Below, one piece after another: positions 1 to 64,000 of a DNA stretch of 64,000 nt. Numbering within the stretch: position 1 is the stretch's first letter; each line of letters starts with the position of its first letter. The notes under the pieces were generated by a model that saw only the letters and a list, made by a program, of their open reading frames with translations, made no database searches and had not been told where the DNA came from. The position numbers were made by a program, and so were the translations under genes. Source of the stretch: Alphaproteobacteria bacterium (GTDB lineage Bacteria; Pseudomonadota; Alphaproteobacteria; Rs-D84; SZUA-605); the NCBI GenBank assembly GCA_031549385.1, contig JAVBPW010000001.1, positions 67,348 to 131,347 of the forward strand, written 5' to 3'.

Positions 1-914
1 TGCAACCATTCTGGACCTTTACCTTGAGCTGTAAATTGAGCTATTGTTGTTATTGATCCTAATAATGATGAAGCGAATATTGGAGGTATAACGTCAGCAG
101 TATTTACTTTTAATGGTAAGTATGATGTTTCTGGACGACCAATTTGCATACCTTGTTTTGGATAATGAAACTGTACTCTTCTTTCTGCACCTTCTACATA
201 TGAGATTAATGCTACTACTGCAACTGCAAGTAATAAAATGAAGATTATTGCTATTGGTGATAATTGTCCTACTTTTCCAAGTTCTAATGTTTTTAAAACT
301 GATGATGGAAGATTTGCTATAATACCTGTGAAGATGATTAATGATGAACCTTGACCAATACCACGTTGTGTGATTTGTTCACCTAACCAAACTACAAACA
401 TAGTACCACCTGTTAGAGTTAAGATTGTTGAAAATCTGAAGAATAATCCTGGATTTATCACAGCTGGAATTCCATTTTGAACAATTGCTTCTAATCCAAC
501 TGCAATACCAAATGCCTGTATCATACAAATTACTAATGTTAAATATCTTGTATATTGATTTATTTTCATGTGTCCAACTGCACCTGATTCTTTAATAGCT
601 TTTAATTCAGGAGATACTGCTGTTAATAATTGCATAATGATAGATGCTGAGATGTATGGCATAATATTTAATGCTAGTACAGCCATACGTGATAATGATC
701 CCCCAGAGAACATATCAAACATTCCCAAAAGACCACCTTTATTACTTGTAAAAAATTCTGTGATTACATTTGCATCTACTCCAGGAATTGGGATAAATGA
801 GCAAATTCTGTAAACAATAAGTGCAAGTAAGGTAAAAATTAACTTTTTCTTTAAGCTTGTTGCTCTTGATAATGTTTCAAGAGAGAAACCAGCGCGTGTA
901 TCTATTCCAGCCAT
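1..914 (-). CDS. secY: Preprotein translocase SecY (partial, 3' end beyond window)
   Basis: Minus-strand translation from the ATG at 912-914 reads MAGIDTRAGFSLETLSRATSLKKKLIFTLLALIVYRI..., a SecY N-terminus. Position after rplO matches the spc operon order. Confidence 0.85.
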   Translation of the reverse strand, partial: MAGIDTRAGFSLETLSRATSLKKKLIFTLLALIVYRICSFIPIPGVDANVITEFFTSNKGGLLGMFDMFSGGSLSRMAVLALNIMPYISASIIMQLLTAVSPELKAIKESGAVGHMKINQYTRYLTLVICMIQAFGIAVGLEAIVQNGIPAVINPGLFFRFSTILTLTGGTMFVVWLGEQITQRGIGQGSSLIIFTGIIANLPSSVLKTLELGKVGQLSPIAIIFILLLAVAVVALISYVEGAERRVQFHYPKQGMQIGRPETSYLPLKVNTADVIPPIFASSLLGSITTIAQFTAQGKGPEWL

Positions 915-936
915 TTCTTACCTTCCTTTCCTATTC

Positions 937-1431
937 TTATTTCTTTTTTGCAACTTTTTTTGAAACTGGTTTTACAACTTCAATAACTGTTACTTTTCCA
1001 CCAGCTTTTTCAATTTTTGCTTTTGCTTGAGCTGTGATTGCAGAAACTTCTACGTTAACTGCAACTTTTAATTCACCATTTGCTAAAATCTTCATTGGAT
1101 TTGCATTTGATTTTAATAATCCTAATGAGATGAATTCTTTTAAGCTTACTGTATCTTTAATTCTTTTGCAATCTGATAGATTTTGAATGTCAGTTAAAGT
1201 AATTATTGTATATTGCTTTTTAAAGATTTTATTGTTAAATCCCTTTTTAGGTATAACCATGAATATAGGTTTTTGTCCACCAGCAAAGTTGCTTAATCTT
1301 ACACCTGTTCTTGACTTTTGTCCTTTGTATCCACGACCAGCAGTTTTACCTTTAGTTGATCCAATTCCACGACCAAGTCTCATTTTTCTGTGATGTGCAC
1401 CATAATTGCCAGATATTTCATTCAATTTCAT
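937..1431 (-). CDS. rplO: 50S ribosomal protein L15
   Basis: N-terminus MKLNEISGNYGAHHRKMRLGRGIGSTKGKTAGRG is typical of L15. Operon position. Confidence 0.9.
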   Translation of the reverse strand: MKLNEISGNYGAHHRKMRLGRGIGSTKGKTAGRGYKGQKSRTGVRLSNFAGGQKPIFMVIPKKGFNNKIFKKQYTIITLTDIQNLSDCKRIKDTVSLKEFISLGLLKSNANPMKILANGELKVAVNVEVSAITAQAKAKIEKAGGKVTVIEVVKPVSKKVAKKK

Positions 1432-1432
1432 T

Positions 1433-1621
1433 TTATTTTACCTCTTCAACTTTTGTAAGATGAGCTACTTTTTTTACTTGACCCAATGTTGAGTCTGTTT
1501 TTTTGTAAATTTTTGATTTACCAATTCTTCCTAAACCCATAGCTTTTAATGTAGCTTCTTGAGTTTTATTTCGACCAATTGTTGATCCTGTTTGAGTTAC
1601 TTTTATCTTTTGTTCTGCCAT
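1433..1621 (-). CDS. rpmD: 50S ribosomal protein L30
   Basis: 62 aa. Sits between rpsE and rplO. KVTQTGSTIGR motif. Confidence 0.8.
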   Translation of the reverse strand: MAEQKIKVTQTGSTIGRNKTQEATLKAMGLGRIGKSKIYKKTDSTLGQVKKVAHLTKVEEVK

Positions 1622-1633
1622 TTCTTAGTCCTC

Positions 1634-2197
1634 TTATTCCTGTACACTTTCAACTTTTGTTTTTGGTTCTTTGTTATCTCTTACGCTAACAATTTCAGAT
1701 ATTTTTTTACCACGTCTTTCTGCAACAATCTTTGGAGATTGCACTGTTGATAAAGCTTTGAATGTAGCTTTTACAATATTATGTGGGTTTGCACTTCCAA
1801 GAGATTTTGATACGATATCTGTTATTCCTAATACTTCAAAGATAGCTCTCATTGGACCACCTGCAATAATTCCAGTTCCTTGTGGAGCAGTTCTTAGTAC
1901 AACTTTTCCAGCACCATATGTAGATGTAATGTCATGGTGCAATGTTCTTCCTTGACGAAGTGGAACTTTAATCATAGCTTTTTTAGCAGCTTCAGTTGCT
2001 TTTTTTACAGCGTCTGGAACTTCTTTTGCTTTTCCTGTACCATATCCAATATGACCTTTTTGATCTCCTACTACAACAATTGCAGAAAAGCCAAAGTTTT
2101 TTCCACCTTTAACTACTTTTGCTACTCTGTTGATAGATATCAAACGATCAACTAAAGCGTCTTCTGTTCTTTCTCTGTTTACTGGATTTTTTGCCAT
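1634..2197 (-). CDS. rpsE: 30S ribosomal protein S5
   Basis: Conserved S5 motifs ([24 protein letters not shown]). Operon order. Confidence 0.9.
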
Positions 2198-2216
2198 CTC
2201 TTATTTCCTTTTTATA

Positions 2217-2570
2217 TTAAAATTTTAGTCCTGCTTCACGTGCAGCTTCAGCTAATGCTCTTACTCTTCCATGATATGGATATGCCCCTCTGTCGAAGTA
2301 TACTTCGCCAATTTTTGCTTTTTTAGCAAGGGCAGCAAGTTGAGTTCCTACTGTTTTAGCAGCTTCTACATTATATGGTTTGCCTTTAAAATCTTTAGCT
2401 CTTGAAGAATAATAAACTAAAGTTTTGCCAGCTACATCGTCGATTATTTGTGCTTCAATATGTCTGTCTGAACGAAACACTGTTAATCTTAATTTAGAAG
2501 GATTTAATTTTTTTAAATTCCAACGATTTTTCTTTTTTCTTTTTAAAAAATCTAATTTCATATTCTTCAT
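2217..2570 (-). CDS. rplR: 50S ribosomal protein L18
   Basis: RLTVFRS..HIEAQIID motif. Operon order. Confidence 0.85.
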   Translation of the reverse strand: MKNMKLDFLKRKKKNRWNLKKLNPSKLRLTVFRSDRHIEAQIIDDVAGKTLVYYSSRAKDFKGKPYNVEAAKTVGTQLAALAKKAKIGEVYFDRGAYPYHGRVRALAEAAREAGLKF

Positions 2571-2582
2571 TTCATTTTACCT

Positions 2583-3116
2583 TTATTTCTTCTTTCCTTC
2601 TTTACGACGGATATATTGTCCTTTTTTGTGTATTCCTTTTCCTTTATAAGGTTCAGGCTTACGGAATTGTTGTATCTTTGATACTATCAATCCTAGTAAT
2701 TGTTTGTCTGCAGAAATTAATTTGAATTCTGTTGGTGATTGAATTTCTGCTTTTACACCTTGTGGTAATTCAAATGTAACATCGTGTGAAAATGCTAAGT
2801 TAAGTTGTAGTTTATTTCCTGATAATGCTACTTTATATCCTACACCTTTTAAAACAATTTCTTGTTCCCAACCAGTTGAAACACCTTTGTTAGCATTTGA
2901 AATCAATGAACGTAGTGTTCCCCACATTGTTCTTGCTTCTTGTGTTTGTACTAATGGTGACAATATGATTTTATTATCAACTTTTTCAACTTTTACTTTA
3001 TCTGAAGTAGGTATTGTTTGTTGACCTAATTTTCCTTTAACAATAATTTCTTTAGGAGTTAGGTTTATTTCTACACCTTCATTTAATATAACTGGTTGTT
3101 TTCCCAAACGTGACAT
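2583..3116 (-). CDS. rplF: 50S ribosomal protein L6
   Basis: MSRLGKQPV N-terminus. Operon order. Confidence 0.9.
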   Translation of the reverse strand: MSRLGKQPVILNEGVEINLTPKEIIVKGKLGQQTIPTSDKVKVEKVDNKIILSPLVQTQEARTMWGTLRSLISNANKGVSTGWEQEIVLKGVGYKVALSGNKLQLNLAFSHDVTFELPQGVKAEIQSPTEFKLISADKQLLGLIVSKIQQFRKPEPYKGKGIHKKGQYIRRKEGKKK

Positions 3117-3128
3117 CTTTTTCTTCCT

Positions 3129-3524
3129 TTAAAATACGTTACACAAAATTTCGCCGCCAAGTCCAAGTTTCTTTGCATTAGCATCTGTCATAACTCCTTT
3201 TGAAGTTGTAACAATTGCAACACCTAACCCATTATGAACTGATGGAATTTTTGTTGTTTGACTATATACTCTTCTTCCTGGTTTTGAAATACGAGAAATT
3301 TCTTGAATTACACCCGCACCATTAAAGTACTTTGGGTATATTTTCAAATCTGAAATTCCAGCTTTCTTTGATACTACTTCATAGTCTTCAATGAAACCTT
3401 CTTCTTTCAAAACTTTTAGCAAGTTTTCTTTTAATTTTGAAAATGGTGCTAATATAAATTCTTTTTTAGCTGATTGACCATTTTTTATTCTTGCTATTAA
3501 ATCACCTATTGGATCTGTTATCAT
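3129..3524 (-). CDS. rpsH: 30S ribosomal protein S8
   Basis: MITDPIGDLIARIKNGQ N-terminus. Confidence 0.9.
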   Translation of the reverse strand: MITDPIGDLIARIKNGQSAKKEFILAPFSKLKENLLKVLKEEGFIEDYEVVSKKAGISDLKIYPKYFNGAGVIQEISRISKPGRRVYSQTTKIPSVHNGLGVAIVTTSKGVMTDANAKKLGLGGEILCNVF

Positions 3525-3545
3525 TTTCTTATTCCTTTTATTATA

Positions 3546-3851
3546 TTACCAACTTGATTTACGAACACCTGGAATTTTTCCATTACTTGCTAGTTCGCGG
3601 ATTTGTATACGGCATAATTTGAACTTAGAATATACACCCTTAGATCTTCCTGTCAATTGACAGAAATTATGCAAACGGTTTTTAGCAGAACTTCTTGGTA
3701 ATTTTGCAAGTTTCAATTGTGCTGCAAAAATATCTTCTGGTTTTGCATTTTTATCTCTTGCTATTTTTAACAATGCAGTTCTTTTAGCATCATACTGTTT
3801 TACAAGCTTTCTTCTTTTTTGATCTCTTTCTAACATACAAGCTCTTGCCAT
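3546..3851 (-). CDS. rpsN: 30S ribosomal protein S14
   Basis: 101 aa with C-terminal GxxKSSW. Operon position. Confidence 0.85.
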
Positions 3852-3860
3852 AATTTCTCC

Positions 3861-4412
3861 TTAGTTATAAAACGGAAAGTTAAAGTGAGTTAATAACGCT
3901 TTACCTTCTTCATTTGTTTTTGCTGTTGTACATATTATTACATCCATACCACGAATAGCATCCATTTTATCGAAGTCTATTTCTGTGAAGATGATTTGTT
4001 CTTTAATTCCAAATGCATAATTTCCTGCACCATCAAAACTTTTTGCGTTTAATCCACGGAAGTCTCTTACTCTTGGAAGAGCTACGTTGATTAACTTATC
4101 TAAAAAGTCATACATTCTTTTCTTTCTTAGAGTTACTTTAACTCCAATTGGCATTCCTTCACGTAATTTAAATGAAGCAATAGATTTTTTTGCACGTGCT
4201 GTTACTGGCTTTTGACCTGAAATTGCAATCATATCTTTTTCAGCTGCATCAATCTTTTTCTTATCAAGAACAGCTTCACCAACTCCCATATTTAAAACTA
4301 TTTTTTCTAGTTTTGGAATTTGTAAATCATTTGCATAACCAAATTGCTTTTTTAATTCAGCTCTTATGGTTTTTTCATATAATTCTTGCAATCTTGCCTT
4401 TTCCATTTTCAT
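3861..4412 (-). CDS. rplE: 50S ribosomal protein L5
   Basis: L5 motifs. Operon order. Confidence 0.9.
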
Positions 4413-4423
4413 TTTCCTTTATC

Positions 4424-4729
4424 TTATATAACTTCGCCAGTTCTTTTTGAAACGCGAACTTTTTTGCCATCTTTTTGTGTTTTGTAAGCTATTCTTGTTG
4501 CTTTTCCATCTTTTGGATCAATTAAAGAAACATTAGACACATGTATTGGAAGTGCTTTTTCTACAATTCCTGGAGCTTGTGTTTGTGTTGCTTTTTGATG
4601 TTTTTTTACAACATTTACACCTTCTACTAACACTTGGTTATCTTGAGGAAGAGCTTTTAAAACTTTTCCTTTTTTACCTTTATCTTTTCCTGTTAGAATA
4701 ACAACTAAATCATCTTTCTTTATTTTCAT
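4424..4729 (-). CDS. rplX: 50S ribosomal protein L24
   Basis: [25 protein letters not shown] motif. Confidence 0.85.
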
Positions 4730-4740
4730 TTTTTAATCCT

Positions 4741-5112
4741 TTATATCACTTCTGGTGCTAGAGATATGATTTTTGTAAAATCTTTATTACGTAATTCTCT
4801 TGCTACTGGTCCAAAAATACGAGTTCCTAAAGGTTCTTTATTTGTTGGATTGATTAACACAACTGCGTTTTTATCAAAACGAATTGTTGAACCATCAGCA
4901 CGTTTTACAGATTGTTTTGTTCTTACAATAACTGCTTTTTTAACTTCACCTTTTTTTACTTTTCCTTTTGGAATAGCTGTTTTGATAGATACTACGATAA
5001 TATCTCCAAGGGAAGCAAATCTTCTTTTTGATCCGCCCAATACTTTAACACATTGTACTGATCTTGCACCTGAGTTATCTGCTACTTCTAATACTGTTTG
5101 CATTTGTATCAT
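4741..5112 (-). CDS. rplN: 50S ribosomal protein L14
   Basis: [18 protein letters not shown]-terminus. Confidence 0.9.
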
Positions 5113-5117
5113 AGTTT

Positions 5118-5366
5118 TTACGCCTTTTTATTTGATGGTTTCTTTATTACTTCAAAACTTTTTGTTTTTGAAATAGGTTTACATTCTTGGATGAACACTT
5201 TGTCACCTACTTGTGCTTCATTCTTTTCATCATGAGCATGGTATTTTTTATTGCTTTTTACAATCTTTTTATACAATGGGTGAGCAAAACGTCTTTCAAC
5301 ATTTACTACTATTGTTTTATCCATTTTTGTACTTACAACTTCACCTTGTAATATTCTTCTAGGCAT
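5118..5366 (-). CDS. rpsQ: 30S ribosomal protein S17
   Basis: Operon order. [14 protein letters not shown] motif. Confidence 0.85.
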
Positions 5367-5566
5367 TATTTGCCTCCTTTATTTAAAGCAGTTTTAACTT
5401 GTGCAATGTTCTTTCTTGTTTTTCTTATAGAACTTGTATCTTTTAATTGTCCTGAATGAGCTTGAAATCTCAAGTTCATCATATCTTTTTTCAAATCCAT
5501 CAACTTTGTAGTTAATACTGACTTTGATGAAGTTTGTAATTTTGCTTGTTCGTCTTTTTTCAACAT
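5366..5566 (-). CDS. rpmC: 50S ribosomal protein L29
   Basis: 66 aa. Sits between rplP and rpsQ. Confidence 0.8.
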
Positions 5567-5567
5567 T

Positions 5568-5981
5568 TTATTCCCCTAGTCTTTCTACAAATTTAGATTT
5601 GATTGGTAATTTTGCTGCAGCTAGCGCTAATGCTTCTTCTGCTACTTCTCTTTTTACACCGTCGATTTCAAATAAAATCTTTCCTGGATGTACACGACAT
5701 GCCCAAAATTCTACTGCACCTTTTCCTTTACCCATACGAACTTCAGCTGGTTTCTTTGAAACTGGAACATCTGGAAATATTCTTATCCATACTTTACCTT
5801 GACGTTTCATAAATTTTGTCATAGCACGACGAGCAGCTTCAATTTGACGAGCAGTAACTCTTTCTGGTTGCATCGCTTTTAATCCAAATTGACCAAATGA
5901 TAGTGTAAACCCACCTTTTGCATCCCCATGGATACGACCTTTATGTGCTTTACGAAATTTTGTTTTTTTTGGCTGTAACAT
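5568..5981 (-). CDS. rplP: 50S ribosomal protein L16
   Basis: [17 protein letters not shown]-terminus. Confidence 0.9.
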
Positions 5982-5995
5982 TTACTTATCCTCTT

Positions 5996-6655
5996 TTATT
6001 TTTCTTCAACTTTTTTCGCAGTTTGTTTTTTATCTTCTTCTGGTTGTCTGTAAATCCAAACTTTAACACCAATAATTCCATATGCAGTTTGTGCTTTTGC
6101 AAGTGCATAGTCTACGTCTGCACGTAATGTATGTAGAGGAATTGAACCTTCACGGTATTCTTCTGATCTTGCAATTTCAGCACCACCAAGACGACCTGAT
6201 ACACGTGCACGAATTCCAAGAGCACCCATTTTTAATGTGCTTTGCATAGCTTTTTTCATTGCACGTCTGTATGAAATTCTTTTTTCAAGTTGTTGTGCAA
6301 TACTTTGTGCAGTTAAATTTGCATCAAGTTCTGGTTTTCTTACTTCTAATATATTTAATGACACTTCTGATTTTGTCATTGATTGTAATAATTTTTTTAA
6401 CTTTTCAATATCTTCACCTTTTTTACCAATGATAACACCTGGACGTGAAGCGTGAATTGTTATAATAGCTCTTTTTGAAGGACGTTCTATTGTTACTTCT
6501 GCAATTCCTGCTGCTTTTAATTTCTTTTCAATAAATTCTCTTATTTTGATATCTTCTAATAATAAATCAGCATAGTCTTTTTTTGCAAACCAACGAGAAG
6601 ACCAACTTTTATTTATTAATAATCTAAAACCAATAGGATTTACTTTTTGTCCCAT
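5996..6655 (-). CDS. rpsC: 30S ribosomal protein S3
   Basis: [13 protein letters not shown]-terminus and KH domain. Lys-rich C-terminal tail. Confidence 0.9.
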
Positions 6656-6656
6656 A

Positions 6657-7097
6657 TTATGCTTCCTTCTTTACTTTTGTTTCTTTTTTTGCAGCAACTT
6701 TTTTAGGAGCTGCTTTTTCTTTTTTTTCACCAGCTTCTTGTTCTTCAACAATTACTGTTAAATTTGAGAATGGACGTAGTATTTTAAAAGCTCTTCCCTT
6801 TTGACGTGGACGGAATCTTTTTAATACCATAGCTTTTCCAACATAACATTCTGATACAACTAATTTATCAGCGTCTAAACCTTGATTGTTTGTTGCATTT
6901 GCTATTGCTGATAGAACAGCTTTTTTAACATCAATTGCACTTCTTTTTGGTGAGAATGTTAAATAATTAAGAGCTTTTGCAACTGGCATCTTTCTGATTG
7001 CTGCTGCAACTAAGTTTAATTTTTGTGGAGATGTTGTTAACATTCCAACGTATGCTCTTGTCTGTTTTTCTGTTAATCCATATCTTTGTTTTGACAT
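6657..7097 (-). CDS. rplV: 50S ribosomal protein L22 (with Lys/Ala-rich C-terminal extension)
   Basis: L22 core plus a C-terminal [23 protein letters not shown] tail. Confidence 0.85.
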
Positions 7098-7113
7098 ATT
7101 ATTCTACCTTTTC

Positions 7114-7422
7114 TTATTTCTTTGCTGCTGGCTTTTGAGCTGGTTTTGCAGCTGCTTTTTTATCTGTACCACTATGTCCTGGGAATGTGCGAGTCGGTGC
7201 AAATTCACCAAGTTTTGATCCAATCATTTCTGGAACGATTAATACAGGAATAAATTTATTTCCATTATGAACTGCTATTGTTAACCCTTCCATTTGTGGT
7301 AATATAACAGATCCACGAGACCAAGTTTTAAGTGGCTTTCTGTCATTTGTTTCATTTGCTTTTTTTATTTTCTTAAGCAATGAAGGGTGAACATATGGGC
7401 CTTTCCAAATTGAACGTGACAT
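7114..7422 (-). CDS. rpsS: 30S ribosomal protein S19
   Basis: [12 protein letters not shown]-terminus. Confidence 0.9.
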
Positions 7423-7436
7423 TAATTACTCCTTTA

Positions 7437-8270
7437 TTATTTTTTCTTAGCTTGGTGACGAGTTCTAAGAATAAAATTATTCGTTCTTTTATTTGTTCTT
7501 GTTTTCTTTCCACGTAAACCTTTACCTGTACGAGAAACTGGATGTTTACCAAAGTTTCTACCTTCACCTCCACCAAGAGGGTGGTCTACTGGATTCATAG
7601 CTGTTCCACGTACATGTGGACGTTTTCCTAACCAACGGTTACGACCAGCTTTTCCTAATTTTATGTTTCTGTTGTCTGCATTTGATAATGCACCAATTGT
7701 TGCAAAACATTCTGAATTTACTAATCTTAATTCACCTGATGCTAATTTTAATTGAACATGACCAACTTCTTTTCCAATTAATTGAGCATATGCTCCTGCT
7801 GATCTTGCTACCGTTCCGCCAGCTGCTGGTGATAATTCAATATTATGAACTAATGTTCCAATTGGCATATTTTTTAATTTCATAGCATTTCCAACTTTGA
7901 TATCAGCTTTTTCTGCAGATACAACTTTTTGGCCAATTTCTAATTTTTGTGGTGCTAAGATATATGCTTTTTCACCATCTTCATAAGAAATCAATGCAAT
8001 ATATGCAGTTCTGTTTGGATCGTATTCTATTCTTTCTACTAATCCTGGAATGTTGAATTTTTGTCTTTTAAAATCAACTAAACGATAAAGTCTTTTATGT
8101 CTTCCACCTGTATTGATTGAAGTATTGTGACCTTTATTATTTCTTCCACCAGTTCTGCTTAAACCAACTGTCAATTTTTTATATGGCTTACCTTTATGCA
8201 ACTGAGAACGGTCAACTAAAACTACGTTTCGTTGTCCTGCTGTTGTTGGATTTAATTTTCTTAATGCCAT
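7437..8270 (-). CDS. rplB: 50S ribosomal protein L2
   Basis: 277 aa with conserved L2 motifs (GGGEGR, HPxG). Confidence 0.9.
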
Positions 8271-8287
8271 CTTTCTTTTCCTTTATC

Positions 8288-8611
8288 TTATATATTTGTA
8301 AAATCTATATTTTGTCCATCAATCAAAGTAACATAAGCTTTTTTTGCATTGCTTCTTGCCCCTAATACTCCACGGAATTTTTTAGATTTTCCTTCAATAT
8401 TTACTATATTTACTGACTTCACTTGAGTTTTATATAAAGTCTCTATTGCAGTTTTTACATCTTGTTTTGTTGCTTTTGGATCAACACAAAATACAACTTT
8501 TCCATCTTGTGCAACAAATGTAGACTTTTCTGTTATGACAGGTTTTTTAATAATGTCATACATCCAAGCTTTTATTTCTTTTTTATCTGTATTTTTTGCA
8601 ACTTTAGCCAT
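8288..8611 (-). CDS. rplW: 50S ribosomal protein L23
   Basis: Operon order. ITEKS motif. Confidence 0.8.
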   Translation of the reverse strand: MAKVAKNTDKKEIKAWMYDIIKKPVITEKSTFVAQDGKVVFCVDPKATKQDVKTAIETLYKTQVKSVNIVNIEGKSKKFRGVLGARSNAKKAYVTLIDGQNIDFTNI

Positions 8612-8622
8612 ATCTTAATCCT

Positions 8623-9246
8623 TTATTTCTCAAATCTTTTTTCTACAGCTTCCAACCCTTGTTTTGTTATAACAAGTGTATTGTGATTTAATATGCTATA
8701 TACATTTAAACCAATAGCTGGAATTATATCCATATGTTTTACATTTGATATTGCTTTTGTGAAATTTTCATCAAAAGTATTTTCACCTACAAATAATGCT
8801 GATTTTAAATTTAATCCTTTTAGCATTTTTGATAAATCTTTTGTTTTGTCTGTTTTTAATTTTTCACTATCTAATATCACTAATTGTTTTTCAGCTTGCT
8901 TTGAAGATAAAGCCATCTTTAATCCCAATGCACGAAATTTTTTTGTTAAATTGTAACCATGATCACGAACAACTGGCCCAAATATTCTTGCACCACCACG
9001 CATTTGTGGAGAACGTAATGAACCTTGTCTTGCATTACCTGTTCCTTTTTGTGCAAATGGTTTTCTTGTTGTTCCACTTATTTCAGAAATACCTTTTGTT
9101 TTATGATTTCCTGATCTTGCTTTATCAAGTTGCCATTGTACAATACGATGTAAAATATCTTTTCTTGGATCGATTCCAAAAATTTCTTTTTTCAAATCAA
9201 CTGAACCAACTACTTTATTATCAAAATTAACTATATCATGTTTCAT
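8623..9246 (-). CDS. rplD: 50S ribosomal protein L4
   Basis: Operon order. L4 length and motifs. Confidence 0.85.
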   Translation of the reverse strand: MKHDIVNFDNKVVGSVDLKKEIFGIDPRKDILHRIVQWQLDKARSGNHKTKGISEISGTTRKPFAQKGTGNARQGSLRSPQMRGGARIFGPVVRDHGYNLTKKFRALGLKMALSSKQAEKQLVILDSEKLKTDKTKDLSKMLKGLNLKSALFVGENTFDENFTKAISNVKHMDIIPAIGLNVYSILNHNTLVITKQGLEAVEKRFEK

Positions 9247-9248
9247 AA

Positions 9249-9980
9249 TTATTCCCCTTGATTCTCAACTTGTACTTCAGCTGGTTTTGATTTTGTTGTT
9301 TCAATTACACCTGCTGGAAAAGGCACACCTGCTGGTAATTCTTTTTTAACAGCGTCTTTGATTAATACAAATGCTCCTTTATGACCAGGAACAGCACCTT
9401 TTACAATTAATAAACCATTTTCTAAATCTGCTTCAATTACTTCTAAGTTTTGAATAGTTACTCTTTCAACACCTAAGTGACCAGCCATTTTCTTATTTTT
9501 AAATGTCTTTCCACCACCTTGTCTTGTACCAGTTGATCCATGAGAACGATGAGCTTTTTTCACACCGTGTGATGCTTCAAGTCCTGCAAAGTTCCATCTT
9601 TTCATAGGACCTGCAAAACCTTTACCAATTGTTACACCTATTACATCTACAAATTGTCCTTTAATAAAATGTGCCGGAGACAATTGTGTTCCGACAGCTA
9701 GCATACAATCTGGAGATACTCTGAATTCAACCACTTTTTGTGCTGGTTTTAAATCATTCTTTTTATATAGACCTGCCTCAGGTTTATTTACTCTTGATTC
9801 TTTCTTTTCACCAAAACCTAAACATACAGCTTGATAACCATCTTTATCCATGTCTTTTACATTAACAACACGATTGCTATCAATTTGTATTACAGTAACA
9901 GGTACTTGATGGTCGGAACCTTCAAATACTCTTGTCATGCCTACTTTTTTTCCAATTAATCCTGAACGCATATTATCCAT
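9249..9980 (-). CDS. rplC: 50S ribosomal protein L3
   Basis: GLIGKKVGMTRVF N-terminus. Confidence 0.9.
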   Translation of the reverse strand: MDNMRSGLIGKKVGMTRVFEGSDHQVPVTVIQIDSNRVVNVKDMDKDGYQAVCLGFGEKKESRVNKPEAGLYKKNDLKPAQKVVEFRVSPDCMLAVGTQLSPAHFIKGQFVDVIGVTIGKGFAGPMKRWNFAGLEASHGVKKAHRSHGSTGTRQGGGKTFKNKKMAGHLGVERVTIQNLEVIEADLENGLLIVKGAVPGHKGAFVLIKDAVKKELPAGVPFPAGVIETTKSKPAEVQVENQGE

Positions 9981-9984
9981 CCCT

Positions 9985-10293
9985 TTACAATTCTATTTTT
10001 ACATCCACACCTGCAGGAAGAACTATCTTCATAAGAGCGTCTACGGTTTGTGGGGTTGGTTCAACTATATCTAATAATCTTTTGTGAGTTCTTATTTCAA
10101 ACTGTTCACGTGCTTTTTTATCAATATGTGGACCTCTGTTTACTGTTAATCTTTCTATCTTTGTTGGGATAGAAATTGGCCCTTGAATTTTTGCACCAGT
10201 TCTTTTTGCTGTGTTAACTATTTCAATAACTGCAGCATCCACACCTTTGTGGTCGAAAGCTTTTAAACGAATACGAATATTAGAATTTACCAT
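9985..10293 (-). CDS. rpsJ: 30S ribosomal protein S10
   Basis: [10 protein letters not shown] motif. First gene of the S10 operon. Confidence 0.9.
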
Positions 10294-10496
10294 TTTAATT
10301 CCTATTTTATTTTTTCAAATTTTTCTTTTTTATTTTTAAATCAACAGTTTGAGAGATTTTTATTTATTTTTTAAAATATCAAACTTTTGTTGATAAGACT
10401 AGCTATACCGCTGAGTCTTGTAAAACCTGCACAAAGAATAAAGTATTTCTTTTTATATTGCAAGCGAAAACTTTCGTTTTCTTTACTTTTTAAGCA

Positions 10497-10531
10497 TAAA
10501 AAAACTTTTGGAATTTTTATTCCAAAAGTTT
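10497..10531 (-). terminator. Hairpin cttttggaatttttattccaaaag downstream of fusA / upstream of rpsJ leader
   Basis: Perfect 10-bp inverted repeat in the 247-bp fusA-rpsJ spacer. Could act as an attenuator between the str and S10 operons. Confidence 0.4.
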
Positions 10532-10540
10532 TGTTATATT

Positions 10541-12619
10541 TTACGCGTTTTGTTTGTTTTTTATTTCTTCTGCAACTGACGCTGGAACTTCTGCATAATG
10601 TGCAAATTCCATAGTATAAGTTGCACGTCCTTGTGACATAGATCTTAAGTTATTTACATAACCAAACATGTTTGCAAGTGGAACATGCGCATTAATAACA
10701 TTTACATTACCTCTTGCTTCCATACCTGACACTTGTCCACGACGTGAATTTAAGTCACCAATAATATCACCCATGTATTCTTCTGGAGTCTCTACTTCTA
10801 CTTTCATCATTGGTTCCAATAATTTTGGTCCACATAATGCCATACCTTCACGGAAAGCTGCACGAGCTGCAATTTCAAAACACATTACATTAGAGTCAAC
10901 TTCATGATATGCCCCATCAATTAATGTTGCTTTGAAGTCTATACATTGATAACCCCAAATAACACCATTTTGTAATGCTTGTGTTAATCCTTTTTCTACA
11001 CCAGGGATATATTCTTTTGGAACTGATCCACCAACAATCTTACTTTCGAAAACGAATCCTTCACCAGCTTTTAATGGTTCAAATACAATCTTTACACGAG
11101 CGTATTGTCCAGCACCACCTGATTGTTTTTTATGTGTGTAATCTTCTTCATAAGATTTAGAAATTGTTTCACGATACGCCACTTGAGGAGCACCAATATT
11201 TGCTTCTACTTTAAATTCTCTTTTTAAACGATCTACTAAGATATCAAGATGTAATTCACCCATACCTTTTAAAATAGTTTGTCCTGTTTCTGCGTTTGAT
11301 GAAACTCTGAATGTTGGATCTTCCATTGCAAGTCTTTGTAATGCAAGTCCCATTTTTTCAACGTCTGCTTTTGTTTTTGGTTCAATAGCAATTTCAATAA
11401 CTGGTTCTGGGAAGTCCATTGATTCTAATATAATTGGTTTTTCTGCAAGACATAATGTATCACCTGTACCTGTATCTTTTAATCCTACCAATGCAATAAT
11501 ATCACCAGCATATGCTTCTTTTAGTTCTTCACGGCTGTTTGAATGCATTAATAACATTCTGCCAATTCTTTCTTTATTATCTTTTGTTGAATTTAAAACG
11601 TATGAACCAGCTTCTAATTTACCTGAATAAATTCTTGCATATGTAATTGATCCTACAAATGGATCGTTTGCAATTTTAAATGCTAATGCTGCAAATGGTT
11701 CATCATCATTTGTTTTACGTTGTTCTTCTTTTTCTGTTTTTGGATTTATTCCTGTTGCATGATCAATATCAACTGGAGATGGCATGTAATCAACAACTGC
11801 GTCTAATAATTTTTGAACACCTTTGTTTTTAAATGCTGTTCCACATACTACTGGTACAAATTTTTGTGCTAATGTTCCAATTCTGATACATTTTTTTAAT
11901 GTTTCTTCTGATGGTTCTTTTCCATTTAAATAATCTTCCATAGCTACATCATCCATTTCAACAGCCATTTCAATCATTTTTTGACGCCATTCTTCTGCTT
12001 TTGCTTTTAAATCTTCTGGAACATTTGTAACATCAAATTTAGCTCCATTATCTTCACCTGTCCAAACGTATGCTTTGTTTTCAACTAAATCTACAAGACC
12101 TTTATATGTATCTTCAGCTCCTATTGGAATTTGAATAACTAATGGGTTTGCACCTAAACGATCGCGAATCATATCTATACAACGATAGAAGTTAGCACCA
12201 ATACGATCCATTTTATTAATGAAACACATTCTTGGTACGTTATATTTGTTTGCTTGTCTCCAAACAGTTTCTGACTGAGGTTGTACACCTGATACTGATT
12301 CAAATACAGCCACAGCACCGTCAAGTACACGCAATGATCTTTCCACTTCTACTGTAAAGTCCACGTGCCCCGGAGTATCAATTAAATTAATTCTGTGACC
12401 TTTCCAATAACAAGTTGTTGCAGCTGAAGTAATTGTGATACCTCTTTCTTGTTCTTGTTCCATCCAGTCCATAGTTGCAGCACCTTCATGTACTTCACCA
12501 ATCTTGTGTGATTTTCCTGTGTAGTACAAAATTCTTTCTGAAGTTGTTGTTTTACCGGCATCAATGTGAGCCATGATTCCTATGTTTCTATATTTTTCTA
12601 CTGGATGTGATCTAGGCAT
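10541..12619 (-). CDS. fusA: Elongation factor G
   Basis: 692 aa with [10 protein letters not shown] GTPase motifs. Follows rpsG. Confidence 0.95.
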
Positions 12620-12657
12620 AATTTATTTTCCTCTTATTCCTTATATTTAATTTACGA

Positions 12658-13128
12658 TTACCATTTGAAGTGAGCGAAAGCTTTGTTTGCTTCTGCCATC
12701 TTATGAACGTCCATTCTCTTTTTCAAAGAATTACCATTGTCATTTAAAATATCATTCAATTCTTTATATAATTTTTCTGCAAATGTTCTTTCGTTTCTTT
12801 TTCTTGCATATTGAATTATCCAACGAATAGATAAAGCTTCTTGTCTTTGAGGTCTTACATCTGTTGGAACTTGATATGTAGCACCACCAACACGACGTGA
12901 TCTTACTTCGATTGTTGGTTTTACTTTATCTACACATTCTATAAATAAATCAATTGGATTTTTTTTGTTTTGTTGTCCTAATTTATCTAATGCTTCATAA
13001 ACAATTTTTTCAAAAACTGTTTTCTTTCCGTCTTCCATTCCATAGTTGATAAATTTTGTTAAAACAACTGATCCGAATTTTGGATCTGGTAATATTTCTC
13101 TTTTTTCAGCTTGTTTTCTTCTTGACAT
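12658..13128 (-). CDS. rpsG: 30S ribosomal protein S7
   Basis: MSRRK N-terminus and S7 motifs. Confidence 0.9.
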
Positions 13129-13137
13129 ATCTTATAC

Positions 13138-13509
13138 CTATTTACCTTTCTTTGCACCGTAAAGTGATCTTCTTTGTTTTCTTTCTTTTACGCCATGAGT
13201 ATCAAGTACACCACGTAAGATATGATAACGAACTCCAGGTAAGTCTCGTACTTTTCCGCCTCTGATCATTACAACAGAGTGTTCTTGTAAATTATGACCT
13301 TCACCAGGAATATAACAAGTTACTTCTTCGCCGTTTGTTAAACGTACACGAGCTACTTTTCTTAACGCTGAGTTAGGTTTCTTTGGTGTTGTTGTATATA
13401 CACGTGTGCAAACTCCTCTTTTTTGAGGATTGCCTTTCATAGCTGGAGCCTTAGATTTCTCCACAATCTTCTTTCTAGATTTTCTTACTAATTGGTTAAT
13501 AGTTACCAT
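13138..13509 (-). CDS. rpsL: 30S ribosomal protein S12
   Basis: [10 protein letters not shown]...[11 protein letters not shown] motif. Confidence 0.95.
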
Positions 13510-13588
13510 TTCTTTCTGTTTCCTTTTTCATATTTTTTAATTTTAGCTAAAAATTAATTGGCCAGCACGTACCAACAATAGTTGACCT

Positions 13589-13618
13589 ATAATAAACCTT
13601 CAAATCCGCTTTTGTCAA
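13589..13618 (-). promoter_or_regulatory. Candidate sigma-70 promoter of the str operon (TTGACA-18-TATTAT on the minus strand)
   Basis: The reverse complement reads gCTTGACAaaagcggatttgaaggttTATTATagg, about 80 nt upstream of the rpsL start. Confidence 0.35.
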
Positions 13619-13687
13619 GCGAAAAAACTCGGTTTGTGTGAATTTTGATTTGATTTTTAAACACGGTATCTTTACAATGGTTTTTAT

Positions 13688-14383
13688 ATGAAATTTGACG
13701 TAATTTTCTTTGATAAAGTTAAATCTACTCAGATAACTGCTAAAAAGCTGTCTGAAACTCGCAGATTTGTCTGTATTATAGCAGATGAACAGACCAATGG
13801 ATATGGACAAAGAGGTAATAAATGGGAAGGAAATACTAAAAATTTAGCATATTCTTTAATTTTACCTATGAGTTTGTTTGAGAATCTGTATCACGTTAAC
13901 ATTTTAACATGTATGGCATGGCTTAAAGTTTTACGAAGATTAAAGGTTAATTTGGAATTTAAATGGAGTAACGACTTATATTTGCGAGGAAAAAAAGTAG
14001 GTGGAATGCTTAATGAAATAGAAGGTGATTCTATTATTAACGGAGTTGGAATAAATGTTTTTGTAGCTCCAGATATTGAAGGAACTTATAAAGCTATTGC
14101 TCTTAGAGATGTTAACAAAAGAATTCCTGATAAGAAAAAATTATTAGAACTTTTTTTACGAAAATTTGAAAAATTAATAGAAGAATACAAAAAAGATGGA
14201 ATCGATAAACTACTTTTAAGATTTAGGGAACATTTACTTTATATTGGTGAAAAAGTTCAAATAGAATTTAATGGTAAAATATATAAAGGAAAGTTTTTAG
14301 GAGTTAATGATGACGGAAGCTGTACTTTAAGGTCTGGAATTATAAAACGTAAATTTTTTAGCGGAACTTTGCGACCATTATAA
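13688..14383 (+). CDS. birA: Biotin--[acetyl-CoA-carboxylase] ligase (class I, no DNA-binding domain)
   Basis: 231 aa with the GRGRxG-like biotin ligase core motif (GYGQRGNKWE...KWSNDLYL...KKVGGML). Confidence 0.7.
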   Translation: MKFDVIFFDKVKSTQITAKKLSETRRFVCIIADEQTNGYGQRGNKWEGNTKNLAYSLILPMSLFENLYHVNILTCMAWLKVLRRLKVNLEFKWSNDLYLRGKKVGGMLNEIEGDSIINGVGINVFVAPDIEGTYKAIALRDVNKRIPDKKKLLELFLRKFEKLIEEYKKDGIDKLLLRFREHLLYIGEKVQIEFNGKIYKGKFLGVNDDGSCTLRSGIIKRKFFSGTLRPL

Positions 14384-14666
14384 TAAAATTGTGAAAACTA
14401 TGAAAAGATGACTTTTCACAGTGTTTCACAATAAATAATAATAAAAAATTATTTTTTAATTTAGGATTACCTTTTACGGTGGCGCCATTTGTCTTCTTCC
14501 CAGAGAATACCCTTGTTATGAATTACTATTTCAGTTTGCTCATTAATCGGAATTAATGTTATAAATAGTAAAGCATCGTCTAAATCTTCCCTTGTCAGAC
14601 TGCATGCAAAATCTTTTGTGATTTTGGTATTTAAATACACTTCTTTCATAAATTTAATTTTTAAGT

Positions 14667-17084
14667 TTAAACTTCTTTTGCAACGATATCTATTTTAAGA
14701 TTTTGGTTTTCAACAGGTTCTGACGCAGATCCAAATATTACTTCATCTGTTCTTGCTCCTGATATTATTACACCATGTAAATCTTTATCTAAATCACCTT
14801 CAATTGTTACTGATGATAATTTTGCTGTTGCACCTAATTTTTTATCTGTTCTTAACTTTCTTACAGTTTTTAATATATCTAATGCAACTTGCATTTTTGA
14901 TATATCCGTTTCTCTTTCTTGTTTGAACTCTGGGTAATTTGTTAAGTGAAGAGTTTGCTGTTTTTCCAAATCTTTATAAATCTTTGAATACAACTCTTCT
15001 GTTATAAATGGAATAAATATTGAGTATAGACCTATTATTTCACGCAACAATTCAAACAATGTTATTTGAGCTGAAAGCTTAGCATTTTCACCATATTTAG
15101 CCTCATTCCAGAATCGGTCTTTGATGTATTCCAAATATTGGTCACAGAATATATCATAGAAGAAATGATCTATATCTTCTCTTGCATTAAATGTGTCATA
15201 TTTATCCATGTTCTTACGAACTGACACAATTGTTTTATTTAATTCTGATAGAACCCAGCGGTCTTCTAAGAATCGGTCTTTGATTTCTATATTTTTATGA
15301 TTTTTTTGATCAAAATCTTCTAAATTCATAAGAACAAATTTTGATGCATTCCAAAGTTTATTTGTTAACTTTGTTCCTCTTTTTACTTCTTCTTCATTGT
15401 ATCTTAAATCTGTTCCAATTGGAGCGCACGATACCCAATAACGAAGAGCATCTACTCCAAATTTTTTTATAACATCAAGAGGATCAACACCGTTCCCTTT
15501 TGATTTAGAAAATTTTTGCCCTTTATTATCACGAACAAGCCCATGTAAATAAAGTGTTTTAAACGGAATTTCATTCATTGCATATAAAGACATCATTATC
15601 ATACGAGCACCCCAAAAAAATATAATATCTGGTCCCATAGACATATAGTCAGTTGGATAGTACTTTTTTAATTCTGGTGTTTGCTCTGGCCAACCAAGAG
15701 TTGAAAAACACCACAAACCTGAAGAAAACCAGGTATCTAATGTATCATTATCCTGTACTATTTTTTTATTTTTAGCAAGCTTAGTAGCCTCTTTTTCATT
15801 TATTGCACAATATTGATTTCCATCCTCATCATACCAAACAGGAATTTGATGCCCCCACCATAATTGACGTGATATAGTCCATGGGCGAATCTCTTTCATC
15901 CACGACATATATAAATTGTAACGATGTTCAGGTATGAATTTTATTTTACCTTGTTCTACTACTTCTATTGCTTTTTTAGCTAATAATTTTGCATTAACAT
16001 ACCATTGGGTTGTTAAATAAGGTTCAATTACACACCCTCCTCTTTCTGAATATGGAATTGGAATTGTTTTATCTTCTACTTTTACTAATTGACCTAATTC
16101 TTCTAAATCAATAATAACTTGTTTACGAGCATCAAACCTGTCCATACCTTGATATTTTTCAGGCACATTTTCATTTAATTTAGCATCTTTTGTTAAGATA
16201 TTTAACAATTCTAATTTATGTTTTTTTCCAACTTCATAATCATCAAAATCATGAGCAGGAGTAATCTTTACAGCACCTGTTCCTTTTTCTGGATCAGCAT
16301 GTTCGTCTGCTATGATTGGGATATAAATTTCTGTTAGCGGTATTTTTGCTGTTTTTCCAATTAAGTGTTTTAGTTTTGCATTTTCTGGATGAATAGCTAT
16401 TGCTTGGTCACCAAATAATGTTTCTGGACGGGTAGTTGCCACTTCAACAAATCCACCATCTTTTATTTCATAGTTAATATAATAAAACTTACCCTTTTCT
16501 TCTTGAGTTATAACTTCAAGATCTGAAACAGCTGTTTTTTGTTTTGGACACCAATTTACAAGACAAGTATCTTTATAAATTAAACCATCATTGTACATAC
16601 GAACAAAAATTTCATTTACTGACTTTGATAACCCTTCATCCATTGTAAATCTTTCTCTAGACCAATTAGGAGTTATTCCGAAAACATGTAATTGATTTAT
16701 TATCTTACCTCCATACTCTTCTTTCCATTTCCAAGCATAGTTTAATAACTCTTCTTTTGATAAGTTTGAAGGATTTATATCATTTTTAGATAAATCTTTT
16801 TCTACTAAAATCTGAGTTAATATAGCTGCATGATCAGTTCCTGGTTGCCATAATACGTCATAATTTGACATTCGCTTATAACGAGCAACTATATCTGTTG
16901 ATATATTATCAAGCGCATGTCCTAGATGTAAAATACCAGATACATTTGGAGGTGGCATCATTATTGAAAAAGAAACTTTAGATGAATTAACATCATTTTC
17001 CCAAAATTTATTACTATCCCAAAAATTTTGCCATTTTGTTTCTAATTCATGTTTTTCTATATTTTTACTAAGTTCAATTTTCAT
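14667..17084 (-). CDS. valS: Valine--tRNA ligase
   Basis: 805 aa with HLGH-type (LHLGHAL) and KMSKS (KFSKSKGN) class I motifs. Confidence 0.9.
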   Translation of the reverse strand: MKIELSKNIEKHELETKWQNFWDSNKFWENDVNSSKVSFSIMMPPPNVSGILHLGHALDNISTDIVARYKRMSNYDVLWQPGTDHAAILTQILVEKDLSKNDINPSNLSKEELLNYAWKWKEEYGGKIINQLHVFGITPNWSRERFTMDEGLSKSVNEIFVRMYNDGLIYKDTCLVNWCPKQKTAVSDLEVITQEEKGKFYYINYEIKDGGFVEVATTRPETLFGDQAIAIHPENAKLKHLIGKTAKIPLTEIYIPIIADEHADPEKGTGAVKITPAHDFDDYEVGKKHKLELLNILTKDAKLNENVPEKYQGMDRFDARKQVIIDLEELGQLVKVEDKTIPIPYSERGGCVIEPYLTTQWYVNAKLLAKKAIEVVEQGKIKFIPEHRYNLYMSWMKEIRPWTISRQLWWGHQIPVWYDEDGNQYCAINEKEATKLAKNKKIVQDNDTLDTWFSSGLWCFSTLGWPEQTPELKKYYPTDYMSMGPDIIFFWGARMIMMSLYAMNEIPFKTLYLHGLVRDNKGQKFSKSKGNGVDPLDVIKKFGVDALRYWVSCAPIGTDLRYNEEEVKRGTKLTNKLWNASKFVLMNLEDFDQKNHKNIEIKDRFLEDRWVLSELNKTIVSVRKNMDKYDTFNAREDIDHFFYDIFCDQYLEYIKDRFWNEAKYGENAKLSAQITLFELLREIIGLYSIFIPFITEELYSKIYKDLEKQQTLHLTNYPEFKQERETDISKMQVALDILKTVRKLRTDKKLGATAKLSSVTIEGDLDKDLHGVIISGARTDEVIFGSASEPVENQNLKIDIVAKEV

Positions 17085-17205
17085 TTTACTACCTTTTTGT
17101 TTAATTCTGTCATCTTAAAATCAAAACCTTAAAATTGCAAGTTTTTTATTGGACTTTTGCCTTATTCCCCTTTATTATAGGATTTATTAAAAAGAGGATG
17201 AAAAT

Positions 17206-18588
17206 ATGGATAAACTTTTAAAATCTGTTGCATATAATGCTTTAAAGAAACATCAAATATACTTAGAAGATGAAACCGTTGCTTCTTTGACTAAAGATAA
17301 TCCTAATAGATGGCAGGACTTTAGTTTAAATAAAGATTATTTGCTTGCTGATTTTTCTCATAACGTTTTTGATGCTAAAGCAACTGACCTTATGGTTAAG
17401 CTTTTCATAGCTCAAGGAATGGATAAAAAGTTAGGTGACTATTTTGAATTAGATAATGATTTCTCATATCACTTTATATATCGTTCTCAACGTGAAGATA
17501 AATATAAATACAATAATAAACTTGTTTATGCTGAGGTAGAAAAATTTCATCAAGCTATTTCAAAAGTAGAAGAAAAAATAGAAAACAAAGAAATTGAAGC
17601 TATATTCTTTACTGATTTTGTTATTATTGCATCTGATTATAATAAAAAGATGATTTCTTGCGTTTGCGAATCACTTAAAAGTTACAAAAAAATTGGAAGA
17701 AATATTCATTTTGCTTCTACTGTAGCTGAACTTGAAAAAATTTTACAAAAAGTATATGTGCAAAATACTTTCTTTGTTTTTGCTGATGTTGATTTTAAAA
17801 ATATCAATTTCTTTGACATGTATGACTTGTTGAAAAAACAACAATTTCATCTTTCTAAACAATCCGCATTTGTATGCCAAAATATAAAATTTGCTCAAAA
17901 CTTTGATGAAAAGAATGAAAATATTGTAAGTTACAGCTCTGCATGTAATGAAGTATTTAATTATTTTCCATTAATGATCTTACCTTTGCAGTTATATATT
18001 GGTAAGGACAATTTAAAAGATTTTTTAAATGGAATGCGAATCGCCGACAATGATGTTAAAACAGATTATTGTAAAAGTGCTTCTGTGAATTTATCATATC
18101 TTTATATTTGGTATTTATTGTTATGCAATGCTGAACTTTTCAATATTATTTGTAACCGAAAAATTAAACTGACCAGATATATAAATACTTTGGCTAGTGA
18201 GTTATTTTATATTAAGAATAATAAAAGTTTGAACATTTTATTTAAACAATACTCTCATGAAGATAAAAGATATTTGATTAATTTGATTGGTAAATATAAT
18301 CCTAATGCATCTGATTTAATTTACTTTAATGATAAAGATGATGAAAAGTTTTTATCTGATTTGTCTTTAATAGAAGGAACTGATTGCCCTGTTAATGTTA
18401 TTGCTTTTAAGAAAAATAATATAGAAAGTTTAGGAACTTTATTTGGAATTTATGAATACCTTGTTTTAATTTTAAAGTTTCTTTTAGATGGAAATTTAAA
18501 ATGTAGCGAATTTAATTTTGAAAATTCTATTAATTTGAAAAATAAAAATGTTTCTAACTTTGCGGAATTTTTAAAGGATAATAAATGA
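17206..18588 (+). CDS. Hypothetical protein (460 aa), overlaps mutL start by 4 nt (ATGA)
   Basis: Long ORF with an SD-like sequence aagaGGAtgaaaat before the ATG. No recognisable motif. Confidence 0.5.
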   Translation: MDKLLKSVAYNALKKHQIYLEDETVASLTKDNPNRWQDFSLNKDYLLADFSHNVFDAKATDLMVKLFIAQGMDKKLGDYFELDNDFSYHFIYRSQREDKYKYNNKLVYAEVEKFHQAISKVEEKIENKEIEAIFFTDFVIIASDYNKKMISCVCESLKSYKKIGRNIHFASTVAELEKILQKVYVQNTFFVFADVDFKNINFFDMYDLLKKQQFHLSKQSAFVCQNIKFAQNFDEKNENIVSYSSACNEVFNYFPLMILPLQLYIGKDNLKDFLNGMRIADNDVKTDYCKSASVNLSYLYIWYLLLCNAELFNIICNRKIKLTRYINTLASELFYIKNNKSLNILFKQYSHEDKRYLINLIGKYNPNASDLIYFNDKDDEKFLSDLSLIEGTDCPVNVIAFKKNNIESLGTLFGIYEYLVLILKFLLDGNLKCSEFNFENSINLKNKNVSNFAEFLKDNK

Positions 18589-20312
18589 TTATAAAAAGGC
18601 TTCCAGAACATATTATTAATCAAATATGTGCCGGAGAAATTGCCGAGAAGCCTTCTTCTATTATAAAAGAGTTAATTGAAAATTCTATTGATGCTGGAGC
18701 TTCTGAAATTAAAATACTTTTGGAAGATGCTGGAAAATCTAAAATAGTTATTTGGGATAATGGATCTGGTATGAGCAAGGAAGATTTGCTTTTATCAGTG
18801 GAGCGTCATACTACTTCAAAACTTAAAACTGATGATTTGTTTAATATTACTTCCCTTGGATTTAGAGGTGAAGCTTTGGCTTCGATTGCATCTGTTGCTA
18901 AATTGAAAATTATTACAAGCAATGGAAATGAAGCTTGGGAGTTAAAATTAGAAGATGGAAAAGCTTTAACTTGTACTCCTGCTTCACGAGTTCAGGGAAC
19001 TACTGTAGAAGTTTCTGATTTGTTTTATAAAATACCTGCTAGAGCTAAGTTTTTAAAATCCGATAAATCTGAGATGAGTGCTATTAATAACCTTATTGAA
19101 AAAATTGCTATTGCGAATCCAAATGTATATTTCAATGTAAATGATAAATTGAAGTTTAATAAAGGCTCTTATGATAATAGAATTTCTGAAATAATGGGAG
19201 ATGAGTTTTTTAAAAATTCATTAAAAATTGATACACAAAGGGAAAATTATAAACTTGATGGATTTATATCACTTCCATCTTATAACAAAGGGAATTCACT
19301 AAATATCTATATTTTTGTAAATGGAAGAATTATTAGAGATAAAAATTTAACCACACTCATTAAAGTTGCATATCAAGATGTTATGGCTTATGACAGATAT
19401 CCTGTTTGTGTTCTTAATTTACATGTAGATCCTCATGAAGTTGATATTAATGTTCATCCTTCTAAATTAGAAGTTCGTTTCTTACAAGAAGGTAAAATAA
19501 GGTCTTTTATTATGTCTGCTTTAAAGCAAGCTATTAATGATTACTGTTTGAGAGATTCATTCCAAAATGTAGAAAAAAACTTTGCTATTAATGAACAAAT
19601 AGACCTTTCTAGCGAATCAGGAAAAGTAACTGAACATAGTATCTTTGATTTTAAATATGATAGAGGCGAATCAACTTCAAAACCACCTTATCCTAGTTAT
19701 TCAAAACCTTTACAGGTTCATCAACATATTCCTCAAATTGAAGATGATTATCCTTTAGGTTTTGCTGTTACACAAATGTTTAAAACATATATTTTATCAA
19801 AAGCTGGAAATGATTTCTTTATTATAGATCAACATGCTGTACACGAAAGAATTGTTCTTGAAAAAATTAATAATAGAGAATTTAAAAGACAAATACTTCT
19901 TATACCTGATCAGTTTAAATTAGGCGATGAATATGTTGAAATTATAAATAATGTAAAAACAGAAATAGAAAGTTTAGGGGTTATTTTTAAAACTGAAAAT
20001 GACGAAGTCATTATTATTGAAATTCCTGATTATTTATATAGACAAAACTTAAAAGAAATCTTTATTAAAATATGTGAAGAAATTGCAGAATTTGATTTTT
20101 CAAAGGCTTTGGAAAAGACTATTCATAAAATTAATTCAACTGTTGCTTGTCATGGATCTATTCGAGCTGGACAAGAATTGTCTGTTGATGAAATGAACGC
20201 AATACTGCGACAACTTGAAATCACCCCTAGGGCTAGTGTGTGTAATCATGGTCGACCTACATTCTTTAAGGTTGACAAAAAATGGTTAGACAAATTGTTT
20301 GAAAGAATATAA
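18585..20312 (+). CDS. mutL: DNA mismatch repair protein MutL (endonuclease-type, DQHAxxE motif present)
   Basis: GHKL ATPase N-terminus (ELIENSIDAGAS). C-terminal region carries DQHAVHERIVLE and CNHGRP. Confidence 0.85.
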   Translation: MIIKRLPEHIINQICAGEIAEKPSSIIKELIENSIDAGASEIKILLEDAGKSKIVIWDNGSGMSKEDLLLSVERHTTSKLKTDDLFNITSLGFRGEALASIASVAKLKIITSNGNEAWELKLEDGKALTCTPASRVQGTTVEVSDLFYKIPARAKFLKSDKSEMSAINNLIEKIAIANPNVYFNVNDKLKFNKGSYDNRISEIMGDEFFKNSLKIDTQRENYKLDGFISLPSYNKGNSLNIYIFVNGRIIRDKNLTTLIKVAYQDVMAYDRYPVCVLNLHVDPHEVDINVHPSKLEVRFLQEGKIRSFIMSALKQAINDYCLRDSFQNVEKNFAINEQIDLSSESGKVTEHSIFDFKYDRGESTSKPPYPSYSKPLQVHQHIPQIEDDYPLGFAVTQMFKTYILSKAGNDFFIIDQHAVHERIVLEKINNREFKRQILLIPDQFKLGDEYVEIINNVKTEIESLGVIFKTENDEVIIIEIPDYLYRQNLKEIFIKICEEIAEFDFSKALEKTIHKINSTVACHGSIRAGQELSVDEMNAILRQLEITPRASVCNHGRPTFFKVDKKWLDKLFERI

Positions 20313-20464
20313 TTTGACAAAAAAAATAATCTTAAATTTTTTAAATTTTTCTTTGTAAATTCTCTTGAATCTTAATTTTTGACTCCTAGATGTTTGATAG
20401 GGAAGAAGGCAAAAACTAACAAGGCTGCCTAAATGGGCGGGCTCCAAAACAAAGGAGACTAATT

Positions 20465-20938
20465 ATGCAGAGAGAACCTATTACAGTTACAGGTAAACAA
20501 ATATTAGAACAAGAATTAAAATATTTAAAAGAAATTCAAAGACCAATCATTATCAATGAACTTGCTAATAACATAGAACTTGGTAATTTGCCTGAAAATG
20601 GTGGTTATGAAGCTGCTAAAGAAGAGCAAGGATTAACTGAAGCTAGAATTGCCGAAATTGAAAGTGCTCTTGCATCATCTTATGTTATAAACCCTTCTGA
20701 ATTTAAAGGCGATGGGAATATAAAATTTGGTGCAAGAGTTATGTTAGAAGATAATGATGGAGTTTTAAAAATTTACACAATTGTTGGTATTCCAGAAATA
20801 GATGTTCGTAAAGGACGCATTCCTTTCAATTCACCCATTGCTCGTGAATTAATTGGAAAAAAAGTTGGTGATCAAGTGATTGTTGTTACTCCAAGTGGCG
20901 AGAAAATTTTCGAAATTAAAAGAGTTGAATACACTTAG
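20465..20938 (+). CDS. GreA/GreB-family transcript cleavage factor paralog with divergent coiled-coil tip (GNLPENGGY)
   Basis: 157 aa aligning end-to-end with GreA. The position equivalent to catalytic Asp41 is Asn. Confidence 0.75.
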   Translation: MQREPITVTGKQILEQELKYLKEIQRPIIINELANNIELGNLPENGGYEAAKEEQGLTEARIAEIESALASSYVINPSEFKGDGNIKFGARVMLEDNDGVLKIYTIVGIPEIDVRKGRIPFNSPIARELIGKKVGDQVIVVTPSGEKIFEIKRVEYT

Positions 20939-21077
20939 AATCAAGCACAAATTTCTTTGTGCTTGATTTTGATAAATATTTCATTATATATGAGTTATGA
21001 AAATAAATTAATTTAACATAATGAAAATTAACCATCCATTATTGGAATGGTGTTTTTTTTTAAATGAGGTAAAAATT

Positions 21078-21551
21078 ATGGAACGTAAACCAATTACTCC
21101 TAGAGGTAAGGATTTATTAGAAGTAGAGTTAAAAGACTTGAAAGAAGTTAAGAGACCTGCTGTTATTAATGAAGTTGCATCTGCACGTGAAAAAGGCGAT
21201 TTGAAAGAAAATGCTGAATATCATGCTGCACGTGAAGCACAAGGATTAACTGAAGCTAGAATTACTGAAATCGAATCAATTCTTGCTACTTCTGATGTTA
21301 TAAATTCAAAAGATTTTAAAGGTGATACTCAAGTTAAATTTGGTGCAAAAGTTTCATTGGAAGATGAAGATGGATTAAAAAAAGAATATACTATTGTTGG
21401 TATTCCTGAAAGTGATGTTTCTAAAGGATTTATTCCTTTTAATTCACCTGTTGCAAGAGCGTTAATTGGAAAGAATATTGGTGAAGAAGTTGAAGTAAGA
21501 ACACCAGGTGGGGAAAAAATTTTTGTAATCAATGGAGTTGAATACGTTTAA
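21078..21551 (+). CDS. greA: Transcription elongation factor GreA (canonical GDLKENAEYHAAREAQG tip)
   Basis: 157 aa from the ATG at 21078, preceded by gaggtaaaa. Canonical acidic tip residues. Confidence 0.8.
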   Translation: MERKPITPRGKDLLEVELKDLKEVKRPAVINEVASAREKGDLKENAEYHAAREAQGLTEARITEIESILATSDVINSKDFKGDTQVKFGAKVSLEDEDGLKKEYTIVGIPESDVSKGFIPFNSPVARALIGKNIGEEVEVRTPGGEKIFVINGVEYV

Positions 21552-21663
21552 CCAAAATTAAAAATAGCTAAAAAATCCAAATAAAGTTTGGATTTTTTTT
21601 ATTTTCTTACTTGTTATATATTGAATTTTATGATATAATTCACGTGTTTATAGGAGAAAACTC

Positions 21664-23823
21664 ATGAGAAAATTTTTATTAGTATTGACTATTTTATCAG
21701 TTGGTGTGCTGGGGGCTGCTAATGCGCAAACCCGCCAAACATCTGCACAAAAGACTGAAAATACAGGAGCTAGAGCTGCAAGAACTACAACTTCAACAAC
21801 TGCTGGATCAAGGGCAACTTCTACTTCTGGAAATAGAGGCACTTCTCAACGTGCTGCAAGAATGACTCCTAAAACTACTGCTACTACTGAAAGATCTGCT
21901 GTTTCTCGTCGTGCTGGTGTTGTGAAAACTGCTGCTCCTGCTGTTACTACTACAACTACTACTACTGCTGCGACTACAACTACTACTGCTAAAACTGAAG
22001 ATGAAATGACTGCTGCTGAATTACAAGCTGCTTATGATGAAAAAATGAGCAAAGTAGAAGCTAAATTAGGCGTGCAATCTCAATGCCAAGAAAAATTTGC
22101 TGAATGTATGGATGCTTCTTGTAAAGATGATACTTATGGAAGATGTCTATGTGCCGCTTCATATTCAGAACTTAATCCATTAAAAAAAGAAATTGAACAA
22201 TTGAATAAAGAAACTAATGCTTTACTTCAAGAAGAATTAGCTCGTGCTAAGATGACTGAAAAAGAAAGAGAATTTTATGAACAACAAAAAATTTCTTTAA
22301 ATCTTAAAGATGAAAGTGAAGAAATTGAATACGGCGCTGTTACTGCTGAATCTTTACTTGCTGATTATAAGAATGCTGGACAAGCTACTGGACCAAAAAC
22401 AGGAACAGTTTTATTTGGTGATGCTCATAAAGCATGTAAACCAATATTAGACGCATGTCCCGCTGAAAGCAAAGCTATTTTAACTTATTACCAAAATATG
22501 GCTAATAAAGAATGTTCTGTTGCTAAAGCTTCTTTAGAAGAACAAAAAGCTCAAGCTGTGTTTGCTAGACAAAAAGCAGAATTCACAGTTAAAAAAGCAG
22601 CTTATACTACTGTTTCTCAAAAATTAGATAATGCTACTTGTTTATCTGAATTGCAAGCTCTTGCTCTTACAGATTCTCTTTGTGGAAAAGATTATTCTAA
22701 ATGCTTAAACTGTAATGAAGATTTTAATGGAAAAACTTATAAATTAGAACTTTCTAATCCAGCTGATACTACTGATATGACTTCAGCTTATTCAAAATCA
22801 TTTACTGGATGTGCTGCTTCTAATGTTCAAAAGATGGTTGCAAGAAAAGAAGTTTATAATACTGTGTTAAATAAGTGTCAAGCTCCTACCGTTGCTTGGA
22901 ATACTTTTATGATTGATTTTGCTTCTACTATGGAAAAGGCTGAAAGAGATCAATTGTTTACTTATAATACTGAACAAAGAGAAAAAGAATTTAATGTTGC
23001 TGATACTTGTCAAAAAGATATTGATAAATGTTTAAAAGACATTTGTGGTACTGGATATATTTCATGTACTGCTAGAGAAAAAGCTGCTAATTATAACCTA
23101 GCTTTAATTGGTGAAGAAAATGCTCTTATCGCATGTAACAATGTATATGCAAGATGTGACTCAAGAGTTCAAGATGCTCAAAATAGCGGAAGCGACACTT
23201 CTTCTATAGATGTTGAATCTATCTGGACAGCTGCTTGGAAGAGAGCTCAAAACCAAGCTGATATAACATATCAAAAGAGATTAGCTGCTTTGATTAAAGA
23301 AACTGCTGACGTAACAAAAGCTGAATTGAAAATGGAATCTGAAATTGCAGAAGAACGTGCAAGAGCTGAAAATACTCAATCAAGAATTGGTGATGTGCTT
23401 GCTTCAGAAAATGCATTAGAAGATGCAAGACTTGGTGCTCAACTTGCTAAAGCTGAACTTGAAGAAGCTAAAAATAAAACTGAAAAAGAAGTTGCAAAAC
23501 AAACTGCTATGAATGCTGCTGGAATGGCTACAGCTCAAAGAGGTTGTGGAAAAGCTGCTGGTAAGTGGGAAAAGAATAATTGCTTCTGGACAGTTACTGC
23601 AAAAGGATACACAAGCAAACGTGGAGTTTTCGGACGTGAAAAATCTCGTGATGATAAAGAAAATGTTATAAAGTTTGCTGCTGGATCTAAGTTTACTTGT
23701 AACTCTGCTACTATGGGTGTACCAACAGATTATGGTTGTTCATGGGACGGTGGAACTGTACAAAATGGCCAGTCATATACATTCCCTTCATTGGAAGAAT
23801 TATCCAGTGACTCAGACTACTAA
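21664..23823 (+). CDS. Secreted Thr-rich / Cys-rich coiled-coil protein (719 aa)
   Basis: Signal peptide MRKFLLVLTILSVGVLGAANA. Thr-rich low-complexity region, more than 20 Cys, coiled-coil segments. A strong terminator follows. Confidence 0.6.
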   Translation: MRKFLLVLTILSVGVLGAANAQTRQTSAQKTENTGARAARTTTSTTAGSRATSTSGNRGTSQRAARMTPKTTATTERSAVSRRAGVVKTAAPAVTTTTTTTAATTTTTAKTEDEMTAAELQAAYDEKMSKVEAKLGVQSQCQEKFAECMDASCKDDTYGRCLCAASYSELNPLKKEIEQLNKETNALLQEELARAKMTEKEREFYEQQKISLNLKDESEEIEYGAVTAESLLADYKNAGQATGPKTGTVLFGDAHKACKPILDACPAESKAILTYYQNMANKECSVAKASLEEQKAQAVFARQKAEFTVKKAAYTTVSQKLDNATCLSELQALALTDSLCGKDYSKCLNCNEDFNGKTYKLELSNPADTTDMTSAYSKSFTGCAASNVQKMVARKEVYNTVLNKCQAPTVAWNTFMIDFASTMEKAERDQLFTYNTEQREKEFNVADTCQKDIDKCLKDICGTGYISCTAREKAANYNLALIGEENALIACNNVYARCDSRVQDAQNSGSDTSSIDVESIWTAAWKRAQNQADITYQKRLAALIKETADVTKAELKMESEIAEERARAENTQSRIGDVLASENALEDARLGAQLAKAELEEAKNKTEKEVAKQTAMNAAGMATAQRGCGKAAGKWEKNNCFWTVTAKGYTSKRGVFGREKSRDDKENVIKFAAGSKFTCNSATMGVPTDYGCSWDGGTVQNGQSYTFPSLEELSSDSDY

Positions 23824-23827
23824 AAAT

Positions 23828-23854
23828 AAAGCCTCATGAAAATGAGGCTTTTTT
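23828..23854 (+). terminator. Rho-independent terminator (aaagcctcatgaaaatgaggcttttttt)
   Basis: Perfect 8-bp stem followed by a T-run, directly after the 719-aa gene's stop. Confidence 0.7.
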
Positions 23855-23910
23855 AATTGACTTTTATTAATTCAAAACTTATATGTTTAATAAACTTAAA
23901 TATTAAATAT

Positions 23911-24057
23911 ATGAAAACATATACCGAAGGAGAACAATGGTCTACTCCTAAAGAAGACCTATCTTTTATACAAAGACACCCTTTAATCTCTGTTATCGGA
24001 GGTTGGGGCCTTGTAATAGCTGCAATAGTTATTATTGTATGGTTATTATTACCATAA
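23911..24057 (+). CDS. Small membrane peptide 1 (48 aa, C-terminal TM)
   Basis: Reads MKTYTEGEQWSTPKEDLSFIQRHPLISVIGGWGLVIAAIVIIVWLLLP. Followed by the hairpin gcctctatatgaggc plus a T-run. Confidence 0.35.
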   Translation: MKTYTEGEQWSTPKEDLSFIQRHPLISVIGGWGLVIAAIVIIVWLLLP

Positions 24058-24159
24058 AACTTATTATAAATGCCTCTATATGAGGCTTTTTTCATTTTAT
24101 TATTGCTTTTTGTCAATAAATTATCTATAATTAATAATATAAACTTAAAAAATAAATAT

Positions 24160-24378
24160 ATGAACGCTAAAATTAAACAAGGATTAAACCTTGTAAAAAA
24201 AATGGGAGTACTTGAATACTTAGAGGCAATTTGCTGGCTTGGTATAGCATTTATGTTGTTACTGGTTGCAATTGAGTACAGAACTGAAATAACTTATGCT
24301 TGGGTTTTGTCGATAGTTTTTTTAGTTATTACTATTGGAGTTAAACGAATGCTAAAAGAAGAAAAATTAAAACAATAA
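24160..24378 (+). CDS. Small membrane peptide 2 (72 aa, 2 TM)
   Basis: Reads MNAKIKQGLNLVKKMGVLEYLEAICWLGIAFMLLLVAIEYRTEITYAWVLSIVFLVITIGVKRML... Confidence 0.35.
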   Translation: MNAKIKQGLNLVKKMGVLEYLEAICWLGIAFMLLLVAIEYRTEITYAWVLSIVFLVITIGVKRMLKEEKLKQ

Positions 24379-24381
24379 AAT

Positions 24382-24516
24382 ATGGCAAACGTTAGCTTTC
24401 CTCCGAAAAATGAAACTTATAAACCTAATGGAAATTGGTTTTGGAGTTTTGTTATTCCTGTAGCTATGCTCCTTGCAATGATAGGATATCTTATCTTTAA
24501 ATGCATGGGATATTAA
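24382..24516 (+). CDS. Small membrane peptide 3 (44 aa, 1 TM)
   Basis: Reads MANVSFPPKNETYKPNGNWFWSFVIPVAMLLAMIGYLIFKCMGY. Followed by the hairpin ggtcggtaacgacc plus a T-run. Confidence 0.3.
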   Translation: MANVSFPPKNETYKPNGNWFWSFVIPVAMLLAMIGYLIFKCMGY

Positions 24517-24561
24517 GGTCGGTAACGACCTTTTTTATTTAAAATAATTAAACCTAAATAA

Positions 24562-24732
24562 ATGAAAAAATTTTTTGAAATTGTATTTTTTATATTAACC
24601 ATGCTTCTTGGGGCTGGTATGGGAGCTTGTATGTTCCTTACAAAATTTAATGGCTTTCTTTTTGCACTTTTTATCTTTTGGGTATTTGTAGCTGCAAAAA
24701 AAGCAAAAGAAGTTAATGAACCTTTAAATTAA
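24562..24732 (+). CDS. Small membrane peptide 4 (56 aa, 2 TM)
   Basis: Reads MKKFFEIVFFILTMLLGAGMGACMFLTKFNGFLFALFIFWVFVAAKKAKEVNEPLN. Confidence 0.3.
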   Translation: MKKFFEIVFFILTMLLGAGMGACMFLTKFNGFLFALFIFWVFVAAKKAKEVNEPLN

Positions 24733-24738
24733 AACAAT

Positions 24739-24885
24739 ATGCATAATATTCCAGTTGGCTATTTAAAGCCTGATGATTTTGACGATTTTCCAAAAGGTTG
24801 TCGTATTGGTGCTCTTGTCATAATTGCAATTTTTCTTATTGGTATTGTAATAGGACTATTGTATACATTTGATTTAATATTTTGA
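24739..24885 (+). CDS. Small membrane peptide 5 (48 aa, 1 TM)
   Basis: Reads MHNIPVGYLKPDDFDDFPKGCRIGALVIIAIFLIGIVIGLLYTFDLIF. Followed by a bidirectional terminator tggtcgatgaaaatcgacca. Confidence 0.3.
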   Translation: MHNIPVGYLKPDDFDDFPKGCRIGALVIIAIFLIGIVIGLLYTFDLIF

Positions 24886-24944
24886 TAAATAAAAATGGTC
24901 GATGAAAATCGACCATTTTTGTTTTAAAAGAATCGGTGGAGATT

Positions 24945-26840
24945 TTACTTTTCTTGATATTCTGCATCAACGACTTTTTCGTCTTTTGCAGATTCTTGTT
25001 GGTCTGCCTGCCCTGCTCCAGCTTGTGATTGTTGTTGAGCTTGGTAGATTGCTTGACCTAGTTTCATTAAAGCATTTGTTAGATTTTCTGCTTTTGTATT
25101 TAATTCTGATACTTCAACACCTTCTTTCTTCAAAGATTCTTTTGCATCATTTAAAGCAGTTTCAATTTCAGTTCTTTCAGCTGCTGAAACTTTATCGCCA
25201 TGTTCTTTTAAAGACTTTTCGCCTTCATGAACTGCGTGTTCTAATTTATTTTTTGCTTCAACCATTTCTTTTTTCTTAGCATCATCACTTGCGTGAGATT
25301 CTGCTTCTTTTACCATTCGTTCTATATCAGCATCTGATAATCCACCGTCTGATTTAATAGAGATAGATTGTTCTTTTCCTGTACCTTTATCTTTTGCAGA
25401 TACATGAACTATACCGTTTGCGTCGATATCAAATGTAACTTCAATTTGTGGAACACCACGTGGAGCATTTGGAATGCCTACTAAATCAAAGTTTCCTAGT
25501 AACTTGTTGTCTGATGCCATTGGACGTTCACCTTGAAGAACTCTTATTGTCACTGCTGTTTGATTATCGTCTGCAGTTGAGAATACTTGAGATTTCTTTG
25601 TAGGAATTGTTGTGTTACGGTCGATTAATTTTGTAAATACTCCACCGTATGTTTCAATACCTAATGATAATGGTGTTACGTCTAATAATAACACATCTTT
25701 AACATCTCCTTTTAAAACTCCACCTTGGATTGCTGCACCAAGTGCTACACATTCGTCTGGGTTTATTCCTTTATTAGGTTCTTTGCCAAAGAATTCTTTT
25801 ACTATTTCTGCTACTTTAGGCATACGTGTTTGACCACCAACTAATAAAACTTCTTTGATTTCTGATTTTGAAATTTTAGCATCTTCTAATGCTTTTTGAC
25901 ATGGTATTAAAGTTTTCTTAATTAAGTCTGTTACTAAGCTTTCAAGTTTTGCTCTTGTGAACTTTAAATTGAAATGCTTTGGTCCTGTTGCATCTGCTGT
26001 GATAAATGGTAAATTTATATCTGTTTCAAAAGAAGATGATAATTCTATCTTTGCTTTTTCAGCTGCTTCTTTTAATCTTTGTAGAGCTATTTTATCGCCT
26101 AATAAATCAACCCCTGTTTGCTTTTTGAAATCATCTGCAAAATAATCTATGATTACTTTATCAAAATCTTCGCCACCTAAGAATGTATCTCCATTAGTTG
26201 ATTTTACTTCAAATACTCCATCACCAATTTCAAGAATTGAAATATCAAATGTACCACCACCTAAGTCATATACTGCTATTAGACCTGTTTGACCTTTATC
26301 TAAACCATAAGAAAGAGCAGCAGCTGTTGGTTCGTTGATAATACGTAATACGTCTAATCCAGCAATTTTACCTGCATCTTTTGTTGCTTGTCTTTGAGAG
26401 TCGTTAAAGTAAGCTGGAACTGTGATAACAGCTTGAGTTACTTTCTCGCCTAAATAGCTTTCTGCATCTTGTTTCATTTTTTGTAAGATTTTTGCAGAAA
26501 TTTCTGATGGAGAGTATTTTTTACCTTTTACTTCTACCCATGCATCACCATTGTCAGCTTGAACTATTTTAAATGGTACAGATTTTATTTCTTTTTGAAC
26601 TTCTGGATCTGTGAACTTTCTTCCTATTAATCTCTTTACTGTGTAAACAGTATTTTCTGGATTTGTCACCATTTGATTTCTTGCAGGTGTTCCAGTTAAT
26701 GTTTCTGTATCAGTAAATGCAACTACGGAAGGAGTTGTTCTTCTTCCTTCTTTATTCTCAATTACCTTTGGTGTTGAGCCATCCATAAAGGCAAAACATG
26801 AGTTTGTTGTTCCTAAATCTATTCCTATCACTTTTGACAT
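24945..26840 (-). CDS. dnaK: Chaperone DnaK (Hsp70)
   Basis: 631 aa with [18 protein letters not shown] and other Hsp70 signatures. No grpE or dnaJ adjacent. Confidence 0.95.
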
Positions 26841-26876
26841 TGTTTTTTACTCCTTTTAAGTATCTTATGGTTCTGT

Positions 26877-26905
26877 ATATAGGGCATTTAACATACCCTT
26901 TCAAG
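26877..26905 (-). promoter_or_regulatory. Sigma-32 (RpoH)-type heat-shock promoter for dnaK: CTTGAAA-14 nt-CCCTATAT
   Basis: The minus strand reads cCTTGAAAgggtatgttaaatgCCCTATATac, 36 nt upstream of the dnaK ATG. It matches the CTTGAAA / CCCCATNT consensus. Confidence 0.45.
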
Positions 26906-26923
26906 GTTTTTTAGAAAAAATTA

Positions 26924-28552
26924 TTATAAATCTAGTAAATGATATATACTTTCAATGATTTCTTTGGAAACGGGAGCTGCATTTGAGGCAGCTGTTCTGC
27001 CATAAACTCCTGCTTTTTCTCTTGGTTCATCAAACATTATAAATAGACTGTACTGAGGGTTTTCTATTGGGAAAGCTGAGGCAAATACTGCTATAATCTT
27101 GCGTCTTTCATATTTACCACCTACTAGTTTTTCAGCTGTACCCGTTTTACCACCTATATTGATACCTCTTACTCTTGAATATTGACCTGAACCATCAAGC
27201 ATAACTCTGGACATATATCCTCGCATTTTAGTAGATACTTCTGGACTTAATACCTGGCGACCGTCTATTGGTTTTCCCATTTCTGGAGGCATAAATCTTG
27301 GGTGTATGTAATAACCACCATTTACCAATGCGTTCATAGATGTTAAATATTGGAATGGAGATACTGATATATTATATCCGTATGAAACTGATGACGACGA
27401 TGCTTTAGTCCATGTCTTTGGAGTCATTGGAGGAGCTACTGGTTTCATTTTTGTTTTTACTGAGTCTAATAAATTTAATTTTGTTAAAAAATTCTTTTGA
27501 AAATCTATACCCATATCTTCAACCATATGAACAGAACCTATGTTTGATGATTTTGCTAAAATTAACCCCATGTCTGCATATTGTTGTTCCATTTTGTGAT
27601 TGTCTTTTACTGTGAATCGACCTATTTTTATAGGAACCCAAACTTCGTATTTTTTGTTTTCTGGAATTCCAAACTCTAATGCTGCAGCTGTGTTAAATAA
27701 TTTAAATACTGATCCTAATTCATATACACCTTGAGTGATTTTATTAAATTTATTATAGTCTGGATATTTACCTATATCTTTTGGATCAAATGATGGAAGT
27801 GATATCATTGCTATGATTTCACCTGTGTTTGGATTCATTAATAAGCCAGCGGCTCCTATTGCTTCATATTTTTCTTGAGCAGATTTTAAAACTTTATACA
27901 TTAAATTTTGAATTCTTGAATCTATTGAAACTTTTACTGTAGCATTTGTTCCTTTTAATTCTTCATTGAACATTTGTTCCATTCCATAAACACCATTGTT
28001 ATTTGAATCTACCATTCCTATTACATGTGCAGTTAATGCACCTTGCGGGTATACTCTTTCTTGAGAGTCTTCAAATTCAAGACCAGGATCGCCTATTAAC
28101 TTAATTTTATGAACTTCTTGTGGTGTAAGTTTTTTCTGAATATATGTAAAACTTTTACCATTTGTTAATTTTCTGTAAACTTCTGAATATTTTAAATTTG
28201 AGAAAATTTTTGTTAACTCTTTAGCAGTATGTTCTGGGCTTAGAATTTTAGTTGAATTACAATATAGGTTTTTTGTTATTAAATTAGTTGCTAATATATC
28301 TCCATTTCTATCAACTATATTTCCACGAATGAAATCTTGATTAGGTAAAATTCTTTCTTTAGAAGATGAAAACTGAATTGTTGCAAATACATTTGCTAAT
28401 ATAAAAATTAAAACTACATTGATAAGAAAAATAGCCCAATTAGATCTTTTTCTTACTAAAGAATCAAGTTCCTGCTCTGTTTCTTTATATACCTTATTTA
28501 AGGGTATTTCAGAACCTACAGAAAATCCAAAATGATCTTTATTCGTTGACAC
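26924..28552 (-). CDS. ftsI: Peptidoglycan D,D-transpeptidase FtsI / PBP3-like
   Basis: 542 aa. N-terminal TM, dimerisation domain and transpeptidase domain (SxxK at GSVFK, and KTG). Confidence 0.8.
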   Translation of the reverse strand: MSTNKDHFGFSVGSEIPLNKVYKETEQELDSLVRKRSNWAIFLINVVLIFILANVFATIQFSSSKERILPNQDFIRGNIVDRNGDILATNLITKNLYCNSTKILSPEHTAKELTKIFSNLKYSEVYRKLTNGKSFTYIQKKLTPQEVHKIKLIGDPGLEFEDSQERVYPQGALTAHVIGMVDSNNNGVYGMEQMFNEELKGTNATVKVSIDSRIQNLMYKVLKSAQEKYEAIGAAGLLMNPNTGEIIAMISLPSFDPKDIGKYPDYNKFNKITQGVYELGSVFKLFNTAAALEFGIPENKKYEVWVPIKIGRFTVKDNHKMEQQYADMGLILAKSSNIGSVHMVEDMGIDFQKNFLTKLNLLDSVKTKMKPVAPPMTPKTWTKASSSSVSYGYNISVSPFQYLTSMNALVNGGYYIHPRFMPPEMGKPIDGRQVLSPEVSTKMRGYMSRVMLDGSGQYSRVRGINIGGKTGTAEKLVGGKYERRKIIAVFASAFPIENPQYSLFIMFDEPREKAGVYGRTAASNAAPVSKEIIESIYHLLDL

Positions 28553-28832
28553 TTGATAAATCCTTTATAGATATATTATCTTTTGGTAAAATTGTTTCGT
28601 AAGTGCTAATTTTATTTTTTGTAAATGTATTAAAATTTTCTATCTTTAATGAATAACTCCATTCTGCTTGAAGCAAATTATTTTCATTATAAAGTCTTGC
28701 ATATTCTTTTATGTCGTGCTTAAGTTGTCTTTCGTGATATGTAATTGAATTTTGTAATACGAAAACAATTATTAACAATAATATTGTTATTGCTATTAAT
28801 AAATAATAAAAAATAGTTGCTTTCTTTTCCAT
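28539..28832 (-). CDS. ftsL: Cell division protein FtsL-like (bitopic, coiled coil)
   Basis: 97 aa with an N-terminal TM (YYLLIAITILLLIIVFVL). Sits between rsmH and ftsI. Confidence 0.5.
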   Translation of the reverse strand: MEKKATIFYYLLIAITILLLIIVFVLQNSITYHERQLKHDIKEYARLYNENNLLQAEWSYSLKIENFNTFTKNKISTYETILPKDNISIKDLSSVNE

Positions 28833-29779
28833 TATATTTCCTTCTTTTTAATAGCTCTTAATCTTGCTGAGCGACTTCTTTGATTTTGACTGATTTCTTT
28901 GTCTGATGGTTTGATTGCTGAATTAGTTAGCAATATAAAATTCTTTACTTCTTCTTTTGTTGTCGGCGCATAGCGAGATACTGATTTTTGTTTTGAAAGG
29001 TCGTTAAACGTATCTTTTACTAATCTGTCTTCCAATGAATGAAATGATACTACTGCAAAAATCCCATTTTTATTTAATGTTTCAGGAACAGTTTTTAAAA
29101 CTTCTTCAAGCTGACCTAGCTCATCATTAATAAAAATTCTTATAGCTTGAAAAATTCTTGCTGCTGATTTTCCATTTCTTGCTGTTTGATCTATTATTGT
29201 TTTTAATTCTGAAGTTGTCTTAATTGGCTTTTGAGCTCTGAGTTTTACTATACGGTTTGCTATCATCTTAGATAATGGTTCTTCACCATATTTTTTAAAT
29301 ATATCATAAAGATCAGATGCATCAAATTCATTTACTACTTCATAAGCTGAAATTTCATTTTTTCCCATTCTCATATCTAATGGTCCATCATTTTGATATG
29401 AAAAACCACGATGAGCTTGGTCAATTTGCATTGATGATAAACCTAAATCAAGAACTACATAGTCTGGATTTTTTACATAATCAGCAATTGTTGAAAAAGT
29501 GTCGTTTATAAATACAAATCTGTCTTTATATTTTTCTTTGAATTTTTTTGCCTGAGGAATTACTGTTTCATCTCTGTCAAATGCATATAGTTTTGCTTTT
29601 GGAAAAGTTTCTAATAATTCTTTTGAATAACCGCCATTACCAAATGTTCCATCAACTATTATCTTTGGATTATTTGTTGCTAAATTAATAACTTCTTTTA
29701 ATAAAACAGGAATATGGCAACTTTGCTCTGTGCCAGTTGATTGTTCTTTTTCATTAAAAACAATTTTTGATTTTTTCAT
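28832..29779 (-). CDS. rsmH: 16S rRNA (cytosine1402-N4)-methyltransferase RsmH (MraW)
   Basis: 315 aa with HIPVLL and DGTFGNGGYS SAM motifs. Follows mraZ. Confidence 0.85.
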   Translation of the reverse strand: MKKSKIVFNEKEQSTGTEQSCHIPVLLKEVINLATNNPKIIVDGTFGNGGYSKELLETFPKAKLYAFDRDETVIPQAKKFKEKYKDRFVFINDTFSTIADYVKNPDYVVLDLGLSSMQIDQAHRGFSYQNDGPLDMRMGKNEISAYEVVNEFDASDLYDIFKKYGEEPLSKMIANRIVKLRAQKPIKTTSELKTIIDQTARNGKSAARIFQAIRIFINDELGQLEEVLKTVPETLNKNGIFAVVSFHSLEDRLVKDTFNDLSKQKSVSRYAPTTKEEVKNFILLTNSAIKPSDKEISQNQRSRSARLRAIKKKEI

Positions 29780-29813
29780 TTCGCCTTATTATACCAAAAA
29801 ACTTAACTTTGGT

Positions 29814-30266
29814 CTAGTTATTTATCTTTAAAGTAGGTCTATTTTTTAAGGCATCAGCACGTAATTCATCTTGATATTTTTTAAACACAGAAGGTTCCCA
29901 GATTTGGAATGTTTTTCCACATCCTACAAAACATGCTTCTTTTTTAATTCCTGCATATTCTAACAAGTCAGCTGGAATACTTATTCTTCCTGCTGAATCT
30001 ACTCCTAATTGTCTTGCATCTGCAAATATTAATGAGTTAATAGAATTTTGATCTTTTGAAAAAATATCTAAATTATCTGATGCGTCTGATAATAATTCCA
30101 TACGTGATGTTGAACATCCTTCTATACATTTGTTTGTAAATGAACGATATAATACTACTGTTTGATTTACTTGATTTTGTGATAATTGACTACGAAAAGT
30201 AGATGGCATCGAAACTCTTCCTTGATGACCTATCAAATTTGTAAAAACAGATAAAAATAAACTCAC
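29814..30266 (-). CDS. mraZ: Transcriptional regulator MraZ
   Basis: 150 aa, duplicated MraZ fold (GRISIPADLLEYAGI). First gene of the dcw cluster. Confidence 0.8.
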   Translation of the reverse strand: MSLFLSVFTNLIGHQGRVSMPSTFRSQLSQNQVNQTVVLYRSFTNKCIEGCSTSRMELLSDASDNLDIFSKDQNSINSLIFADARQLGVDSAGRISIPADLLEYAGIKKEACFVGCGKTFQIWEPSVFKKYQDELRADALKNRPTLKINN

Positions 30267-30503
30267 GTACTTTCCTTTTTTTATTTTTTCTTACTACTTT
30301 TTATAATGAAATTTTAATGCAAGTCAATGACAAAATCAAATATCTTTATGACTCTTTGTGACTCTTTTTACTTTTTTTAAGTATTTTTGATGAAAAAATG
30401 AAGAAAAATGCAAAAAAAGATTTTTTATACTTGACATGCGAATCGGAATCATTATTAAAATAGATATACCGAGTCGCAAAAACTCAAAAAAGGAGAAGGG
30501 AAA

Positions 30504-30842
30504 ATGGAAAAGAAACAAAATATGACAGAACTTATGAGAACAATTGATTTAGTATTAGATAAAGTTGTTTGGGTAAATAATAATGGAGATATGGTATCAC
30601 TTAAAGATTTGTTACATGTAACAAACAAAGATGGATCTGCTCGTAATATAGAAGATTTAGAAAGACCTGACTTAATTGGTGCTTTCACATCTCTTCAAAT
30701 CAGACACGAATTGTTTTCTGTAAAAATTGCTGATTTATCAAATGATGAAATGGCTGCTAAAATTAAAGATCTAGTTTTCTTTGAAACAAAAGCAATACTT
30801 GAAAAAGCAGATGTTGCTGTTGTTGATGAAAAAGTTGCTTAA
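30504..30842 (+). CDS. Hypothetical protein (112 aa), monocistronic
   Basis: Strong promoter (TTGACA-17-TATTAAAAT), SD aaaaGGAGaaggg, and a terminator at 30871-30897. No recognisable motif. Confidence 0.5.
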   Translation: MEKKQNMTELMRTIDLVLDKVVWVNNNGDMVSLKDLLHVTNKDGSARNIEDLERPDLIGAFTSLQIRHELFSVKIADLSNDEMAAKIKDLVFFETKAILEKADVAVVDEKVA

Positions 30843-30870
30843 ACTTTAATATATAAATCTTTCTACTCAA

Positions 30871-30897
30871 AAAAGCCTTGCGAAAGCGAGGTTTTTT
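30871..30897 (+). terminator. Rho-independent terminator (gccttgcgaaagcgaggtttttt)
   Basis: Hairpin plus T-run after the 112-aa ORF. Confidence 0.55.
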
Positions 30898-31066
30898 CTT
30901 TTTATAAATTAGATGATTAATGAATTATCTTAGCGTGGATTTATAAAAAAATCAATAAAAGATTCAACTATTTAGTGTTGTAATATTTTGAAGTAAATTT
31001 TTACTAGATTTATTTTTTTTCGGGTTTATTATCGTATTTATGGCTAATTTAAAAAAGGAGATAACC

Positions 31067-31915
31067 ATGAAAAAAATTTTACTATCAACTATCGCTACAT
31101 TAGCAGTATGTGGATCAGCTATGGCTGCTGACAGAGTATCAGTACTTGACCCAACATACCGTGCAAAAGAAGGTGTTGTTGCTGCTAATTTTGATGTATT
31201 CTTAAGAACAGGAGAAACAAAATCTGGCGATCATATGACAAACATATCTGCTTCTACATGGGAAGTTGGAGATGCTAACTTTGCTTATGGATTAACAGAT
31301 CGTTGGATGTTAACAGCTAAAGTTGCTGGTAATAATGTAAATGCTCTTGCTGTACTTAATCCTGCTTATAATGATGGAAATGCACAAATCGGAATTGATT
31401 ACCAAGTATTACCAGGAAAAGAATTTGGTATTAACTTATTTGGTAAATTAGGTCTTGGTTTAACAAAAGATACAGCTGCTGGTGGAGTAAGCATTCCTTT
31501 AGAACGTAATGATGTTACATTTGGTGCTAAATTCTTTGGAGCTTCTGGACAATTTGCATGGGGCGTTACTGCTGCTGCTTATTATGCTTTAGAATCAGAA
31601 CTTAAAACTCCTGCTAAAGTTACACTAGATGATAGAATGGATCTTTTATTATCTCTTGAAGCATTATATTCTTTGAACAAAGATTGGGCATTGAAAGCAC
31701 AATTTGATTTAAGAATGTATGGAGAACAAGAAAGCAACACAGGTATGAATATAGATAGTTTTGAAGATATGGCTTTAACATTTGGTGCAGTTTATTCTGT
31801 AAAAAACGTTGCAATTATGCCTTATTTTAAATATCACTTTGAAAATGAACTTGGTAATGCTGATATGGGCGACGATTATTATCAAATTGGTATGAAAATT
31901 GGATTTGATTTCTAA
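31067..31915 (+). CDS. Outer-membrane beta-barrel protein (porin/Omp25-like), C-terminal Phe
   Basis: SD aaaaGGAGataacc. Signal peptide MKKILLSTIATLAVCGSAMA. Alternating amphipathic strands. Terminal GFDF. Confidence 0.6.
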   Translation: MKKILLSTIATLAVCGSAMAADRVSVLDPTYRAKEGVVAANFDVFLRTGETKSGDHMTNISASTWEVGDANFAYGLTDRWMLTAKVAGNNVNALAVLNPAYNDGNAQIGIDYQVLPGKEFGINLFGKLGLGLTKDTAAGGVSIPLERNDVTFGAKFFGASGQFAWGVTAAAYYALESELKTPAKVTLDDRMDLLLSLEALYSLNKDWALKAQFDLRMYGEQESNTGMNIDSFEDMALTFGAVYSVKNVAIMPYFKYHFENELGNADMGDDYYQIGMKIGFDF

Positions 31916-31925
31916 TCTGAAATCA

Positions 31926-31953
31926 ATGATAAATAAAAATCCGGTTAAATGCC
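31926..31953 (+). terminator. Rho-independent terminator (aaaaatccggttaaatgccggattttttt)
   Basis: Perfect hairpin plus T-run after the OMP gene. Confidence 0.7.
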
Positions 31954-32017
31954 GGATTTTTTTGTTTCGGGTAAAACCATTAATACTCAATATTTAAAAA
32001 AGTGCCTTTTAGGCACT

Positions 32018-32159
32018 TTAATTTTATACTTGTTACAGGATGTCCTCAATGCTTTGCATCTGCGGGCTCCTCATACGAATTGAAAATTCTACTCGTCGGA
32101 CAAACCTGTTCCTCGTAAGTACTTCGGGATATAAAACCTAAATCCCAATATTAAAAAAG
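32018..32159. ncRNA. Candidate small structured RNA (unidentified), GC-rich island between two bidirectional terminator hairpins
   Basis: A stretch of about 45% GC in a 30% GC background. Bounded by hairpin 32001-32017 and hairpin 32160-32174, each flanked by an A-run and a T-run. Internal long-range helix ACAGGAUGUCC...GGACAAACCUGU and a GAAUU-GAAA-AAUUC hairpin. Confidence 0.25.
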
Positions 32160-32182
32160 GTGCCATAAAGGCACTTTTTTAA

Positions 32183-32258
32183 TGGTGGGCGTTACAGGAT
32201 TCGAACCTGTGACCCATTGATTAAGAGTCAATTGCTCTACCAACTGAGCTAAACGCCC
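32183..32258 (-). tRNA. tRNA-Lys (anticodon CUU)
   Basis: The reverse complement folds as a cloverleaf: GGGCGTT / AACGCCC acceptor, GTTCGAATC T-loop, anticodon loop CTCTTAA, 3' CCA encoded. Confidence 0.85.
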
Positions 32259-32387
32259 CAATACGTTTTTAAGATGGTATGAGTTTATATGTATCGTAAA
32301 AAAAAATCAAGACAAAATAAATTCCTTGATTTTTAATCAGGTTTTGTCGATAATTTCTTACTATATATTTAACCAAGGAGAAAACTT

Positions 32388-32606
32388 ATGAACATTACAC
32401 CAAAAGAAATTGAACTTTTAACTCAATACATTCAAAAGAAATTTGGTAATAAAGACCTTCGCTTTGTTAAAGGTTTGTCTGAAGATTCTGTTGAACTCCT
32501 TTTAAAAGATGAATTCATTGGAACTATTTATAAAGATGATGACAACGGTGACGTTTCTTATGATTTAAATATTTCTATCTTAGATTTTGATTTGAAAAAT
32601 TCATAA
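32388..32606 (+). CDS. DUF3126-like small protein (alphaproteobacterial)
   Basis: 72 aa. MNITPKEIELLTQYIQKKFGNKDLRFV...GDVSYDLNISILDFDL resembles DUF3126 family members. Recalled from memory, not searched. Confidence 0.45.
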   Translation: MNITPKEIELLTQYIQKKFGNKDLRFVKGLSEDSVELLLKDEFIGTIYKDDDNGDVSYDLNISILDFDLKNS

Positions 32607-32663
32607 CTTATGAAATTATTAAAAATAAGGTTTTTAACAATTTAACAAGTTTAATAATAATTT
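32604..32663 (+). repeat. 60-bp dispersed hairpin repeat, copy A
   Basis: ataacttatgaaattattaaaaataaggtttttaacaatttaacaagtttaataataatt. Starts at the stop codon of the DUF3126 gene. Confidence 0.7.
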
Positions 32664-32684
32664 TTTATTTTAATTTATTATTTT

Positions 32685-33695
32685 TTAAGATTTTAGTTCT
32701 TCAAGTGGCCAACGTGGTCGTGGAGTTGTATTTAATGAGCTAAATTGATTTAGCTTTGCATTTTCCAACCCAGCGACTGCTATCATTACACCATTGTCTG
32801 TACATAGCTTTGGGTCTGGAATATGAGTATCCACACCTAATTTATTTGCTACATCTGTCAGAGTTTGTCTTAATTCAGAATTACGAGCTACCCCTCCTGA
32901 TACAACTAATGTTTTTAAGCCTGTTTCTTTTAATGCTCTTTGAACTTTCTTTTCAAAACATTTACATAATGCAGATTGAAATGATGCACATAAATCATAT
33001 TTGTCTTGTTCAGTTTTAATTTCACCTTTTGCAACTATATTTCTTACAGCACTTTTCATTCCTGAAAAAGAAAAATTACAATTGTCTTCATTAATTAATG
33101 GAAGAGGTAATTTAAATCTTTTACTATCACCCTGCTTTGCAAGTGCGTCAATTTTTCCGCCACCTGGATATTCATAGCCTAATAATTTTGCTACTTTATC
33201 AAATGCCTCCCCTGCTGCATCGTCAATTGTTGTTCCAAGAATTGTAAAATCATTTGTGCCTTTTACTTCCAATATCTGACAATGACCCCCAGAAGTTAAT
33301 ACTAATAAAAAGGGATAGTTAGTATTATGAGTTAATCTGGACATTAATGCATGACCTTGTAAATGATTTACTGCCATATATGGTTTACCAGTTGCATAGC
33401 AAATTGATTTTGCAAATGTTGTTCCTATTAATAAACCACCTATTAACCCTGGCCCTGAAGTTGCTGCTATTACATCTATATCTTCTAATTTTAAATTAGC
33501 TTGTTTTAGAGCCTCATTAAATAAAATGTCTATTTTTTCTATATGACTTCTTGAGGCAATTTCTGGAACTACCCCACCATATACTGAATGTAAATCAATT
33601 TGAGAATACAATACATTTGCTAAAATCTCATATTTATCGTTGATTATAGCAATACCTGTTTCGTCGCAACTTGTTTCTATACCTAATACTATCAT
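32685..33695 (-). CDS. tsaD: tRNA N6-adenosine threonylcarbamoyltransferase TsaD (Kae1/Gcp)
   Basis: MIVLGIETSCDETG N-terminus and HMxxH-type metal motif (VNHLQGH). Confidence 0.85.
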   Translation of the reverse strand: MIVLGIETSCDETGIAIINDKYEILANVLYSQIDLHSVYGGVVPEIASRSHIEKIDILFNEALKQANLKLEDIDVIAATSGPGLIGGLLIGTTFAKSICYATGKPYMAVNHLQGHALMSRLTHNTNYPFLLVLTSGGHCQILEVKGTNDFTILGTTIDDAAGEAFDKVAKLLGYEYPGGGKIDALAKQGDSKRFKLPLPLINEDNCNFSFSGMKSAVRNIVAKGEIKTEQDKYDLCASFQSALCKCFEKKVQRALKETGLKTLVVSGGVARNSELRQTLTDVANKLGVDTHIPDPKLCTDNGVMIAVAGLENAKLNQFSSLNTTPRPRWPLEELKS

Positions 33696-33783
33696 GCAAA
33701 GTCTTTTAACAAATCTTTTAGAATTTCACAAGAGAAAAGTTTTTCCTTTATTTAATTGTTATTTTGCTTTATAATTTGTTCTT

Positions 33784-34458
33784 ATGACAATGTTTATTAA
33801 CGAATTTGATATTATCCTTTTTTTAGTAGTTCTTATTACAGCATTCTTTGGATATAAAAGAGGCTTTTCAAGAGAAACACTTTCTATTGGTGCTTGGATA
33901 CTTGCTATTATTACTACTAATTTTTTTGCACCACATTTAAGAGATTTGTTAATTAAATCTTTTGAACTGTCTGATATACTTTGTGCCCTTATTGCATATT
34001 TTGTTATTTTTTTAATTTTTATTGTTATTTTTTCTTACTTTGTAAAAAAAGCATCAATCATATTACATAAAACAGAATTTAAATCTATTGATCAGGGATT
34101 AGGATTTTTATTTGGAATTATTAAAGGAATTGCTTTTTGCTGTTTGATTTATATTTTTATGATTTGGTTAATACCTATAAAAGAAAAACGTCCTGACTGG
34201 TTCAATAATGCAAGGTCAGAACCATTTTTGAAAATAGCTTCAGAATCATTGGAAACTTTACTTATTCCTGATACTAAGAATTCTATTCTACGAAAAGAAA
34301 AACCTTCTAAACTTGATCTTTTAAATAATAATGATTCATATGAATTATTATTGAAACCTGCTATTAAAAATAAAGGCGATCAAAACTCTGATAAAGTTGG
34401 ATATACTTCTGAAGAGCGAAAGAGTTTAGAAAAAGTTCTTTTCCAAATAGCTAACTAA
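33784..34458 (+). CDS. cvpA: CvpA-family membrane protein
   Basis: 224 aa, 4 TM. D(I/L)ILFLVV / GYKRGF N-terminus is typical of colicin V production protein. Confidence 0.55.
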   Translation: MTMFINEFDIILFLVVLITAFFGYKRGFSRETLSIGAWILAIITTNFFAPHLRDLLIKSFELSDILCALIAYFVIFLIFIVIFSYFVKKASIILHKTEFKSIDQGLGFLFGIIKGIAFCCLIYIFMIWLIPIKEKRPDWFNNARSEPFLKIASESLETLLIPDTKNSILRKEKPSKLDLLNNNDSYELLLKPAIKNKGDQNSDKVGYTSEERKSLEKVLFQIAN

Positions 34459-34543
34459 TCTGTTTTACATTTAATTTTTTGTTAAAAAGTCTTGTATAAA
34501 GACTATTTTTGAGGTATAATTGATGCCATAGGAGAGGTCTTTA

Positions 34544-35734
34544 ATGAAGAAATTATTTTTGTTAGCTTTCGCTGTTGTGTTCTCAGCTTGCTTTTTTGTA
34601 TCGCAACAATCTTACGCTCAAGCTGTGAGAGGACATTCTGTTTATAACAAAACTAGACCTACTGGAACTGGAAAAAATCCTTATTATTTTACTCGAACAA
34701 GAAAAGCTATGTCTTTTAGTAAAGATGATTGCGAATATGAAATAAAACTTTGTTTGGATGAATATTGCTATGACGAATTTGACGGATATAAAAATTGCCG
34801 TGATAAAAATATAGAAGAATTTAATCAAGTTATTGATAGCTGCTTTACTGGTATGCCTTCAGCAGTTTTGCGTGATACTTACAGAAATCAATGTAAATCT
34901 TATATTGTTTCTGGGGTTAATTCTTATGTAAAACAAATGAAACAATTCTTGAATTACCAAACAACTATGAAAGAATGCGATAATGCAAAAGATATGGTGC
35001 GAGCTGCTCAAGCTTGTTATGGAATTGCTATTACTAAAGGTGCTAATTCTTGGAATAAAGATTTAAGAAATACTCTTGATCTTGCTTGTGGAAGTTCTGT
35101 AGCTGGTGGTTCTGATATTATGGTTGAAGAATTCTTCAGTGCTGGATACATGGGTACTGATGGAGCTGGTTGGTTAGCAAATTTTGGTATGCTTAACTTT
35201 ACTTCAAAGAAAAATGGATGGGAAAAAGTTATTGATGCTATTTTAGCTAGATATATTGATATCAAAAAGACAGAATGTGGCGAAGGAGAATATGATGTTT
35301 CTCAAGTTGGACAAGCCGCTTCTCAATTACAATCTCAAGGTGACGCTCTTCGAGTTGGAGTTGCTGCTGGAATAGTTGCTAATGTTGCTGAAAAACAACA
35401 AGAAAAGCAAGTAATTGAAGAAGCTTCTGTAATCTATCTTGACCTTGTTGGTAAAATATCTGGATATACTCATGAAGATTTGAAGATTGCTTTACAAAAC
35501 TATAAGAGTAACACAAATATACTTGGTAACCCTGCTGTTATTATTGATTACCTAAAAGGTAGTGCTGCTAAGATTAAAGAAGGCACATTAATTGCTGTTA
35601 AGACAGAATCTGGATGCTATGCATATAGAGTTAATGATGCACGCGCTTCTTCCTTGACAAAGTTGGGAACTGATAATATTAATAAATATACAGCTTCTAA
35701 CCCACAATTGAAAGCTGCTTTGAATTGTAAGTAA
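34544..35734 (+). CDS. Secreted Cys-rich protein (396 aa), shares C-x6-C-x4-C-x7-9-C motif with the 719-aa protein
   Basis: Signal peptide MKKLFLLAFAVVFSACFFVSQQSYAQA. 16 Cys. SD GGAGAGG. Confidence 0.55.
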   Translation: MKKLFLLAFAVVFSACFFVSQQSYAQAVRGHSVYNKTRPTGTGKNPYYFTRTRKAMSFSKDDCEYEIKLCLDEYCYDEFDGYKNCRDKNIEEFNQVIDSCFTGMPSAVLRDTYRNQCKSYIVSGVNSYVKQMKQFLNYQTTMKECDNAKDMVRAAQACYGIAITKGANSWNKDLRNTLDLACGSSVAGGSDIMVEEFFSAGYMGTDGAGWLANFGMLNFTSKKNGWEKVIDAILARYIDIKKTECGEGEYDVSQVGQAASQLQSQGDALRVGVAAGIVANVAEKQQEKQVIEEASVIYLDLVGKISGYTHEDLKIALQNYKSNTNILGNPAVIIDYLKGSAAKIKEGTLIAVKTESGCYAYRVNDARASSLTKLGTDNINKYTASNPQLKAALNCK

Positions 35735-35747
35735 AGGATAGTTTTTT

Positions 35748-36819
35748 ATGTACGATATTAAAATTCAGATTGATGAAATCAAGAATAACCTAGATATCAT
35801 TGCGAGGTATCTTTGATATTCCTTCGTTGGAAAATCGACTTTTGGAAATAAACAAACAAGTGGAAAATCCTAAATTTTGGGATGATAATGCTCTTGCTTC
35901 TTCAACATTAAAAGAAAAAAAATCAATAGAAGATAAATTAACAAGCTATAAATTAGCTTTTGAATCTTTAAAAAATTTACATGAAATGTATGATTTTTTA
36001 CAAAACCAGAACGACTTATCATTAATTGATGAACTTGATAAACAAGTTAAAAAAGATTTAAAAAATTCTGAATTGTTAAAAATCCAAGTTAAGTTTGTTG
36101 ATGAAATAGATAAATCAGGATGCTATCTTGAAATTCATAGCGGTGCTGGTGGTACTGAGGCTTGCGATTGGGCTAATATGATTAAAGATATGTATATTAA
36201 TTTTGCTAATAAACGTGGATTTAAATTAGAAATTGTTGATGAACTTGATGGAGATGTTGCTGGAATAAAATCTGCTACATTACAAATCGACGGAATGTAT
36301 GCTTATGGATGGTTGAAAAATGAAAGCGGAGTTCATAGATTAGTTCGAATTTCTCCTTTTGATTCTACTGGTAAACGTCATACCTCTTTTGCTTCTGTTT
36401 GGGTTTATCCTATTGTTGATGATAGTATTAATATTGAAATAAATGAAAAAGATTTAAGAATTGATACTTATAGAGCATCGGGGGCTGGTGGGCAACATAT
36501 TAATAAAACTGATAGCGCTGTTAGAATTACTCATATTCCTACAAACACTATTGTGCAATGCCAAAGTGAGAGGTCTCAACATAAAAATAAAGATATGGCT
36601 ATGAAAATGTTGAAAAGTAAATTGTATGAACTTCAACTTCAAGAAAAACAAGCTGAACTTGATAAACAAAATGCAACCAAGAACAAAATAGAATGGGGTT
36701 CTCAAATAAGGTCTTATGTTATGCAACCTTATACAAAAGTTAAAGATTTAAGAACTGATATTGAAACTCCTGATGTTGATTCTGTACTTGCTGGAGATCT
36801 TGAAGTATTTATAAATTAA
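35748..36819 (+). CDS. prfB: Peptide chain release factor 2, with programmed +1 frameshift at CTT TGA (35811-35816)
   Basis: Frame-1 MYDIKIQIDEIKNNLDIIARYL stops at a TGA that is preceded by AGG TAT CTT, the classic RF2 shift site. The +1 frame continues DIPSLENRL...SGAGGQHINKTDSAVRITHIPT (GGQ motif). Confidence 0.85.
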
Positions 36820-36908
36820 CTATATTTTTATTGGTTAATTTTTCAATTGTGTTTTCTTTTTGAATAGTTTAAAATATTATTAGAAATATAAAAAGGGTGA
36901 GGAAGGCT

Positions 36909-37613
36909 ATGAAAAAGTTACTATCTGTAATGGCAATTTTATTACTTTCAGCTTGTATGAATAATTCAAGTGAAGAAAAGAAATCTTTTGCTATGTATGA
37001 TGAACCAAATGGACCAAAAACAATTGAAGCTCAACAAAAAGCTCAAGGTATTACAACTACTACAAATGAAAGCGGTGAGAAAGTTCAACAAGTTGACCCA
37101 AATCAAGCAGCTCTTTATGGAGACCAATACTTAAGCCGTGATACTTTGTATATGATTGATAAATCATTCAAGTATGATTCTTGGAATGAATCAAGAACTT
37201 TTACAGAAGCTGAAAAAGAAGCTTTGGCAGAAAAATGGAAAGAAAGTAAAATTACTACAAAATATCATTATTATCATGGTAATGTTATAAAAGTTGATAC
37301 TTTGAAAAGTGCAAGAGATTTACGTGAAATGAGATTACGTTTTTATTATGGTGAAAATGATGGTTTTAATGATGGCGATATAAATCATGTTCTTTCTAAT
37401 GTTGCTCAAAATATAGTTAAAGAAACTTGCGGACGCGGTGCTGTGGATGCTTTAATTGTTTATGACAGACCAAGTGCTGATATAAGAAAACCAACTGCTT
37501 TTTATAGATATCAAGTTATGGAAACAGGAGTTGCTGTTAGAGAGTTTGGATTTAGATGTATGTATCCTGGAACTCATATTGGTGGCGAAATAACTTGTGC
37601 AGATTTTAAATAA
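36909..37613 (+). CDS. Putative lipoprotein (234 aa), unknown function
   Basis: SD GGTGAGGAAGG. Lipobox LLLSAC. Four Cys near the C-terminus. Confidence 0.5.
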   Translation: MKKLLSVMAILLLSACMNNSSEEKKSFAMYDEPNGPKTIEAQQKAQGITTTTNESGEKVQQVDPNQAALYGDQYLSRDTLYMIDKSFKYDSWNESRTFTEAEKEALAEKWKESKITTKYHYYHGNVIKVDTLKSARDLREMRLRFYYGENDGFNDGDINHVLSNVAQNIVKETCGRGAVDALIVYDRPSADIRKPTAFYRYQVMETGVAVREFGFRCMYPGTHIGGEITCADFK

Positions 37614-37623
37614 AGTAGTAGAT

Positions 37624-38259
37624 ATGAACAAAATTAAATCAATTGCTGTTTTTTGCAGCGCTAGTTTTGATGACAGAAAATCACAATATTATATTCAAAC
37701 TTTAGAAGTTGGAAAGAGAATTGGCCAAGGCAGATTCCGTTTAGTTTATGGCGGATCTGAAACTGGTCTTATGGGAGCTGTAGCTCGTTCTGCTTTAAAG
37801 AATGGAGCTAAGGTGTTAGGAGTAACTACTCCAGAAGTTCTTAGCTTAGAGAGACCTTTAAAAGGTACTAAAGTTGAATTAGTAAAAACTCTACAAGAAA
37901 GAAAACGAATGATGATACAAGAAGCTGATGCCTTTATTATACTTGGTGGCGGAATCGGTACTATTGATGAAGTTTTTGACGTTCTTGTTGGACAGCAAAT
38001 TAATGAACATAAGAAACCTATGTTTCTCGTAAATACTAATAATTTTTTTGTTCCATTGGTTAATTATGTAACCTTTTTGTCAGAACAAGGCTTTTTGTCT
38101 TCTTTAACAATTAAAAGAATGAAAATAAACTTAGTAAAAGATGCTGCAGAAGCATTTGAACAAATTTCAAAAATTAATAATAAAGGAAAAATAAATGGAA
38201 AAACATGTAAAGCAACCAAAACAATCAACACTAAAACCAAGAAACAAAAAGCGTATTAA
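37624..38259 (+). CDS. LOG-family (TIGR00730, YgdH/YvdD-like) nucleotide 5'-monophosphate nucleosidase
   Basis: Reads VFCSASFDD...VYGGSETGLMGAVA...ILGGGIGTIDEVFD, matching LOG-family motifs (GGGxGTxxE). Confidence 0.65.
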   Translation: MNKIKSIAVFCSASFDDRKSQYYIQTLEVGKRIGQGRFRLVYGGSETGLMGAVARSALKNGAKVLGVTTPEVLSLERPLKGTKVELVKTLQERKRMMIQEADAFIILGGGIGTIDEVFDVLVGQQINEHKKPMFLVNTNNFFVPLVNYVTFLSEQGFLSSLTIKRMKINLVKDAAEAFEQISKINNKGKINGKTCKATKTINTKTKKQKAY

Positions 38260-38854
38260 GCATTCAAGATATTTTGTTATAGCACTTATTATTTATGTGT
38301 TACTTACAAAGACAGATACATTATTACTTGGAAACTATCTTCCTGATTTTTTAAATGATCAATTTGGATTTTTATTAGTTATACTTGGAGCATTAGGCAG
38401 ATTTTATTCTATGCTTTTTATTGGCGGAAAAAAAGACAGAAAAATTGTTACAGATGGACCTTTTTCTGTAGTTAGAAATCCTCTTTATGTATGTTCTTTT
38501 ATAGCATTAATTGGATTTTTACTTATGCTTGGAAGAATTGATGTAGCAATTGTAGTTTTACCATTATTTATGTTTTACTACAAAGATACAGTTGCAAGAG
38601 AAGAAGCTAATTTGGAAGCTGAATTTGGAAAAGAATATATGGATTATAAAAAGAAAACTCCTAAATATATTCCTAATTTTAAAATCTGGAAAGCACCAGA
38701 ATATATTGAAGTTAAAACTTCTGTTATGAGAAAATATTTTATATTCTTATTATGTTTTGTAATTGCTATTCCTTTACTACAATGGCTTGAAAAATTCAAA
38801 GAAACATACCGTGAATTTGGTTTAATTGATTTAGATAAATTATTAGGTCTATAA
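38195..38854 (+). CDS. Membrane methyltransferase of the ICMT/PEMT family
   Basis: Polytopic. Reads VVRNPLYV...EEANLEAEFGKEYMDYKKKTP, the C-terminal signature of isoprenylcysteine / phospholipid methyltransferases. Start uncertain because it overlaps the LOG gene. Confidence 0.55.
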   Translation: MEKHVKQPKQSTLKPRNKKRIKHSRYFVIALIIYVLLTKTDTLLLGNYLPDFLNDQFGFLLVILGALGRFYSMLFIGGKKDRKIVTDGPFSVVRNPLYVCSFIALIGFLLMLGRIDVAIVVLPLFMFYYKDTVAREEANLEAEFGKEYMDYKKKTPKYIPNFKIWKAPEYIEVKTSVMRKYFIFLLCFVIAIPLLQWLEKFKETYREFGLIDLDKLLGL

Positions 38855-38940
38855 TATATAAACAAAATATATAAACTTAATCCCATATGAAAATCTGGGA
38901 TTTAATTTTGTAAGATTTAGATATTAATTTGAGATAAATT

Positions 38941-39000
38941 ATAACTTATGAAATTATTAAAAATAGGTTTTTTAACAATTTAACAAGTTTAATAATAATC
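38941..39000 (+). repeat. 60-bp dispersed hairpin repeat, copy B
   Basis: ataacttatgaaattattaaaaataggttttttaacaatttaacaagtttaataataatc. Identical to copy A at 59 of 60 positions. Confidence 0.7.
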
Positions 39001-39033
39001 ACTTATTTTTGCATTTTATTTTAAATAAAATAA

Positions 39034-39108
<75 letters not shown>

Positions 39109-39151
39109 TTATGACCACATATAATATCTTTTATTTTTAATTTTGCAATTA

Positions 39152-39691
39152 TTATATTAGATAGTTTATGTTTTCAAGAGTTGCTTTTGTAGCTCTTATA
39201 TTAACTGTTATAATAACCATTATATCGTCTTCGTTTTCTTGATTTAATAAATGAGTTGTATTTATTATTAACTTACTTACATATCTGTCATCATCAAGAA
39301 GTGTAAATATTGGTTGGCTTTTATCTATATTTTCCGGGATTTCATGAATATCTTGTGGACGGCGAAGGCCATCAAGAAGAGTTTTCATTCTGTTATCTAT
39401 ATCAGCACGTGGAGTTTGAGCCAGCTCTGGTAAAAGAAGCTGTATATCCAGTTCTGCTAATAAATTTAATTCTGGAGTGATTAGGGAAATAAAATCTACA
39501 CCACCTACTGTTTTTATTATAGATTTTTTATTTTGATCTTTTCTTATATATTGTTTTAACTCATTATAAGGAGTTATTTCAAAAAGAGTTCTCATTTGTT
39601 CACTGAACTTTTCACGAAGATCATGAATATGCTTTGTTCTTTTTTTAGGATTAATCTTAACTTGCCCACGATAAACTAATTTAAATTTCAT
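39152..39691 (-). CDS. Hypothetical protein (179 aa), last gene of tRNA-Thr-adjacent islet
   Basis: SD GAAGGAAG. Overlaps the upstream gene by 11 nt. No motif recognised. Confidence 0.5.
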   Translation of the reverse strand: MKFKLVYRGQVKINPKKRTKHIHDLREKFSEQMRTLFEITPYNELKQYIRKDQNKKSIIKTVGGVDFISLITPELNLLAELDIQLLLPELAQTPRADIDNRMKTLLDGLRRPQDIHEIPENIDKSQPIFTLLDDDRYVSKLIINTTHLLNQENEDDIMVIITVNIRATKATLENINYLI

Positions 39692-40076
39692 TTTTTACTT
39701 CCTTCATTTTGCATGTTTTTTCTGGAGTTATATATCCATATTCTTTCATTTTTTTTGTTTTTGAATCTATCGAATAACAATTTTCTTCATTACCATATAT
39801 TTCATCACCTTCTGGAGTTTTTCCTATATATTTTTCATTTTCCACATGACAGTCAAATATTGGATCTATGATATAAAATTCCATACCACCACCATTCTTT
39901 GCAATAGAAACACAGGTTTTATCTTTATTTCTGATTATTCCATAACCATCTTCACGCATTCCAACATATTCATATTCTGGAGTTCCTTTAATTAATCTGG
40001 TAATTGGTTTTGATATGCAAATTCCAATTAATATTCCTAATATTAATAATATTACTAAAGATATATTTTTTTTCAT
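39681..40076 (-). CDS. Small secreted/lipoprotein-like Cys-containing protein, paralog 2 (131 aa)
   Basis: N-terminus MKKNISLVILLILGILIGICIS. Shares RLIKGxPEYEYxG...KYIGKTPxGDEIYG.E..CY.I.SKTKK with the 119-aa neighbour. SD AAGGAAAT. Confidence 0.5.
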   Translation of the reverse strand: MKKNISLVILLILGILIGICISKPITRLIKGTPEYEYVGMREDGYGIIRNKDKTCVSIAKNGGGMEFYIIDPIFDCHVENEKYIGKTPEGDEIYGNEENCYSIDSKTKKMKEYGYITPEKTCKMKEVKNEI

Positions 40077-40088
40077 CTAATTTCCTTA

Positions 40089-40448
40089 TTAATTACATCC
40101 TATTTCTAAATTTTCGTAAGAATGCTCTATAACTTTTTTAGTTTTAGAATTTATAGTATAGCAATCTCCTTCACTTCCATATATTTCATCACCTTGCGGA
40201 GTTTTTCCTATATATTTTTCAAATCCCCAATAACAACCATGTGAAGGATCTAAATTACCCCCCATTCTGTAACCAAGAGTTTTTGAAATAAGAGTACAAG
40301 ATTTATCTTTATATCTGATTAAACTATAACCTTCTTCATTTTCCCCAATATATTCAAATTCAGGAGGTCCTTTAATTAATCTTATAACTGAGTTTGATAT
40401 ACATATACCTATTAAGATTCCTAAAATTAAAGCTAATATTCTTTTCAT
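40089..40448 (-). CDS. Small secreted/lipoprotein-like Cys-containing protein, paralog 1 (119 aa)
   Basis: N-terminus MKRILALILGILIGICIS. Four Cys. SD AAAGGAT. Confidence 0.5.
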   Translation of the reverse strand: MKRILALILGILIGICISNSVIRLIKGPPEFEYIGENEEGYSLIRYKDKSCTLISKTLGYRMGGNLDPSHGCYWGFEKYIGKTPQGDEIYGSEGDCYTINSKTKKVIEHSYENLEIGCN

Positions 40449-40503
40449 ATTTTATCCTTTATTATTTAATGATTATACCATAAAAGAATTGGAAATTGAA
40501 GTG

Positions 40504-40563
40504 CCCTATTAAAATGTGAAAAACAGGGTTTTTAACAATTTAACAGGACTAATAACAATAATT
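40504..40563 (+). repeat. 60-bp dispersed hairpin repeat, copy C
   Basis: cctattaaaatgtgaaaaacagggtttttaacaatttaacaggactaataacaataatt. Confidence 0.6.
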
Positions 40564-40566
40564 ATT

Positions 40567-42834
40567 TTATTTAAGAATCTCTCTTTTACCTGTCGGAGAG
40601 CTTGGAGAAATAATTCCCTCTTCTTCCATACGCTCAATTAAGGAAGCTGCTTTGTTATAACCTATTCTTAAATGACGTTGGATAAATGATATTGAAACCT
40701 TTTGATGCTTTCTCATTATTTCTAATGCTTCTTCATATAAATCATCATCACTACCTGAAGAATCTGATGAACCTAACATCTTGCTCATTAATGGGTCTTT
40801 CTTTTGTTCTTTTACTACATCTTCTACATAATTAGGTTTTTCTTGTTTACGTAAGAAGTTTGCTACATCAACTGCTTCTTTTTCTGTTGCAAATGGAGCA
40901 TGTACTCTTACTGTCTTTTTTCCCGCTTCCATATAAAGCATATCACCTTGTGATAATAATTGTTCAGCACCTGATTGACCTAATATTGTTGCTGAATCAA
41001 TTTTTGATATAGTTTGGAATGCAACACGATGAGGTAAGTTAGATTTAATAACACCTGTGATAACGTCTACAGATGGACGTTGAGTTGCTAATATCATATG
41101 AATTCCAGCAGCACGAGCTTTTGCTGTTAATCGTTGAATTAATACTTCTACTTCTTTTCCTGCAGTTGTCATAAGGTCTGCAAGTTCGTCTATGATTATT
41201 ACTATATATGGTAAAATATTTAATGGAATTTCTGTTTCTTCATAAATAATATTTCCTGTGTTTACGTCTATTCCTTTTTTAACTTTCTTCTTTAATTTTC
41301 TTCCAGCTGATTTTGTTGCTTGTATTTTTTCATTATAACCTTCAATATTTTTTACACCCATATGAGCCATATCAGTATAGCGCTTATCCATTTCTGCAAC
41401 TGCCCATTTCAAAGAATTAATAGCTTGTTGTGGATCGTTTACTATTGGTGTTAATAAATGAGGAATATCTTTCCAATCTATGAATTCTACTTCTTTTGGA
41501 TCAATTAAAATAAACTTACATTGTTCTGGAGTTAGCTTATATATTAATGACAAAATAACACCGCGCATGAATACAGATTTTCCTGAACCTGTTCGTCCTG
41601 CTATTAATAAATGTGGCATCTTTTCAAGTTGAACATATACACCATTTCCTGCAATATCTACTCCTAAACAAACTGGAAGTGTATAGGTTAGTTTTTTAAA
41701 TACTGTTGTATCTAATAAACTTTTTAAATATACGATTTGGCGATTTAAATTTGGAAGTTCTATACCTATCGAATCGGTTCCTGATAAGGTTGCTATTCTT
41801 AATGTGTCAATTTTCATAGCACGTGCTATATCTTCTGTTAAAGATGTTATCTTTGAAATTTTTATACCTGCTGCTGGTTTATATTCAAATAATGTTACAA
41901 CCGGACCTGTATGATATGAAGATACATTTCCATTTATTTTAAATGTTTGTAAGAAACTTTCTAAATTATAACCTATTTGCTTTATAAGTTCTGCATCCAT
42001 TTGATTGCCTTTGCTTGGCTTTGCTGTTAGCAATTCATATGGCGGAAGTTTAAACACTTGTTTGACTGGAGCTTTGTTTGATAAATCTGATGCTTTAACT
42101 TTTTCTGGTGTTAAACTATCAAGTAATTTAGAACTTGTTTGAGATAATGGTTCTTTATTTTCATCAGTTTCATCTGCCACTTCTTTTAATGTGTCATAAT
42201 CTGGAACAAAATTTCTTTTCTTAGTTTTCTTTTTAAATAAACCTACCAACCAATTATTGAATTTCCAAAAATTTGAATAAAACTTTCTTTCAAAATTTAA
42301 GAAGTCATCCCAAGTTACTGCAAATGAATAAATTAAACAGAATATAGAAAATGGTACTATTAATATTGCTAATGGATATATTATATTCATTAAACCCATT
42401 TTTTTGAATACAAAAATATATGATGATCCTAGTAAACCACCTAGTGAAAAACCTGAAAATGCATTTGGCAGAATGTTTGATAGTGTTAATACTAATGGAA
42501 ATAAAAATAGAAATAATATGAAATATAAAACTCTTATGTAACCTATTGGTTCTTTTTTTAACATTCTTTTACAAATGAAGTATAAATAAAATGAAATAGC
42601 AACAGCACTTATTCCAAAAAATATGTATAAAAATTCTAAACAATAAAATACATACCCCCAAAATGAAGGACTGAATTCTTGAGATGTTAAAAATGGATGA
42701 TTTTGAAATAAAAATGTAAAAAGAGCAACAAATGTTAATATTGATAATACAAATAAGAAGAGAATCGTTATTTTTGATATAACTTTCTTTAAAAAACTTT
42801 CATATTCATTAGGTAAGAATTGTTGCTTTGCCAT
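40567..42834 (-). CDS. ftsK: DNA translocase FtsK
   Basis: 755 aa. N-terminal polytopic domain, Pro/Ser linker, Walker A GRTGSGKS, and C-terminal gamma winged helix. Confidence 0.85.
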   Translation of the reverse strand: MAKQQFLPNEYESFLKKVISKITILFLFVLSILTFVALFTFLFQNHPFLTSQEFSPSFWGYVFYCLEFLYIFFGISAVAISFYLYFICKRMLKKEPIGYIRVLYFILFLFLFPLVLTLSNILPNAFSGFSLGGLLGSSYIFVFKKMGLMNIIYPLAILIVPFSIFCLIYSFAVTWDDFLNFERKFYSNFWKFNNWLVGLFKKKTKKRNFVPDYDTLKEVADETDENKEPLSQTSSKLLDSLTPEKVKASDLSNKAPVKQVFKLPPYELLTAKPSKGNQMDAELIKQIGYNLESFLQTFKINGNVSSYHTGPVVTLFEYKPAAGIKISKITSLTEDIARAMKIDTLRIATLSGTDSIGIELPNLNRQIVYLKSLLDTTVFKKLTYTLPVCLGVDIAGNGVYVQLEKMPHLLIAGRTGSGKSVFMRGVILSLIYKLTPEQCKFILIDPKEVEFIDWKDIPHLLTPIVNDPQQAINSLKWAVAEMDKRYTDMAHMGVKNIEGYNEKIQATKSAGRKLKKKVKKGIDVNTGNIIYEETEIPLNILPYIVIIIDELADLMTTAGKEVEVLIQRLTAKARAAGIHMILATQRPSVDVITGVIKSNLPHRVAFQTISKIDSATILGQSGAEQLLSQGDMLYMEAGKKTVRVHAPFATEKEAVDVANFLRKQEKPNYVEDVVKEQKKDPLMSKMLGSSDSSGSDDDLYEEALEIMRKHQKVSISFIQRHLRIGYNKAASLIERMEEEGIISPSSPTGKREILK

Positions 42835-42972
42835 GAGATGAATTCTAACACAAAAGTTAAAAAAATTAAAGTAAATTTGTCTTAATGACTTATTAAATTA
42901 TTAAAAAGCTTGATTTTTCTTGATAGAGGGTTTATAGTGTCAACACAAATGTATAACATATGAGGCAAAACA

Positions 42973-43182
42973 ATGAAAAAAAACGTGCACCCAGAATACC
43001 ATCAAATTGAAGTTACTACTACTGATGGAAAGAAAGTAAAAATGTTTTCTACTGTGAAAAAGGACTTAGTTCTTGATACTGACCCTTTAACACATATCGC
43101 TTGGACTAAGGTGAAAAAACAAGGTTCTACTAAAGGTCAAGCTGATAAATTTAATAAGAAATATGGATCTTTTGGTATATAA
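42973..43182 (+). CDS. rpmE: 50S ribosomal protein L31
   Basis: 69 aa. MKKNVHPEYHQIEVTTTDGKK matches the L31 N-terminus. Confidence 0.7.
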   Translation: MKKNVHPEYHQIEVTTTDGKKVKMFSTVKKDLVLDTDPLTHIAWTKVKKQGSTKGQADKFNKKYGSFGI

Positions 43183-43316
43183 TTACTAAAAGCAGCAGAA
43201 TTTTAGCCCAAGTACTTCTTGGGCTTTTGTTGTTTATTGAGTTATAATCTGCTTATATTAAAGCGACTCTTTAAAAATCTTGACAAATGGCTAAAAATTT
43301 GATTAAATACCGGTAT

Positions 43317-43871
43317 ATGATAAAAAAAGGACTTGAAAAATTGACTACTCAAACTTGGACACCAAAAAAAATAGCAAAATTAAGAGAACTTTGGGATAAA
43401 GGACTTTCTACTTCCGAAATTGGAAAAAAACTTGGAGTTACAAAAAACTCTGTTGTTGGTAAAGCTCATAGATTAGAGCTTGATGCTCGTATGTCACCTA
43501 TTAAGACACAATCTGATAAAAAAGAAAAAGTTGAAAAAAAATCTAAGAAACCAGAACTTAAAGTGGTTGAAAAAATTACTCCTAAAAAAGCTGAGCCTAA
43601 AATTAAGGTCGTTGAAGAAATCGAAGAAGAAGATTTTGAAATTGAAGAACTTTCGTCAAAAAAAGGTAAAAAAGACGATCATAAAGGAGTTAATATTACT
43701 CAACTTAAACTTGGTATGTGCAGATGGCCTATTGGAGATCCTAAATCAAAAGATTTTCATTTTTGTGGAAGACCGACTTTTAAAAGCAAACCATACTGCT
43801 TAGAACATACTGTTGTTGCTTATATACCTAAAAATACAAAGGAAAAGAAAGATGGAAAGAACTCCGCTTAA
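43317..43871 (+). CDS. gcrA: Cell-cycle transcriptional regulator GcrA (possibly leaderless; alternative start 43287)
   Basis: WTPKKIAKLRELWDKGLSTSEIGKKLG...NSVVGKAHRL N-domain and C-terminal CRWPIGDP...FHFCG. The TTGACA-17-TTAAAT promoter places the TSS at the ATG 43317. Confidence 0.7.
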   Translation: MIKKGLEKLTTQTWTPKKIAKLRELWDKGLSTSEIGKKLGVTKNSVVGKAHRLELDARMSPIKTQSDKKEKVEKKSKKPELKVVEKITPKKAEPKIKVVEEIEEEDFEIEELSSKKGKKDDHKGVNITQLKLGMCRWPIGDPKSKDFHFCGRPTFKSKPYCLEHTVVAYIPKNTKEKKDGKNSA

Positions 43872-45336
43872 TACTGGGGATGTGTATTATCAAGAATATA
43901 AAAATGAAAGATTTTCTTTCAAAGCATATTTTCACCAAGATAAATTAATTTTTGTTATTGATGAAACTCAAGATAATATATCACCAAATAAGCGCCTTAT
44001 CATCAACCCTTTACCTGGTGAAGAAGTTTTAGAAAATGTTACTACTAAATGGGATGTTATTTTAGAACAAGTGTATAAACTTGATTTAAATGAGATCAGA
44101 CCTAAAAAAGATAATCTGTTTGAAAAGTTAGATATTGAATATAACGGACTTAATATTTATGAAGATTATATCAATAATCCTTCTAATGAAATATTTGAAA
44201 GCCGAATCATTATTAATAAAGAAAAAAATGCTTTAACTAATTGTTTGAAAAGACTTTCAGAAGAAACAGAAATTTTAAATAAATCTAAAACAACCGTTGA
44301 AATTACTAAAAAAACTTTAACTGTTGCTATTGAACAAACTGCGATAGTTTCTAATAAATTGAAAAACTATAAAAAAGATTCATCAAAAACACCTGAACAA
44401 GTTAATAAAGTTTCTACTCAAGTTTATAATGCTATTAAAACTGAAAAAATGCGTGATAAGAGATTAAAGAAAGCTCGAACACGTGTTGAAAAATCTGAAG
44501 CTGAAATTAGACATCTTAATACAATACTTCCTATTATAAAAAGTAAGTTAAGCCAACACCCTAAAATGGAAGTAGACTTTATATATAATAATGACAGATT
44601 TTCACAAAGACCTGTTTATGAAGAACCTGTTCAAGAAGAAGAAGCTCCAAAATATGAGCCTAAATACGTTGCACCTGAGGTAGAAAAACCAGTTGCTGCT
44701 AATGAAGACATTATGGAAACTTTACGAAGAATCGAAGAAACTATAAATGAAGTAAAAGTTGAAAAGGAAGATACTCCAAGACCAACTTTTTATCAAATAG
44801 AAGAAGAAATAAGAAAAGTTGAACCATATGACTTTAAACAAGAAAACGTTGTTGAAGAATCTAAAGAAGAACATTTTCCAGGAGATGGACATGCCCATAG
44901 TTGGATTATGGATACTTATAATAATGGAAAAGAGGAAAATCTTCCTGTTGTTGAAGAACCTTATGTACCAGAATACAAACCTGAACCAGTTCCTGAATAT
45001 AAACCAGAACCACAACCTGTTTATGAAGAACCTGTTTGGGTAAAAGAAGAAACTCTTCCTGTTGTTGAGGAACCTATACTTCCTCCTGAGCCTATATATG
45101 CTGATCCTATTAAAGAATCTGTACCGGAAGTTGTTAATGTGGTTGTACCTCAAATACCTGAAGAAGTAAAAGTTGAAGCGAAAACTCAAAATAAGATTAT
45201 GGAAGTTGATATAGAACTATGGCTTTATATATTCTTAAGCTTTTTACTTACTATATTTATATTTTCTGGTATTTATTTAAATAACAGAAACATTGAAAAT
45301 CAACAAGATTTTGTTAGTGAAATAGTAGAAAAATAA
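43852..45336 (+). CDS. Pro/Glu-rich coiled-coil protein with C-terminal TM anchor (495 aa)
   Basis: Overlaps the gcrA 3' end by 20 nt. EYKPEP tandem repeats and PVVEEP repeats. C-terminal LWLYIFLSFLLTIFIFSGIYL. Confidence 0.45.
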   Translation: MERTPLNTGDVYYQEYKNERFSFKAYFHQDKLIFVIDETQDNISPNKRLIINPLPGEEVLENVTTKWDVILEQVYKLDLNEIRPKKDNLFEKLDIEYNGLNIYEDYINNPSNEIFESRIIINKEKNALTNCLKRLSEETEILNKSKTTVEITKKTLTVAIEQTAIVSNKLKNYKKDSSKTPEQVNKVSTQVYNAIKTEKMRDKRLKKARTRVEKSEAEIRHLNTILPIIKSKLSQHPKMEVDFIYNNDRFSQRPVYEEPVQEEEAPKYEPKYVAPEVEKPVAANEDIMETLRRIEETINEVKVEKEDTPRPTFYQIEEEIRKVEPYDFKQENVVEESKEEHFPGDGHAHSWIMDTYNNGKEENLPVVEEPYVPEYKPEPVPEYKPEPQPVYEEPVWVKEETLPVVEEPILPPEPIYADPIKESVPEVVNVVVPQIPEEVKVEAKTQNKIMEVDIELWLYIFLSFLLTIFIFSGIYLNNRNIENQQDFVSEIVEK

Positions 45337-45394
45337 TATACTTGAAAAAACTGAAAAAATATGTAGTATTTTACCTAAAGGATGAAAAAATAAG

Positions 45395-45676
45395 ATGAAG
45401 AGATCTGATTTAGTAGAATTTTTATGGAAAAAAAATAAAGATTTGACCTACAATGAAGTTGAAAAAATCGTTCGTGTTACTTTTGCGTTTATGAGCGAAA
45501 ACTTGAAAGAAAATAATAGGATTGAGTTACGTGGCTTTGGAATATTCGAACCTCGTAATAAAATAGCTTATTTAGCTCACAATCCAAAGACTGGTGAAAA
45601 AATAAATATTTCATCATCTTCTTCAGTGAATTTCAAACTTGGAAAAGATCTTTTTAAGAGCTTAAATCAAAATTAA
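45395..45676 (+). CDS. ihfB: Integration host factor subunit (beta-like, HU fold)
   Basis: 93 aa. The RIELRGFGIFEPR...HNPKTGEKI arm motif is closest to IHF-beta (RIEIRGFGSF). Confidence 0.6.
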   Translation: MKRSDLVEFLWKKNKDLTYNEVEKIVRVTFAFMSENLKENNRIELRGFGIFEPRNKIAYLAHNPKTGEKINISSSSSVNFKLGKDLFKSLNQN

Positions 45677-45681
45677 AAAAT

Positions 45682-46524
45682 ATGCCAAATTCAAAATTAC
45701 CATTATTACCTGATGAAAAACACACCAATCTTGAGAAAGGTTTGTGGATTGTTTGTAAAAAATGCGGTGAACGTATATTCGCCCCATCTTTTGAAAAAAA
45801 TTTAAATGTATGTCCTAAGTGTAATTATTATTACCCTATGCGACCTGAACCTCGTTTCGATATGATGTTTGATGACAGTGAATACACTGTTCTTAGAGAT
45901 CCTATGTTAAAGGATAATCCTTTGGGGTTTGTTGATACAAAAAGTTATACAGAACGTTTGAAAGATTACAGAAAAACAACTGGATACCCTGATGGTGCTA
46001 ATAGTGCTTTAGGAAACATTAATGGAGTTAAAACTGTTGTTTGGGTTTTAAATTTTGACTTTATGGGTGGTTCTATGGGACGATTTGTAGGGGAAAGTTT
46101 CTTAAAATCAGTTGAAATGGCTTTAAAAAATAATGCTGCTTTTGTTGCTTTTGTTGCTTCTGGTGGTGCTCGTATGCAAGAAGGTGTTTTATCTTTGATG
46201 CAAATGGCAAGAACTACACTTGGAGTTTCAAATTTGAAAAAAGCTGGTTTACCTTATATCGTAGTACTTACTAATCCAACTATGGGTGGAGTTACTGCTT
46301 CTTTTGCTATGCTTGGCGATGTTGCTATTGCAGAAGAAGGTGCAGAAATTGGTTTTGCAGGTAAACGTGTTATTGAAAATACTATTAAGAAAAAATTACC
46401 GGAAGATTTTCAAACTTCTGAATATTTGCAAAAACACGGAGTAGTCGATATAGTTATTAAACGTAAAGACGAAAAAGAAGTAATTGGAAATATCTTATCT
46501 ATTTTAACTAAAAAGAAGGTTTAA
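45682..46524 (+). CDS. accD: Acetyl-CoA carboxylase carboxyltransferase subunit beta
   Basis: N-terminal C4 zinc finger CKKCGERIF...CPKCNYY, then carboxyltransferase domain. Confidence 0.85.
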
Positions 46525-46526
46525 AT

Positions 46527-47447
46527 ATGAATTTAACTTTTGAAAAACAAATTCAAGAAATTGACACTAAAATTGAAAATGTTGATAAAGATAGCCAAGA
46601 ATATAAAGACTTGGTTGATGAAAAAAATGAAAAATTAAAAGAAGTTTTTTCTAATCTTACACCTTGGGATAGAGTTACTATTTCAAGACATTCTGACAGA
46701 CCTCATACTATTGATTATATCAATCAATTATTTACCGACTTCGTTGAATTAAGCGGAGATAGATATTTTGGCGATGATAATGCTATTATCGGAGGAATTG
46801 CAAGATTTTATGGTACTGAAGTTATGATTATTGGACAAGAAAAAGGTCACGATATTGAAACTAGACAAAAACATAATTTTGGTATGCCGAATCCAGAAGG
46901 ATACAGAAAAGCTATCAGACTTATGGATCTTGCAGACAGATTTGGATTACCTATTATTACTTTTGTTGATACATCGGGAGCATATCCAGGATTAGAAGCT
47001 GAAGAAAGAGGACAAGCTGAAGCTATTGCTCGTGCTATTGAAAAATGTTTAGACGTTTCTGTTCCACTTATTTCTGTTGTTATTGGTGAAGGTGGAAGTG
47101 GTGGAGCTTTGGCTATTTCTGTTGCTAATAAAATTATCATGCTTGAAAATTCAGTTTACTCTGTTATTTCACCTGAAGGTTGTTCAAGTATTTTATGGAA
47201 AGACGCAGATCATAAAGAAACTGCTGCTAATTGCTTGAAGCTTACTGCTCAAGATTTATTAAAGTTAAAAGTTATTGACCGAATCGTTAAAGAACCTTTA
47301 GGAGGAGCTCATACTAACAGAGAAGAAACTGTTAGACGTGTTAAAAAAGCTATTATGGATGAACTTTATTTATTGCAACAATTACCAAGAGAAAAAATTA
47401 TTGCTCAAAAAGTGAATAAGTTCACAGTTATGACAAAGGAATTCTAA
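46527..47447 (+). CDS. accA: Acetyl-CoA carboxylase carboxyltransferase subunit alpha
   Basis: 306 aa. [23 protein letters not shown] motif. Confidence 0.85.
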
Positions 47448-47448
47448 T

Positions 47449-49704
47449 ATGAAAAAAGAAGAAAAAATATCTCTTCGAATAAGAGTAAAACATTCAATAA
47501 AGCACTTCAAAAAATTTTTAGGTGATAGAATTCGAGGAATTTTATACCACGCTCTTAGGGGAATACTTAAAATAGTATTCTCTTTACTTTATAAGATACA
47601 AGTTAAAGGACTTGAAAATCTTAAAAATTTAGGAGACAGAAACGTTATGGTTTCAAATCACGTTTCATCACTTGATCCTATATTACTTGCTCTTTATTTA
47701 CCAGGAAGACCTATTTTTGCTTTGAACAGAGAAGTTGCTAATAAATGGTGGGTAAGACCTGTGCTTGCTTTATCTGATGTGTTTGAAATTGATCCTACTA
47801 ATTCCTTCCACATAAATACTTTGATTAAAAAAGTTAAAGAAGGAAGAAATTTATTAATTTTCTCTGAAGGAAGAATTTCTGAAACTAATACTTTAATGAA
47901 AATTTATGAAGCACCTGGACTTATTGCTGATAAAGCTAAGGCCGATATTGTTCCTATTATGATTGATGGAGCACAACATACTCATTTTTCTAAAATGAAA
48001 GGTAAATTAACATTAAAATTATTTCCTAAACTTTCTATTACTGTTTTTGAAAAAAGAAAATTAAAATTAAAAGAAGAAGATTTAAGAACTCGACGTGATG
48101 AAATTGCTGAACAATTGTTTCACATAATGGCTGATTGTTTATTTTATTCTAATCCTTTTATGAAACAACCTTTGTTTGAAGCTTTAGTTGAAACTGGCGG
48201 AAATTATGGAAGCCAAGGATTTCTTAGAAAAATTAATATCCTTGAAGACCAAAATAGAAAACCTATGAGTTATGATAAACTTATAATAAGTGCACATGTA
48301 CTTGGTGGAAAGTTAATTAAGAAATTTGATAAAGGTGAAATAGTTGGGTTACTTATGCCTAATACTCTTGCAACTGTTGCAGCTTTTTATGGATTCCAAG
48401 CTTATGGTATTGTTCCTGCTATGATAAATTTTTCAAGCGGTGTTGAAAATATTCTTTCCGCTTGTAAGGCTGCTAAAGTTAAAAGAATTGTTACTGCGAA
48501 AGCTTTTATTATTCAAGGTGAACTTGAGTACTTAATTGATGCTTTAAAAGAAAAAGATTTTGAAATTGTTTATTTAGAAGATATTGGAAAAACAGTTAGT
48601 ACATGGGATAAAATTTATGGATTACTACTTGCTAAATTTAAAATTATTCCATCTGATGTTCGTAATACTGATCCTGCTGTTATTTTATTTACATCTGGAT
48701 CTGAAGGTAAGCCTAAAGGTGTAGTTTTAAGTCACCAAAATCTTTTAGCAAATATTGCTCAAGTTAAATGTGCTATTTCATTTAACCAAACTGATGCATT
48801 GTTTAATGCATTGCCTATGTTCCATTCATTTGGACTTACTATTGGAACATTGTTGCCTCTTTATGTGGGGATTAAATGTTTCTTATACCCTACTCCACTT
48901 CACTATAAAGTTATTCCACAATTGTTCTATGAAATAGGAGCTACTGTTTTAATCGGTACAGATACTTTTATGAGAGCTTATGCTGAAAATGCTCATGCCT
49001 ATGATTTTTATAACATGAAATATGCTGTGCTTGGTGGTGAAAAACAAAAGAAAGAAACTACTGCAATTTATGCTGAAAAATTTGGTATGAGAATTATTGA
49101 AGGATATGGCGCAACTGAATGTTCCCCTCTTATCTCTGTTAATACACCTATGTACTTTAAAAAAGGCTCAGTTGGAAAAGCTTGTGCTGGTATGGAATCT
49201 AAATTAAGAAAAATTGATGGAATCGATGAAGGTGGAGAATTATTAGTTAGAGGTCCAAACGTTATGCTTGGATACTTTAAGGAAAATGAACCTGGATTAC
49301 TTTTACCTCCTGATAATGGTTGGTATGATACTGGTGATATTGTTGATATGGACGAACGTGGATTTATTACTATTAAAGGACGTGCTAAAAGATTTGCTAA
49401 AATTGCAGGTGAAATGGTTTCATTAACTGCTGTTGAAGATTTGGTTAATTCTATTTGGAGTGGTGAAGAAATTAATCATGCTGTTATTGCAGTTCCTGAT
49501 GATAAAAAAGGTGAACGTTTAATACTGGTAACTAGTGCTAAAAACGCTGCTGTAGATGAAATTATTAAAGTAGGAAAAGAACGCGGTTTGAATGAACTTA
49601 TGTATCCTAAGACTATTGAAATATGGGATGAAGTTCCAAAAATGCCTACTGGTAAAATAGACTATATGAAAGTTATGAATATTTATTATTCTAAACAAAA
49701 ATAA
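47449..49704 (+). CDS. aas: Bifunctional 2-acylglycerophosphoethanolamine acyltransferase / acyl-ACP synthetase (Aas-like)
   Basis: 751 aa. N-terminal PlsC HxxxxD (NHVSSLDP) plus C-terminal AMP-binding domain (TSGSEGKPKGVVLSH). Confidence 0.75.
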   Translation: MKKEEKISLRIRVKHSIKHFKKFLGDRIRGILYHALRGILKIVFSLLYKIQVKGLENLKNLGDRNVMVSNHVSSLDPILLALYLPGRPIFALNREVANKWWVRPVLALSDVFEIDPTNSFHINTLIKKVKEGRNLLIFSEGRISETNTLMKIYEAPGLIADKAKADIVPIMIDGAQHTHFSKMKGKLTLKLFPKLSITVFEKRKLKLKEEDLRTRRDEIAEQLFHIMADCLFYSNPFMKQPLFEALVETGGNYGSQGFLRKINILEDQNRKPMSYDKLIISAHVLGGKLIKKFDKGEIVGLLMPNTLATVAAFYGFQAYGIVPAMINFSSGVENILSACKAAKVKRIVTAKAFIIQGELEYLIDALKEKDFEIVYLEDIGKTVSTWDKIYGLLLAKFKIIPSDVRNTDPAVILFTSGSEGKPKGVVLSHQNLLANIAQVKCAISFNQTDALFNALPMFHSFGLTIGTLLPLYVGIKCFLYPTPLHYKVIPQLFYEIGATVLIGTDTFMRAYAENAHAYDFYNMKYAVLGGEKQKKETTAIYAEKFGMRIIEGYGATECSPLISVNTPMYFKKGSVGKACAGMESKLRKIDGIDEGGELLVRGPNVMLGYFKENEPGLLLPPDNGWYDTGDIVDMDERGFITIKGRAKRFAKIAGEMVSLTAVEDLVNSIWSGEEINHAVIAVPDDKKGERLILVTSAKNAAVDEIIKVGKERGLNELMYPKTIEIWDEVPKMPTGKIDYMKVMNIYYSKQK

Positions 49705-49827
49705 CTAACTTGAAGGTTTGTATTAAAAAGGGTTTGATTTTTTCAAACTCTTTTTAATTTTTTTGTTCTTGCATTTGATTGAAAAACCTTTAAGATTCTT
49801 TTTGTTAATAAACAAAGGAGAAAGAAA

Positions 49828-50670
49828 ATGTATTTATCAACATGTGGAGCTATTTGCTTAGTTGCTGGATTTGCAATTATCGCAGGCTCAAAATTATACT
49901 ACCGTAAAAAAGAAAAACAAAAAGGATTTGATAAAAGTTCTACAAAACACGTGTTGTGCAGAGCTTTAGTTAAAACTATTGCTATCTTTTTAATTGCTTA
50001 TGCTGCTGTTAGACCTTATATGATGGCTAATACTAACATATTGCAAGATATGATTGTTAAAGCTCAAGAAGAAGCTTCAAAAGAACAAACAAAAAAAATA
50101 AATGACTACGTTTCTAAAAATAAAAAAGAAATGGAAGAAAATGCACCAATCGCTGGAAATCCAAATGGCGATGTAGTTATCTATGAATATTTTGACTATA
50201 CATGTTCTGCATGTAAAATGGCTGAAAAATTCGTAGAAGAATTAATTGCTAAAGATAAAAACGTTAAAGTTGTTTTAAAGAACTACCCAATACGTTCATA
50301 TTCTTTTGTTGCTGCTCAAGCTGCTATTGCTGCTAAAATGCAATCAAATGAAAAGGCTGCTGCATTACATAAGAAAATGATTAATGGAAATATCATACCT
50401 GCAAACTTCTCACAAAACTGGGATGAAAAAACTCAAGATAAAGAATTCAAAAGAGTTGTTTTCAACTATGCTAAAGAAGCTGGCTTAGATATCGACCAAC
50501 TTGAAAAAGATATGGCTAGTGAAACAGTTATGAAAGAATTACAACAAACAAGAGTATCTGGAAATACATTCGGATTAGAAGGAACACCATTCTTTGTAAT
50601 CGGAAAGAAATTCTTCCCAGGTGCATTGACAATTGATGAATTAGAAAAAGCTGTAAAACAAGCTAGATAA
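49828..50670 (+). CDS. DsbA-like thiol:disulfide oxidoreductase with N-terminal membrane anchor
   Basis: CSAC active-site motif (YFDYTCSACKM) in a thioredoxin-fold context. N-terminal TM. Confidence 0.6.
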   Translation: MYLSTCGAICLVAGFAIIAGSKLYYRKKEKQKGFDKSSTKHVLCRALVKTIAIFLIAYAAVRPYMMANTNILQDMIVKAQEEASKEQTKKINDYVSKNKKEMEENAPIAGNPNGDVVIYEYFDYTCSACKMAEKFVEELIAKDKNVKVVLKNYPIRSYSFVAAQAAIAAKMQSNEKAAALHKKMINGNIIPANFSQNWDEKTQDKEFKRVVFNYAKEAGLDIDQLEKDMASETVMKELQQTRVSGNTFGLEGTPFFVIGKKFFPGALTIDELEKAVKQAR

Positions 50671-50689
50671 TTCTGAAGTTGAAATAATT

Positions 50690-50716
50690 TTAAAACTCTT
50701 CGAAAGAAGAGTTTTT
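50690..50716 (+). terminator. Rho-independent terminator (aaaactcttcgaaagaagagtttttt)
   Basis: Perfect hairpin plus T-run after the dsbA-like gene. Confidence 0.7.
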
Positions 50717-50774
50717 TATTGTATTTTTTTTCTTTTTTTTGTATAATTACTGCAGCTATGCTGGGAGAAAATTT

Positions 50775-52670
50775 ATGGATTATCAAATATTTTTAACTTT
50801 AATTTTAATATTATTTATTACTATTATATCTGTTTCTATTTCCAAAAAATTTGGACTTGCGTCTATATTTGGATTTCTAACTTCCGGAATTTTGATTGGA
50901 CCAAATGTTTTTAACCTTTTATCAAATAATCCAACTATTGAAACTTTAGGCAATTATGGAATTGTTTTGCTTTTATTCATTATGGGATTGGAAGTTAAAC
51001 CAAGTACTATTGGAAAAAATTTACGTACTGTGTTTGGTGCTGGATTTTTCCAAATGTTTCTCTGTGCTGCTTTATTTACTGTGGGGGGAATTTTATTTAA
51101 TCTAACTCTTTCTCAAGCTATTGTAGTTGGGCTTGCTTTATCTTATTGTTCTAATGCTTTATGTATGGAATTACTTAGCCAAAGCAACAAAGTTCAATCT
51201 GATTTTGGTAAAACAGCATTTGGAATTTTATTGTTTCATAATATGATGATTATTCCTATTTTAGCATCTATTCCAATTCTTGCTTCTGCTAAAGGAGCTA
51301 CAATACTTCCCCATAACATAGTTGAAACAATTGTTGTTATCGGAATCATATTCTTATTCTTTAGATATTTATTAAATCCACTTTTGAGAATCGTTGCAAA
51401 AGTTAAGTCTCCGGAAATATTTGCTCTTTCATCTGTTGGTATTATTTTGTTTAATACTATTGCTATTTCATTTGTAGGATTTCCATTGCCACTTGCTGGT
51501 TTTATATCTGGAATGATGCTTGCAGATTCTCAATACAGAAACCAAATACATGCTGATATTATTCCATTGAAGGGAGTGCTTCTTGGAATATTCTTTATTA
51601 TGATTGGGATGAGAATAGATTTAATGTTACTTGCTATTAATTATAAATGGATTGCTATACTTGTTGCTATACTTGTGTCTGTAAAATGTATTATAACATA
51701 TACTGTTTCAAGAATTATCCTAAAAAGCTCACGAGCAAATTCTTTAAAGGCTGGATTATTACTTTCTCAATCAGGGGAAGTTGCTTTAATTATATTAAGT
51801 TTAGCTAGTGTAACTTATCAATTATTATCACAATATGAAGCTCAAATATTAATTTTAACAGCTTTAATTTCTATGTTGTTAACTCCACTTTTATTTAGCT
51901 TTATGAAATTTTTAAATATAAAAAACTTGGATAACTTACAAAACGTTGAAGAAGAAGGTTTTACAGGACATGCTATTATTGCTGGCTTTGGAAGAGTAGG
52001 ACAAACTGTTGCTCACCTTTTTGATAAGCTTCATATTCCTTATTGTGCAATTGATTTAGAACCAGATAGAGTTGAAGAAGGACGAGCTGCTGGACTTCCT
52101 ATTTATTATGGAGATGCTACTCGTTATGAGATGCTAAAATCATTAGGAGCTGATAAAGCAGCTGTTGCAGTTGTTGCGTTGGATAATACTTACCAAAATA
52201 AAAAAGTTGTTGCTGCTTTTAAAGAAAATTTTCCAAAAGTTAAAATCTTTGCACGAGCTCGTAACCACGTTGAAGGCGAAGCTTTAAAAGAATTTGGAGT
52301 TTCTACCACAGTTCCTGAAACAACCGAATCATCATTACAACTTGCTTCTGTAGTTTTAACTCAATTAGGTGTAGGCAAAACAGATATTTTCAATGCACTT
52401 AATCAAGTTAGATATAACGATTATGAAGAATTGAAAAATATTATAGAAATAAACTATGCAGATGCAAAAACTCCTAAACAAAGATATGAAAAGATTAATA
52501 AATCACTTGGAATAAGTAAGAAAAAGAAAATCAAGGCACCTGTGATTTATAGTGAGCAAAAAGAAGTGGCTCCTGTCAAAAAGACTGTTAAAAAAGTTGC
52601 TGTTAAGAAAAGCAAACCTAAGACAGTTAAACCTAAACAAACAATCAAAAAAAAGAAGAGTAAGAAATAA
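50775..52670 (+). CDS. kefB: Kef-type K+/H+ antiporter with KTN/TrkA-N domain and poly-Lys C-terminal tail
   Basis: About 12 TM helices. Rossmann IIAGFGRVGQTVA. C-terminal KKTVKKVAVKKSKPKTVKPKQTIKKKKSKK. Confidence 0.7.
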   Translation: MDYQIFLTLILILFITIISVSISKKFGLASIFGFLTSGILIGPNVFNLLSNNPTIETLGNYGIVLLLFIMGLEVKPSTIGKNLRTVFGAGFFQMFLCAALFTVGGILFNLTLSQAIVVGLALSYCSNALCMELLSQSNKVQSDFGKTAFGILLFHNMMIIPILASIPILASAKGATILPHNIVETIVVIGIIFLFFRYLLNPLLRIVAKVKSPEIFALSSVGIILFNTIAISFVGFPLPLAGFISGMMLADSQYRNQIHADIIPLKGVLLGIFFIMIGMRIDLMLLAINYKWIAILVAILVSVKCIITYTVSRIILKSSRANSLKAGLLLSQSGEVALIILSLASVTYQLLSQYEAQILILTALISMLLTPLLFSFMKFLNIKNLDNLQNVEEEGFTGHAIIAGFGRVGQTVAHLFDKLHIPYCAIDLEPDRVEEGRAAGLPIYYGDATRYEMLKSLGADKAAVAVVALDNTYQNKKVVAAFKENFPKVKIFARARNHVEGEALKEFGVSTTVPETTESSLQLASVVLTQLGVGKTDIFNALNQVRYNDYEELKNIIEINYADAKTPKQRYEKINKSLGISKKKKIKAPVIYSEQKEVAPVKKTVKKVAVKKSKPKTVKPKQTIKKKKSKK

Positions 52671-53194
52671 TGAAAAAAATTTATGTTCTGTTGATTATAA
52701 TTGGTGTATTTGTTTTAGACCAAGCAAGTAAGATTTTAATTTTGTTAAACTCATTAGGCTATTTACCATTTGGTGGGGATTTACCACAAGATGGATATTT
52801 TATAGCCTATATAAATGAATTCTTTAATTTTGTTTTATCATTTAATTATGGAATGAGTTTTTCTATGTTGTCATTTTCATCAAAGTGGTTCTTTATTATA
52901 GGAATAATATTAGTATGTACTTTGATTACTGTATGGTTACGTAATGAGAAAGATACTAAAAGACGTATCGCTTATTCATTGATATTAGGAGGAGCTCTCG
53001 GTAATTTATTTGATCGCTTTATGTATGGGGCGGTTGTGGACTTTATAGATTTCCATGTACATCTATACCATTGGCCAACATTTAATTTAGCTGATTCATT
53101 TATTTGCTTAGGTGCATTTATATATTTACTTAGTTTTATTAAAACTAAGAAAAAAGAAACAAACAAAAAAAGGAAAATTAATGTTAGAAAATAA
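52670..53194 (+). CDS. lspA: Lipoprotein signal peptidase II
   Basis: 174 aa. FNYGMSFS and FNLAD motifs. Confidence 0.8.
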   Translation: MKKIYVLLIIIGVFVLDQASKILILLNSLGYLPFGGDLPQDGYFIAYINEFFNFVLSFNYGMSFSMLSFSSKWFFIIGIILVCTLITVWLRNEKDTKRRIAYSLILGGALGNLFDRFMYGAVVDFIDFHVHLYHWPTFNLADSFICLGAFIYLLSFIKTKKKETNKKRKINVRK

Positions 53195-53894
53195 CGCTAT
53201 CGTGACAGACATAAAAGAAATAACGAAAAATATTAAAGAATTTACTGTTAAATTAAATGTAGACGCCGAGCCTTTTAAGGCAGGACAATTTTGTGTATTA
53301 GGATTAACAAATAGTGAAGGTAAGTTTATTTCAAGATCTTATTCTATTGCTTCAAAACCATCTGTTAATACACGTGTGTTTTATATAGTACTTGTTGAAG
53401 ATGGACAACTTACACCACTTTTATTTAATTTGAAAAGGGGAGATGGAATCTTTATGTCACCTCGTGGTGCTGGTCATATGGTTTACGATCATTTTATAGA
53501 TTCAAAAAATTTATTATTCTGTGCAACTGGAACTGGAATTGCACCATTTAGATCTATACTTGATGAATATGAAGCTGATTTAAAACATAAACATATTCAC
53601 CTTCTTCATGGAGTTAGATACAAGCAAGATTTAGGATATAAAGATTATTTTGAAAAATTAGAAAAGAAATATCCTAACTTTAAATATTATCCTGTTGTAT
53701 CTCGTGAAGATTGGGAAGGAAAAAGAGGATATATAGTTGACCTTTTCGAAAATGAAAAAGAAATAAAAGAATTAATTGAAGATAAAAATTTAAAAGTAAT
53801 GATGTGTGGAAATCCTAAGATGGTTGAGACTACTGTTGGAATTTTAGATAAACATGGAATTACTGAAGATAGCATTATAAAAGAAGAGTACTAA
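53181..53894 (+). CDS. fpr: Ferredoxin--NADP+ reductase (FNR family)
   Basis: RSYSIAS FAD motif and GTGIAPF NAD(P) motif. SD AAGGAAA before the ATG at 53181. Confidence 0.65.
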   Translation: MLENNAIVTDIKEITKNIKEFTVKLNVDAEPFKAGQFCVLGLTNSEGKFISRSYSIASKPSVNTRVFYIVLVEDGQLTPLLFNLKRGDGIFMSPRGAGHMVYDHFIDSKNLLFCATGTGIAPFRSILDEYEADLKHKHIHLLHGVRYKQDLGYKDYFEKLEKKYPNFKYYPVVSREDWEGKRGYIVDLFENEKEIKELIEDKNLKVMMCGNPKMVETTVGILDKHGITEDSIIKEEY

Positions 53895-54377
53895 ATGAAA
53901 ATAATTGGAATCGATCCAGGTTTAGTTAATACAGGTTGGGGTATTATAGAGGCTAATGGTAATAAATTAACTTATATTGCTGATGGAACTATTAGACCTA
54001 AACCTACTTTAGCTATGCCAGAAAGATTACTTTCTATTTATGAAGAATTAAAAAATGTTATTGAACAATATAAACCTGAAATTGCGGGACTTGAAGATAC
54101 TTTTGTTTCTAAATTTCCACAATCTACATTAAAACTTGGGCAGGCAAGAGGAGTTGCACTTCTTACTCCTGCTATTTTTAATATACCCGTTAATGAATAT
54201 TCACCTACTATGGTTAAGAAAGCAATTACTGGAGTTGGTAGAGCTGATAAAAATCAAATAGATACTATGGTGAAAACTTTATTGAATATTCATGGAAAAC
54301 TTTCTTCTGAGCATTCTTCTGATGCTCTTGGTATTGCTATTGCTACTAGTTTCTATAATAAGGTTTGTTGTTACTGA
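53895..54377 (+). CDS. ruvC: Crossover junction endodeoxyribonuclease RuvC
   Basis: MKIIGIDPGLVNTGWGII N-terminus and catalytic acidic residues. Confidence 0.85.
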   Translation: MKIIGIDPGLVNTGWGIIEANGNKLTYIADGTIRPKPTLAMPERLLSIYEELKNVIEQYKPEIAGLEDTFVSKFPQSTLKLGQARGVALLTPAIFNIPVNEYSPTMVKKAITGVGRADKNQIDTMVKTLLNIHGKLSSEHSSDALGIAIATSFYNKVCCY

Positions 54378-54436
54378 TAACTTATTAAATTATTAAAAAC
54401 AGGGTTTTTAACAATTTAATAAACTCAATAATAAAC
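54377..54436 (+). repeat. 60-bp dispersed hairpin repeat, copy D
   Basis: ataacttattaaattattaaaaacagggtttttaacaatttaataaactcaataataaac. Confidence 0.6.
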
Positions 54437-54454
54437 ACATGTATATTTAGTGTT

Positions 54455-55912
54455 TTATTTTTTTAGAATTTTTGATGGAGTGTTATCAAATTTAAATAAA
54501 TCTTCTAAACATTGTCCTACATTAAATAATGTTTGTTCTTCAAAATGATTTGAATTTAATTGCAAACCAATTGGAAGATTATCACTGTTTAATTTTAATG
54601 GGACATGAAGCCCTGGAACACCTGCTATATTTGCAGATACTGTGAATATATCACAAGCGTATTCTTCCAATGGTGATAATTGTTTATCCAATTCAAATGC
54701 AGCTGTTGGAGTTGTCGGGCTTAATAATACATCCACTTGTTCAAAAGCTTTTTTATAATCTTGGTAAATTAAATTTCTTATCTTTGCAGCTTTAGTATAA
54801 TATGCATCATAATAACCTGATGATAATACAAAAGTTCCTGTTAAGATTCTACGTTTTACTTCTTGTCCGAATCCTTGTTCCCTTGTATTACAATATATTT
54901 CATCAAGAGTATTTCCTGTTACTCTTAAACCATAACGAATTCCATCATAACGAGCTAAATTAGCTGATGCTTCTGCTGGTGCTATTATATAATATGCAGG
55001 AAGAGCATATTGTAAATTTGGTAGTGATACTTCAATTATTTCTGCGCCCTGCTCTTTTAACTTATTTGCAGCATCAACCCATAATGCTTTTATTTCAGGT
55101 GATAAACCTTCAAGGTCAGCTTCTTTTATTATTCCTACTTTTAATCCTTTTACTGACGGATTTATTTGTTTGCTGTATTCTGAAATTTTAACGTCATAAG
55201 AAGTTGAATCCATTTTATCATGACCTGCCATGTGTTCTAATATTAATGCAGTGTCATAAACAGTTCTTCCAAAACATCCAGGGTGATCTAATGATGATGC
55301 GAAGGCAATTATTCCAAAACGAGAACATAGTCCGTATGTTGGTTTAATTCCTACTATTCCACATAGTGATGCTGGTTGTCTTATTGATCCACCTGTATCT
55401 GTTCCTGTTGCTGCCATACATAACCCAGCGGCTACGGCAGCCGCTGATCCACCTGATGATCCACCTGGTGTTAATTTTTTATTATACGGGTTTAATACAT
55501 TTCCAAAATATGAAGTTTTATTTGTTGAGCCCATTGCATATTCGTCTAAATTCAATTTGCCAAGTAAACAAATGCCTGCATCTTCTAATTTCTTTGTGAT
55601 AGTTGCATCATATTGTGGAATGAAATTTTCAAGCATATGAGATGCGGCTGTAGTTCTTATGTCTTTTGTGCAAAATAAATCTTTTAATCCAAATGGAATA
55701 CCTTCTAAACTTCTTGCTGTTCCATCAGCATATTTTTTGTCAGATTCTTTTGCATCTTGTAATGCTTTTTCAAATGTTGTTGTAATATAAGCATTGATAT
55801 CCATATTTTCCTTTATATGGTCAATATGAGCTTGAGTTAACTCTGTTGATGTTATTTCTTTAGCTTTTAGCATTTGCAAAGCTTGCTTTATTGTTAAATC
55901 TGTTAATTTCAT
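54455..55912 (-). CDS. gatA: Glutamyl-tRNA(Gln) amidotransferase subunit A
   Basis: 485 aa amidase-signature protein (GGSSGGSAAAVA). Follows gatC. Confidence 0.9.
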   Translation of the reverse strand: MKLTDLTIKQALQMLKAKEITSTELTQAHIDHIKENMDINAYITTTFEKALQDAKESDKKYADGTARSLEGIPFGLKDLFCTKDIRTTAASHMLENFIPQYDATITKKLEDAGICLLGKLNLDEYAMGSTNKTSYFGNVLNPYNKKLTPGGSSGGSAAAVAAGLCMAATGTDTGGSIRQPASLCGIVGIKPTYGLCSRFGIIAFASSLDHPGCFGRTVYDTALILEHMAGHDKMDSTSYDVKISEYSKQINPSVKGLKVGIIKEADLEGLSPEIKALWVDAANKLKEQGAEIIEVSLPNLQYALPAYYIIAPAEASANLARYDGIRYGLRVTGNTLDEIYCNTREQGFGQEVKRRILTGTFVLSSGYYDAYYTKAAKIRNLIYQDYKKAFEQVDVLLSPTTPTAAFELDKQLSPLEEYACDIFTVSANIAGVPGLHVPLKLNSDNLPIGLQLNSNHFEEQTLFNVGQCLEDLFKFDNTPSKILKK

Positions 55913-56205
55913 TATTTCACTACCTTAGGTGTTGCAAAAAATTCTTTATTTATATCTGTTTGTGGAGCATTAAACAAAACTTGTTCTCTTGTTCCAAATG
56001 GAATTACTTCATCTTTTCTGGTTGGAAGAGGATTGGTAAATACGCTAAACATAGGTTCTACATTTTGAGTGTCTACTTTTTCAAGCATCGATACCCAATT
56101 CAAAATATTAGTCAAGTTATTTGATACCTCATCAATTTGGTCATCTTTTATTCCAATTCTTGATAATAGAGCTAATTTTTTTACTATTTTTTCATTTATT
56201 TCCAT
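55912..56205 (-). CDS. gatC: Glutamyl-tRNA(Gln) amidotransferase subunit C
   Basis: 97 aa from the internal Met (MEINEKIVKKLALLSRI...). Typical GatC size and position. Confidence 0.7.
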   Translation of the reverse strand: MEINEKIVKKLALLSRIGIKDDQIDEVSNNLTNILNWVSMLEKVDTQNVEPMFSVFTNPLPTRKDEVIPFGTREQVLFNAPQTDINKEFFATPKVVK

Positions 56206-56329
56206 AAGAAACCTCTTGTTTTTTTCAAATATAGGGAATTTAACATAAGTTTTTTGAAAAAACAACTTTTTTATATTGCAAAAATGCCTTTTAATTTTTA
56301 TTATTAGTGGAACTAATTAAGGAGATGAG

Positions 56330-57637
56330 ATGAGAAAAATTCTATTTGTTATTTGCGCTTTTTTTACATTTAATACTTTTGCAAAAATTGACGTTGATAT
56401 TGTTGGTGGGAAATTGGATCCTATTCCTATTGCTATACAACCTTTTGAAGCTGAAGCAAGTTTGGCTAAAATTGCTAATGACCTTTATACTGTTATCGGA
56501 AATGATTTAACTTACAGTGGTATGTTTAAGATTATTGATCCTGAAGCTTTTATCAATAGAACTGATAAAGTTGGTGCTCTTCCTACTTTTAATGATTGGA
56601 AGATTATTAATGCTAATATACTTGTACAAGCAAAGATTACTAAAAAAGATTTAACAAATATGAGAATTGAATTTTATATTTGGGACGTTGTTGAAGGAAA
56701 ACAAGTTCACGCTGAAGCTTTAGTGTCTTTAAATTCTAATTGGAGACGTATGGCTCATATTATGGCTGATACTATTTATAAAGCATTAACAGGAGATTCT
56801 GGATACTTTGATTCAAGAGTTGTTTATGTTTCTGAATATGGAGACAGAACTCATAGAATTAAAAGACTTGCTATTATGGATTGGGACGGTGAAAACCATA
56901 AATTCTTAACTGATGAAAAGACTTTAGTGCTTACACCTCGATTTGCGCCTAATATGCAAAAGATTGCTTTCTTGTCATACTTTAAAGAAGTTCCAAAAGT
57001 TTATACATTTGATCTTCAAACTGGAGCTCAAGATTCTTTAGGCGATTTTCCTGGTATGACTTTTGCACCTCGTTTCTCACCTGATGGAACTAAAATGCTT
57101 TTATCTCAAGAAATGAATGGAAATTCTGATATATATGAAGTTAATCTTGCTACTAAAGAAAAGAAACGATTAACTAATCACCCTGCTATTGATACTTCAC
57201 CATGTTATTCACCTGATGGAAAAAAGATTGTGTTTAACTCTGATAGAGATGGCCCGCCTTCTATCTATACTATGAATGCAGATGGAAGTGATGTTAAGCG
57301 TATTACATTTAATGCTGGGAAATATTTTACTCCTGTATGGAGCCCCCGTGGAGATTTAATAGCATTTACTAAAATACAAGGTGGACAATTCTATATCGGT
57401 GTTGTTTTCCCTGATGGAGATGCTGAGAGAACTTTAGTTAAAAGTAATGATGTTATTGAAGGACCTTCTTGGGCACCTAATGGAAGACGTATTTTATACT
57501 TCAAAGAAGAATTAATTAATAAAGGTAAAGAAGTTAGAACAAGAATTTATAGTATTGATCTTACTGGTTACCACCAATTTGAAGTGAAGACTCCAAAAGA
57601 TGCGAGTGATCCTGCGTGGTCTCCATTACTTAAATAG
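56330..57637 (+). CDS. tolB: Tol-Pal system periplasmic protein TolB
   Basis: 435 aa. Signal peptide, N-terminal TolB domain, beta-propeller repeats (SPDG..., PxWSP). Confidence 0.85.
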   Translation: MRKILFVICAFFTFNTFAKIDVDIVGGKLDPIPIAIQPFEAEASLAKIANDLYTVIGNDLTYSGMFKIIDPEAFINRTDKVGALPTFNDWKIINANILVQAKITKKDLTNMRIEFYIWDVVEGKQVHAEALVSLNSNWRRMAHIMADTIYKALTGDSGYFDSRVVYVSEYGDRTHRIKRLAIMDWDGENHKFLTDEKTLVLTPRFAPNMQKIAFLSYFKEVPKVYTFDLQTGAQDSLGDFPGMTFAPRFSPDGTKMLLSQEMNGNSDIYEVNLATKEKKRLTNHPAIDTSPCYSPDGKKIVFNSDRDGPPSIYTMNADGSDVKRITFNAGKYFTPVWSPRGDLIAFTKIQGGQFYIGVVFPDGDAERTLVKSNDVIEGPSWAPNGRRILYFKEELINKGKEVRTRIYSIDLTGYHQFEVKTPKDASDPAWSPLLK

Positions 57638-57685
57638 TATTTACTGTAACAGTAAATACTCCCAAACTAGTTTTGGGATTTTTTT
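57638..57685 (+). terminator. Two tandem hairpins after tolB (gtatttactgtaacagtaaatac; cccaaactagttttggg + T-run)
   Basis: Perfect 10-bp palindrome, then an 8-bp-stem hairpin with T7. Confidence 0.6.
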
Positions 57686-57747
57686 ATAACCTATTAAATT
57701 ATTAAAAACAGGGTTTTTAACAATTTAACAGGTTTAATAACAATAAT
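57686..57747 (+). repeat. 60-bp dispersed hairpin repeat, copy E
   Basis: ataacctattaaattattaaaaacagggtttttaacaatttaacaggtttaataacaataat. Confidence 0.6.
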
Positions 57748-57767
57748 ATTATTTAAATTGGTTATTT

Positions 57768-57965
57768 TTATATTTTTGGATATTTTTCTTTTATTGATTT
57801 TTGTTTCTCAATAAATTTTTCAATTCCATTTTCTATTATAAATTCTAATTGCTCTGATGGAGAACCATATTCTTTTGATCTTTTTTCAAAATATGTTTCT
57901 TCTTGAGATAAAGGAGCTTTTGGCTCTTCAATTTTTTCTAATATTCCGTTTGTAAATTTATACAT
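57768..57965 (-). CDS. Small protein (65 aa) translationally coupled to tail-fibre-like gene (TAA-A-ATG)
   Basis: Start is 1 nt after the upstream stop, with an AGGAAT SD inside the upstream gene. Acidic/Lys-rich. Possible fibre chaperone. Confidence 0.4.
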   Translation of the reverse strand: MYKFTNGILEKIEEPKAPLSQEETYFEKRSKEYGSPSEQLEFIIENGIEKFIEKQKSIKEKYPKI

Positions 57966-57966
57966 T

Positions 57967-59157
57967 TTAATTCCTTTCGTCTATAAAGCCCATTATGTGT
58001 AGATAGTATCCTAAAGCACCACCTTGAAGTAGTTGCAATCTTATATAATAACCTCCATCTTGATTTACTGGATAACTATCTACTACTACAGTTACTCCAC
58101 TTAATGGATTTGTTTTTACTAATAATTTTGCAGGGTCAGTTGAATGATATCTCATTTCAATTAAAAAATTATATCCTTCTACAGATAGTATCGGACGAAT
58201 CAAGTTTCCAAAGCCAATATCAACAAATTCAAAATTTTTATTTACTATTTGATAATCTAGTTGAATTTTTGGAGTGAATACTCTTACTGCTCCTCCTGCT
58301 TGTTCAAATGTAGTTATTTGAAGAATATTACCTGTTGAATCTGTTTTTATTATTCCTACTCTTCTGAACTTTGTAAAACTTCCTGAATTTTTTATTAAGT
58401 TAACTGCATTTTTGTCTGTATCAAACCCTGCGTCTACTTCCATTGTTTTTGGATTTAGTAAAACAAATACATAATAAACTTGATTATTTAACATAACCAT
58501 GTTTGGTGCAAGACCACCTGAAGTTGTTCCTTTTTCAAAATTCAAATTTAACTTCTTACTTATTGGAGATTTTAATACTATATCACAAGTATCCTCATAA
58601 TCTCTTGCACGACCTTTAGAAATTACTATTTCTTTATTGATATTAGTTGTAAGATTTGAAACTAATAAACCTTCTATATATCTTGGAGGAAGACCTACAT
58701 ATTCCATTAGAGTTTCTTTATATATGTGAGGAGTTATTGCTTTATCTGTATTTTGACCATCAATTGCTTCTTGTTTTGTCGCAAGAGAGATTACCCCTCT
58801 TTTGTTTGAACTTGCATAGCTTTCTTGAGTGCAATTGCTTAAGTCATTTTTTAATAAACCTTTTGCAAGAAGAGTTGATGTGTCTACATTGCTTAAATCA
58901 GTTTTTACTATACCTTTGTCTGTAAATACTTCATCTGATACGTTTGATAAATTTGAATCTGTTAAACCTTTATTTAATAAAGTTTGAAGTTCTACATTTT
59001 CTAAATCTTCCCTTGCTAGAGGCATTCCACCTACTGTTTTGTTGTCATGAATCACTCCTGTTGATTTGTCTGTGTCTACTGTAATTTCTCCTGAAAGACC
59101 GGTAAACAACCCATGTTTGGCAGTTGAGCCACGACGAAATTGTACTGCTTTTGTCAT
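57967..59157 (-). CDS. Phage tail-fibre-like protein (396 aa)
   Basis: SD AAAGGAAT. N-terminus MTKAVQFRRGSTA...GEITVDTD...VIHDNKTVGG resembles the tail-fibre/Mtd N-domain. Repeated DLSNV units. SLATKQEAIDGQNTDKAITP matches the widespread tail-fibre ATxxEAxxGTDxxKAxTP motif. Confidence 0.5.
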   Translation of the reverse strand: MTKAVQFRRGSTAKHGLFTGLSGEITVDTDKSTGVIHDNKTVGGMPLAREDLENVELQTLLNKGLTDSNLSNVSDEVFTDKGIVKTDLSNVDTSTLLAKGLLKNDLSNCTQESYASSNKRGVISLATKQEAIDGQNTDKAITPHIYKETLMEYVGLPPRYIEGLLVSNLTTNINKEIVISKGRARDYEDTCDIVLKSPISKKLNLNFEKGTTSGGLAPNMVMLNNQVYYVFVLLNPKTMEVDAGFDTDKNAVNLIKNSGSFTKFRRVGIIKTDSTGNILQITTFEQAGGAVRVFTPKIQLDYQIVNKNFEFVDIGFGNLIRPILSVEGYNFLIEMRYHSTDPAKLLVKTNPLSGVTVVVDSYPVNQDGGYYIRLQLLQGGALGYYLHIMGFIDERN

Positions 59158-59185
59158 TTTATATTCCTTTATATTTAAAATAAAA

Positions 59186-59215
59186 AATACCAAAATAAAT
59201 TAATATTTTGGTATT
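59186..59215 (-). terminator. Perfect palindrome aataccaaaataaattaatattttggtatt flanked by A/T runs
   Basis: 12-bp stem with A6 upstream and A6 downstream on the plus strand, so a T-run on the minus strand. Sits between the membrane-protein array and the tail-fibre gene. Confidence 0.5.
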
Positions 59216-59281
59216 AAAAAATGGGCACTATTGTCCCATAAATCTTTGTTTATTATACAAAATATTTTTCAAAAAGTCAAG

Positions 59282-60637
59282 TTATTTCTTTTTATATATC
59301 TTTGCCATAATACTTTTTGCTTGAGCTTTTTGAGTATTTTCAACACTTGTAACTTGAGCATTTATGTAATTTTTTACGTTGTTTGTAAAGCTTGCTTCTT
59401 TTAGTAAACCTTCAGCTTCTTTTTTTAATATTGTAAACATATAAAAACCTAATTGTAAGCCAAATATCATCTTTAACCAGTTAATCCAATTTGCAGGATT
59501 GTGGAAACCTGCTATTAGACCCGCAATTACTGTTCCTTTTATTTCACCATTGTCATCATAAAATACACTGTCTGGATTCATTAAATCTTTTGCTTGAAGC
59601 ATATTGTCACCTGCCGACATACCTGTTGGAATATCAATTACCATTTCACCAAGAACGTATTGTAAGAAGATTCCTAAAATTCCAATAGCTACCGACCAAA
59701 ATAGAAAACCCAATACTCCATTCTTAAACATATTAACTATATTAGCTCGCCAACCACTTGCAAATTTTAAAAATCCACTTTCTTCATTTTCTAATGCATA
59801 TGAAAATATAGCTAGAGGGAATAACATTATAGACAAACATATCTGAAGTATTACAGATATCATCATCCATAACATTTCAAGCCCAAGACTAAACCCTTTG
59901 GTTATGAAAAAAAATCCTACAGAAAAAACTACATATGACATATATTCAAGTGCTTTACTTACAATTCTGCCAACATAAGGAATCATGTTTGCAAAAAATG
60001 AACCTATAAATTCTCCTGCTGATGTTACCGTCATCCAAGTTCCTAGCCTCATTAAAACATCAATTTGTTTTGCACTTATGTTTACTGGGCAAACTATTTT
60101 TGCTTTTGTTTCTGCAGAGATTGCCTCATCAGCTTCTGGATTTGCTTCTTTTGTGTAATTTTCTACACACTTTTCATAATTACTATCTACATTAACCATA
60201 AATCCTGTTGTATAGGTGGAGGCTAAATTTAATATTGGATCAACTGTTATTTCAAAAAGAAACTTTTGATTAGTGTTTAAAAGTATTAATGAAATAAGAA
60301 CAAAGAAGAGTCTTTTCCAAAAACTTTTTCTTAAAAATTTATAATCTTCTTGATTTAATATTACTCTTATTACTATTCCCGCTATGTAAAACAAAAAGAA
60401 TATGTAGATCAAATTTCTTACTAATTTAGCTAAAAGTTCTGCAGTTGAATATGCAAGTGGAGATAAAGCATCAAGAACAATCATGCCTAATGATGATATC
60501 CAATTAGGTATATTTCCTGTTACTTCAATAACATCTCTTGTTATTACTCTGGTACCAGTTTTAAGAACTTGAGCATAAAGAGCATCACAGCTTAAACATA
60601 ATAATACAATCATAAATAGGAATAAAATTTTCTTCAT
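59282..60637 (-). CDS. Polytopic membrane protein paralog 3 (451 aa), signal peptide; VirB6/TrbL-like architecture
   Basis: Signal peptide MKKILFLFMIVLLCLSCDALYA. Multiple TM helices. Shares LxxPLxI...E...W motif block with the two upstream genes. Confidence 0.45.
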   Translation of the reverse strand: MKKILFLFMIVLLCLSCDALYAQVLKTGTRVITRDVIEVTGNIPNWISSLGMIVLDALSPLAYSTAELLAKLVRNLIYIFFLFYIAGIVIRVILNQEDYKFLRKSFWKRLFFVLISLILLNTNQKFLFEITVDPILNLASTYTTGFMVNVDSNYEKCVENYTKEANPEADEAISAETKAKIVCPVNISAKQIDVLMRLGTWMTVTSAGEFIGSFFANMIPYVGRIVSKALEYMSYVVFSVGFFFITKGFSLGLEMLWMMISVILQICLSIMLFPLAIFSYALENEESGFLKFASGWRANIVNMFKNGVLGFLFWSVAIGILGIFLQYVLGEMVIDIPTGMSAGDNMLQAKDLMNPDSVFYDDNGEIKGTVIAGLIAGFHNPANWINWLKMIFGLQLGFYMFTILKKEAEGLLKEASFTNNVKNYINAQVTSVENTQKAQAKSIMAKIYKKK

Positions 60638-62055
60638 TATTTCAATTTACCTCCTATGAAATCCATTATAAAGTTTCCACCATTTTTTAATTTATCAAGA
60701 CCTTTATTGAATAAATCTATTCCTAGGTTGCTTAAATTATTAATCAATAAATCTTCTTTATTTAGTTTTACCTTTCCTTTTATAAAATTAAACATTTCAA
60801 ATGTTAGTTTTGATAATGCCATAATTATTAAAAGCATCATTAATCCCCAATTTGTGTCTGGAGTTGGTAATTTTTTGTAACAATCTAATGTTTGTTTGTT
60901 TAATTTAGACATATCTATATTAGTACTCCAAGTGTCACCTTTAAGACTTGAACTTTTTATTATTTCAACACATTTATCATATTCTTGCTTAGCTTTTGAT
61001 GCTTGCCTTGTATCAACTTTATTAAAATAGTCAGGGAAAAGATATGAATAATTATCTTGAGGGCCTGGAAAATATATGTCACCAACCTTCATATAAACTG
61101 CATATACAACAACAAATGCTATTGATAATGTTACCATATAGAGAGCAGCATTTATTACGGCATTAAGAGCAAAAGATTTCATCCAATCAACTGGTTTTTT
61201 AAGAGCTGTTTCAAATACCCATCCCACCAGAAGTAATGGTAAGATTATAACTGGAATTAATAATGATATTAAAATATCTAACATCATAAAGGCTATATAT
61301 AAAAGCAATGAGAAGAAAGCTAGGAATATCCAATAACCAGATAGAGTTGCTGTTATACTCATCATACTCATTCCCATAGACATTAGCTGTCCACCACCTT
61401 GCATTCCACCCATCATAATTAATGATGTTGATGATACATAACATAAGAAGTCTTTTTTCATTTCATTTGAAAATACAGAATCATCTGCCCCGCCACCTTC
61501 TGACTTATAGTTATCACACATACCTTCTGGAAGTTGTAGGATACTTTGAGAAACATAACTTCCCATTTTCATTACTGGACCTATATAACCTCTTGCTGCT
61601 AATTTTACAAAATTGATTGTTGAATTTGTAAATGCTCCTAATAATATTGTTATTAAAACAGCTCTCCATAATCTGCCTATTATTTTGCTTAGATATTGTT
61701 TTGGAGTTGTTTCATTTACTTTTAGAATTGTTTCAAATGTATAATATATTGTCCATAATACTAATCCTATTGCTAATAATTGCATTGATGATGAGATTAA
61801 AAAGTCAAGAGCATAGTCTGCGGCTACTCTAAATACATCAAATAATTTTGCTAATAAATCACAACCTATACATGACGATGAATTTATAACATCACATCCT
61901 GGTTGTGTTGGATCGCATCCTATTGTACTTGTTAGCCAATCAGTTACATTGCCACCACCAGCACCTTTGTTTGTTGGGGATGCAAAAAATATTACAAGAA
62001 ACGGTAGTACCGAAAATGTAAAATATTTAATAAGCATAAATATAATTTTTGCCAT
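60637..62055 (-). CDS. Polytopic membrane protein paralog 2 (472 aa), signal peptide; VirB6/TrbL-like architecture
   Basis: Signal peptide plus TM bundle. GGM/Q-rich loop. ISLLIPVIILPLLLVGWVFE...VDWMKSF block. Confidence 0.45.
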   Translation of the reverse strand: MAKIIFMLIKYFTFSVLPFLVIFFASPTNKGAGGGNVTDWLTSTIGCDPTQPGCDVINSSSCIGCDLLAKLFDVFRVAADYALDFLISSSMQLLAIGLVLWTIYYTFETILKVNETTPKQYLSKIIGRLWRAVLITILLGAFTNSTINFVKLAARGYIGPVMKMGSYVSQSILQLPEGMCDNYKSEGGGADDSVFSNEMKKDFLCYVSSTSLIMMGGMQGGGQLMSMGMSMMSITATLSGYWIFLAFFSLLLYIAFMMLDILISLLIPVIILPLLLVGWVFETALKKPVDWMKSFALNAVINAALYMVTLSIAFVVVYAVYMKVGDIYFPGPQDNYSYLFPDYFNKVDTRQASKAKQEYDKCVEIIKSSSLKGDTWSTNIDMSKLNKQTLDCYKKLPTPDTNWGLMMLLIIMALSKLTFEMFNFIKGKVKLNKEDLLINNLSNLGIDLFNKGLDKLKNGGNFIMDFIGGKLK

Positions 62056-62058
62056 CTC

Positions 62059-63684
62059 TTAAAACCATCCTTTTATTTTTCCAAAAACATTTTTAACACC
62101 ACCCCAAGCTTGCTTTCCATAAGCCCTTACACCACGAGCATATCTTGGGTCTAATCTTAAATTTGCAGCGTCTTTGAATTTAGTTTTTGTATCAAGAACA
62201 TCTTTTACGCCATCAATTGCATTGTCTTCAAATTTTTTACCATAACCGCTGTCAAAATCACTTATATCTTTATCAAAGTATTTTACAAATTCATTTGTAT
62301 ATTTTGGTATTTGTTTTATGAAATGACTTGATATAAAACCTATGATTATTAATTCAAATAATCCAGCTCCAAAATAGCCTAATTTTTCTGCTATTTCAGG
62401 TGTTATGTTTTCTGCATCTGGTAAAGATATAGCTTTTAACATAAGCATTATTAGCATAGTAAAGAATGCTGTAAAAATACTTATGAAACAAATTTGAACT
62501 AGACTTTTCCAAATATCTTTGAATGAAAAGAAATTTGTTTTGTAATCAATTACCCAGAAAGCTATTGATAATGGTAAGAAGAATAGACATTTACATATTT
62601 CTATTAACGGTGAAATAAGATACATAGAAATTGCAAAAAGATTTTTTAAGAATAAAAATATTAATATTAATCCTGGAATTATTTTGAATTTACCTAGTAA
62701 ACTGAAACCTAATAAAACAGGTTCCATTAAAACTTTGAAACTGCTTTGAACTAAACACATATAGTTTTGTTTGAATGAGTTTCCTAGCATTTCAAATTCA
62801 CCACCCATGTTAGAAAGATTATATGTACATGAGAAATCTTTACCCATTATTCCTTGGACTAAAATTGACGTTAGATCAAATATTGGCTTTGCAATAAATT
62901 CTATTATTTCTTTTGGAATAAAAAATGTAGTTGGAGCTGGGAGAAGGACTAAACCTGCTATTATTAATTTTACAGCTTGCTTTACATATTTTTTATTCAT
63001 ATCTTTTGGGCTCATAGTAGGTCCCGTGATTCCACCATATATACCTTTGAAAATATCCCAACCTAAAAATATTATTAGAAGGCATGCTGTCATATAAAAT
63101 ACAAAATCTTTTATGTTCACAAAAAACATGTACGTATATTGAGAAATAAAATTATAAAAAGTTTCATATATAGGACAAATGAAACAACCTGATTTGAAAG
63201 TTTTAATAGCCATAAAGAAACCTTCGTTATAACATCCTGGTCTCCAATCTATTGTCTTTATATCATAGCTTCCTATTTTTAGTTGAGATTTTGACTTAGT
63301 TTCTTTTGTTGGAGCCATAACGCCTAATGTTTGACCAAATGGGGATAAAAATTGACCTCTGGAAACTGATACTGGTCTGTATGCTGAAGATAATATATTA
63401 AACTCATCAAATCCATAATCAGAACAAATATCCCATGCAATTCTTCCTCTTTTTTCAAATTGCCCTTTGTCATTTAAAAATACATTTTGAGTTGATTTAT
63501 CCATTTTAATTCTTTCATCTATTATTTGACTTATAGTTGAAGAATCAATTAGCATTCTTCTTTGGCTTGCTATTTGATGAATTTCATTTGCTATACCTGG
63601 ATTTAAATCAAATGATATAAATATTGATGGATTTGTATCTTGTGGGAAAAGCTTTAAATAATCAGAATAACTTATTTTACCCAT
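62059..63684 (-). CDS. Polytopic membrane protein paralog 1 (541 aa from ATG; probably N-terminally extended to about 63858 with a signal peptide)
   Basis: Large periplasmic-like N-domain then TM bundle (CLFFLPLSIAFWVIDY...KDIWKSL). The in-frame upstream reads IKQLRIIFAVLTFVLFANNAHA, preceded by AGGAGG. Confidence 0.45.
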   Translation of the reverse strand: MGKISYSDYLKLFPQDTNPSIFISFDLNPGIANEIHQIASQRRMLIDSSTISQIIDERIKMDKSTQNVFLNDKGQFEKRGRIAWDICSDYGFDEFNILSSAYRPVSVSRGQFLSPFGQTLGVMAPTKETKSKSQLKIGSYDIKTIDWRPGCYNEGFFMAIKTFKSGCFICPIYETFYNFISQYTYMFFVNIKDFVFYMTACLLIIFLGWDIFKGIYGGITGPTMSPKDMNKKYVKQAVKLIIAGLVLLPAPTTFFIPKEIIEFIAKPIFDLTSILVQGIMGKDFSCTYNLSNMGGEFEMLGNSFKQNYMCLVQSSFKVLMEPVLLGFSLLGKFKIIPGLILIFLFLKNLFAISMYLISPLIEICKCLFFLPLSIAFWVIDYKTNFFSFKDIWKSLVQICFISIFTAFFTMLIMLMLKAISLPDAENITPEIAEKLGYFGAGLFELIIIGFISSHFIKQIPKYTNEFVKYFDKDISDFDSGYGKKFEDNAIDGVKDVLDTKTKFKDAANLRLDPRYARGVRAYGKQAWGGVKNVFGKIKGWF

Positions 63685-63854
63685 TCCTGTTTGTTTTAAA
63701 TAATGAATATCATAACAAGAAAAAGATGATGAAAAGCCACTTATATCATTATTTGATAAACCTAATACATCTTGTAATTTTCCACTACAAGAAGCATGTG
63801 CATTATTAGCAAATAATACAAAAGTTAGAACAGCAAAAATTATTCTAAGCTGTT

Positions 63855-64000
63855 TTATGGGTTTCCTCCTGGGGTTCTTGCGTTTCTTATACGCTCATAT
63901 CTTTCTCTGAAAGATGCGCTTGTTGGTTTTGTAACCGTATCACTTATTAGTTTCTTACTTGTATTAAATTTTTTCACTGCATTATCTTTTGTTGCTATCA
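63855..64000 (-). CDS. 3' end of an upstream gene (C-terminus ...KPTSASFRERYERIRNARTPGGNP), partial
   Basis: Open minus-strand frame from the window edge to the TAA at 63855-63857. Overlaps the SD of the next gene. Confidence 0.35.
   Translation of the reverse strand, partial: IATKDNAVKKFNTSKKLISDTVTKPTSASFRERYERIRNARTPGGNP

Follow-up and report, generated by a model that had tools for sequence, protein, structure and literature searches.

We describe here a tandem pair of greA genes from an AT-rich alphaproteobacterium, the upstream member of which (greA1) encodes a protein that shows a maintained GreA scaffold with a specifically rewritten coiled-coil tip, the catalytic Asp41 being replaced by asparagine, whereas the downstream member (greA2) encodes a canonical GreA. 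The interpretation that we favor, with a probability of about 0.55 for the whole of it, is that GreA1 is a cleavage-dead occupant of the RNA polymerase (RNAP) secondary channel that competes there with GreA2. As predicted from this one genome, GreA1 would be a new natural variant among the non-cleaving Gre-fold proteins that occupy this channel.

The two genes are 157-codon open reading frames that lie head to tail on the forward strand, separated by 139 nt (Table 1), in a window of 64 kb, by which we mean the whole stretch of DNA that was analyzed. The program that listed the open reading frames starts greA2 at 21021, whereas alignment with homologs and the gene call on a Logan contig both give the N-terminus MERKPIT, at 21078. 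An earlier note on this DNA had described two 157-aa GreA homologs in tandem, about 50% identical to each other. The first part of this description agrees with the Pfam assignments, in which both products carry GreA_GreB_N (PF03449) and GreA_GreB (PF01272) above the gathering cutoffs (67.6 and 72.2 bits, respectively, for GreA1) and thus belong to the GreA/GreB family, while the identity had been underestimated, and is 65% over 156 residues without a gap. Against the NCBIfam models, GreA2 lies clearly above the cutoffs of both the GreA equivalog NF001261 (188, cutoff 167) and TIGR01462 (162.9, cutoff 139), whereas GreA1 falls just below the former (164.8) and just above the latter (140.2). The DksA family is absent among the Pfam and NCBIfam matches of the pair, and no third Gre copy was detected in the 64-kb window by tblastn.

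Table 1. Positions of the greA1/greA2 pair and of associated elements, numbered from the first nucleotide of the 64-kb window
Feature	Coordinates	Strand	Description and basis
Ribosome-binding site GGAG	20454..20457	+	7 nt upstream of the greA1 ATG; read from the sequence
greA1	20465..20938	+	157-aa GreA paralog with remodeled coiled-coil tip; stop codon included
Remodeled tip of GreA1, residues 36–49	20570..20611	+	column comparison with 238 homologs
Terminator-like hairpin	20936..20975	+	begins at the stop codon of greA1, with UUUUGAU after it; RNA fold
Bulged hairpin (21031–21051) and nine U	21031..21061	+	intergenic fold, z = −5.1
greA2	21078..21551	+	canonical 157-aa GreA, tip GDLKENAEY; stop codon included
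AT-rich terminator-like hairpin and U-run	21561..21605	+	downstream of greA2; RNA fold

The pair is flanked on its 5′ side by mutL and a divergent PGI-like gene, and on its 3′ side by a gene for an orphan protein of 719 aa, the N-terminus of which resembles a signal peptide. As the rest of the window is made up of housekeeping genes (a ribosomal-protein region with fusA, leuS, dnaK, a PBP transpeptidase resembling FtsI, rsmH, tsaD, ftsK, a release factor, tolB, and a GatA-like amidase), we take the pair to be chromosomal and not borne by a mobile element. The gene rpoC, encoding the β′ subunit of RNAP, and any dksA or greB lie outside this window. That the tandem pair or its asparagine codon is an artifact of assembly or sequencing is scarcely credible: such an origin would fit with both copies being known from a single source genome, and with the D41N replacement by itself being a single G>A change, but both proteins are encoded exactly by a 455-kb NCBI contig and by a 13-kb Logan contig from a separate assembly (SRR23967709), and the two copies differ at 30% of their nucleotides, which leaves no room for a collapsed or expanded repeat. 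Other changes in the tip moreover take two to three base changes per codon (AAA>CCT for K43P, GAA>GGT for E47G, CAT>GAA for H49E, and CGT>ATA for R37I), and it is these multi-base changes, taken together with the agreement of two assemblies, that argue against a sequencing error.

The tip of GreA2 reads GDLKENAEY, the canonical sequence that the earlier note had recognized in the downstream copy, and that of GreA1 reads GNLPENGGY (ELGNLPENGGY in a longer form). Eight replacements are found in the latter (A36N, R37I, K39L, D41N, K43P, A46G, E47G, and H49E), with G40, L42, E44, N45, and Y48 being retained, and the codon for residue 41 is AAT (20585–20587). Because the phmmer alignment of GreA1 with Escherichia coli GreA (1grj) over residues 1–100 is free of indels, placing N41 on D41, E44 on E44, and G46 and G47 on A46 and E47, this asparagine occupies the site of the catalytic Asp41. 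The earlier reading of an Asn at this position, followed by Gly-Gly in place of Ala-Glu, is thus real and in register, and the possibility that an indel had displaced a retained Asp can be rejected. The Asp41 and Glu44 pair of canonical active GreA is therefore incomplete in GreA1 (N41, with E44 present), and, with D41 and E47 lost, only E38 and E44 are left of the acidic residues of the tip.

An alignment of the 238 nearest homologs of GreA1 and GreA2 shows how strongly this region is otherwise conserved. The residues G40, L42, E44, N45, and Y48 are invariant, D41, A36, R37, A46, and E47 stand at or near 100%, and H49 is present in 99% of the sequences; column 41 is Asp in 237 of the 238 homologs and Asn in none, the sole exception (P0087) having Ala. 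GreA2 follows the consensus at all of these tip columns, and it is GreA1 alone that departs, at A36N, R37I, D41N, A46G, E47G, and H49E. When columns conserved at ≥95% across the family are considered, GreA1 departs alone at 6 of the 11 that lie in the tip (residues 36–49) compared to 2 of the 48 elsewhere (Fisher p = 2e-4), such that 46 of the 48 family-conserved residues outside the tip are kept, whereas GreA2 departs alone only once, at E150V, even when columns conserved at ≥90% are counted. Over the tip segment 33–54, no homolog shares more than 50% identity with GreA1, whereas GreA2 and E. coli GreA, from different bacterial classes, share 82%.

The N-terminal domain of GreA carries a basic patch that contacts the 3′ RNA fragment. 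In GreA1, this domain contains 7 basic residues, compared to 13 in GreA2, six having been lost. GreA1 retains P5, L69, and, in the binding domain, the SP(I)AR-LIGK helix, albeit with the substitution A128E, which falls in a highly conserved helix of the C-terminal domain, SP(L/I)ARALIGK, and could weaken polymerase binding; Pro120 is common to both copies. The AF2 model of GreA1 (pLDDT 88) superimposes on E. coli GreA (1grj) with a TM score of 0.90, and comprises two helices (residues 8–38 and 46–71) joined by a tip loop (residues 39–45), and a C-terminal β domain, with the coiled coil at its full length. The TM scores against Gfh1, 0.84 for the RNAP-bound form and 0.45 for the free form, indicate a GreA-like (active) orientation of the domains in this single model.

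Turning to the origin of the pair, the simplest history to which the sequences point is a tandem duplication of the housekeeping greA inside this lineage, giving rise to greA1. This history rests on the gapless 65% identity of the products, on 27 common derived residues at which both differ from the family consensus, on nearest-neighbor bootstraps computed region by region, in which the copies are mutual nearest neighbors outside the tip (70% identity in the N-terminal domain once the tip is left out and 66% in the C-terminal domain, with bootstrap values of ≥0.94), and on an exhaustive search of 1.84 billion cluster representatives with HMMER, in which GreA2 ranks first for GreA1 and all others are at most 52% identical to it. 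No ortholog of GreA1 was found among these representatives, in a library clustered at 50% identity, where an ortholog from a sister species could hide behind the cluster of GreA2. A word-indexed protein search, which failed to return either paralog from the other, likewise gave no ortholog, and a scan of 185,579 GTDB representatives for patterns drawn from the GreA1/GreA2 alignment (YTIVGIPE and GEKIF..) gave no Gre relative. EF-G, used as a query against the GTDB representatives, found matches of 62–72% identity, the best of which (71–72%) belong to assorted Alphaproteobacteria, and greA is absent from these best-matching loci. A scan of metagenome contigs gave no more than 48% identity, a tandem second copy is missing from all of the roughly 20 further Gre loci that we examined, and a literature search returned nothing relevant on a GreA1/GreA2 pair.

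As judged from the sequences, the duplication is old. The genes are 70% identical at the nucleotide level (59% at third positions), dS is at least 0.8 (0.8 by NG86, with the maximum-likelihood estimate saturated), and dN/dS is about 0.37 (NG86) or lower. The similarity between the copies at the DNA level ends at the edges of the coding regions, and the junctions of the duplication can no longer be recognized. In view of an open reading frame that is intact at 30% divergence, a dN/dS below 1, the retention of 46 of the 48 conserved residues outside the tip, and a good ribosome-binding site, we conclude that greA1 is not decaying, and it is very probably a real, selectively maintained paralog. 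The earlier note had allowed for the upstream copy being a pseudogenizing duplicate, a proposal that does not survive the intact reading frame and the purifying selection seen outside the tip. More generally, we consider it very unlikely that greA1 is an early-stage pseudogene on its way to loss, with a reading frame that is open by chance. The NF001261 score just under the cutoff, the larger number of unique substitutions in GreA1 than in GreA2 (18 compared to 9, a difference that is not significant at p = 0.12), and the lack of a known ortholog would all fit such a gene; however, in simulations of neutral drift at the base composition of this genome, only 3.8% of reading frames survived 0.1 substitutions per site, and 0.4% survived 0.2, and greA1 has, in addition to its strong ribosome-binding site, a terminator-like hairpin of its own. 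We note that the tip itself differs from that of GreA2 at 12 of 22 positions, which lies close to what neutral change would give for a true dS of about 0.8, and well short of it for a saturated dS, such that in the one genome examined the tip of GreA1 may be unconstrained rather than adapted.

The likely consequences of the D41N replacement can be gauged from laboratory mutants, which have lost cleavage or antipause activity, and among which are proteins resembling GreA with the same substitution at the same residue. E. coli GreA D41N has been used as a "cleavage-deficient" control (PMC5100998), and in Mycobacterium tuberculosis Gre, activity was "completely abolished" by D43N but survived the change E46R (PMC3132773), which indicates that the Asp is the more critical member of the acidic pair. 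The M. tuberculosis factor did not function with E. coli RNAP (PMC3132773). In vivo, the phenotypes of E. coli greA D41N and E44K are often stronger than those of the deletion, and the authors proposed that the impaired protein remains able to bind RNAP, where it would compete with other factors, the mutants being toxic at high level (PMC3078854). Overproduced GreA D41A E44Y is as lethal as the wild type (PMC7527559), and E. coli tip mutants thus appear still to act on RNAP. On the precedent of these homologous D-to-N mutants, GreA1 is likely to be cleavage-dead and yet to dock, and we consider it probable, by analogy, that GreA1 is cleavage-deficient. We note, however, that the laboratory proteins are engineered, with single or double changes, whereas GreA1 is natural, is maintained beside a wild-type copy, and has at least seven further changes in the tip (A36N, R37I, K39L, K43P, A46G, E47G, and H49E).

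These further changes, and the residues that have been left in place around them, could also be taken to mean that GreA1 is an active cleavage factor with an altered specificity of the tip, in terms of metal, fragment length, or class of paused complex, in a division of labor like that of GreA and GreB. E44, N45, and Y48 are all kept, the equivalents of N45 and Y48 have been reported to bind backtracked RNA (PMC3132773), each of G46 and G47 is found singly in representatives of the GreA family that keep Asp41 (GDLRENAGY and GDLKENGEY), and purifying selection acts on the remainder of the protein. In addition, the Asn may weakly ligate Mg2+, leaving a residual or altered cleavage activity. On the other hand, the same replacement kills the stimulation of cleavage in both E. 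coli and M. tuberculosis, there is neither a nearby Asp nor an indel in GreA1 to compensate for it, and a GreB-like factor would need to gain basic residues in the N-terminal domain, where GreA1 has lost six, and we therefore regard an active factor as unlikely.

Somewhat less likely again, in our estimate, is that GreA1 has been kept for a role that does not depend on the tip and is other than competition with GreA2, such as a chaperone function, or an influence on initiation or on the stability of open complexes like that of DksA or GreB. A conserved scaffold with a free tip is what any tip-independent function would produce, and E. coli GreA reportedly has chaperone activity, which we count in favor of such a role. 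Overproduced GreA is, furthermore, lethal independently of its antipause activity (PMC7527559). A tip-independent role alone, however, fails to explain why the tip shows many changes rather than slight drift. This possibility overlaps with the reading that we favor, as both start from a cleavage-dead protein.

According to our preferred reading, that of a cleavage-dead competitor of GreA2, the housekeeping greA was duplicated in tandem within the lineage, as the sequences show, and selection has kept the fold of GreA1, the contacts between its domains, and its C-terminal domain for RNA-polymerase binding (constraint on these parts is seen in the comparisons above, whereas binding is a prediction), with the tip that reaches into the active site having been rewritten through the replacement of the Mg2+-ligating Asp41 by Asn and of Ala46-Glu47 by Gly-Gly, the loss of Arg37, and the loss of the six basic residues from the N-terminal domain. 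With its Mg2+ site incomplete, GreA1 would dock in the secondary channel without stimulating transcript cleavage, and as a non-catalytic protein it would compete for the channel with GreA2 and with any DksA-like factor, such that its occupancy would tune the speed at which backtracked complexes are rescued. The earlier note had suggested a protein that fails to stimulate cleavage and acts as a competitor or regulator. The cleavage-dead competitor is indeed the best reading, on the strength of D-to-N mutants from two species, while the regulatory role is an extrapolation from it, and that GreA1 serves as a regulatory competitor is a suggestion that we advance only tentatively.

The arrangement of the locus suggests that the two copies can be expressed independently, which could make the ratio of dead to live factor regulable. 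The hairpin at the 3′ end of greA1 has a 16-bp stem and a folding energy of −19 kcal mol–1 (z = −5.5), and none of 200 shuffled sequences folds as well, although it was not flagged by a consensus scan for such elements. The bulged hairpin with its nine U residues ends 5 nt before the ribosome-binding site of greA2 (GAGG) and 17 nt before the ATG, and we infer, by analogy, that this element serves as an attenuator in the leader or else as a second terminator of greA1. The E. coli greA leader, to which we liken it, contains an intrinsic terminator that GreA autoregulation seems to depend on (PMC2836576). The hairpin downstream of greA2 is predicted at −12.8 kcal mol–1 (z = −3.8), and again is not equaled in any of 200 shuffles. 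Rfam gave no match at E ≤ 1 across 20250–21750, matches to consensus promoters are no commoner than in shuffled sequences, and no significant fold is predicted for the leader preceding greA1 (z = −0.8). As there is a terminator-like hairpin after greA1, and a separate leader before greA2, the two genes are probably separate transcription units. We consider it possible, but doubtful, that GreA1 is a dedicated natural anti-Gre factor, that is, a neighboring duplicate with an inactivated tip under its own transcriptional control, which would be the simplest way of making such a factor.

Non-cleaving competitors with a Gre fold are known from other bacteria (Gfh1, Rv3788, and Rnk), and their physiological roles have been listed as unknown (PMC4598747). 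Gfh1, the anti-GreA factor of Thermus and Deinococcus, is also a Gre-fold paralog found beside an active GreA; it enters the secondary channel and gives no stimulation of cleavage. The acidic residues of its tip are conserved, and they kink the bridge helix and lock the trigger loop (PMC5715097), whereas GreA1 lacks such an acidic tip; a pH-switched domain flip has further been described for Gfh1 (PMC4598747). The two proteins are about 28% identical, with phmmer E-values of 8e-9 to 4e-8, compared to 4.5e-32 between GreA1 and E. coli GreA, and Gfh1 is an ancient paralog from a different phylum, whereas GreA1 is a recent duplicate of GreA. We thus reject GreA1 as a Gfh1 ortholog, since the match to E. 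coli GreA is far stronger and the nearest relative is the adjacent GreA2. Mycobacterial Rv3788 is built like a Gre factor, lacks cleavage activity, and is a competitor of Gre for RNAP (PMC3132773, PMC4598747); it keeps both acidic residues, which are critical for inhibition (PMC4598747), and is without the Asn and Tyr residues that contact RNA (PMC3132773). GreA1 shows the opposite pattern, with the Asp lost and Asn45 and Tyr48 kept, and is not an inhibitor of this type. Since acidic tips persist in both Gfh1 and Rv3788, and GreA is by far the closer relative of GreA1, the comparison with Gfh1 drawn in the earlier note holds only as a loose functional analogy, and is wrong as a statement of mechanism or of membership. 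Rnk and DksA/TraR bind in the secondary channel in competition with Gre factors (PMC4598747). The coiled coil of Rnk is much shorter and cannot reach the active site, whereas the helices of GreA1 have the length of those in GreA, and on these grounds, and with a score of 40 against the NCBIfam model "nucleoside diphosphate kinase regulator" (cutoff 126), GreA1 is not Rnk.

The nearest conceptual parallel, by analogy, is archaeal TFS4, a lineage-restricted duplicate of the transcript-cleavage factor TFS1 in which the catalytic acidic tip has been replaced, and which competes with its active paralog for RNAP without cleavage activity (PMC5715097). TFS4 differs from GreA1 in that its fold is unrelated (a zinc ribbon), its expression is induced by virus infection, and it is conserved in most Sulfolobales (PMC5715097). 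The tips have also diverged in different directions, as that of TFS4 has gained three inhibitory lysines (PMC5715097), whereas that of GreA1 has become neutral and glycine-rich and has lost basic residues.

Should GreA1 indeed be such a dedicated anti-Gre factor, the cell would set the ratio of dead to live factor and in this way throttle the rate at which backtracked polymerases are rescued, for instance during stress or slow growth, and the pair would be a bacterial counterpart of archaeal TFS1/TFS4. GreA1 would also be the first natural antagonist in the Gre family to work through loss of the acidic tip rather than its retention. The case differs from those known in that the inactive partner is a young, recognizable copy of the active one, with the differences between them concentrated in about 14 residues, and this is what makes the pair a clean natural experiment: two 65%-identical proteins from one cell could reveal both the effect of a dead channel occupant and the tip residues that matter beyond Asp41. 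There is also a caution for annotation in this, as both copies would be labeled "transcription elongation factor GreA", with the upstream copy probably lacking the reaction that defines the name.

The novelty of GreA1 is tempered by the fact that tip-variant Gre proteins seem to recur, and to be under-annotated. A metagenomic subfamily with the tip ADDSNLAENPEY (P0259, P0351, P0374, and others), annotated as GreA, likewise has an Asn directly before Leu42 and changes at Arg37, Ala46, and His49. Its tip is, however, one residue longer, and has an acidic pair (usually Asp-Asp, or Asp-Glu) two to three residues upstream, giving a "DDxNL" pattern. This subfamily is abundant, is found in stress or DNA-damage neighborhoods, and is 44–47% identical to GreA1, compared to 65% for GreA2. 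With neither the insertion nor the acidic pair, and with its non-tip regions closest to GreA2, GreA1 is neither a member of the "DDxNL" subfamily nor partly homogenized with it. Among diverse Gre representatives, we observed a further natural tip variant, distinct from GreA1, which reads GCLADNPEF and occurs in a phage-like context.

Both GreA copies, the upstream paralogue with Asn at the Asp41 position (greA1) and the canonical downstream one (greA2), carry Pro at codon 120, which aligns with Ser121 of E. coli GreA, a position at which the substitution S121P lowers RNAP binding (PMC7527559). None of the 238 nearest homologues of the two proteins has Pro in this column. Pro120 is a shared-derived change of GreA1 and GreA2, and this in turn suggests that the Gre-RNAP interface co-evolved in the source lineage.

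The leader of greA2 contains a bulged hairpin, ACCATCCA-TTAT-TGGAATGGT, followed by a G and nine T's, with the GAGG ribosome-binding site of the gene 5 nt, and its ATG 17 nt, past this element. The hairpin, for which Rfam gave no match, has the look of an attenuator or intrinsic terminator and is reminiscent of E. coli greA, where a terminator in the leader yields GraL (PMC2836576).

Features of the window and of fetched database loci with other Gre genes.
Feature	Sequence	Position	Strand	Basis
Codon 120, greA1	window	20822-20824	+	
Codon 120, greA2	window	21435-21437	+	
Leader hairpin of greA2	window	21031-21061	+	sequence
719-aa ORF	window	21664-23823	+	
PGI-like 460-aa ORF	window	17206-18588	+	Pfam PGI domain, weak match
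Mtd_N protein and neighbouring large ORFs	window	57967-63684	-	Mtd_N domain and PHROG matches
Tip-variant GreA-annotated gene	L094	10001-10477		
Tip-variant GreA-annotated gene	L097	10001-10486		
Tip-variant GreA-annotated genes	L095, L096, L098, L099			
Gre-like P0294, 168 aa	L100	6001-6507		
Gre-like P0294, 168 aa	L101	2952-3458		

We also note a GreA-annotated subfamily, abundant in metagenomes (236 members in one 90% cluster), in which the coiled-coil tip exceeds that of canonical GreA by one residue, with the consensus A(I/M)(A/S)DDxN(L/F)xEN(P/S/A)(E/D)Y; Arg37 is absent, and Asn precedes Leu42. These genes occur in two types of neighbourhood, one with HSP20, CinA and a KaiC-like ATPase with a hybrid histidine kinase, and the other with ImuB-like (IMS), UvrD, SRAP and MerR genes, and their products look like accessory Gre paralogues for stress or DNA damage. 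In the Gre-like protein P0294, the tip reads GCLADNPEF, so that Cys aligns with Asp41 and Asp with Glu44. Its gene lies in phage-like surroundings, together with genes for an ERF recombinase, Arm-type DNA-binding proteins and a pair of ankyrin-repeat proteins and with numerous small orphan ORFs; P0294 may be a secondary-channel factor encoded by a mobile element.

Immediately 3' of greA2, the 719-aa ORF, which has no match in Pfam or PHROG, combines an N-terminus resembling a signal peptide with a low-complexity stretch rich in Thr and Ala, numerous Cys residues and long charged coiled-coil-like segments. The 460-aa ORF shares 4 nt at its 3' end with the start of mutL. Its product, which matches the Pfam PGI domain weakly (35 bits over protein residues 49-316), is phosphoglucose-isomerase-like but very divergent. 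Finally, a 408-aa protein with an Mtd_N (major tropism determinant N-terminal) domain and tail and tail-collar-fibre PHROG matches is adjoined on the same strand by three large ORFs (451, 472 and 541 aa) without a family match. In a region that otherwise holds housekeeping genes, this block may be the remnant of a prophage, a tailocin or a GTA.

Follow-up and report, generated by a model that had tools for sequence, protein, structure and literature searches.

Five candidate small membrane-protein genes with a duplicated leader lie between a secreted-protein gene and dnaK in an alphaproteobacterium

Introduction

Characterized small membrane proteins of bacteria, among them AcrZ, MgtS, MgrB, KdpF and CydX, have 30-70 amino acids and one or two transmembrane (TM) helices, reside in the inner membrane and are often left unannotated (PMC10723866). 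More generally, many small proteins of bacteria span the membrane, and they are believed to work by attaching to larger proteins or complexes (PMC10723866). Small hydrophobic peptides are also encoded by tandem type I toxin-antitoxin loci, in which similarity between the copies reaches beyond the coding region (PMC2887945).

Here we describe five open reading frames (p1 to p5) in a 1.1-kb spacer (1121 nt) that is bounded on one side by the stop codon of a gene for a 719-aa protein and on the other by the stop codon of the convergent dnaK, within a 64-kb stretch of DNA (hereafter, the window). Like AcrZ, MgtS, MgrB, KdpF and CydX, the products are tiny, have one or two TM helices and were missed by annotation; they differ from these proteins in belonging to no family, in being five unrelated peptides encoded side by side and in lacking a Shine-Dalgarno sequence. 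The cluster also recalls ibs/sib, ldr/rdl and zorO/orzO, since several small hydrophobic ORFs share one long intergenic region and have their own predicted transcription signals. In those loci the peptides are close paralogues, each with an antisense or divergent small RNA, whereas here the peptides are unrelated, no RNA antitoxin is detectable and only an upstream non-coding block is repeated, with similarity beyond the coding region confined to the DNA 5' of p1 and p2.

Two further systems invite comparison. The products of p2 and p4 resemble class II phage holins in having two TM segments and a highly charged C-terminal tail, and the second methionine of p2 (M15), which follows Lys-Lys, recalls dual-start motifs (read from the sequence); unlike these holins, p2 and p4 are found without a lysis cassette, a prophage context or a PHROG or viral match. 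Class II bacteriocin/immunity pairs, like the gene pairs predicted here, are tiny, co-transcribed and have one multi-TM product, but the present pairs show no leader plus mature peptide organization and no nearby export or processing genes, and the host is a Gram-negative alphaproteobacterium.

Results

Genomic context of the cluster

The five plus-strand mini-ORFs to which an earlier note on this DNA had drawn attention are all present, each with an ATG start (Table 1), and the flanking genes are those named there, a secreted-protein gene and dnaK. The note had further described one or two predicted TM helices with short charged termini in each peptide, with which hydropathy analysis agrees, and hairpin plus T-run terminators belonging to several of the ORFs, which we found 3' of p1, p3 and p5. 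Its expectation that annotation would overlook the cluster was borne out as well: p3, p4 and p5 are not called as genes in the public protein collection, and p1 and p2 are present there only as longest-ORF versions of 66 aa (TTG start) and 102 aa, respectively. The upstream in-frame extensions chosen by the gene caller (from TTG at 23857 for p1 and ATG at 24070 for p2) have non-coding composition, so that the shorter ATG starts of p1 and p2 are to be preferred.

Table 1. Genes, ORFs and predicted signals at the cluster, with the third leader copy found elsewhere in the window (positions counted from the first letter of the window)
Feature	Position	Strand	Description
Secreted-protein gene, 719 aa	21664-23823	+	Signal-peptide-like N-terminus, read from sequence
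Bidirectional terminator 3' of 719-aa gene	23828-23856	.	AAAGCCTCAT-GAAA-ATGAGGCTTT and T-run; first element of duplicated block
Predicted sigma70-like promoter of p1	23857-23887	+	TTGACT, 17 nt, TATATG (or TATGTT at 19 nt); aligns with p2 promoter block
p1 leader, 21 nt	23890-23910	+	ATAAACTTAAATATTAAATAT; AU-rich, lacks Shine-Dalgarno; part of 26-nt repeat
p1, 48 aa, ATG	23911-24057	+	Hydrophilic N-terminal 27 aa, then TM helix at extreme C-terminus
p1 intrinsic terminator	24072-24094	+	GCCTC-TATAT-GAGGC and TTTTTT; paralogue of 23842-23858 terminator arm
Predicted sigma70-like promoter(s) of p2-p3	24103-24138	+	TTGCTT-17-TATAAT (24103-24131) and/or TTGTCA-17-AATAAT (24110-24138)
p2 leader, 21 nt	24139-24159	+	ATAAACTTAAAAAATAAATAT; lacks Shine-Dalgarno; with first five coding bases 24/26 identical to p1 copy
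p2, 72 aa, ATG	24160-24378	+	Amphipathic N-terminal helix, two-TM hairpin, basic C-tail
p3, 44 aa, ATG	24382-24516	+	Hydrophilic N-terminus and C-terminal TM; start 3 nt past p2 stop
p2-p3 intrinsic terminator	24515-24542	+ only	AAGGTCG-GTAA-CGACCTT and T-run; overlaps p3 stop
Weak -10-like box and shortened leader variant 5' of p4	24540-24561	+	TAAAAT (24540-24545); AAACCTAAATAA
p4, 56 aa, ATG	24562-24732	+	Two-TM hairpin, GAGMGAC motif, basic C-tail
p5, 48 aa, ATG	24739-24885	+	Acidic N-terminus and C-terminal TM (GIVIG); start 6 nt past p4 stop
Bidirectional terminator common to p4-p5 and convergent dnaK	24887-24924	.	17-nt arms; found as inverted repeat
dnaK	24945-26840	-	Pfam HSP70, E = 1e-272
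Third leader copy	14467-14668	-	AAACTTAAAAATTAAATTTATG; overlaps leuS stop
60-aa ORF behind third leader copy	14467-14649	-	Non-hydrophobic; weak coding score (0.11)

The wider neighborhood is of housekeeping character (leuS, pgi, mutL, two copies of greA, dnaK, ftsI, mraW). Host DNA has a GC content of ~30%, and the best matches to its DnaK are alphaproteobacterial; the closest is 75% identical (among 5.8 billion clustered proteins), with at most 73% identity in GTDB representatives and JGI metagenome contigs. The host is an uncultured, deep-branching alphaproteobacterium of a lineage that is so far unsampled. The locus is known from one NCBI contig (455 kb) and from the Logan assembly SRR23967709, which is identical over 13 kb; at 100% identity, the second copy offers zero polymorphism for analysis.

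Predicted products

Hydropathy analysis places one TM-length segment in each of p1, p3 and p5 and two in each of p2 and p4, with charged residues flanking the helices in all five peptides. In p1, p3 and p5 a hydrophilic N-terminus of 18-27 aa precedes a TM-length helix that reaches almost to the C-terminus, while in p2 and p4 a short loop joins the two TM segments, which are followed by the basic tails KRMLKEEKLKQ (p2) and KKAKEVNEPLN (p4). The two predicted bicistronic units appear to be built alike, with a basic-tailed two-TM hairpin encoded first and a tail-anchored one-TM peptide second. A single-sequence AlphaFold model of p2 (mean pLDDT 72) has helices at residues 3-14, 17-39 and 45-71, the first being an N-terminal helix and the other two pairing as a hairpin. 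Small-xxx-small motifs read from the sequence lie within helices of p1 (GGWG), p4 (GAGMGAC) and p5 (GIVIG). The peptides are not mutual paralogues, as no pairwise protein alignment beats shuffled sequences; the one exception is a weak, in-register DNA match of 27 nt that the TM region of p1 has with that of p5.

Coding signal

On one strand of the spacer, five ORFs start with ATG and encode 44 aa or more, covering 909 nt, compared with a mean of 0.6 and a maximum of 3 in shuffled sequences; five such ORFs were reached in none of 2000 dinucleotide-preserving shuffles of the 1121-nt spacer. GC content at the three codon positions (GC1/GC2/GC3) is 0.42/0.30/0.20 in the five ORFs and 0.44/0.34/0.15 in reference genes. 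When codon log-odds are trained on long genes of the window (n = 34), the ORFs score 0.21-0.48 (p3 being lowest, at 0.21), against 0.32-0.78 for reference genes and a mean of -0.43 for wrong-frame ORFs, and for all five the best-scoring of the six frames is the annotated one (+1). Between the ORFs the sequence is non-coding in composition, with a GC content of 0.06-0.20 at each of the three codon positions and a score near 0.

For a further control, ORFs of 44-80 aa were simulated with a first-order Markov model built on the spacer, and those as hydrophobic as the observed peptides were retained. These random TM-like ORFs have codon log-odds of -0.165±0.18, and the observed scores are matched by 0-0.7% of them; the difference GC1-GC3, which is 0.11-0.35 in the five ORFs and -0.004±0.08 in the random set, is matched by 0-6%. 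The peak hydrophobicity of even the least hydrophobic of the five is reached by only 5% of simulated ORFs and by 16% of spurious ORFs elsewhere in the window. AT-richness by itself fails to explain five out of five ORFs. The suggestion, raised in the earlier note as what would overturn its reading, that an AT-rich spacer had been read as hydrophobic peptides by chance is rejected on composition, by the shuffles, the codon scores and the hydrophobicity controls. That suggestion had been tied to absent translation signals and absent conservation; we indeed found neither detectable conservation nor Shine-Dalgarno sequences, of which the former is uninformative in a lineage without sequenced relatives.

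Transcription signals and the duplicated leader

Predicted terminators and promoters divide the cluster into what appear to be three short transcription units, p1, p2-p3 and p4-p5. Terminator-like sites are in excess in the region (9, compared with 2.8±1.6 in shuffles) and are placed exactly 3' of p1 and p3; promoter-like hexamers are not enriched (18 vs. 23.5 expected). The promoter of the 719-aa gene (TTGTTA-17-TATAAT) is resembled by the boxes of p1 and p2, and p4-p5 has no convincing -35 box. dnaK has a textbook sigma32 promoter (CTTGAAA-N14-CCCTATAT). Co-control of the small ORFs with dnaK by sigma32 was considered and rejected: they have no promoter of the dnaK type, which puts them outside the heat-shock unit. 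A CtrA box was also considered by eye and dropped, as the motif does not fit.

The block 5' of p1 (terminator, -35 box and leader) aligns with the block 5' of p2 with a score of 50, compared with 23±4 for shuffled sequences (0 of 500 reaching it), and on this alignment we take the terminator-promoter-leader blocks of p1 and p2 to be paralogues. Their core is a 26-nt repeat, ATAAACTTAAA[T/A]A[T/A]TAAATATATGAA, which would begin at about the expected transcription start and runs into the second codon. If as many as 3 mismatches are allowed, the pattern occurs only three times in the 64 kb (0.00 expected), each time at the head of a small ORF; the third copy lies far from the cluster (Table 1). 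The leader motif can be written as AAACTTAAA-N3-TAAAT-N2-ATG, and a shortened variant, AAACCTAAATAAATG, precedes p4. An identical 14-mer, AAATTAAAACAATA, is found at the p2/p3 and p4/p5 junctions in different codon registers, which points to a signal at the RNA level or to a shared origin of both bicistronic modules.

A Shine-Dalgarno core precedes none of the five small ORFs, compared with 24 of the 34 reference genes and, among the 16 other small genes of the window, 14, including those for ribosomal proteins, FtsL and GatC; were the five typical genes, this would arise by chance with a probability of ~0.002. In predicted mRNA folds the leader is mostly unpaired, with a weak hairpin at the p1 start, and such unpaired, AU-rich leaders would be compatible with initiation that dispenses with a Shine-Dalgarno sequence.

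Searches for relatives

When the peptides were concatenated and compared exhaustively, by phmmer (HMMER), with 1.84 billion representative proteins, self matches alone were returned, namely the longest-ORF versions of p1 and p2 called in the same genome. A word-index search with the same query found nothing, and is unreliable in that it missed the self clusters that phmmer found. The small ORFs gave nothing but noise at E ≤ 1 in Pfam and NCBIfam, no homologue in PHROGs, PADLOC or the PDB, and no relatives in phage, plasmid and IMG/VR viral collections. Comparison with known small membrane regulators and subunits (AcrZ, MgtS, MgrB, KdpF, CydX, CcoQ, Pmp3, ATP synthase c) yielded neither a family match nor an adjacent partner operon. 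Inspection by eye also led us to set aside Flp pilin, light-harvesting polypeptides, ATP synthase subunit c and Pmp3, whose motifs do not fit and for which Pfam gave no match.

We also fetched 160 DnaK-anchored loci, all at most 75% identical and not syntenic. A tblastn search of the peptides against the first 80 of these, together with the self contig (L001), found self only. The region downstream of dnaK differs in every distant relative inspected, and the AT-rich relatives L002 and L017 have no small-TM cluster there; L017 encodes a distant homologue of the 719-aa protein, again with no small-TM cluster adjoining it. The 719-aa protein itself matches no family in Pfam or NCBIfam, and its relatives are likewise missing from GTDB genomes, JGI metagenomes and the collection of 5.8 billion proteins, with one exception, a 20%-identical protein from a Candidatus Enterousia MAG. 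Given that no homologues were found, evolutionary support for purifying selection on the five ORFs is nil; because the closest DnaK is only 75% identical and the lineage has no sequenced relatives, their absence is uninformative on selection.

Discussion

The reading that we favor, and hold to be probable with ample room for doubt, is that the five ORFs are real, translated, lineage-specific genes for small inner-membrane proteins, arranged in three units. Two observations weigh against their being ordinary genes, namely the lack of a Shine-Dalgarno core in all five and the self-only result of the HMMER search. Under this reading, p1 and p2 would be transcribed from sigma70-type promoters ~20 nt upstream, and p4-p5 would be expressed from its weak promoter or by read-through. 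Translation would initiate on the open, AU-rich conserved leader with no Shine-Dalgarno sequence, and p3 and p5 may be translated by coupling or re-initiation, because their starts lie so close behind the preceding stops (3 and 6 nt). The positive-inside rule predicts N-in/C-in hairpins for p2 and p4, whereas p1, p3 and p5 would be tail-anchored, each crossing the membrane once with its N-terminus in the cytoplasm.

The common architecture and junction motif of p2-p3 and p4-p5 suggest that the paired products cooperate in the membrane, and each pair would probably form a small heteromeric module that binds or modulates a larger membrane component. An accessory or modulator role is favored by analogy, since characterized small membrane proteins are believed to act by binding larger ones (PMC10723866); we put this forward tentatively, as a possibility and not as the expectation. 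Of the three functions proposed in the earlier note, small regulatory or accessory membrane proteins are the most plausible, by inference. It is a good deal less likely, though worth stating, that the leader lacking a Shine-Dalgarno sequence is a dedicated signal for the expression or regulation of a small-protein regulon and that p2-p3 and p4-p5 represent a new two-component small membrane module, made of a two-TM hairpin and a tail-anchored peptide.

An alternative that we judge unlikely is that the region is non-functional, consisting either of the remnants of a polytopic membrane-protein gene or of untranslated ORFs that have kept a coding-like composition. All five ORFs share one reading frame, which is also that of the upstream 719-aa gene (chance 1/81 for the five), and this could hint at a longer gene that has decayed; together they hold ~7 TM segments, they have neither Shine-Dalgarno sequences nor homologues, and gene callers skipped p3 to p5. 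Against decay, the stretches between the ORFs are non-coding in composition and hold well-formed terminators and promoter boxes, with one block duplicated, and there are zero frameshifts despite many A/T runs. The 342-aa translation obtained by joining the ORFs with X matches no Pfam family, for which reason we also discarded a pseudogene of a known family. Codon structure, finally, is as strong as in real genes and would be expected to decay quickly in the absence of selection.

We consider it quite improbable that the ORFs form type I toxin-antitoxin-like modules, one of the kinds of locus that their layout was said in the earlier note to resemble. In such modules small RNAs, antisense or trans-acting, would repress the translation of membrane-damaging toxins, with the leader as a possible RNA target. 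The peptides are hydrophobic and of no more than 72 aa, and they are encoded in an unusually long intergenic region with putative promoters and terminators of their own, features that partly coincide with those for which Fozo et al. 2010 searched (PMC2887945); the conserved 5' leader could be a common pairing site. In that same search, tandem copies were defined by at least 50% amino acid identity (PMC2887945), whereas the present copies are dissimilar, with no protein pair significant. Nor did Pfam, NCBIfam or phmmer searches link the peptides to known families of toxins such as Hok, Ldr, Ibs, TisB and Fst. In p1, p3 and p5 the TM helix is C-terminal, which reverses the arrangement seen in most type I toxins. 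As to an antitoxin RNA, for which the earlier note had proposed an antisense search, Rfam antitoxin models stay far below threshold (the best, fstAT, at 22 bits vs. 72), the minus strand shows no coherent promoter-terminator unit, and the 64-kb window holds no complementary copy of the leader. The leaders, at ~21 nt, are mostly unstructured and offer no Shine-Dalgarno sequence to sequester, and there is no long, structured 5' UTR.

Least probable of all, and to our minds very doubtful, are peptide-plus-immunity (bacteriocin) or phage-derived holin-like modules, in which one partner would permeabilize the membrane and the other protect: the pairs are predicted to be co-transcribed, and p2 and p4 combine two TM segments with a charged C-tail, as do class II holins and many immunity proteins, but no PHROG holin or phage family matches (best holin E = 0.19), phage, plasmid and viral collections gave no relatives, and no endolysin, C39-peptidase ABC transporter, lysis or prophage genes, nor other export or processing genes, lie within ~10 kb. 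The bacteriocin-like character suggested in the earlier note would draw on Gly-Gly at residues 30-31 of p1, which has hydrophobic residues at -4, -7, -12 and -15 in the manner of double-glycine leaders (read from the sequence); against this, the 'mature' p1 would be 17 aa long and purely hydrophobic, unlike known bacteriocins, and the GG motif occurs only in p1 among the five, with no leader followed by a cationic or amphiphilic mature peptide.

Small membrane-protein genes, the reading that we prefer, would make p1 to p5 a credible set of unannotated genes and a further case of the known under-annotation of small hydrophobic proteins, in which the one unusual feature is the conserved leader lacking a Shine-Dalgarno sequence. 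The cluster does not open a long-standing question. If translated, it would add five unannotated membrane proteins, three of them absent from every public gene call, to a genome of a lineage that has no sequenced relatives, and would be a compact case of initiation in the absence of a Shine-Dalgarno sequence in an organism that otherwise uses one, with the duplicated leader as a concrete candidate for a common translational or regulatory signal.

Reading frame and internal features of the five small ORFs

The five small plus-strand ORFs lying between the gene for a secreted 719-aa protein and the convergent dnaK, p1 to p5, share one reading frame with each other and with the 719-aa gene. A single common frame would arise by chance with a probability of 1/81 for p1 to p5, and of 1/243 when the 719-aa gene is included. 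The interior of p1 carries a strong Shine-Dalgarno-like GAAGGAG placed 4 nt 5' of an out-of-frame ATG (position 23937), from which only MVYS is encoded before a stop. Judged by eye, the first 23 residues of p4, MKKFFEIVFFILTMLLGAGMGAC, match the general pattern of a lipoprotein signal plus lipobox (M-G-A-C); given the TM helix of this peptide, the match may be a coincidence.

When the concatenated p1 to p5 peptides were used as query, a word-index homology search returned no match, not even to self clusters P0002 and P0003, both of which were recovered by an exhaustive HMMER search. Because of this failure, negatives from the word-index search are untrustworthy for short hydrophobic queries.

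Features of the window discussed in the text
Feature	Position	Strand	Remark
60-aa soluble ORF	14467-14668	-	start directly after leuS stop
Tandem greA pair	20465-20938 and 21021-21551	+	
719-aa protein gene	21664-23823	+	
p1 to p5	23911-24885	+	
p1 interior	23926-23951		
p4 residues 1-23	24562-24630		
Sigma32 promoter 5' of dnaK	about 26875-26903	-	CTTGAAA-N14-CCCTATAT
408-aa Mtd_N protein and three adjoining large orphan ORFs	57967-63684	-	

Neighboring genes and the third leader copy

The 719-aa protein has a signal-peptide-like N-terminus, is rich in Thr and Cys with coiled-coil-like stretches, and is an orphan whose sole distant relative (20% identity, E = 1e-15) is a 787-aa protein from a Candidatus Enterousia MAG, where its gene lies close to dnaK (locus L017, 3207-5570). 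The promoter of dnaK is a textbook heat-shock promoter, and no dnaJ follows dnaK in the window or in the four closest dnaK loci.

The ORF adjoining leuS is headed by the 22-nt leader, lacking a Shine-Dalgarno, that also precedes p1 and p2; this ORF matches no family and scores only weakly for coding (0.11). Elsewhere in the window, the two greA products share 65% protein identity. The three large orphan ORFs have no Pfam matches, and the 408-aa protein beside them, with its N-terminal Mtd_N (major tropism determinant) domain (E = 1.4e-9), may be the target of a diversity-generating retroelement or may resemble a tail fibre.

Follow-up and report, generated by a model that had tools for sequence, protein, structure and literature searches.

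A family of one-orientation hairpin repeats at gene 3' ends in an AT-rich alphaproteobacterium

Repeat copies and their gene neighbourhood

The window analysed here is a 64,000-nucleotide stretch of DNA from an uncultured, AT-rich alphaproteobacterium that is probably host-associated; the best match of its FtsK among 5.8 billion proteins is 48% identical. Between its genes lie copies of a short palindromic element (Table 1), and the flanking genes, among them tsaD, ftsK, ruvC, gatA and tolB, are housekeeping genes. An earlier note on this DNA had reported five copies, and these were recovered: a search with a 31-nt core and up to three mismatches returns exactly five sites, all on the plus strand, with 0.00 expected in 100 shuffles. 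The coordinates also agree, except that copy A starts at 32603 and not at 32604. Neither of the outcomes that the earlier note had named as fatal to the family, a larger duplicated fragment or a lack of further copies, was found. The flanks of the copies are unrelated and the copies are therefore not part of a larger duplication, and beyond the first five there is a diverged copy (F), a truncated copy, and a full copy (G) ~11 kb past the window. The family is real.

Table 1. Copies of the element, with bit scores and neighbouring genes.
Copy	Coordinates	Strand	Features	Bits	Neighbours
A	32598..32670	-	hairpin 32605-32651; AT-rich tail 32652-32665	72.2	DUF3126 (+, 32388-32606); TsaD (-, 32685-33695)
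B	38936..39008	-	hairpin 38943-38989	77.4	PEMT-like gene (+, ends 38854); tRNA-Thr (-, 39034-39108)
C	40496..40568	-	hairpin 40503-40549	87.6	FtsK (-, 40567-42834); next minus-strand ORF (40089-40448), copy 54 nt upstream of it
D	54372..54444	-	hairpin 54379-54425	80.2	fills 77-nt gap between RuvC (+, stop 54375-54377) and GatA-type amidase (-, stop 54455-54457)
E	57681..57753	-	hairpin 57688-57734; 22/22 positions paired	86.0	TolB (+); 65-aa phage-like ORF (-, 57768-57965)
F (probable, diverged)	14381..14451	-		35.7 (E 2.5e-4)	convergent gap, LipB-like gene (+, ends 14383); class I aminoacyl-tRNA synthetase or 60-aa ORF (-)
Truncated	42885..42908	+	2 mismatches in 24, 0.00 expected		divergent gap, FtsK and ribosomal protein L31
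G (outside window)	L047:17295-17357		full copy	69	

In all, seven full copies and one truncated copy are in view over ~125 kb, counting the sequence in hand together with the break points of Logan contigs. Such breaks fall within copies A, B, D and E, and one contig spans from copy E to copy G, which lies at its far end. A search of ~19 kb of flanking sequence with a covariance model of the element built in this analysis gave no copy, and the remainder of an unbroken 50-kb Logan contig to the left is inferred to lack it. The core sequence has no match in genome, metagenome, viral, plasmid and phage collections, and within the public collections searched the family is carried by one genome only. 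Only two tRNAs pass the gathering threshold in Rfam 15, which yields no match to the element, and a permissive Rfam scan of copy E gives generic hairpin noise of at most 19 bits. With no match in Rfam or the public collections searched, the description of a dispersed, intergenic, hairpin-forming family without known relatives is upheld.

Pairwise divergence between copies is 12-27%. Copies A and B are indeed nearly identical, albeit at 57 rather than the reported 59 of 60 positions, but the proposed grouping of C, D and E as a subfamily does not survive comparison; E matches A and B at 53/60 positions, C at 52 and D at 51, whereas C and D share only 44/60. Copy E is the nearest to the consensus. 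Copy F is a probable diverged family member judging from its sequence, with the same TTATTATTATT tail, two TGTKAAA heptamers in its 5' arm, and pairing at 20/22 modelled stem positions. The truncated copy consists of the plus-strand left arm only (the 3' arm on the minus strand), has no stable fold, and shares the orientation of the others. It is the sole copy found in a promoter-side gap.

Each of the window copies A to F lies immediately downstream of a minus-strand gene. All copies had been placed on the plus strand regardless of flanking gene orientation, and while they do share one strand, a minus-strand gene is always upstream and convergent genes flank A, B, D and E; both the concentration in convergent gaps and the position after minus-strand genes had been overlooked. 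Convergent gaps hold four of the five clear window copies and five of six when F is included (A, B, D, E and F). Put differently, copies occupy 5/7 convergent gaps of the window versus 1/23 other gaps (Fisher p = 0.006, or 0.0008 with F), and none of the six intact window copies is in a divergent gap. The two convergent gaps lacking the element have canonical bidirectional terminators instead, and in the gaps of copies A, B and D the element is the sole hairpin.

The position at gene 3' ends holds up in detail. The TAA stop codon of DUF3126 (32604-32606) overlaps the ATAAC end of copy A, copy D abuts a stop codon, and the conserved edge of copy C begins 5 nt past that of FtsK. Calculated from the coordinates, the hairpin foot is 29-34 nt past the minus-strand gene stop in A, D, E and F, and on the plus strand it is 0-4 nt from the plus-strand stop codon in A, D and F. 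Of the two copies said to be next to tRNA genes only B is so placed, its conserved edge 33 nt after tRNA-Thr, whereas copy A is 345 nt from tRNA-Lys with the real DUF3126 gene between them.

Hairpin anatomy and strand asymmetry

An inverted repeat of 47 nt, whose stem is 22 bp and loop 3 nt, and an AT-rich tail of 14 nt make up the ~65-nt element. Read along the minus strand, the order is the tail AUUAUURUUAUUAA, the 47-nt hairpin with a CCU loop, and a final AU. A hairpin had been recognised previously, but as a perfect stem of 7-8 bp, whereas the 22-bp stem and its loop take up 47 of the ~60 nt; what had been called quasi-inverted termini are the lower stem and the tail. The stem is almost purely A/T, its upper 16 bp are nearly invariant in sequence, and each arm is built from two tandem octamers, TGTTAAAW. 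There are stop codons in every plus-strand frame of the unit.

The minus strand is the structured one, a point that the earlier note had missed. Fold z-scores are -2.8 to -7.7 for minus-strand RNA and -0.3 to -2.4 for the plus strand, with copy E reaching -25.1 kcal/mol on the minus strand (z -7.65), and 94.5% of stem cells are paired on the minus strand compared with 85.5% on the plus strand. Where the minus strand has G·U pairs the plus strand has A·C mismatches, and for this reason the minus strand is by far the better folder. We note that the two conserved G·U pairs occupy the same position within the two tandem octamers; they may therefore reflect a single ancestral event, which weakens the argument from strand asymmetry.

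Three stem pairs are altered on both sides, and the covariation score is reached by 1/500 shuffles. Compensatory changes are seen at the stem base in copy C, and in copy G the pair that closes the loop has switched from C-G to G-C. The stem is thus maintained by compensatory changes, with the minus strand the best folder, although in palindromes such changes can also originate from intrastrand repair without selection.

A terminator scan picks out canonical terminators elsewhere in the window but none of the copies. A U-tract after the stem is absent on both strands, the tails being mixed A and U. An intrinsic (Rho-independent) terminator is thus rejected, as no copy has a GC-containing stem followed immediately by a U-tract. 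The genome uses ordinary terminators with a GC stem and U-tract elsewhere in the window, and TolB has its own canonical terminator (57660-57686) beside copy E.

Orientation, spread and possible role

All seven full copies are in one orientation (two-sided p = 0.016). The whole window has a single third-position T>A polarity and therefore appears to lie on one replichore. The aligned flanks of the copies contain neither a target-site duplication nor a conserved insertion target, GTAG and CGTC tags are absent from both strands of the seven copies, and no parent insertion sequence with matching ends was found in the sequence in hand, nor any match to the core in the genome, metagenome, viral, plasmid and phage collections. 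A search for a cognate transposase, as the earlier note had advised, found none among the Pfam-scanned window ORFs or the Logan gene calls, together ~100 kb of genome. With no target-site duplication, tag or transposase in view, mobility is left unsupported.

The reading that we prefer, with confidence about evenly balanced, is that these are lineage-specific palindromic repeats of the REP/REPIN kind that spread strand-specifically, survived in 3' spacers, and have a role as RNA hairpins at 3' ends. The unit would have multiplied by a strand-specific copying process that recognises the hairpin, perhaps tied to replication, as when members of the IS200/IS605 and RAYT families transpose as single strands; such copying would explain the single orientation, even in convergent gaps where either orientation suits a position at gene ends. 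Copies would then persist where insertion is harmless, presumably the 3' spacers. REPs are found mainly between unidirectional and convergent ORFs, up to 20 bp from 3' ends, and may supply stop codons (PMC3733652). Transcripts of the minus-strand genes are predicted to form a long hairpin 17-34 nt past the stop codon, and this could act as a 3'-end barrier that blocks 3'-to-5' exonucleases and/or aids factor-dependent termination, and would also insulate the convergent partner gene. Stem-loops without U-tracts protect Rho-dependent 3' ends (PMC6061677), and REP325 is both a terminator and an mRNA stabiliser (bioRxiv 10.64898/2026.03.23.713779). There may also be a role for plus-strand transcripts, given the proximity of plus-strand stop codons to the hairpin foot in A, D and F.

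An alternative that we regard as unlikely is that the element does not move at all and is a terminator or insulator selected by the host, a factor-dependent (e.g. NusA-, NusG- or Rho-assisted) bidirectional stop between convergent genes, its copies kept similar by the requirements of a protein or RNA polymerase or by gene conversion rather than by transposition. The division of the seven convergent gaps between five with copies and two with canonical bidirectional terminators fits well with this, as do the 29-34 nt that separate the hairpin foot of A, D, E and F from the stop of the minus-strand gene, the compensatory changes that keep the stem despite 12-27% divergence, and the failure to find either a transposase in ~100 kb or a target-site duplication. 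However, a bidirectional stop needs no fixed orientation, yet 7/7 copies share one, and the stem has no U-tract on either side. Ordinary terminators serve elsewhere, even beside copy E, and the closest relative has canonical terminators only and lacks the element; the truncated copy on the promoter side also suggests a decaying dispersed repeat rather than a designed site.

A more ambitious reading would combine movement with function. The family would be the footprint of replication-coupled, strand-specific hairpin mobilisation, RAYT/IS200-like or new, in a deep-branching, reduced, Holosporales-like host, with copies co-opted as the standard 3'-end and insulator elements of convergent genes, 'mobile terminators' that replaced canonical ones. 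A protein would then distinguish the strands by two regularly spaced marks, the G·U (or A·C) positions. We consider this distinctly unlikely.

It is quite doubtful that the element acts as a polar site in double-stranded DNA, in which four TRTTAAA octamers, two direct and two inverted, form a protein-binding array, or in which an AT-rich cruciform is extruded, its fixed orientation serving fork pausing, domain organisation or topology, much as gyrase and IHF have been proposed to act on REP/BIME. Each arm does hold two tandem octamers, the double heptamer TGTKAAA-N(1-4)-TGTKAAA occurs in family copies only and always on the same strand (0.07 expected), the upper 16 bp of the stem hardly vary, and orientation is uniform over ~60 kb of what appears to be one replichore. 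Covariation at the stem base and loop-closing pair favours intrastrand pairing over sequence readout, though, and in duplex DNA an asymmetry between G·U and A·C would mean nothing. The octamers are spaced by 8 bp and not in helical phase, CtrA, IHF, DnaA and CcrM motifs have no match in the copies, and there is no known candidate for the binding protein. Least probable is an outward plus-strand promoter or small antisense RNA, with the conserved TTAACA-16 nt-AATAAT of the element's right half starting plus-strand transcripts that run into the minus-strand gene from its 3' end: the downstream plus strand is antisense to that gene in every copy and these boxes rank among the best plus-strand matches in a promoter scan (10/12 positions in A, B and E, 9/12 in C), but such matches are no commoner than in shuffles of this AT-rich DNA (92 observed vs 106; 88 vs 108), the -10 box has no conserved first T and is AATAAA in copy D, and the 22-bp stem, the covariation and the minus-strand bias are left unexplained.

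If the interpretation as lineage-specific repeats of the REP/REPIN kind is true, then a lineage without close relatives has its own REP-like system, and hairpin repeats at gene ends extend to an AT-rich, probably host-associated alphaproteobacterium. The family would also offer a compact, ~65-nt, one-orientation test case for two questions about REPs: whether such repeats are kept for defining mRNA 3' ends, and whether orientation is set by replication-coupled single-strand transposition. In practical terms, short-read assemblies of this organism break at the repeats, and the covariance model from this analysis serves to annotate copies. Alone, the findings leave current views unchanged.

Comparison with known repeat systems

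The element had been described as REP- or MITE-like. Its placement is indeed REP-like, but the target-site duplication expected of a MITE is lacking and no parent insertion sequence was found in the sequence available; the terminal inverted repeats of a MITE are present in a trivial sense only, the unit being one inverted repeat from end to end. An integron attC site is rejected, as the neighbours are housekeeping genes with no integrase among them. Correia/NEMIS elements of Neisseria, ERIC of Yersinia and SMAG of Stenotrophomonas are co-transcribed intergenic hairpins that alter mRNA processing or stability, some in an orientation-dependent manner; Correia and ERIC are MITEs of 100-150 bp with TA or other duplications, and SMAG are GTAG-tagged REPs. 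All are intergenic repeats like the element, although there is no sequence similarity. Rickettsia palindromic elements share with it a palindromic character and an AT-rich, probably host-associated alphaproteobacterium as carrier, but they are 100-150 bp long and often in frame inside ORFs. The previously claimed unlikeness to them is borne out, since no copy of this ~65-nt, always intergenic unit lies in an ORF.

Palindrome-associated elements of the IS200/IS605 type move by single-strand, replication-coupled transposition, and have the hairpin as their hallmark, with no further terminal inverted repeats or target-site duplication and a strong replichore orientation bias. The element has in common with them the hairpin, the lack of other terminal inverted repeats and of target-site duplication, and the orientation bias. 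It differs in having no TnpA in view and no conserved tetra- or pentanucleotide target, and its better-folding strand may not coincide with the inferred lagging-strand template.

The closest parallels are with REP/BIME repeats of Enterobacteria and Pseudomonas, which are likewise short, palindromic and extragenic, lie near 3' ends in convergent and unidirectional gaps, sometimes supply or abut a stop codon, and are predicted to form 3'-UTR hairpins that stabilise or terminate transcripts. The REP preference in placement recurs in the 5/7 occupancy of convergent gaps and the avoidance of divergent gaps by all six intact window copies. In the GTAG and CGTC superfamilies of REPs, one end of the palindrome bears the tetranucleotide as an unpaired tag (PMC3733652). 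The element falls outside them both on the tag, which is absent from the seven copies, and on size, with a 22-bp A/T stem in a ~65-nt unit where REPs have GC-rich stems of 8-12 bp in units of 20-40 nt. REPs often occur as inverted dimers, whereas all copies here, a handful so far, have one orientation, and the ~100 kb in view around them contains no RAYT gene. REPINs are REP doublets that form hairpins and are mobilised by RAYT transposases (PMC3116915, PMC3337134). The element shares with REPINs two inverted arms forming one long hairpin and a non-coding, probably non-autonomous unit that persists in one lineage, but its arms are not small palindromes themselves, its spacer is only 3 nt, and a REPIN population usually has tens to hundreds of members, with seven full copies and one truncated seen so far over ~125 kb here. 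The element resembles E. coli REPs in where it lies and how it is shaped, though its sequence is different, and is best read as a new sequence family of REP/REPIN-like palindromic repeats.

Extent of the repeat family

A pattern search with the 31-nt core of the repeat, allowing at most 3 mismatches, returns exactly the five sites that were originally noted (copies A to E), all on the plus strand, where shuffled sequence gives an expectation of 0.00. A chance or low-complexity artefact is ruled out, with 0 expected matches for the core and for the 24-nt arm alike, and the family is real. The aligned flanks of the five copies are unrelated, so the family is not part of a larger duplicated gene fragment, the alternative that the earlier note had raised. 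Some details of that note need correction. The 60-bp unit that it placed at copy A is at that site, with its start at 32603 rather than 32604; A and B, described as identical at 59 of 60 positions, agree at 57; and the grouping of C, D and E as a subfamily does not hold, C and D having only 44 of 60 positions in common. Copy E is near the consensus, with an identity of 53/60 to A and to B, 52 to C and 51 to D.

A covariance model (R1) was built from the five copies and run, unfiltered, across the window. Its scores for A to E are 72–88 bits on the minus strand versus 29–46 bits on the plus strand. Copies beyond these five do exist, namely a diverged copy (F), a truncated one, and a copy outside the window (G). 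Copy F, a probable member of the family, has the family tail, the double heptamer and the G·U pair at the inner octamer (see below), and 20 of its 22 stem positions are paired; in eight pairs both partners differ from the consensus. In copy G the loop-closing pair is swapped from C-G to G-C, and no fold was found for the truncated copy.

Logan contigs of SRR23967709, the one public sample that carries the organism, break within copies A, B, D and E; one contig spans exactly B to A and another spans E to G (L001, L002/L042, L044/L047). Because short-read contigs start and stop inside repeat copies, their ends can be used to locate further ones, and examination of the far end of the contig starting in E revealed the full copy G at its end. 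A scan of the other ∼19 kb of flanking sequence with R1 found no copy. On the left of the window a Logan contig runs unbroken for 50 kb, which suggests that copies are missing there as well.

Copies of the repeat and other features discussed in the text, in window coordinates unless a contig is named. Foot distance is the number of nucleotides from the minus-gene stop codon to the hairpin foot.
Feature	Position	Gap	Foot distance	Remarks
Copy A	32598-32670	convergent	33	supplies the TAA stop of the DUF3126 gene
Copy B	38936-39008	convergent		hairpin foot 44 nt past tRNA-Thr
Copy C	40496-40568	tandem-minus	17	
Copy D	54372-54444	convergent	29	
Copy E	57681-57753	convergent	33	adjoins TolB's own canonical terminator
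Copy F	14381-14451	convergent	34, only if a 60-aa ORF, absent from the Logan gene calls, is real	minus strand; R1 35.7 bits, E 2.5e-4
Truncated copy	42885-42908	divergent, promoter-side		one arm only; 2 mismatches in 24, 0 expected
Copy G	L047:17295-17357			∼11 kb past the right edge of the window; same orientation; 69 bits
Terminator	24887-24924	convergent		canonical, bidirectional
Terminator	31935-31961	convergent		canonical, bidirectional
GreA/GreB-family paralogues	20465-20938, 21021-21551			in tandem; ∼72% DNA identity over 300 nt
566-nt gap	24379-24944			plus strand folds far better, z -4.4
Three tandem paralogous ORFs	39152-40448			179, 131 and 119 aa; between copy C and tRNA-Thr
507-aa ORF	43813-45336			beside gcrA
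Orphan-gene block	57768-64000 to ∼L047:14528			adjoins copy E; bounded by E and G

Elsewhere the search was negative. The core pattern has 0 matches in the genome, metagenome and viral collections, blastn against plasmids and phages returned nothing, and no Rfam family matches the element; a looser pattern gave a single metagenome match, rejected as chance AT-rich DNA (11.8 bits). The organism has a GC content of ∼30%, and its FtsK shares no more than 40–52% identity with homologues in alphaproteobacterial MAGs, Holosporaceae-like and other. Across 40 loci (613 kb) from FtsK relatives, the covariance model gave no match.

Stem structure and strand asymmetry

The stem proved longer than the 7-8 bp first described: a 47-nt inverted repeat forms a 22-bp stem with a 3-nt loop. 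On the minus strand the conserved 14-nt tail (ATTATTRTTATTAA) is followed by the hairpin and then by AT, and each stem arm is a tandem pair of octamers (TGTTAAAT and TGTTAAAA, minus strand). The motif TGTKAAA-N(1-4)-TGTKAAA is confined to copies of the family and is on the minus strand every time, with 0.07 occurrences expected.

The stem is conserved and covarying, and it is the minus strand that folds best. RNA folding z-scores range from -2.8 to -7.7 on the minus strand versus -0.3 to -2.4 on the plus strand, and 94.5% of stem cells are paired on the former versus 85.5% on the latter; the minus-strand RNA of copy E is paired at 22 of 22 stem positions, with a folding energy of -25.1 kcal/mol. 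Three minus-strand pairs are altered on both sides, and 1 of 500 shuffles reached the covariation score. The asymmetry in folding arises because pairs that are G·U on the minus strand become A·C, a mismatch, on the plus strand; it shrinks when DNA energy parameters are used. A reservation is that both conserved G·U pairs fall at one and the same octamer position and may therefore stem from one ancestral event.

Placement at gene ends and neighbouring genes

The window's 30 intergenic gaps of at least 40 nt comprise 7 convergent, 6 tandem-minus, 11 tandem-plus and 6 divergent ones. Copies cluster where genes end, chiefly between convergent genes, and are present in 5 of the 7 convergent gaps versus 1 of the 23 others (Fisher p 0.0008, or 0.006 without F). 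Both copy-free convergent gaps carry canonical terminators, and the gaps of A, B and D contain no hairpin besides the element. Each window copy is immediately downstream of a minus-strand gene, and a plus-strand stop codon overlaps or adjoins the plus-strand foot of A, D and F. This placement matches the published description of REPs between convergent ORFs (PMC3733652).

Copies take the position that canonical terminators have in other gaps. That the element is a non-mobile terminator module of the host is nevertheless unlikely. A canonical intrinsic terminator is ruled out; the element has no U-tract and no copy was flagged in the terminator scan, by which canonical terminators are clearly in use elsewhere in the genome. 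At the locus of the closest relative (L043, JGI 3300027985) there are canonical terminators only, and nothing resembling the element.

The genes flanking the copies are housekeeping ones (tsaD, the DUF3126 gene, a PEMT-like gene, tRNA-Thr, ftsK, ruvC, a gatA-type amidase gene and tolB), which rules out an integron attC, a diversity-generating retroelement hairpin or a prophage att; only copy E adjoins phage-like genes. A degraded prophage is one possibility for the orphan-gene block beside it, a tailocin-like module another. The block encodes a 408-aa protein whose N-terminus is of the phage tail-fibre type (Pfam Mtd_N; PHROG tail protein), and it includes a 65-aa ORF matching a PHROG without assigned function. 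Its other large proteins (451–903 aa) match no Pfam or PHROG entry, and the 903-aa protein has no homologue except itself among 5.8 billion proteins.

Several other loci were noted in passing. Synteny between L043 and window positions 33784-47447 is broken at or beside element sites: between L31 and ftsK, the site of the truncated copy in the window, L043 carries gmk and a Bor-like gene, and in L043 a DUF2155-to-rpsP block takes the place of tRNA-Thr, copy B and the PEMT-like gene. As FtsK is just 48% identical to that of L043, these breaks may be coincidental. The three tandem paralogous ORFs, whose DNA repeats are 72-73% identical, have no Pfam match, and in the closest relative two similar-sized ORFs without Pfam hits occupy the same place after ftsK; that locus also encodes an ankyrin-repeat protein. 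No Pfam hit is recorded for the 507-aa ORF, which has internal repeats whose DNA units contain ACCTGTTTATGAAGAACCT (families D8 and D9). The pair of GreA/GreB-family paralogues looks unusual for a seemingly reduced genome. The 566-nt gap has no Rfam match, and an RNA gene there is ruled out, the gap containing several small, membrane-peptide-like plus-strand ORFs, each with an ordinary terminator.

Orientation and nature of the element

Orientation is identical in all seven full copies and in the truncated one (two-sided p 0.016 for seven, 0.008 for eight). In a convergent gap either orientation is downstream of a gene, so a gene-sense rule alone fails to explain why five of five are alike; a polarity at the level of the chromosome, whether from strand-specific insertion or from selection tied to replication, fits better. 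Throughout the window, whichever way a gene is oriented, third-position T>A skew is in favour of the plus strand, and the window thus seems to be on one replichore. The indicators of the leading strand conflict, as the third-position skew (plus strand T- and G-rich) points to the plus strand and the ribosomal-protein operons (S10-spc-alpha and str) to the minus strand. From the per-strand skews, the replication-type component of plus-strand T-richness is calculated at ∼+0.145. These operons may be head-on to replication; if not, the usual leading-strand T>A rule fails in this organism.

A polar site acting at the DNA level, by protein binding or as a cruciform, is decidedly improbable. Boxes for CtrA and DnaA and sites for IHF and CcrM are all missing from the copies, as are GTAG and CGTC tags. 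An outward antisense promoter is hardly credible. The plus-strand promoter-like pair TTAACA-16-AATAAT is conserved in the element; promoter-like matches are no commoner in the AT-rich window than in shuffles.

On the best-supported reading, the element represents a new sequence family of palindromic intergenic repeats akin to REPs and REPINs. The unit would have spread by a strand-specific mechanism that recognises the hairpin, with copies surviving at sites where insertion is harmless. In minus-strand 3' UTRs the element may act as a 3'-end barrier, protecting against exonucleases and/or aiding factor-dependent termination, and may provide insulation. A barrier role of this sort is reported at Rho-dependent ends for stem-loops that lack a U-tract (PMC6061677), and a comparable 3'-end role for E. 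coli REP325 (bioRxiv 10.64898/2026.03.23.713779). For the full combination of a REP/REPIN-like family, strand-specific spread, persistence at harmless sites and a 3'-end barrier role, we consider the chances to be about even.

The description of the repeat as REP- or MITE-like is borne out in its first half by the gene-end, convergent placement. Unlike MITEs, the element has no target-site duplication in the aligned flanks of its copies and no parent IS in the sequence reached, with no transposase across the ∼100 kb of annotated sequence. It fails the tests for intrinsic terminators and for Rickettsia palindromic elements, from which it had rightly been distinguished. Compared with the tagged REP superfamilies, it lacks the tag, and its stem and unit are too long; the element thus fails the tests that define those superfamilies, yet it appears to work in the manner of a REP.

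Follow-up and report, generated by a model that had tools for sequence, protein, structure and literature searches.

The protein described here resembles, at its N terminus, Mtd of Bordetella phage BPP-1 and the fibres of several marine phages (cyanophage S-CAM3, pelagiphage HTVC008M and Roseobacter phage CRP-3), whose N-terminal ~55 residues are 55-65% identical to it from residue 1, and whose expected common role is to attach the receptor-binding protein to the virion. Further along, it shares a fibre motif and a middle beta-sandwich with FelixO1-like and other phage fibres (vB_PsaM_M1, PPpW-3 tail-collar and Rhizobium phage Palo); by contrast, N-terminal adaptors and distal tips differ, and those fibres are encoded in the baseplate modules of complete phages, with the M1 fibre gene sitting after the baseplate genes. 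RcGTA encodes its fibre apart from the other structural genes, at a separate tail-fibre locus (rcc00171). The scattered loci of GTAs are regulated together (PMC5026251), and Rickettsiales and Holosporaceae endosymbionts keep GTA heads, with tail or receptor-binding parts reported missing or unidentified (PMC9254644). GafZ, lambda Q and AlpA load at the promoter as antiterminators of GTA or phage-derived genes (PMC11150451). Control by lambda Q and by Pseudomonas aeruginosa AlpA involves a strong promoter with one or more intrinsic terminators within tens of nucleotides, upstream of phage-derived genes; the binding elements of Q, AlpA and GafZ lie in the promoter spacer, and CcGTA combines GafYZ activation with antitermination. 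Fibres of another kind, the MAT surface fibres of Bdellovibrio bacteriovorus (Bd2133), are ~1000 aa long and have signal peptides, a conserved N-terminal domain that anchors them to the predator's surface, and a beta-helical shaft (PMC10769870).

Within the window, by which we mean the whole 64-kb stretch of DNA analysed, the sequence features of one locus make up what reads as a self-contained cassette: promoter, leader terminators, fibre gene, small partner gene and terminator (Table 1). The conserved leader before the fibre gene, composed of a promoter, one or two intrinsic terminators and an RBS, is a new finding.

Table 1. Positions of the cassette's features in the window, listed from promoter to closing terminator.
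Feature	Position	Strand	Residues	Basis or description
Consensus sigma-70 promoter TTGACT-17 nt-TATAAT	59252..59280	-		11/12 consensus matches
Leader hairpin 1 (ATGGGAC-AATA-GTGCCCAT) + T5-6	59216..59239	-		intrinsic-terminator-like
Leader hairpin 2 (ATACCAAAATA...TATTTTGGTAT) + T6	59182..59214	-		double-hairpin layout recurs in relatives
Fibre gene, 396 aa	57967..59157	-		stop codon in range; Mtd_N-type phage receptor-binding fibre
Mtd_N domain	58993..59157	-	1-55	Pfam, PDB 1yu1 and BPP-1 Mtd matches
Four 18-aa repeats (xxxDLSNVxxxxxxxKGL)	58804..59019	-	~47-118	DLSNV motifs, DNA repeat D1
Phage fibre motif ASxxxxGVxxLATxxEAxxGxxxxKAITP	58711..58821	-	113-149	phrog_910, T4 gp12
Beta-sandwich 'middle' module	58273..58695	-	~155-295	AF2, cluster search, phage M1 fibre match
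Variable distal tip	57970..58272	-	~296-396	presumed receptor-binding end
Mini-ORF, 65 aa	57768..57965	-		phrog_9114/2687 family; C-terminal motif EKRxxxYGxxxEQL...KYPK
Two hairpins between mini-ORF and convergent tolB	57637..57690	.		terminator-like site 57660-57678, both strands

The fibre ORF starts with the ATG at 59157, and the protein opens MTKAVQFRRG...; a 408-aa version from a TTG at 59193, given by the ORF lister, is an artefact, because all homologues begin MT(T)KAVQ. At these first residues lies Mtd_N (PF18454; residues 5-38, E 1.3e-9, 38.3 bits against a cutoff of 26.3). The PDB entry for Mtd, 1yu1, matches residues 1-54 (E 3.6e-14), BPP-1 Mtd is 65% identical over 52 aa of the N terminus, and PHROG 9648 'tail protein' matches with E 5.6e-15. 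By these matches, residues 1-55 are classed with the N-terminal domain that serves Bordetella phage Mtd, and many fibres of marine phages, for virion attachment or trimerisation. DLSNV-type motifs follow at residues 51, 69, 87 and 105, in an exact 18-aa period that is also seen in the DNA as a 54-nt spacing (58834/58888, repeat D1); copy number differs among homologues, as repeat-number gaps in alignment A1. The phage fibre motif, present as AS..KRGV..LAT..EA..G.NTDKAITP, matches phrog_910 tail-collar fibre (PHROG, E 1.2e-5) and residues 50-81 of T4 gp12 (PDB 5iv5_O, E 0.005). The earlier note on this DNA had picked out an N-terminal block and a KAITP-type motif as marks of a fibre, with DLSNV repeats between them, and all three are confirmed, the repeats as four copies.

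In the AF2 model the middle module has a pLDDT of 80-92. It is common to thousands of phage fibre proteins: 2,922 cluster representatives were found at E<=1e-3, and these relatives carry varied N-termini (Mtd_N, T7 tail, tail-collar and gp12-mid domains). The fibre of Pseudomonas phage M1 (vB_PsaM_M1) is 30% identical over residues 115-279 (tblastn 5e-7), and a BFVD Foldseek search with the beta-sandwich C terminus gave phage tail fibres with E 1e-14 to 1e-13; homology to phage fibre or RBP domains is present at the C terminus as well. The distal tip (pLDDT 50-70) aligned over its full length solely with P0002. Foldseek matches in the PDB were the RBP of lactococcal phage p2 and carbohydrate-binding modules, and the C-terminal beta-sandwich domains are probably the receptor-binding end, binding glycans. 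Over its N-terminal third, the monomer model stays below pLDDT 50; by analogy with other phage fibres, the protein is probably a trimer. Similarity to tail fibres, suggested earlier as a check, was found by profile and by structure (Pfam, PDB, PHROG and BFVD Foldseek), and on its sequence we regard the 396-aa protein as a genuine phage-type receptor-binding fibre.

The ATG of the mini-ORF lies 1 nt past the fibre TAA, with AAGGA within the final fibre codons (GACGAAAGGAATTAAAATG), just as had been described. The product belongs to a phage family (phrog_9114/2687; PHROG E 1.7e-7), which our own HMM located after the fibre genes of L005/6, L011, L012 and L014 and, in phage P-SSP7, among tail-fibre genes (gp040). 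The closest relative (L068) lacks the mini-ORF, as do several others. Its placement and family support a translationally coupled small partner gene, apparently of phage origin, for which fibre chaperone would be a candidate role. Two hairpins in the gap that separates the mini-ORF from the convergent tolB are bidirectional terminator-like sites that close the cassette.

The promoter motif of the leader occurs once in the 64-kb window and has a T-rich, conserved spacer (CTTGACTTTTTGAAAAA). Since promoter-like hexamers are frequent by chance in 30%-GC DNA (9 found against 11 expected), the argument for this promoter rests on its conservation across genomes: it is kept upstream of homologues elsewhere, in one case in a genome of 52% GC. 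Leader hairpin 1, for which the chance expectation is 0.11 matches, lies ~12 nt past the -10 hexamer, and hairpin 2 is followed by the RBS AAGGA (59165-59169) and the ATG. A lone palindromic hairpin had been said to set the gene off; the hairpin is real, but there are two between the fibre gene and the upstream membrane-protein gene, each with a T-run. No Rfam family matched the leader.

The order promoter, intrinsic terminator(s), RBS and Mtd_N gene is found in the window and at L068, L009, L010, L012, L013, L016, L019-L023 and L276, a layout kept in about 13 relatives. The double hairpin recurs in L068, L009 and L012 and in the GH108 leaders of L004 and L276. In five of these Mtd_N loci the upstream gene is divergent, so that there the leader hairpins cannot be its terminator. 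An unbiased scan for promoter, terminator and ORF over 338 kb of these genomes yielded 13 hits in front of 12 distinct genes: nine hits (eight genes) were Mtd_N genes, two were GH108/MuF-like muramidase genes, one was a major capsid gene and one a dubious 102-aa ORF. Fibre, GH108/MuF and capsid (L014) genes of relatives have this leader layout in common; the window contains one copy of the leader, and no second was found in the part scanned or in the ~10 kb beyond it. In L014 the promoter ahead of the capsid gene is weaker and the hairpin differs in sequence, so that membership of the same regulon rests on layout and not on an identical motif. For metagenome and viral contigs, the leader pattern proved too near a generic strong promoter; after a hairpin filter, the matches listed comprised just unrelated siphophage intergenic sites.

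The surroundings of the cassette were scanned with Pfam and PHROG over 39 window ORFs at 13.7-56.3 kb and, from the ribosomal block that runs to 13.5 kb, two ribosomal-operon ORFs at 0.9-2.2 kb, with the best 25 families listed per scan. Among the families listed there was no phage structural family in the scanned part of the window (13.7-64 kb), which bears out, for that part, the statement that no other phage structural genes are visible. Inspection beyond 64000 had also been advised: for the genes in the following ~10 kb no phage or T4SS Pfam family is on record, and no prophage was recognised. Neither the scanned part of the window nor these ~10 kb yielded a GTA cluster or any gene for a capsid, portal, tail or terminase protein, and no tRNA lies in 40-64 kb. 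One PHROG 'terminase large subunit' match (8e-12) was rejected as a GTA terminase; its ORF is untraced, its source was absent from ten ORFs rescanned, and FtsK is the likely source.

In contrast to the genes for Mtd and the marine fibres, the fibre gene is chromosomal, in a low-GC alphaproteobacterium, and isolated, with no virion structural module in the parts scanned. In ten other genomes it stands in ten different housekeeping contexts with no adjoining virion module, and the unannotated neighbours in L276 and L277, searched with PHROG, gave no structural genes. Full-length relatives are confined to alphaproteobacterial MAGs, with none in IMG/VR. The GC3 of the fibre gene, 0.141, equals that of neighbouring housekeeping genes, and its identity between genomes, ~40%, compares with 37% for KefB, 43% for LspA and 53% for RF-1 in the same genomes. 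The order membrane gene, fibre gene, convergent tolB is kept in L068, where the fibre has 44% protein identity. Given this host-like GC3, housekeeping-like divergence and retained synteny, the fibre gene is a long-standing resident of the lineage, outside any nearby prophage. Its ORF is intact in at least 14 divergent genomes with small, low-GC chromosomes.

We tentatively favour, as a quite plausible reading, that the protein, long resident in the lineage, is the receptor-binding fibre of a GTA-like system derived from a phage, with dispersed genes that are switched on by antitermination. The leader shared with muramidase and capsid genes points to a scattered phage-derived gene set and not to a secretion-system adhesin. 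Mtd_N would be the part that docks such fibres onto the virion, and we infer that the fibre serves a phage-like particle whose remaining genes would be scattered elsewhere in the chromosome, be it in a GTA-like 'multilocus' arrangement or as a resident defective podophage. The near-consensus promoter may fire constitutively, with transcripts ending at one or two leader terminators; read-through would then occur only once an antiterminator that loads at the promoter, of the lambda Q, AlpA or GafZ type, is made, and this factor would turn on all loci with the same leader together, giving a co-regulation of dispersed loci like that of multilocus GTAs. As with the known factors, the conserved element lies in the promoter spacer; compared with lambda PR'-tR', the leader is much shorter and its function is a prediction. 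No candidate antiterminator gene was identified. For this organism the particle is hypothetical, because the genome read amounts to 64 kb plus ~10 kb. Orthology with the RcGTA fibre (Rcc00171) was rejected: no DUF2793 was found at E<=0.1, and hhalign of A1 against RDJL-phi1 gp85 gave 1.5% probability.

It is also conceivable, though unlikely, that the locus is a spare or alternative fibre cassette for a phage that infects the cell or resides in it. The late regulator of a related phage would activate the leader in trans, and the fibre would mount on that phage's virions via the universal Mtd_N adaptor, leading to a change of host range or to sabotage. Phages that otherwise differ widely have almost the same Mtd_N, so that a fibre could fit foreign virions, the leader resembles a phage late-control element, and some genomes carry at least two Mtd_N genes with different tips (L005/L006 in tandem; P0012 and P0014 in one MAG). 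Among the matches listed, however, no leader adjoined fibre genes in viral contigs, and the host-like composition and conserved synteny, though compatible with such use, argue for host-driven retention.

Distinctly unlikely, in our view, is an inert relic, in which fibre and mini-ORF are leftovers of a decayed prophage without present function. The pair is isolated, with no phage genes nearby and the mini-ORF already gone in the closest relative, as decay would have it; yet the fibre ORF has stayed intact across divergent small genomes and is as conserved as housekeeping membrane proteins, the promoter, the terminator leader and the RBS have been kept, and synteny has held at 44% identity.

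The earlier note suggested that a domesticated fibre may provide a secretion or injection apparatus with its adhesin or receptor-binding module. Such a role for the fibre alongside the neighbouring membrane proteins, with the Bdellovibrio MAT fibres as analogue, now appears highly unlikely. Upstream of the fibre gene lie five tandem membrane paralogues, not three as first counted. They have no Pfam, NCBIfam, PDB-sequence or plasmid match and a single homologue among 5.8 billion proteins, and their AF2 model is unusable (pLDDT 41). A VirB6 identity gained no positive evidence: five methods gave no match and the model is too poor for a fold search. The array has neither a TrbL/VirB6 profile nor adjacent VirB3/VirB4, and the genes past 64000 have no T4SS family on record, VirB3 and VirB4 included; the genes upstream (903, 326, 165, 135 and 70 aa) gave RHH_4 as sole match. 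Adjacency of array and fibre is kept solely in L068, with unrelated housekeeping neighbours elsewhere. The fibre itself has no signal peptide and, unlike MAT fibres, neither their N-terminal anchor nor a ~1000-aa beta-helical shaft; it begins with the virion-docking Mtd_N at residue 1.

That the gene is the target of a diversity-generating retroelement (DGR), as Mtd is, can be dismissed as next to impossible, since beyond the Mtd_N domain common to both the proteins differ, the fibre here having no mtd_2nd or C-type-lectin variable domain, while the window contains no second (template) copy of any part of the fibre gene and no reverse-transcriptase family appears in the Pfam lists of window ORFs or among the families recorded for the neighbouring genes in relatives.

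On the favoured reading of a dispersed GTA-like system, a fibre cassette that is conserved, long resident and marked by a recognisable leader provides a handle on the missing GTA tail and receptor-binding parts. The leader motif can be used to find the rest of the dispersed phage-derived gene set in uncultured genomes, and it makes antitermination control a testable prediction. Should particles carry the fibre, its tip domain hints at their binding target; otherwise a small genome has kept a phage fibre for another purpose, which is rare. A bolder proposal, which we think unlikely, is that low-GC alphaproteobacteria, Rickettsiales-like and gut forms, carry a previously undescribed domesticated podovirus-derived particle system that resembles GTAs without being related to RcGTA. 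Single cassettes among housekeeping genes would encode Mtd_N fibres whose tips can be exchanged, an ejected muramidase of MuF-GH108 type and a pelagiphage-type capsid module, co-switched by a dedicated antiterminator through the shared promoter-proximal terminator leader.

L014 is not a contiguous prophage: its 468-aa 'portal-sized' ORF is AccC, its 404-aa ORF is without phage match, and no portal or terminase was seen in the region read. Between the head island and the fibre cassette lie accC, a probable accB, the 404-aa gene (function not assigned) and TraT. The L014 head genes, the only ones seen in a relative, are podovirus-like and not HK97/RcGTA-like: the capsid protein matches PDB 9eg4 (E 1e-25), is 47% identical to the podovirus-type capsid of Pelagibacter phage EXVC031P, and is accompanied by syntenic scaffold-like, 84-aa and 186-aa genes.

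The gene at 57967-59157 encodes a phage-type fibre protein, as the earlier note had proposed from two fibre motifs and intervening DLSNV repeats; matches in Pfam, PDB and PHROG confirm this. Residues 5-38 match Mtd_N (Pfam, E 1.3e-9, above the gathering threshold), the sequence of the Bordetella phage Mtd crystal structure aligns with residues 1-54 (E 3.6e-14), and these same residues share 55-65% identity with the N-termini of tail proteins from BPP-1, cyanophages, pelagiphage HTVC008M and Roseobacter phage CRP-3. Four DLSNV-type motifs follow at an exact 18-residue spacing (51, 69, 87, 105), a repeat that also shows in the DNA, as a 54-nt repeat, and varies in copy number among homologues. 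Residues 113-149 form a phage fibre motif common to T4 gp12 (E 0.005) and tail-collar fibres (phrog_910, 1.2e-5). An AlphaFold2 model (14 homologues) is confident only at residues ~160-300 (pLDDT 80-92) and moderate at 300-396; in BFVD the suggested Foldseek comparison matched it to predicted phage tail fibres, from an uncultured member of the Caudovirales at 1e-14, from Rhizobium phage Palo at 6e-14 and, as a tail-collar fibre, from Pseudomonas phage PPpW-3 at 1e-13. Over residues 115-279 the protein shares 30% identity with the product of a Pseudomonas phage vB_PsaM_M1 gene located just after the baseplate genes. With residues 150-396 as query, exhaustive HMMER searching matched 2,922 cluster representatives, nearly all over residues ~155-295 only; those with Pfam matches bear phage-fibre N-termini (for example Mtd_N, T7 tail fibre, tail-collar, gp12-mid), and the last ~100 residues aligned full-length with the closest relative only. 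This layout of conserved adaptor, modular shaft and variable tip is usual for a receptor-binding protein, and the protein is a new member of an already known kind. A 408-aa version from a TTG start, given by the ORF lister, was rejected; no homologue uses that start.

What is new is an orphan fibre cassette with a conserved promoter-terminator leader common to other phage-derived genes, a combination that deserves follow-up. On the minus strand, the leader comes directly after the stop codon that ends the last membrane gene. The same order of promoter, one or two intrinsic-terminator-like hairpins and ribosome-binding site precedes fibre homologues in L068 (the closest relative), L009, L010, L012 and L013 (L-numbers denote contigs or loci from other genomes or assemblies), and also short (~200-aa) Mtd_N genes in L016, L019-L023 and L276; L022 comes from a genome of 52% GC. 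The leaders have the -35 region and the T-rich spacer (CTTGAYTTTTT) in common; the hairpin stems vary by subfamily with pairing retained (GGGAC/GTCCC, GCCGCC/GGCGGC, CACCGCG/CGCGGTG). The hairpins are not the terminator of the upstream gene in L004, L016, L019, L020 and L023, where that gene runs divergently. No Rfam family matches the leader, and the motif occurs once in the window, with no second copy. The short Mtd_N proteins form a separate family (~190-215 aa; for example L016 3051-3623); they end in NWKIKFR(I/A)W(Y/F) and are encoded by single genes behind the leader on MAG contigs of 34-52% GC. In L014 the fibre promoter is directly preceded by a gene (9356-9853, plus strand) for a 165-aa protein whose only domain is an OmpR-type Trans_reg_C DNA-binding domain, possibly a regulator acting locally; the window showed no counterpart.

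Features of the fibre cassette, its surroundings and related loci
Feature	Position	Strand	Details
Tandem membrane-protein paralogues	59282-63684	-	upstream of fibre gene, same strand
Leader promoter	59280-59252	-	TTGACT, 17 nt, TATAAT; 11/12 consensus positions
Leader hairpin 1	~12 nt past promoter	-	ATGGGAC-AATA-GTGCCCAT and T-run
Leader hairpin 2	after hairpin 1	-	T-run; then AAGGA, then fibre ATG
Fibre ORF	57967-59157	-	396 aa; ATG at 59157; N-terminus MTKAVQFRRG
Mini-ORF	57768-57965	-	65 aa; start 1 nt past fibre TAA
tolB	downstream of fibre/mini-ORF		convergent
GH108 gene	L004 1086-1955	-
GH108 gene	L276 10001-10858
GH108 gene	L277 10001-10858
L014 head island	L014 596-4817	-	podovirus-type; 241-aa scaffold-like, 276-aa capsid, 84-aa and 186-aa genes
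L002 fibre neighbours			recA, ferredoxin
L003 fibre neighbours			rpiB, kefB, lspA
L004 fibre neighbours			acetate kinase, gidA
L005/L006 fibre neighbour			fabH
L010 fibre neighbours			RF-1, proS
L012 fibre neighbours			mannose-nucleotide genes
L014 fibre neighbours			TraT, lolCDE

An unbiased scan of 338 kb of relatives' genomes looked for any sigma-70-like promoter followed after 5-40 nt by a terminator-like hairpin, plus an ORF (100 aa or longer) no more than 250 nt away. It gave 13 hits, representing 12 distinct genes (that of L068 was counted at both hairpins). Mtd_N genes account for nine of the hits (eight genes) and GH108 genes for two; the other two are a dubious 102-aa ORF and a 276-aa ORF in L014, a 28%-GC alphaproteobacterial contig. 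The L014 ORF encodes a phage major capsid protein, which matches PDB 9eg4 (E 1e-25) and is 47% identical to that of Pelagibacter phage EXVC031P; around it, in the same order as in EXVC031P, lie homologues of that phage's scaffold-like, 84-aa and 186-aa genes. Two ORFs interrupt this head island, one of 154 aa (Lys/Ala-rich, histone-H1-like) and one of 186 aa (membrane). The island lies ~8 kb from the fibre cassette, with accC, a probable accB, a 404-aa gene and TraT between; no portal or terminase was seen adjoining it, its bounds being accC/accB. GenBank MT838921.1 and MT835740.1, unverified 'Bacteriophage sp.' records from human faeces, carry accC and accB-like genes 54-56% identical to those of L014 and may be bacterial fragments within a phage collection. 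The leader layout also stands ahead of the GH108 muramidase genes (285-289 aa, weak Phage_Mu_F signal) in L004, L276 and L277, the L004 hairpin being of the same ATGGG...GCCC type. The GH108 proteins form a conserved family with ~50% identity, represented by 51 proteins at E<=1e-5 (most in the window organism's class), in which GH108 lysozyme and PG_binding_3 occur alongside the weak Phage_Mu_F signal. In L276 and L277 the gene is followed by an ORF of 163-191 aa; in L004 and L276 no more than ~6 kb separates it from an Mtd_N gene and from acetate kinase, with LrgA/LrgB between in L276.

The 65-aa ORF was also as first described, starting 1 nt after the fibre stop, with its Shine-Dalgarno sequence (AAGGA) within the final fibre codons. 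It matches phrog_9114 (1.7e-7) and phrog_2687. A small HMM of the family, built here for searching relatives and viral contigs, found members directly 3' of the fibre gene in L005/L006, L011, L012 and L014, on three viral contigs, and as Prochlorococcus phage P-SSP7 gp040, amid annotated tail-fibre genes. No mini-ORF lies downstream of the fibre gene in L068, and in L002, L003, L004 and L010 it is missing or replaced by an unrelated ORF. This distribution points to a phage-derived partner, kept often and not always; a role as putative chaperone is plausible.

Promoter-loaded processive antiterminators, such as lambda Q, P. aeruginosa AlpA and GafZ, use a near-consensus promoter with immediate intrinsic terminators, and GafZ belongs to the Caulobacter gene transfer agent (PMC11150451). 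The fibre leader has the same arrangement, a promoter directly followed by intrinsic terminators. Dispersed, co-regulated structural loci, a separate tail-fibre locus included, are a hallmark of RcGTA (PMC5026251), and Rickettsiales and Holosporaceae endosymbionts retain GTA head genes, their tail components reportedly being absent or unidentified (PMC9254644). On the strength of the leader arrangement and these precedents we tentatively favour a reading in which the cassette would encode the receptor-binding fibre for a particle system that is phage-derived and dispersed, and would stay silent until an antiterminator is made. The RcGTA fibre, however, has no homology to the window protein, the sole head genes seen in a relative (L014) are podovirus-like, and the ~74 kb read of the window genome showed neither head nor tail genes, nor a second leader or a regulator. 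When 39 other ORFs of the window, mainly in 13.7-56.3 kb and with little of the ribosomal block (2.2-13.5 kb) covered, were scanned with Pfam and PHROG, the best 25 families per scan were only housekeeping ones (DnaK, FtsK, MutL, PBP, MraW, RF-1, RuvC, GatA, LspA, KefB, GcrA and others), and no tRNA lies in the 24 kb from 40 to 64 kb. It seems unlikely that the gene is instead a spare fibre which a related phage trans-activates and uses.

Full-length fibre relatives (35-44% identity) are restricted to MAGs labelled Rickettsiales, Rickettsiaceae or Alphaproteobacteria, plus L011 (32% GC), from a 'Bacteroidales' bin and probably mis-binned. IMG/VR yielded N-terminal matches to the fibre only. 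The fibre gene lies amid housekeeping genes in every relative examined, and the order membrane paralogue, fibre, convergent tolB is retained in L068 only. GC3 is 0.141 for the fibre gene versus 0.134-0.166 for its neighbours, and its between-genome identity is about that of KefB, LspA and RF-1 in the same genomes; such host-like composition and housekeeping-level identity indicate long residence under constraint. An inert relic is quite unlikely, given that the ORF, leader and synteny are conserved. 'Bacteroidales'/'Muribaculaceae' MAG contigs (L016, L011) carry these genes, and L016 1-950 is a fragment with 75% identity to the 805-aa protein encoded at window 14667-17084; both contigs probably belong to gut-metagenome relatives of the window organism and were put in the wrong bin.

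The favoured particle-system reading departs from the earlier note, which suggested that the fibre may be an adhesin or receptor-binding module of a secretion or injection apparatus and counted three membrane proteins upstream. A Logan contig extending the window (L066 6607-14403) shows five tandem paralogues (459, 614, 541, 472 and 451 aa), multi-pass and highly diverged (19-24% identity to each other). They have no match in Pfam, NCBIfam, PDB sequences or plasmids, and a single homologue among 5.8 billion proteins (P0122, Rickettsiales MAG LBR35); their predicted structure is unusable (pLDDT 41). Beyond 64000, two of these paralogues are followed by divergent genes of 903, 326, 165, 135 and 70 aa, among which only RHH_4 matched, and then AsmA; no T4SS gene family is on record there or for the genes adjoining the array. 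The fibre gene has its own promoter, and terminator-like hairpins part it from the array. There is thus no positive evidence for a functional link, and a secretion-linked adhesin is very improbable. A DGR target, a reading of negligible probability, is excluded for the window.

The independent Logan assembly of the same sample (end of contig SRR23967709_55786, L001 position 11457) breaks at ~57700, 67 nt past the mini-ORF stop, in a hairpin-rich intergenic region before tolB through which the NCBI contig runs. The window also holds two genes for GreA/GreB-family transcription elongation factors, probably 20465-20938 and 21021-21551, and a gene for the GcrA cell-cycle regulator.
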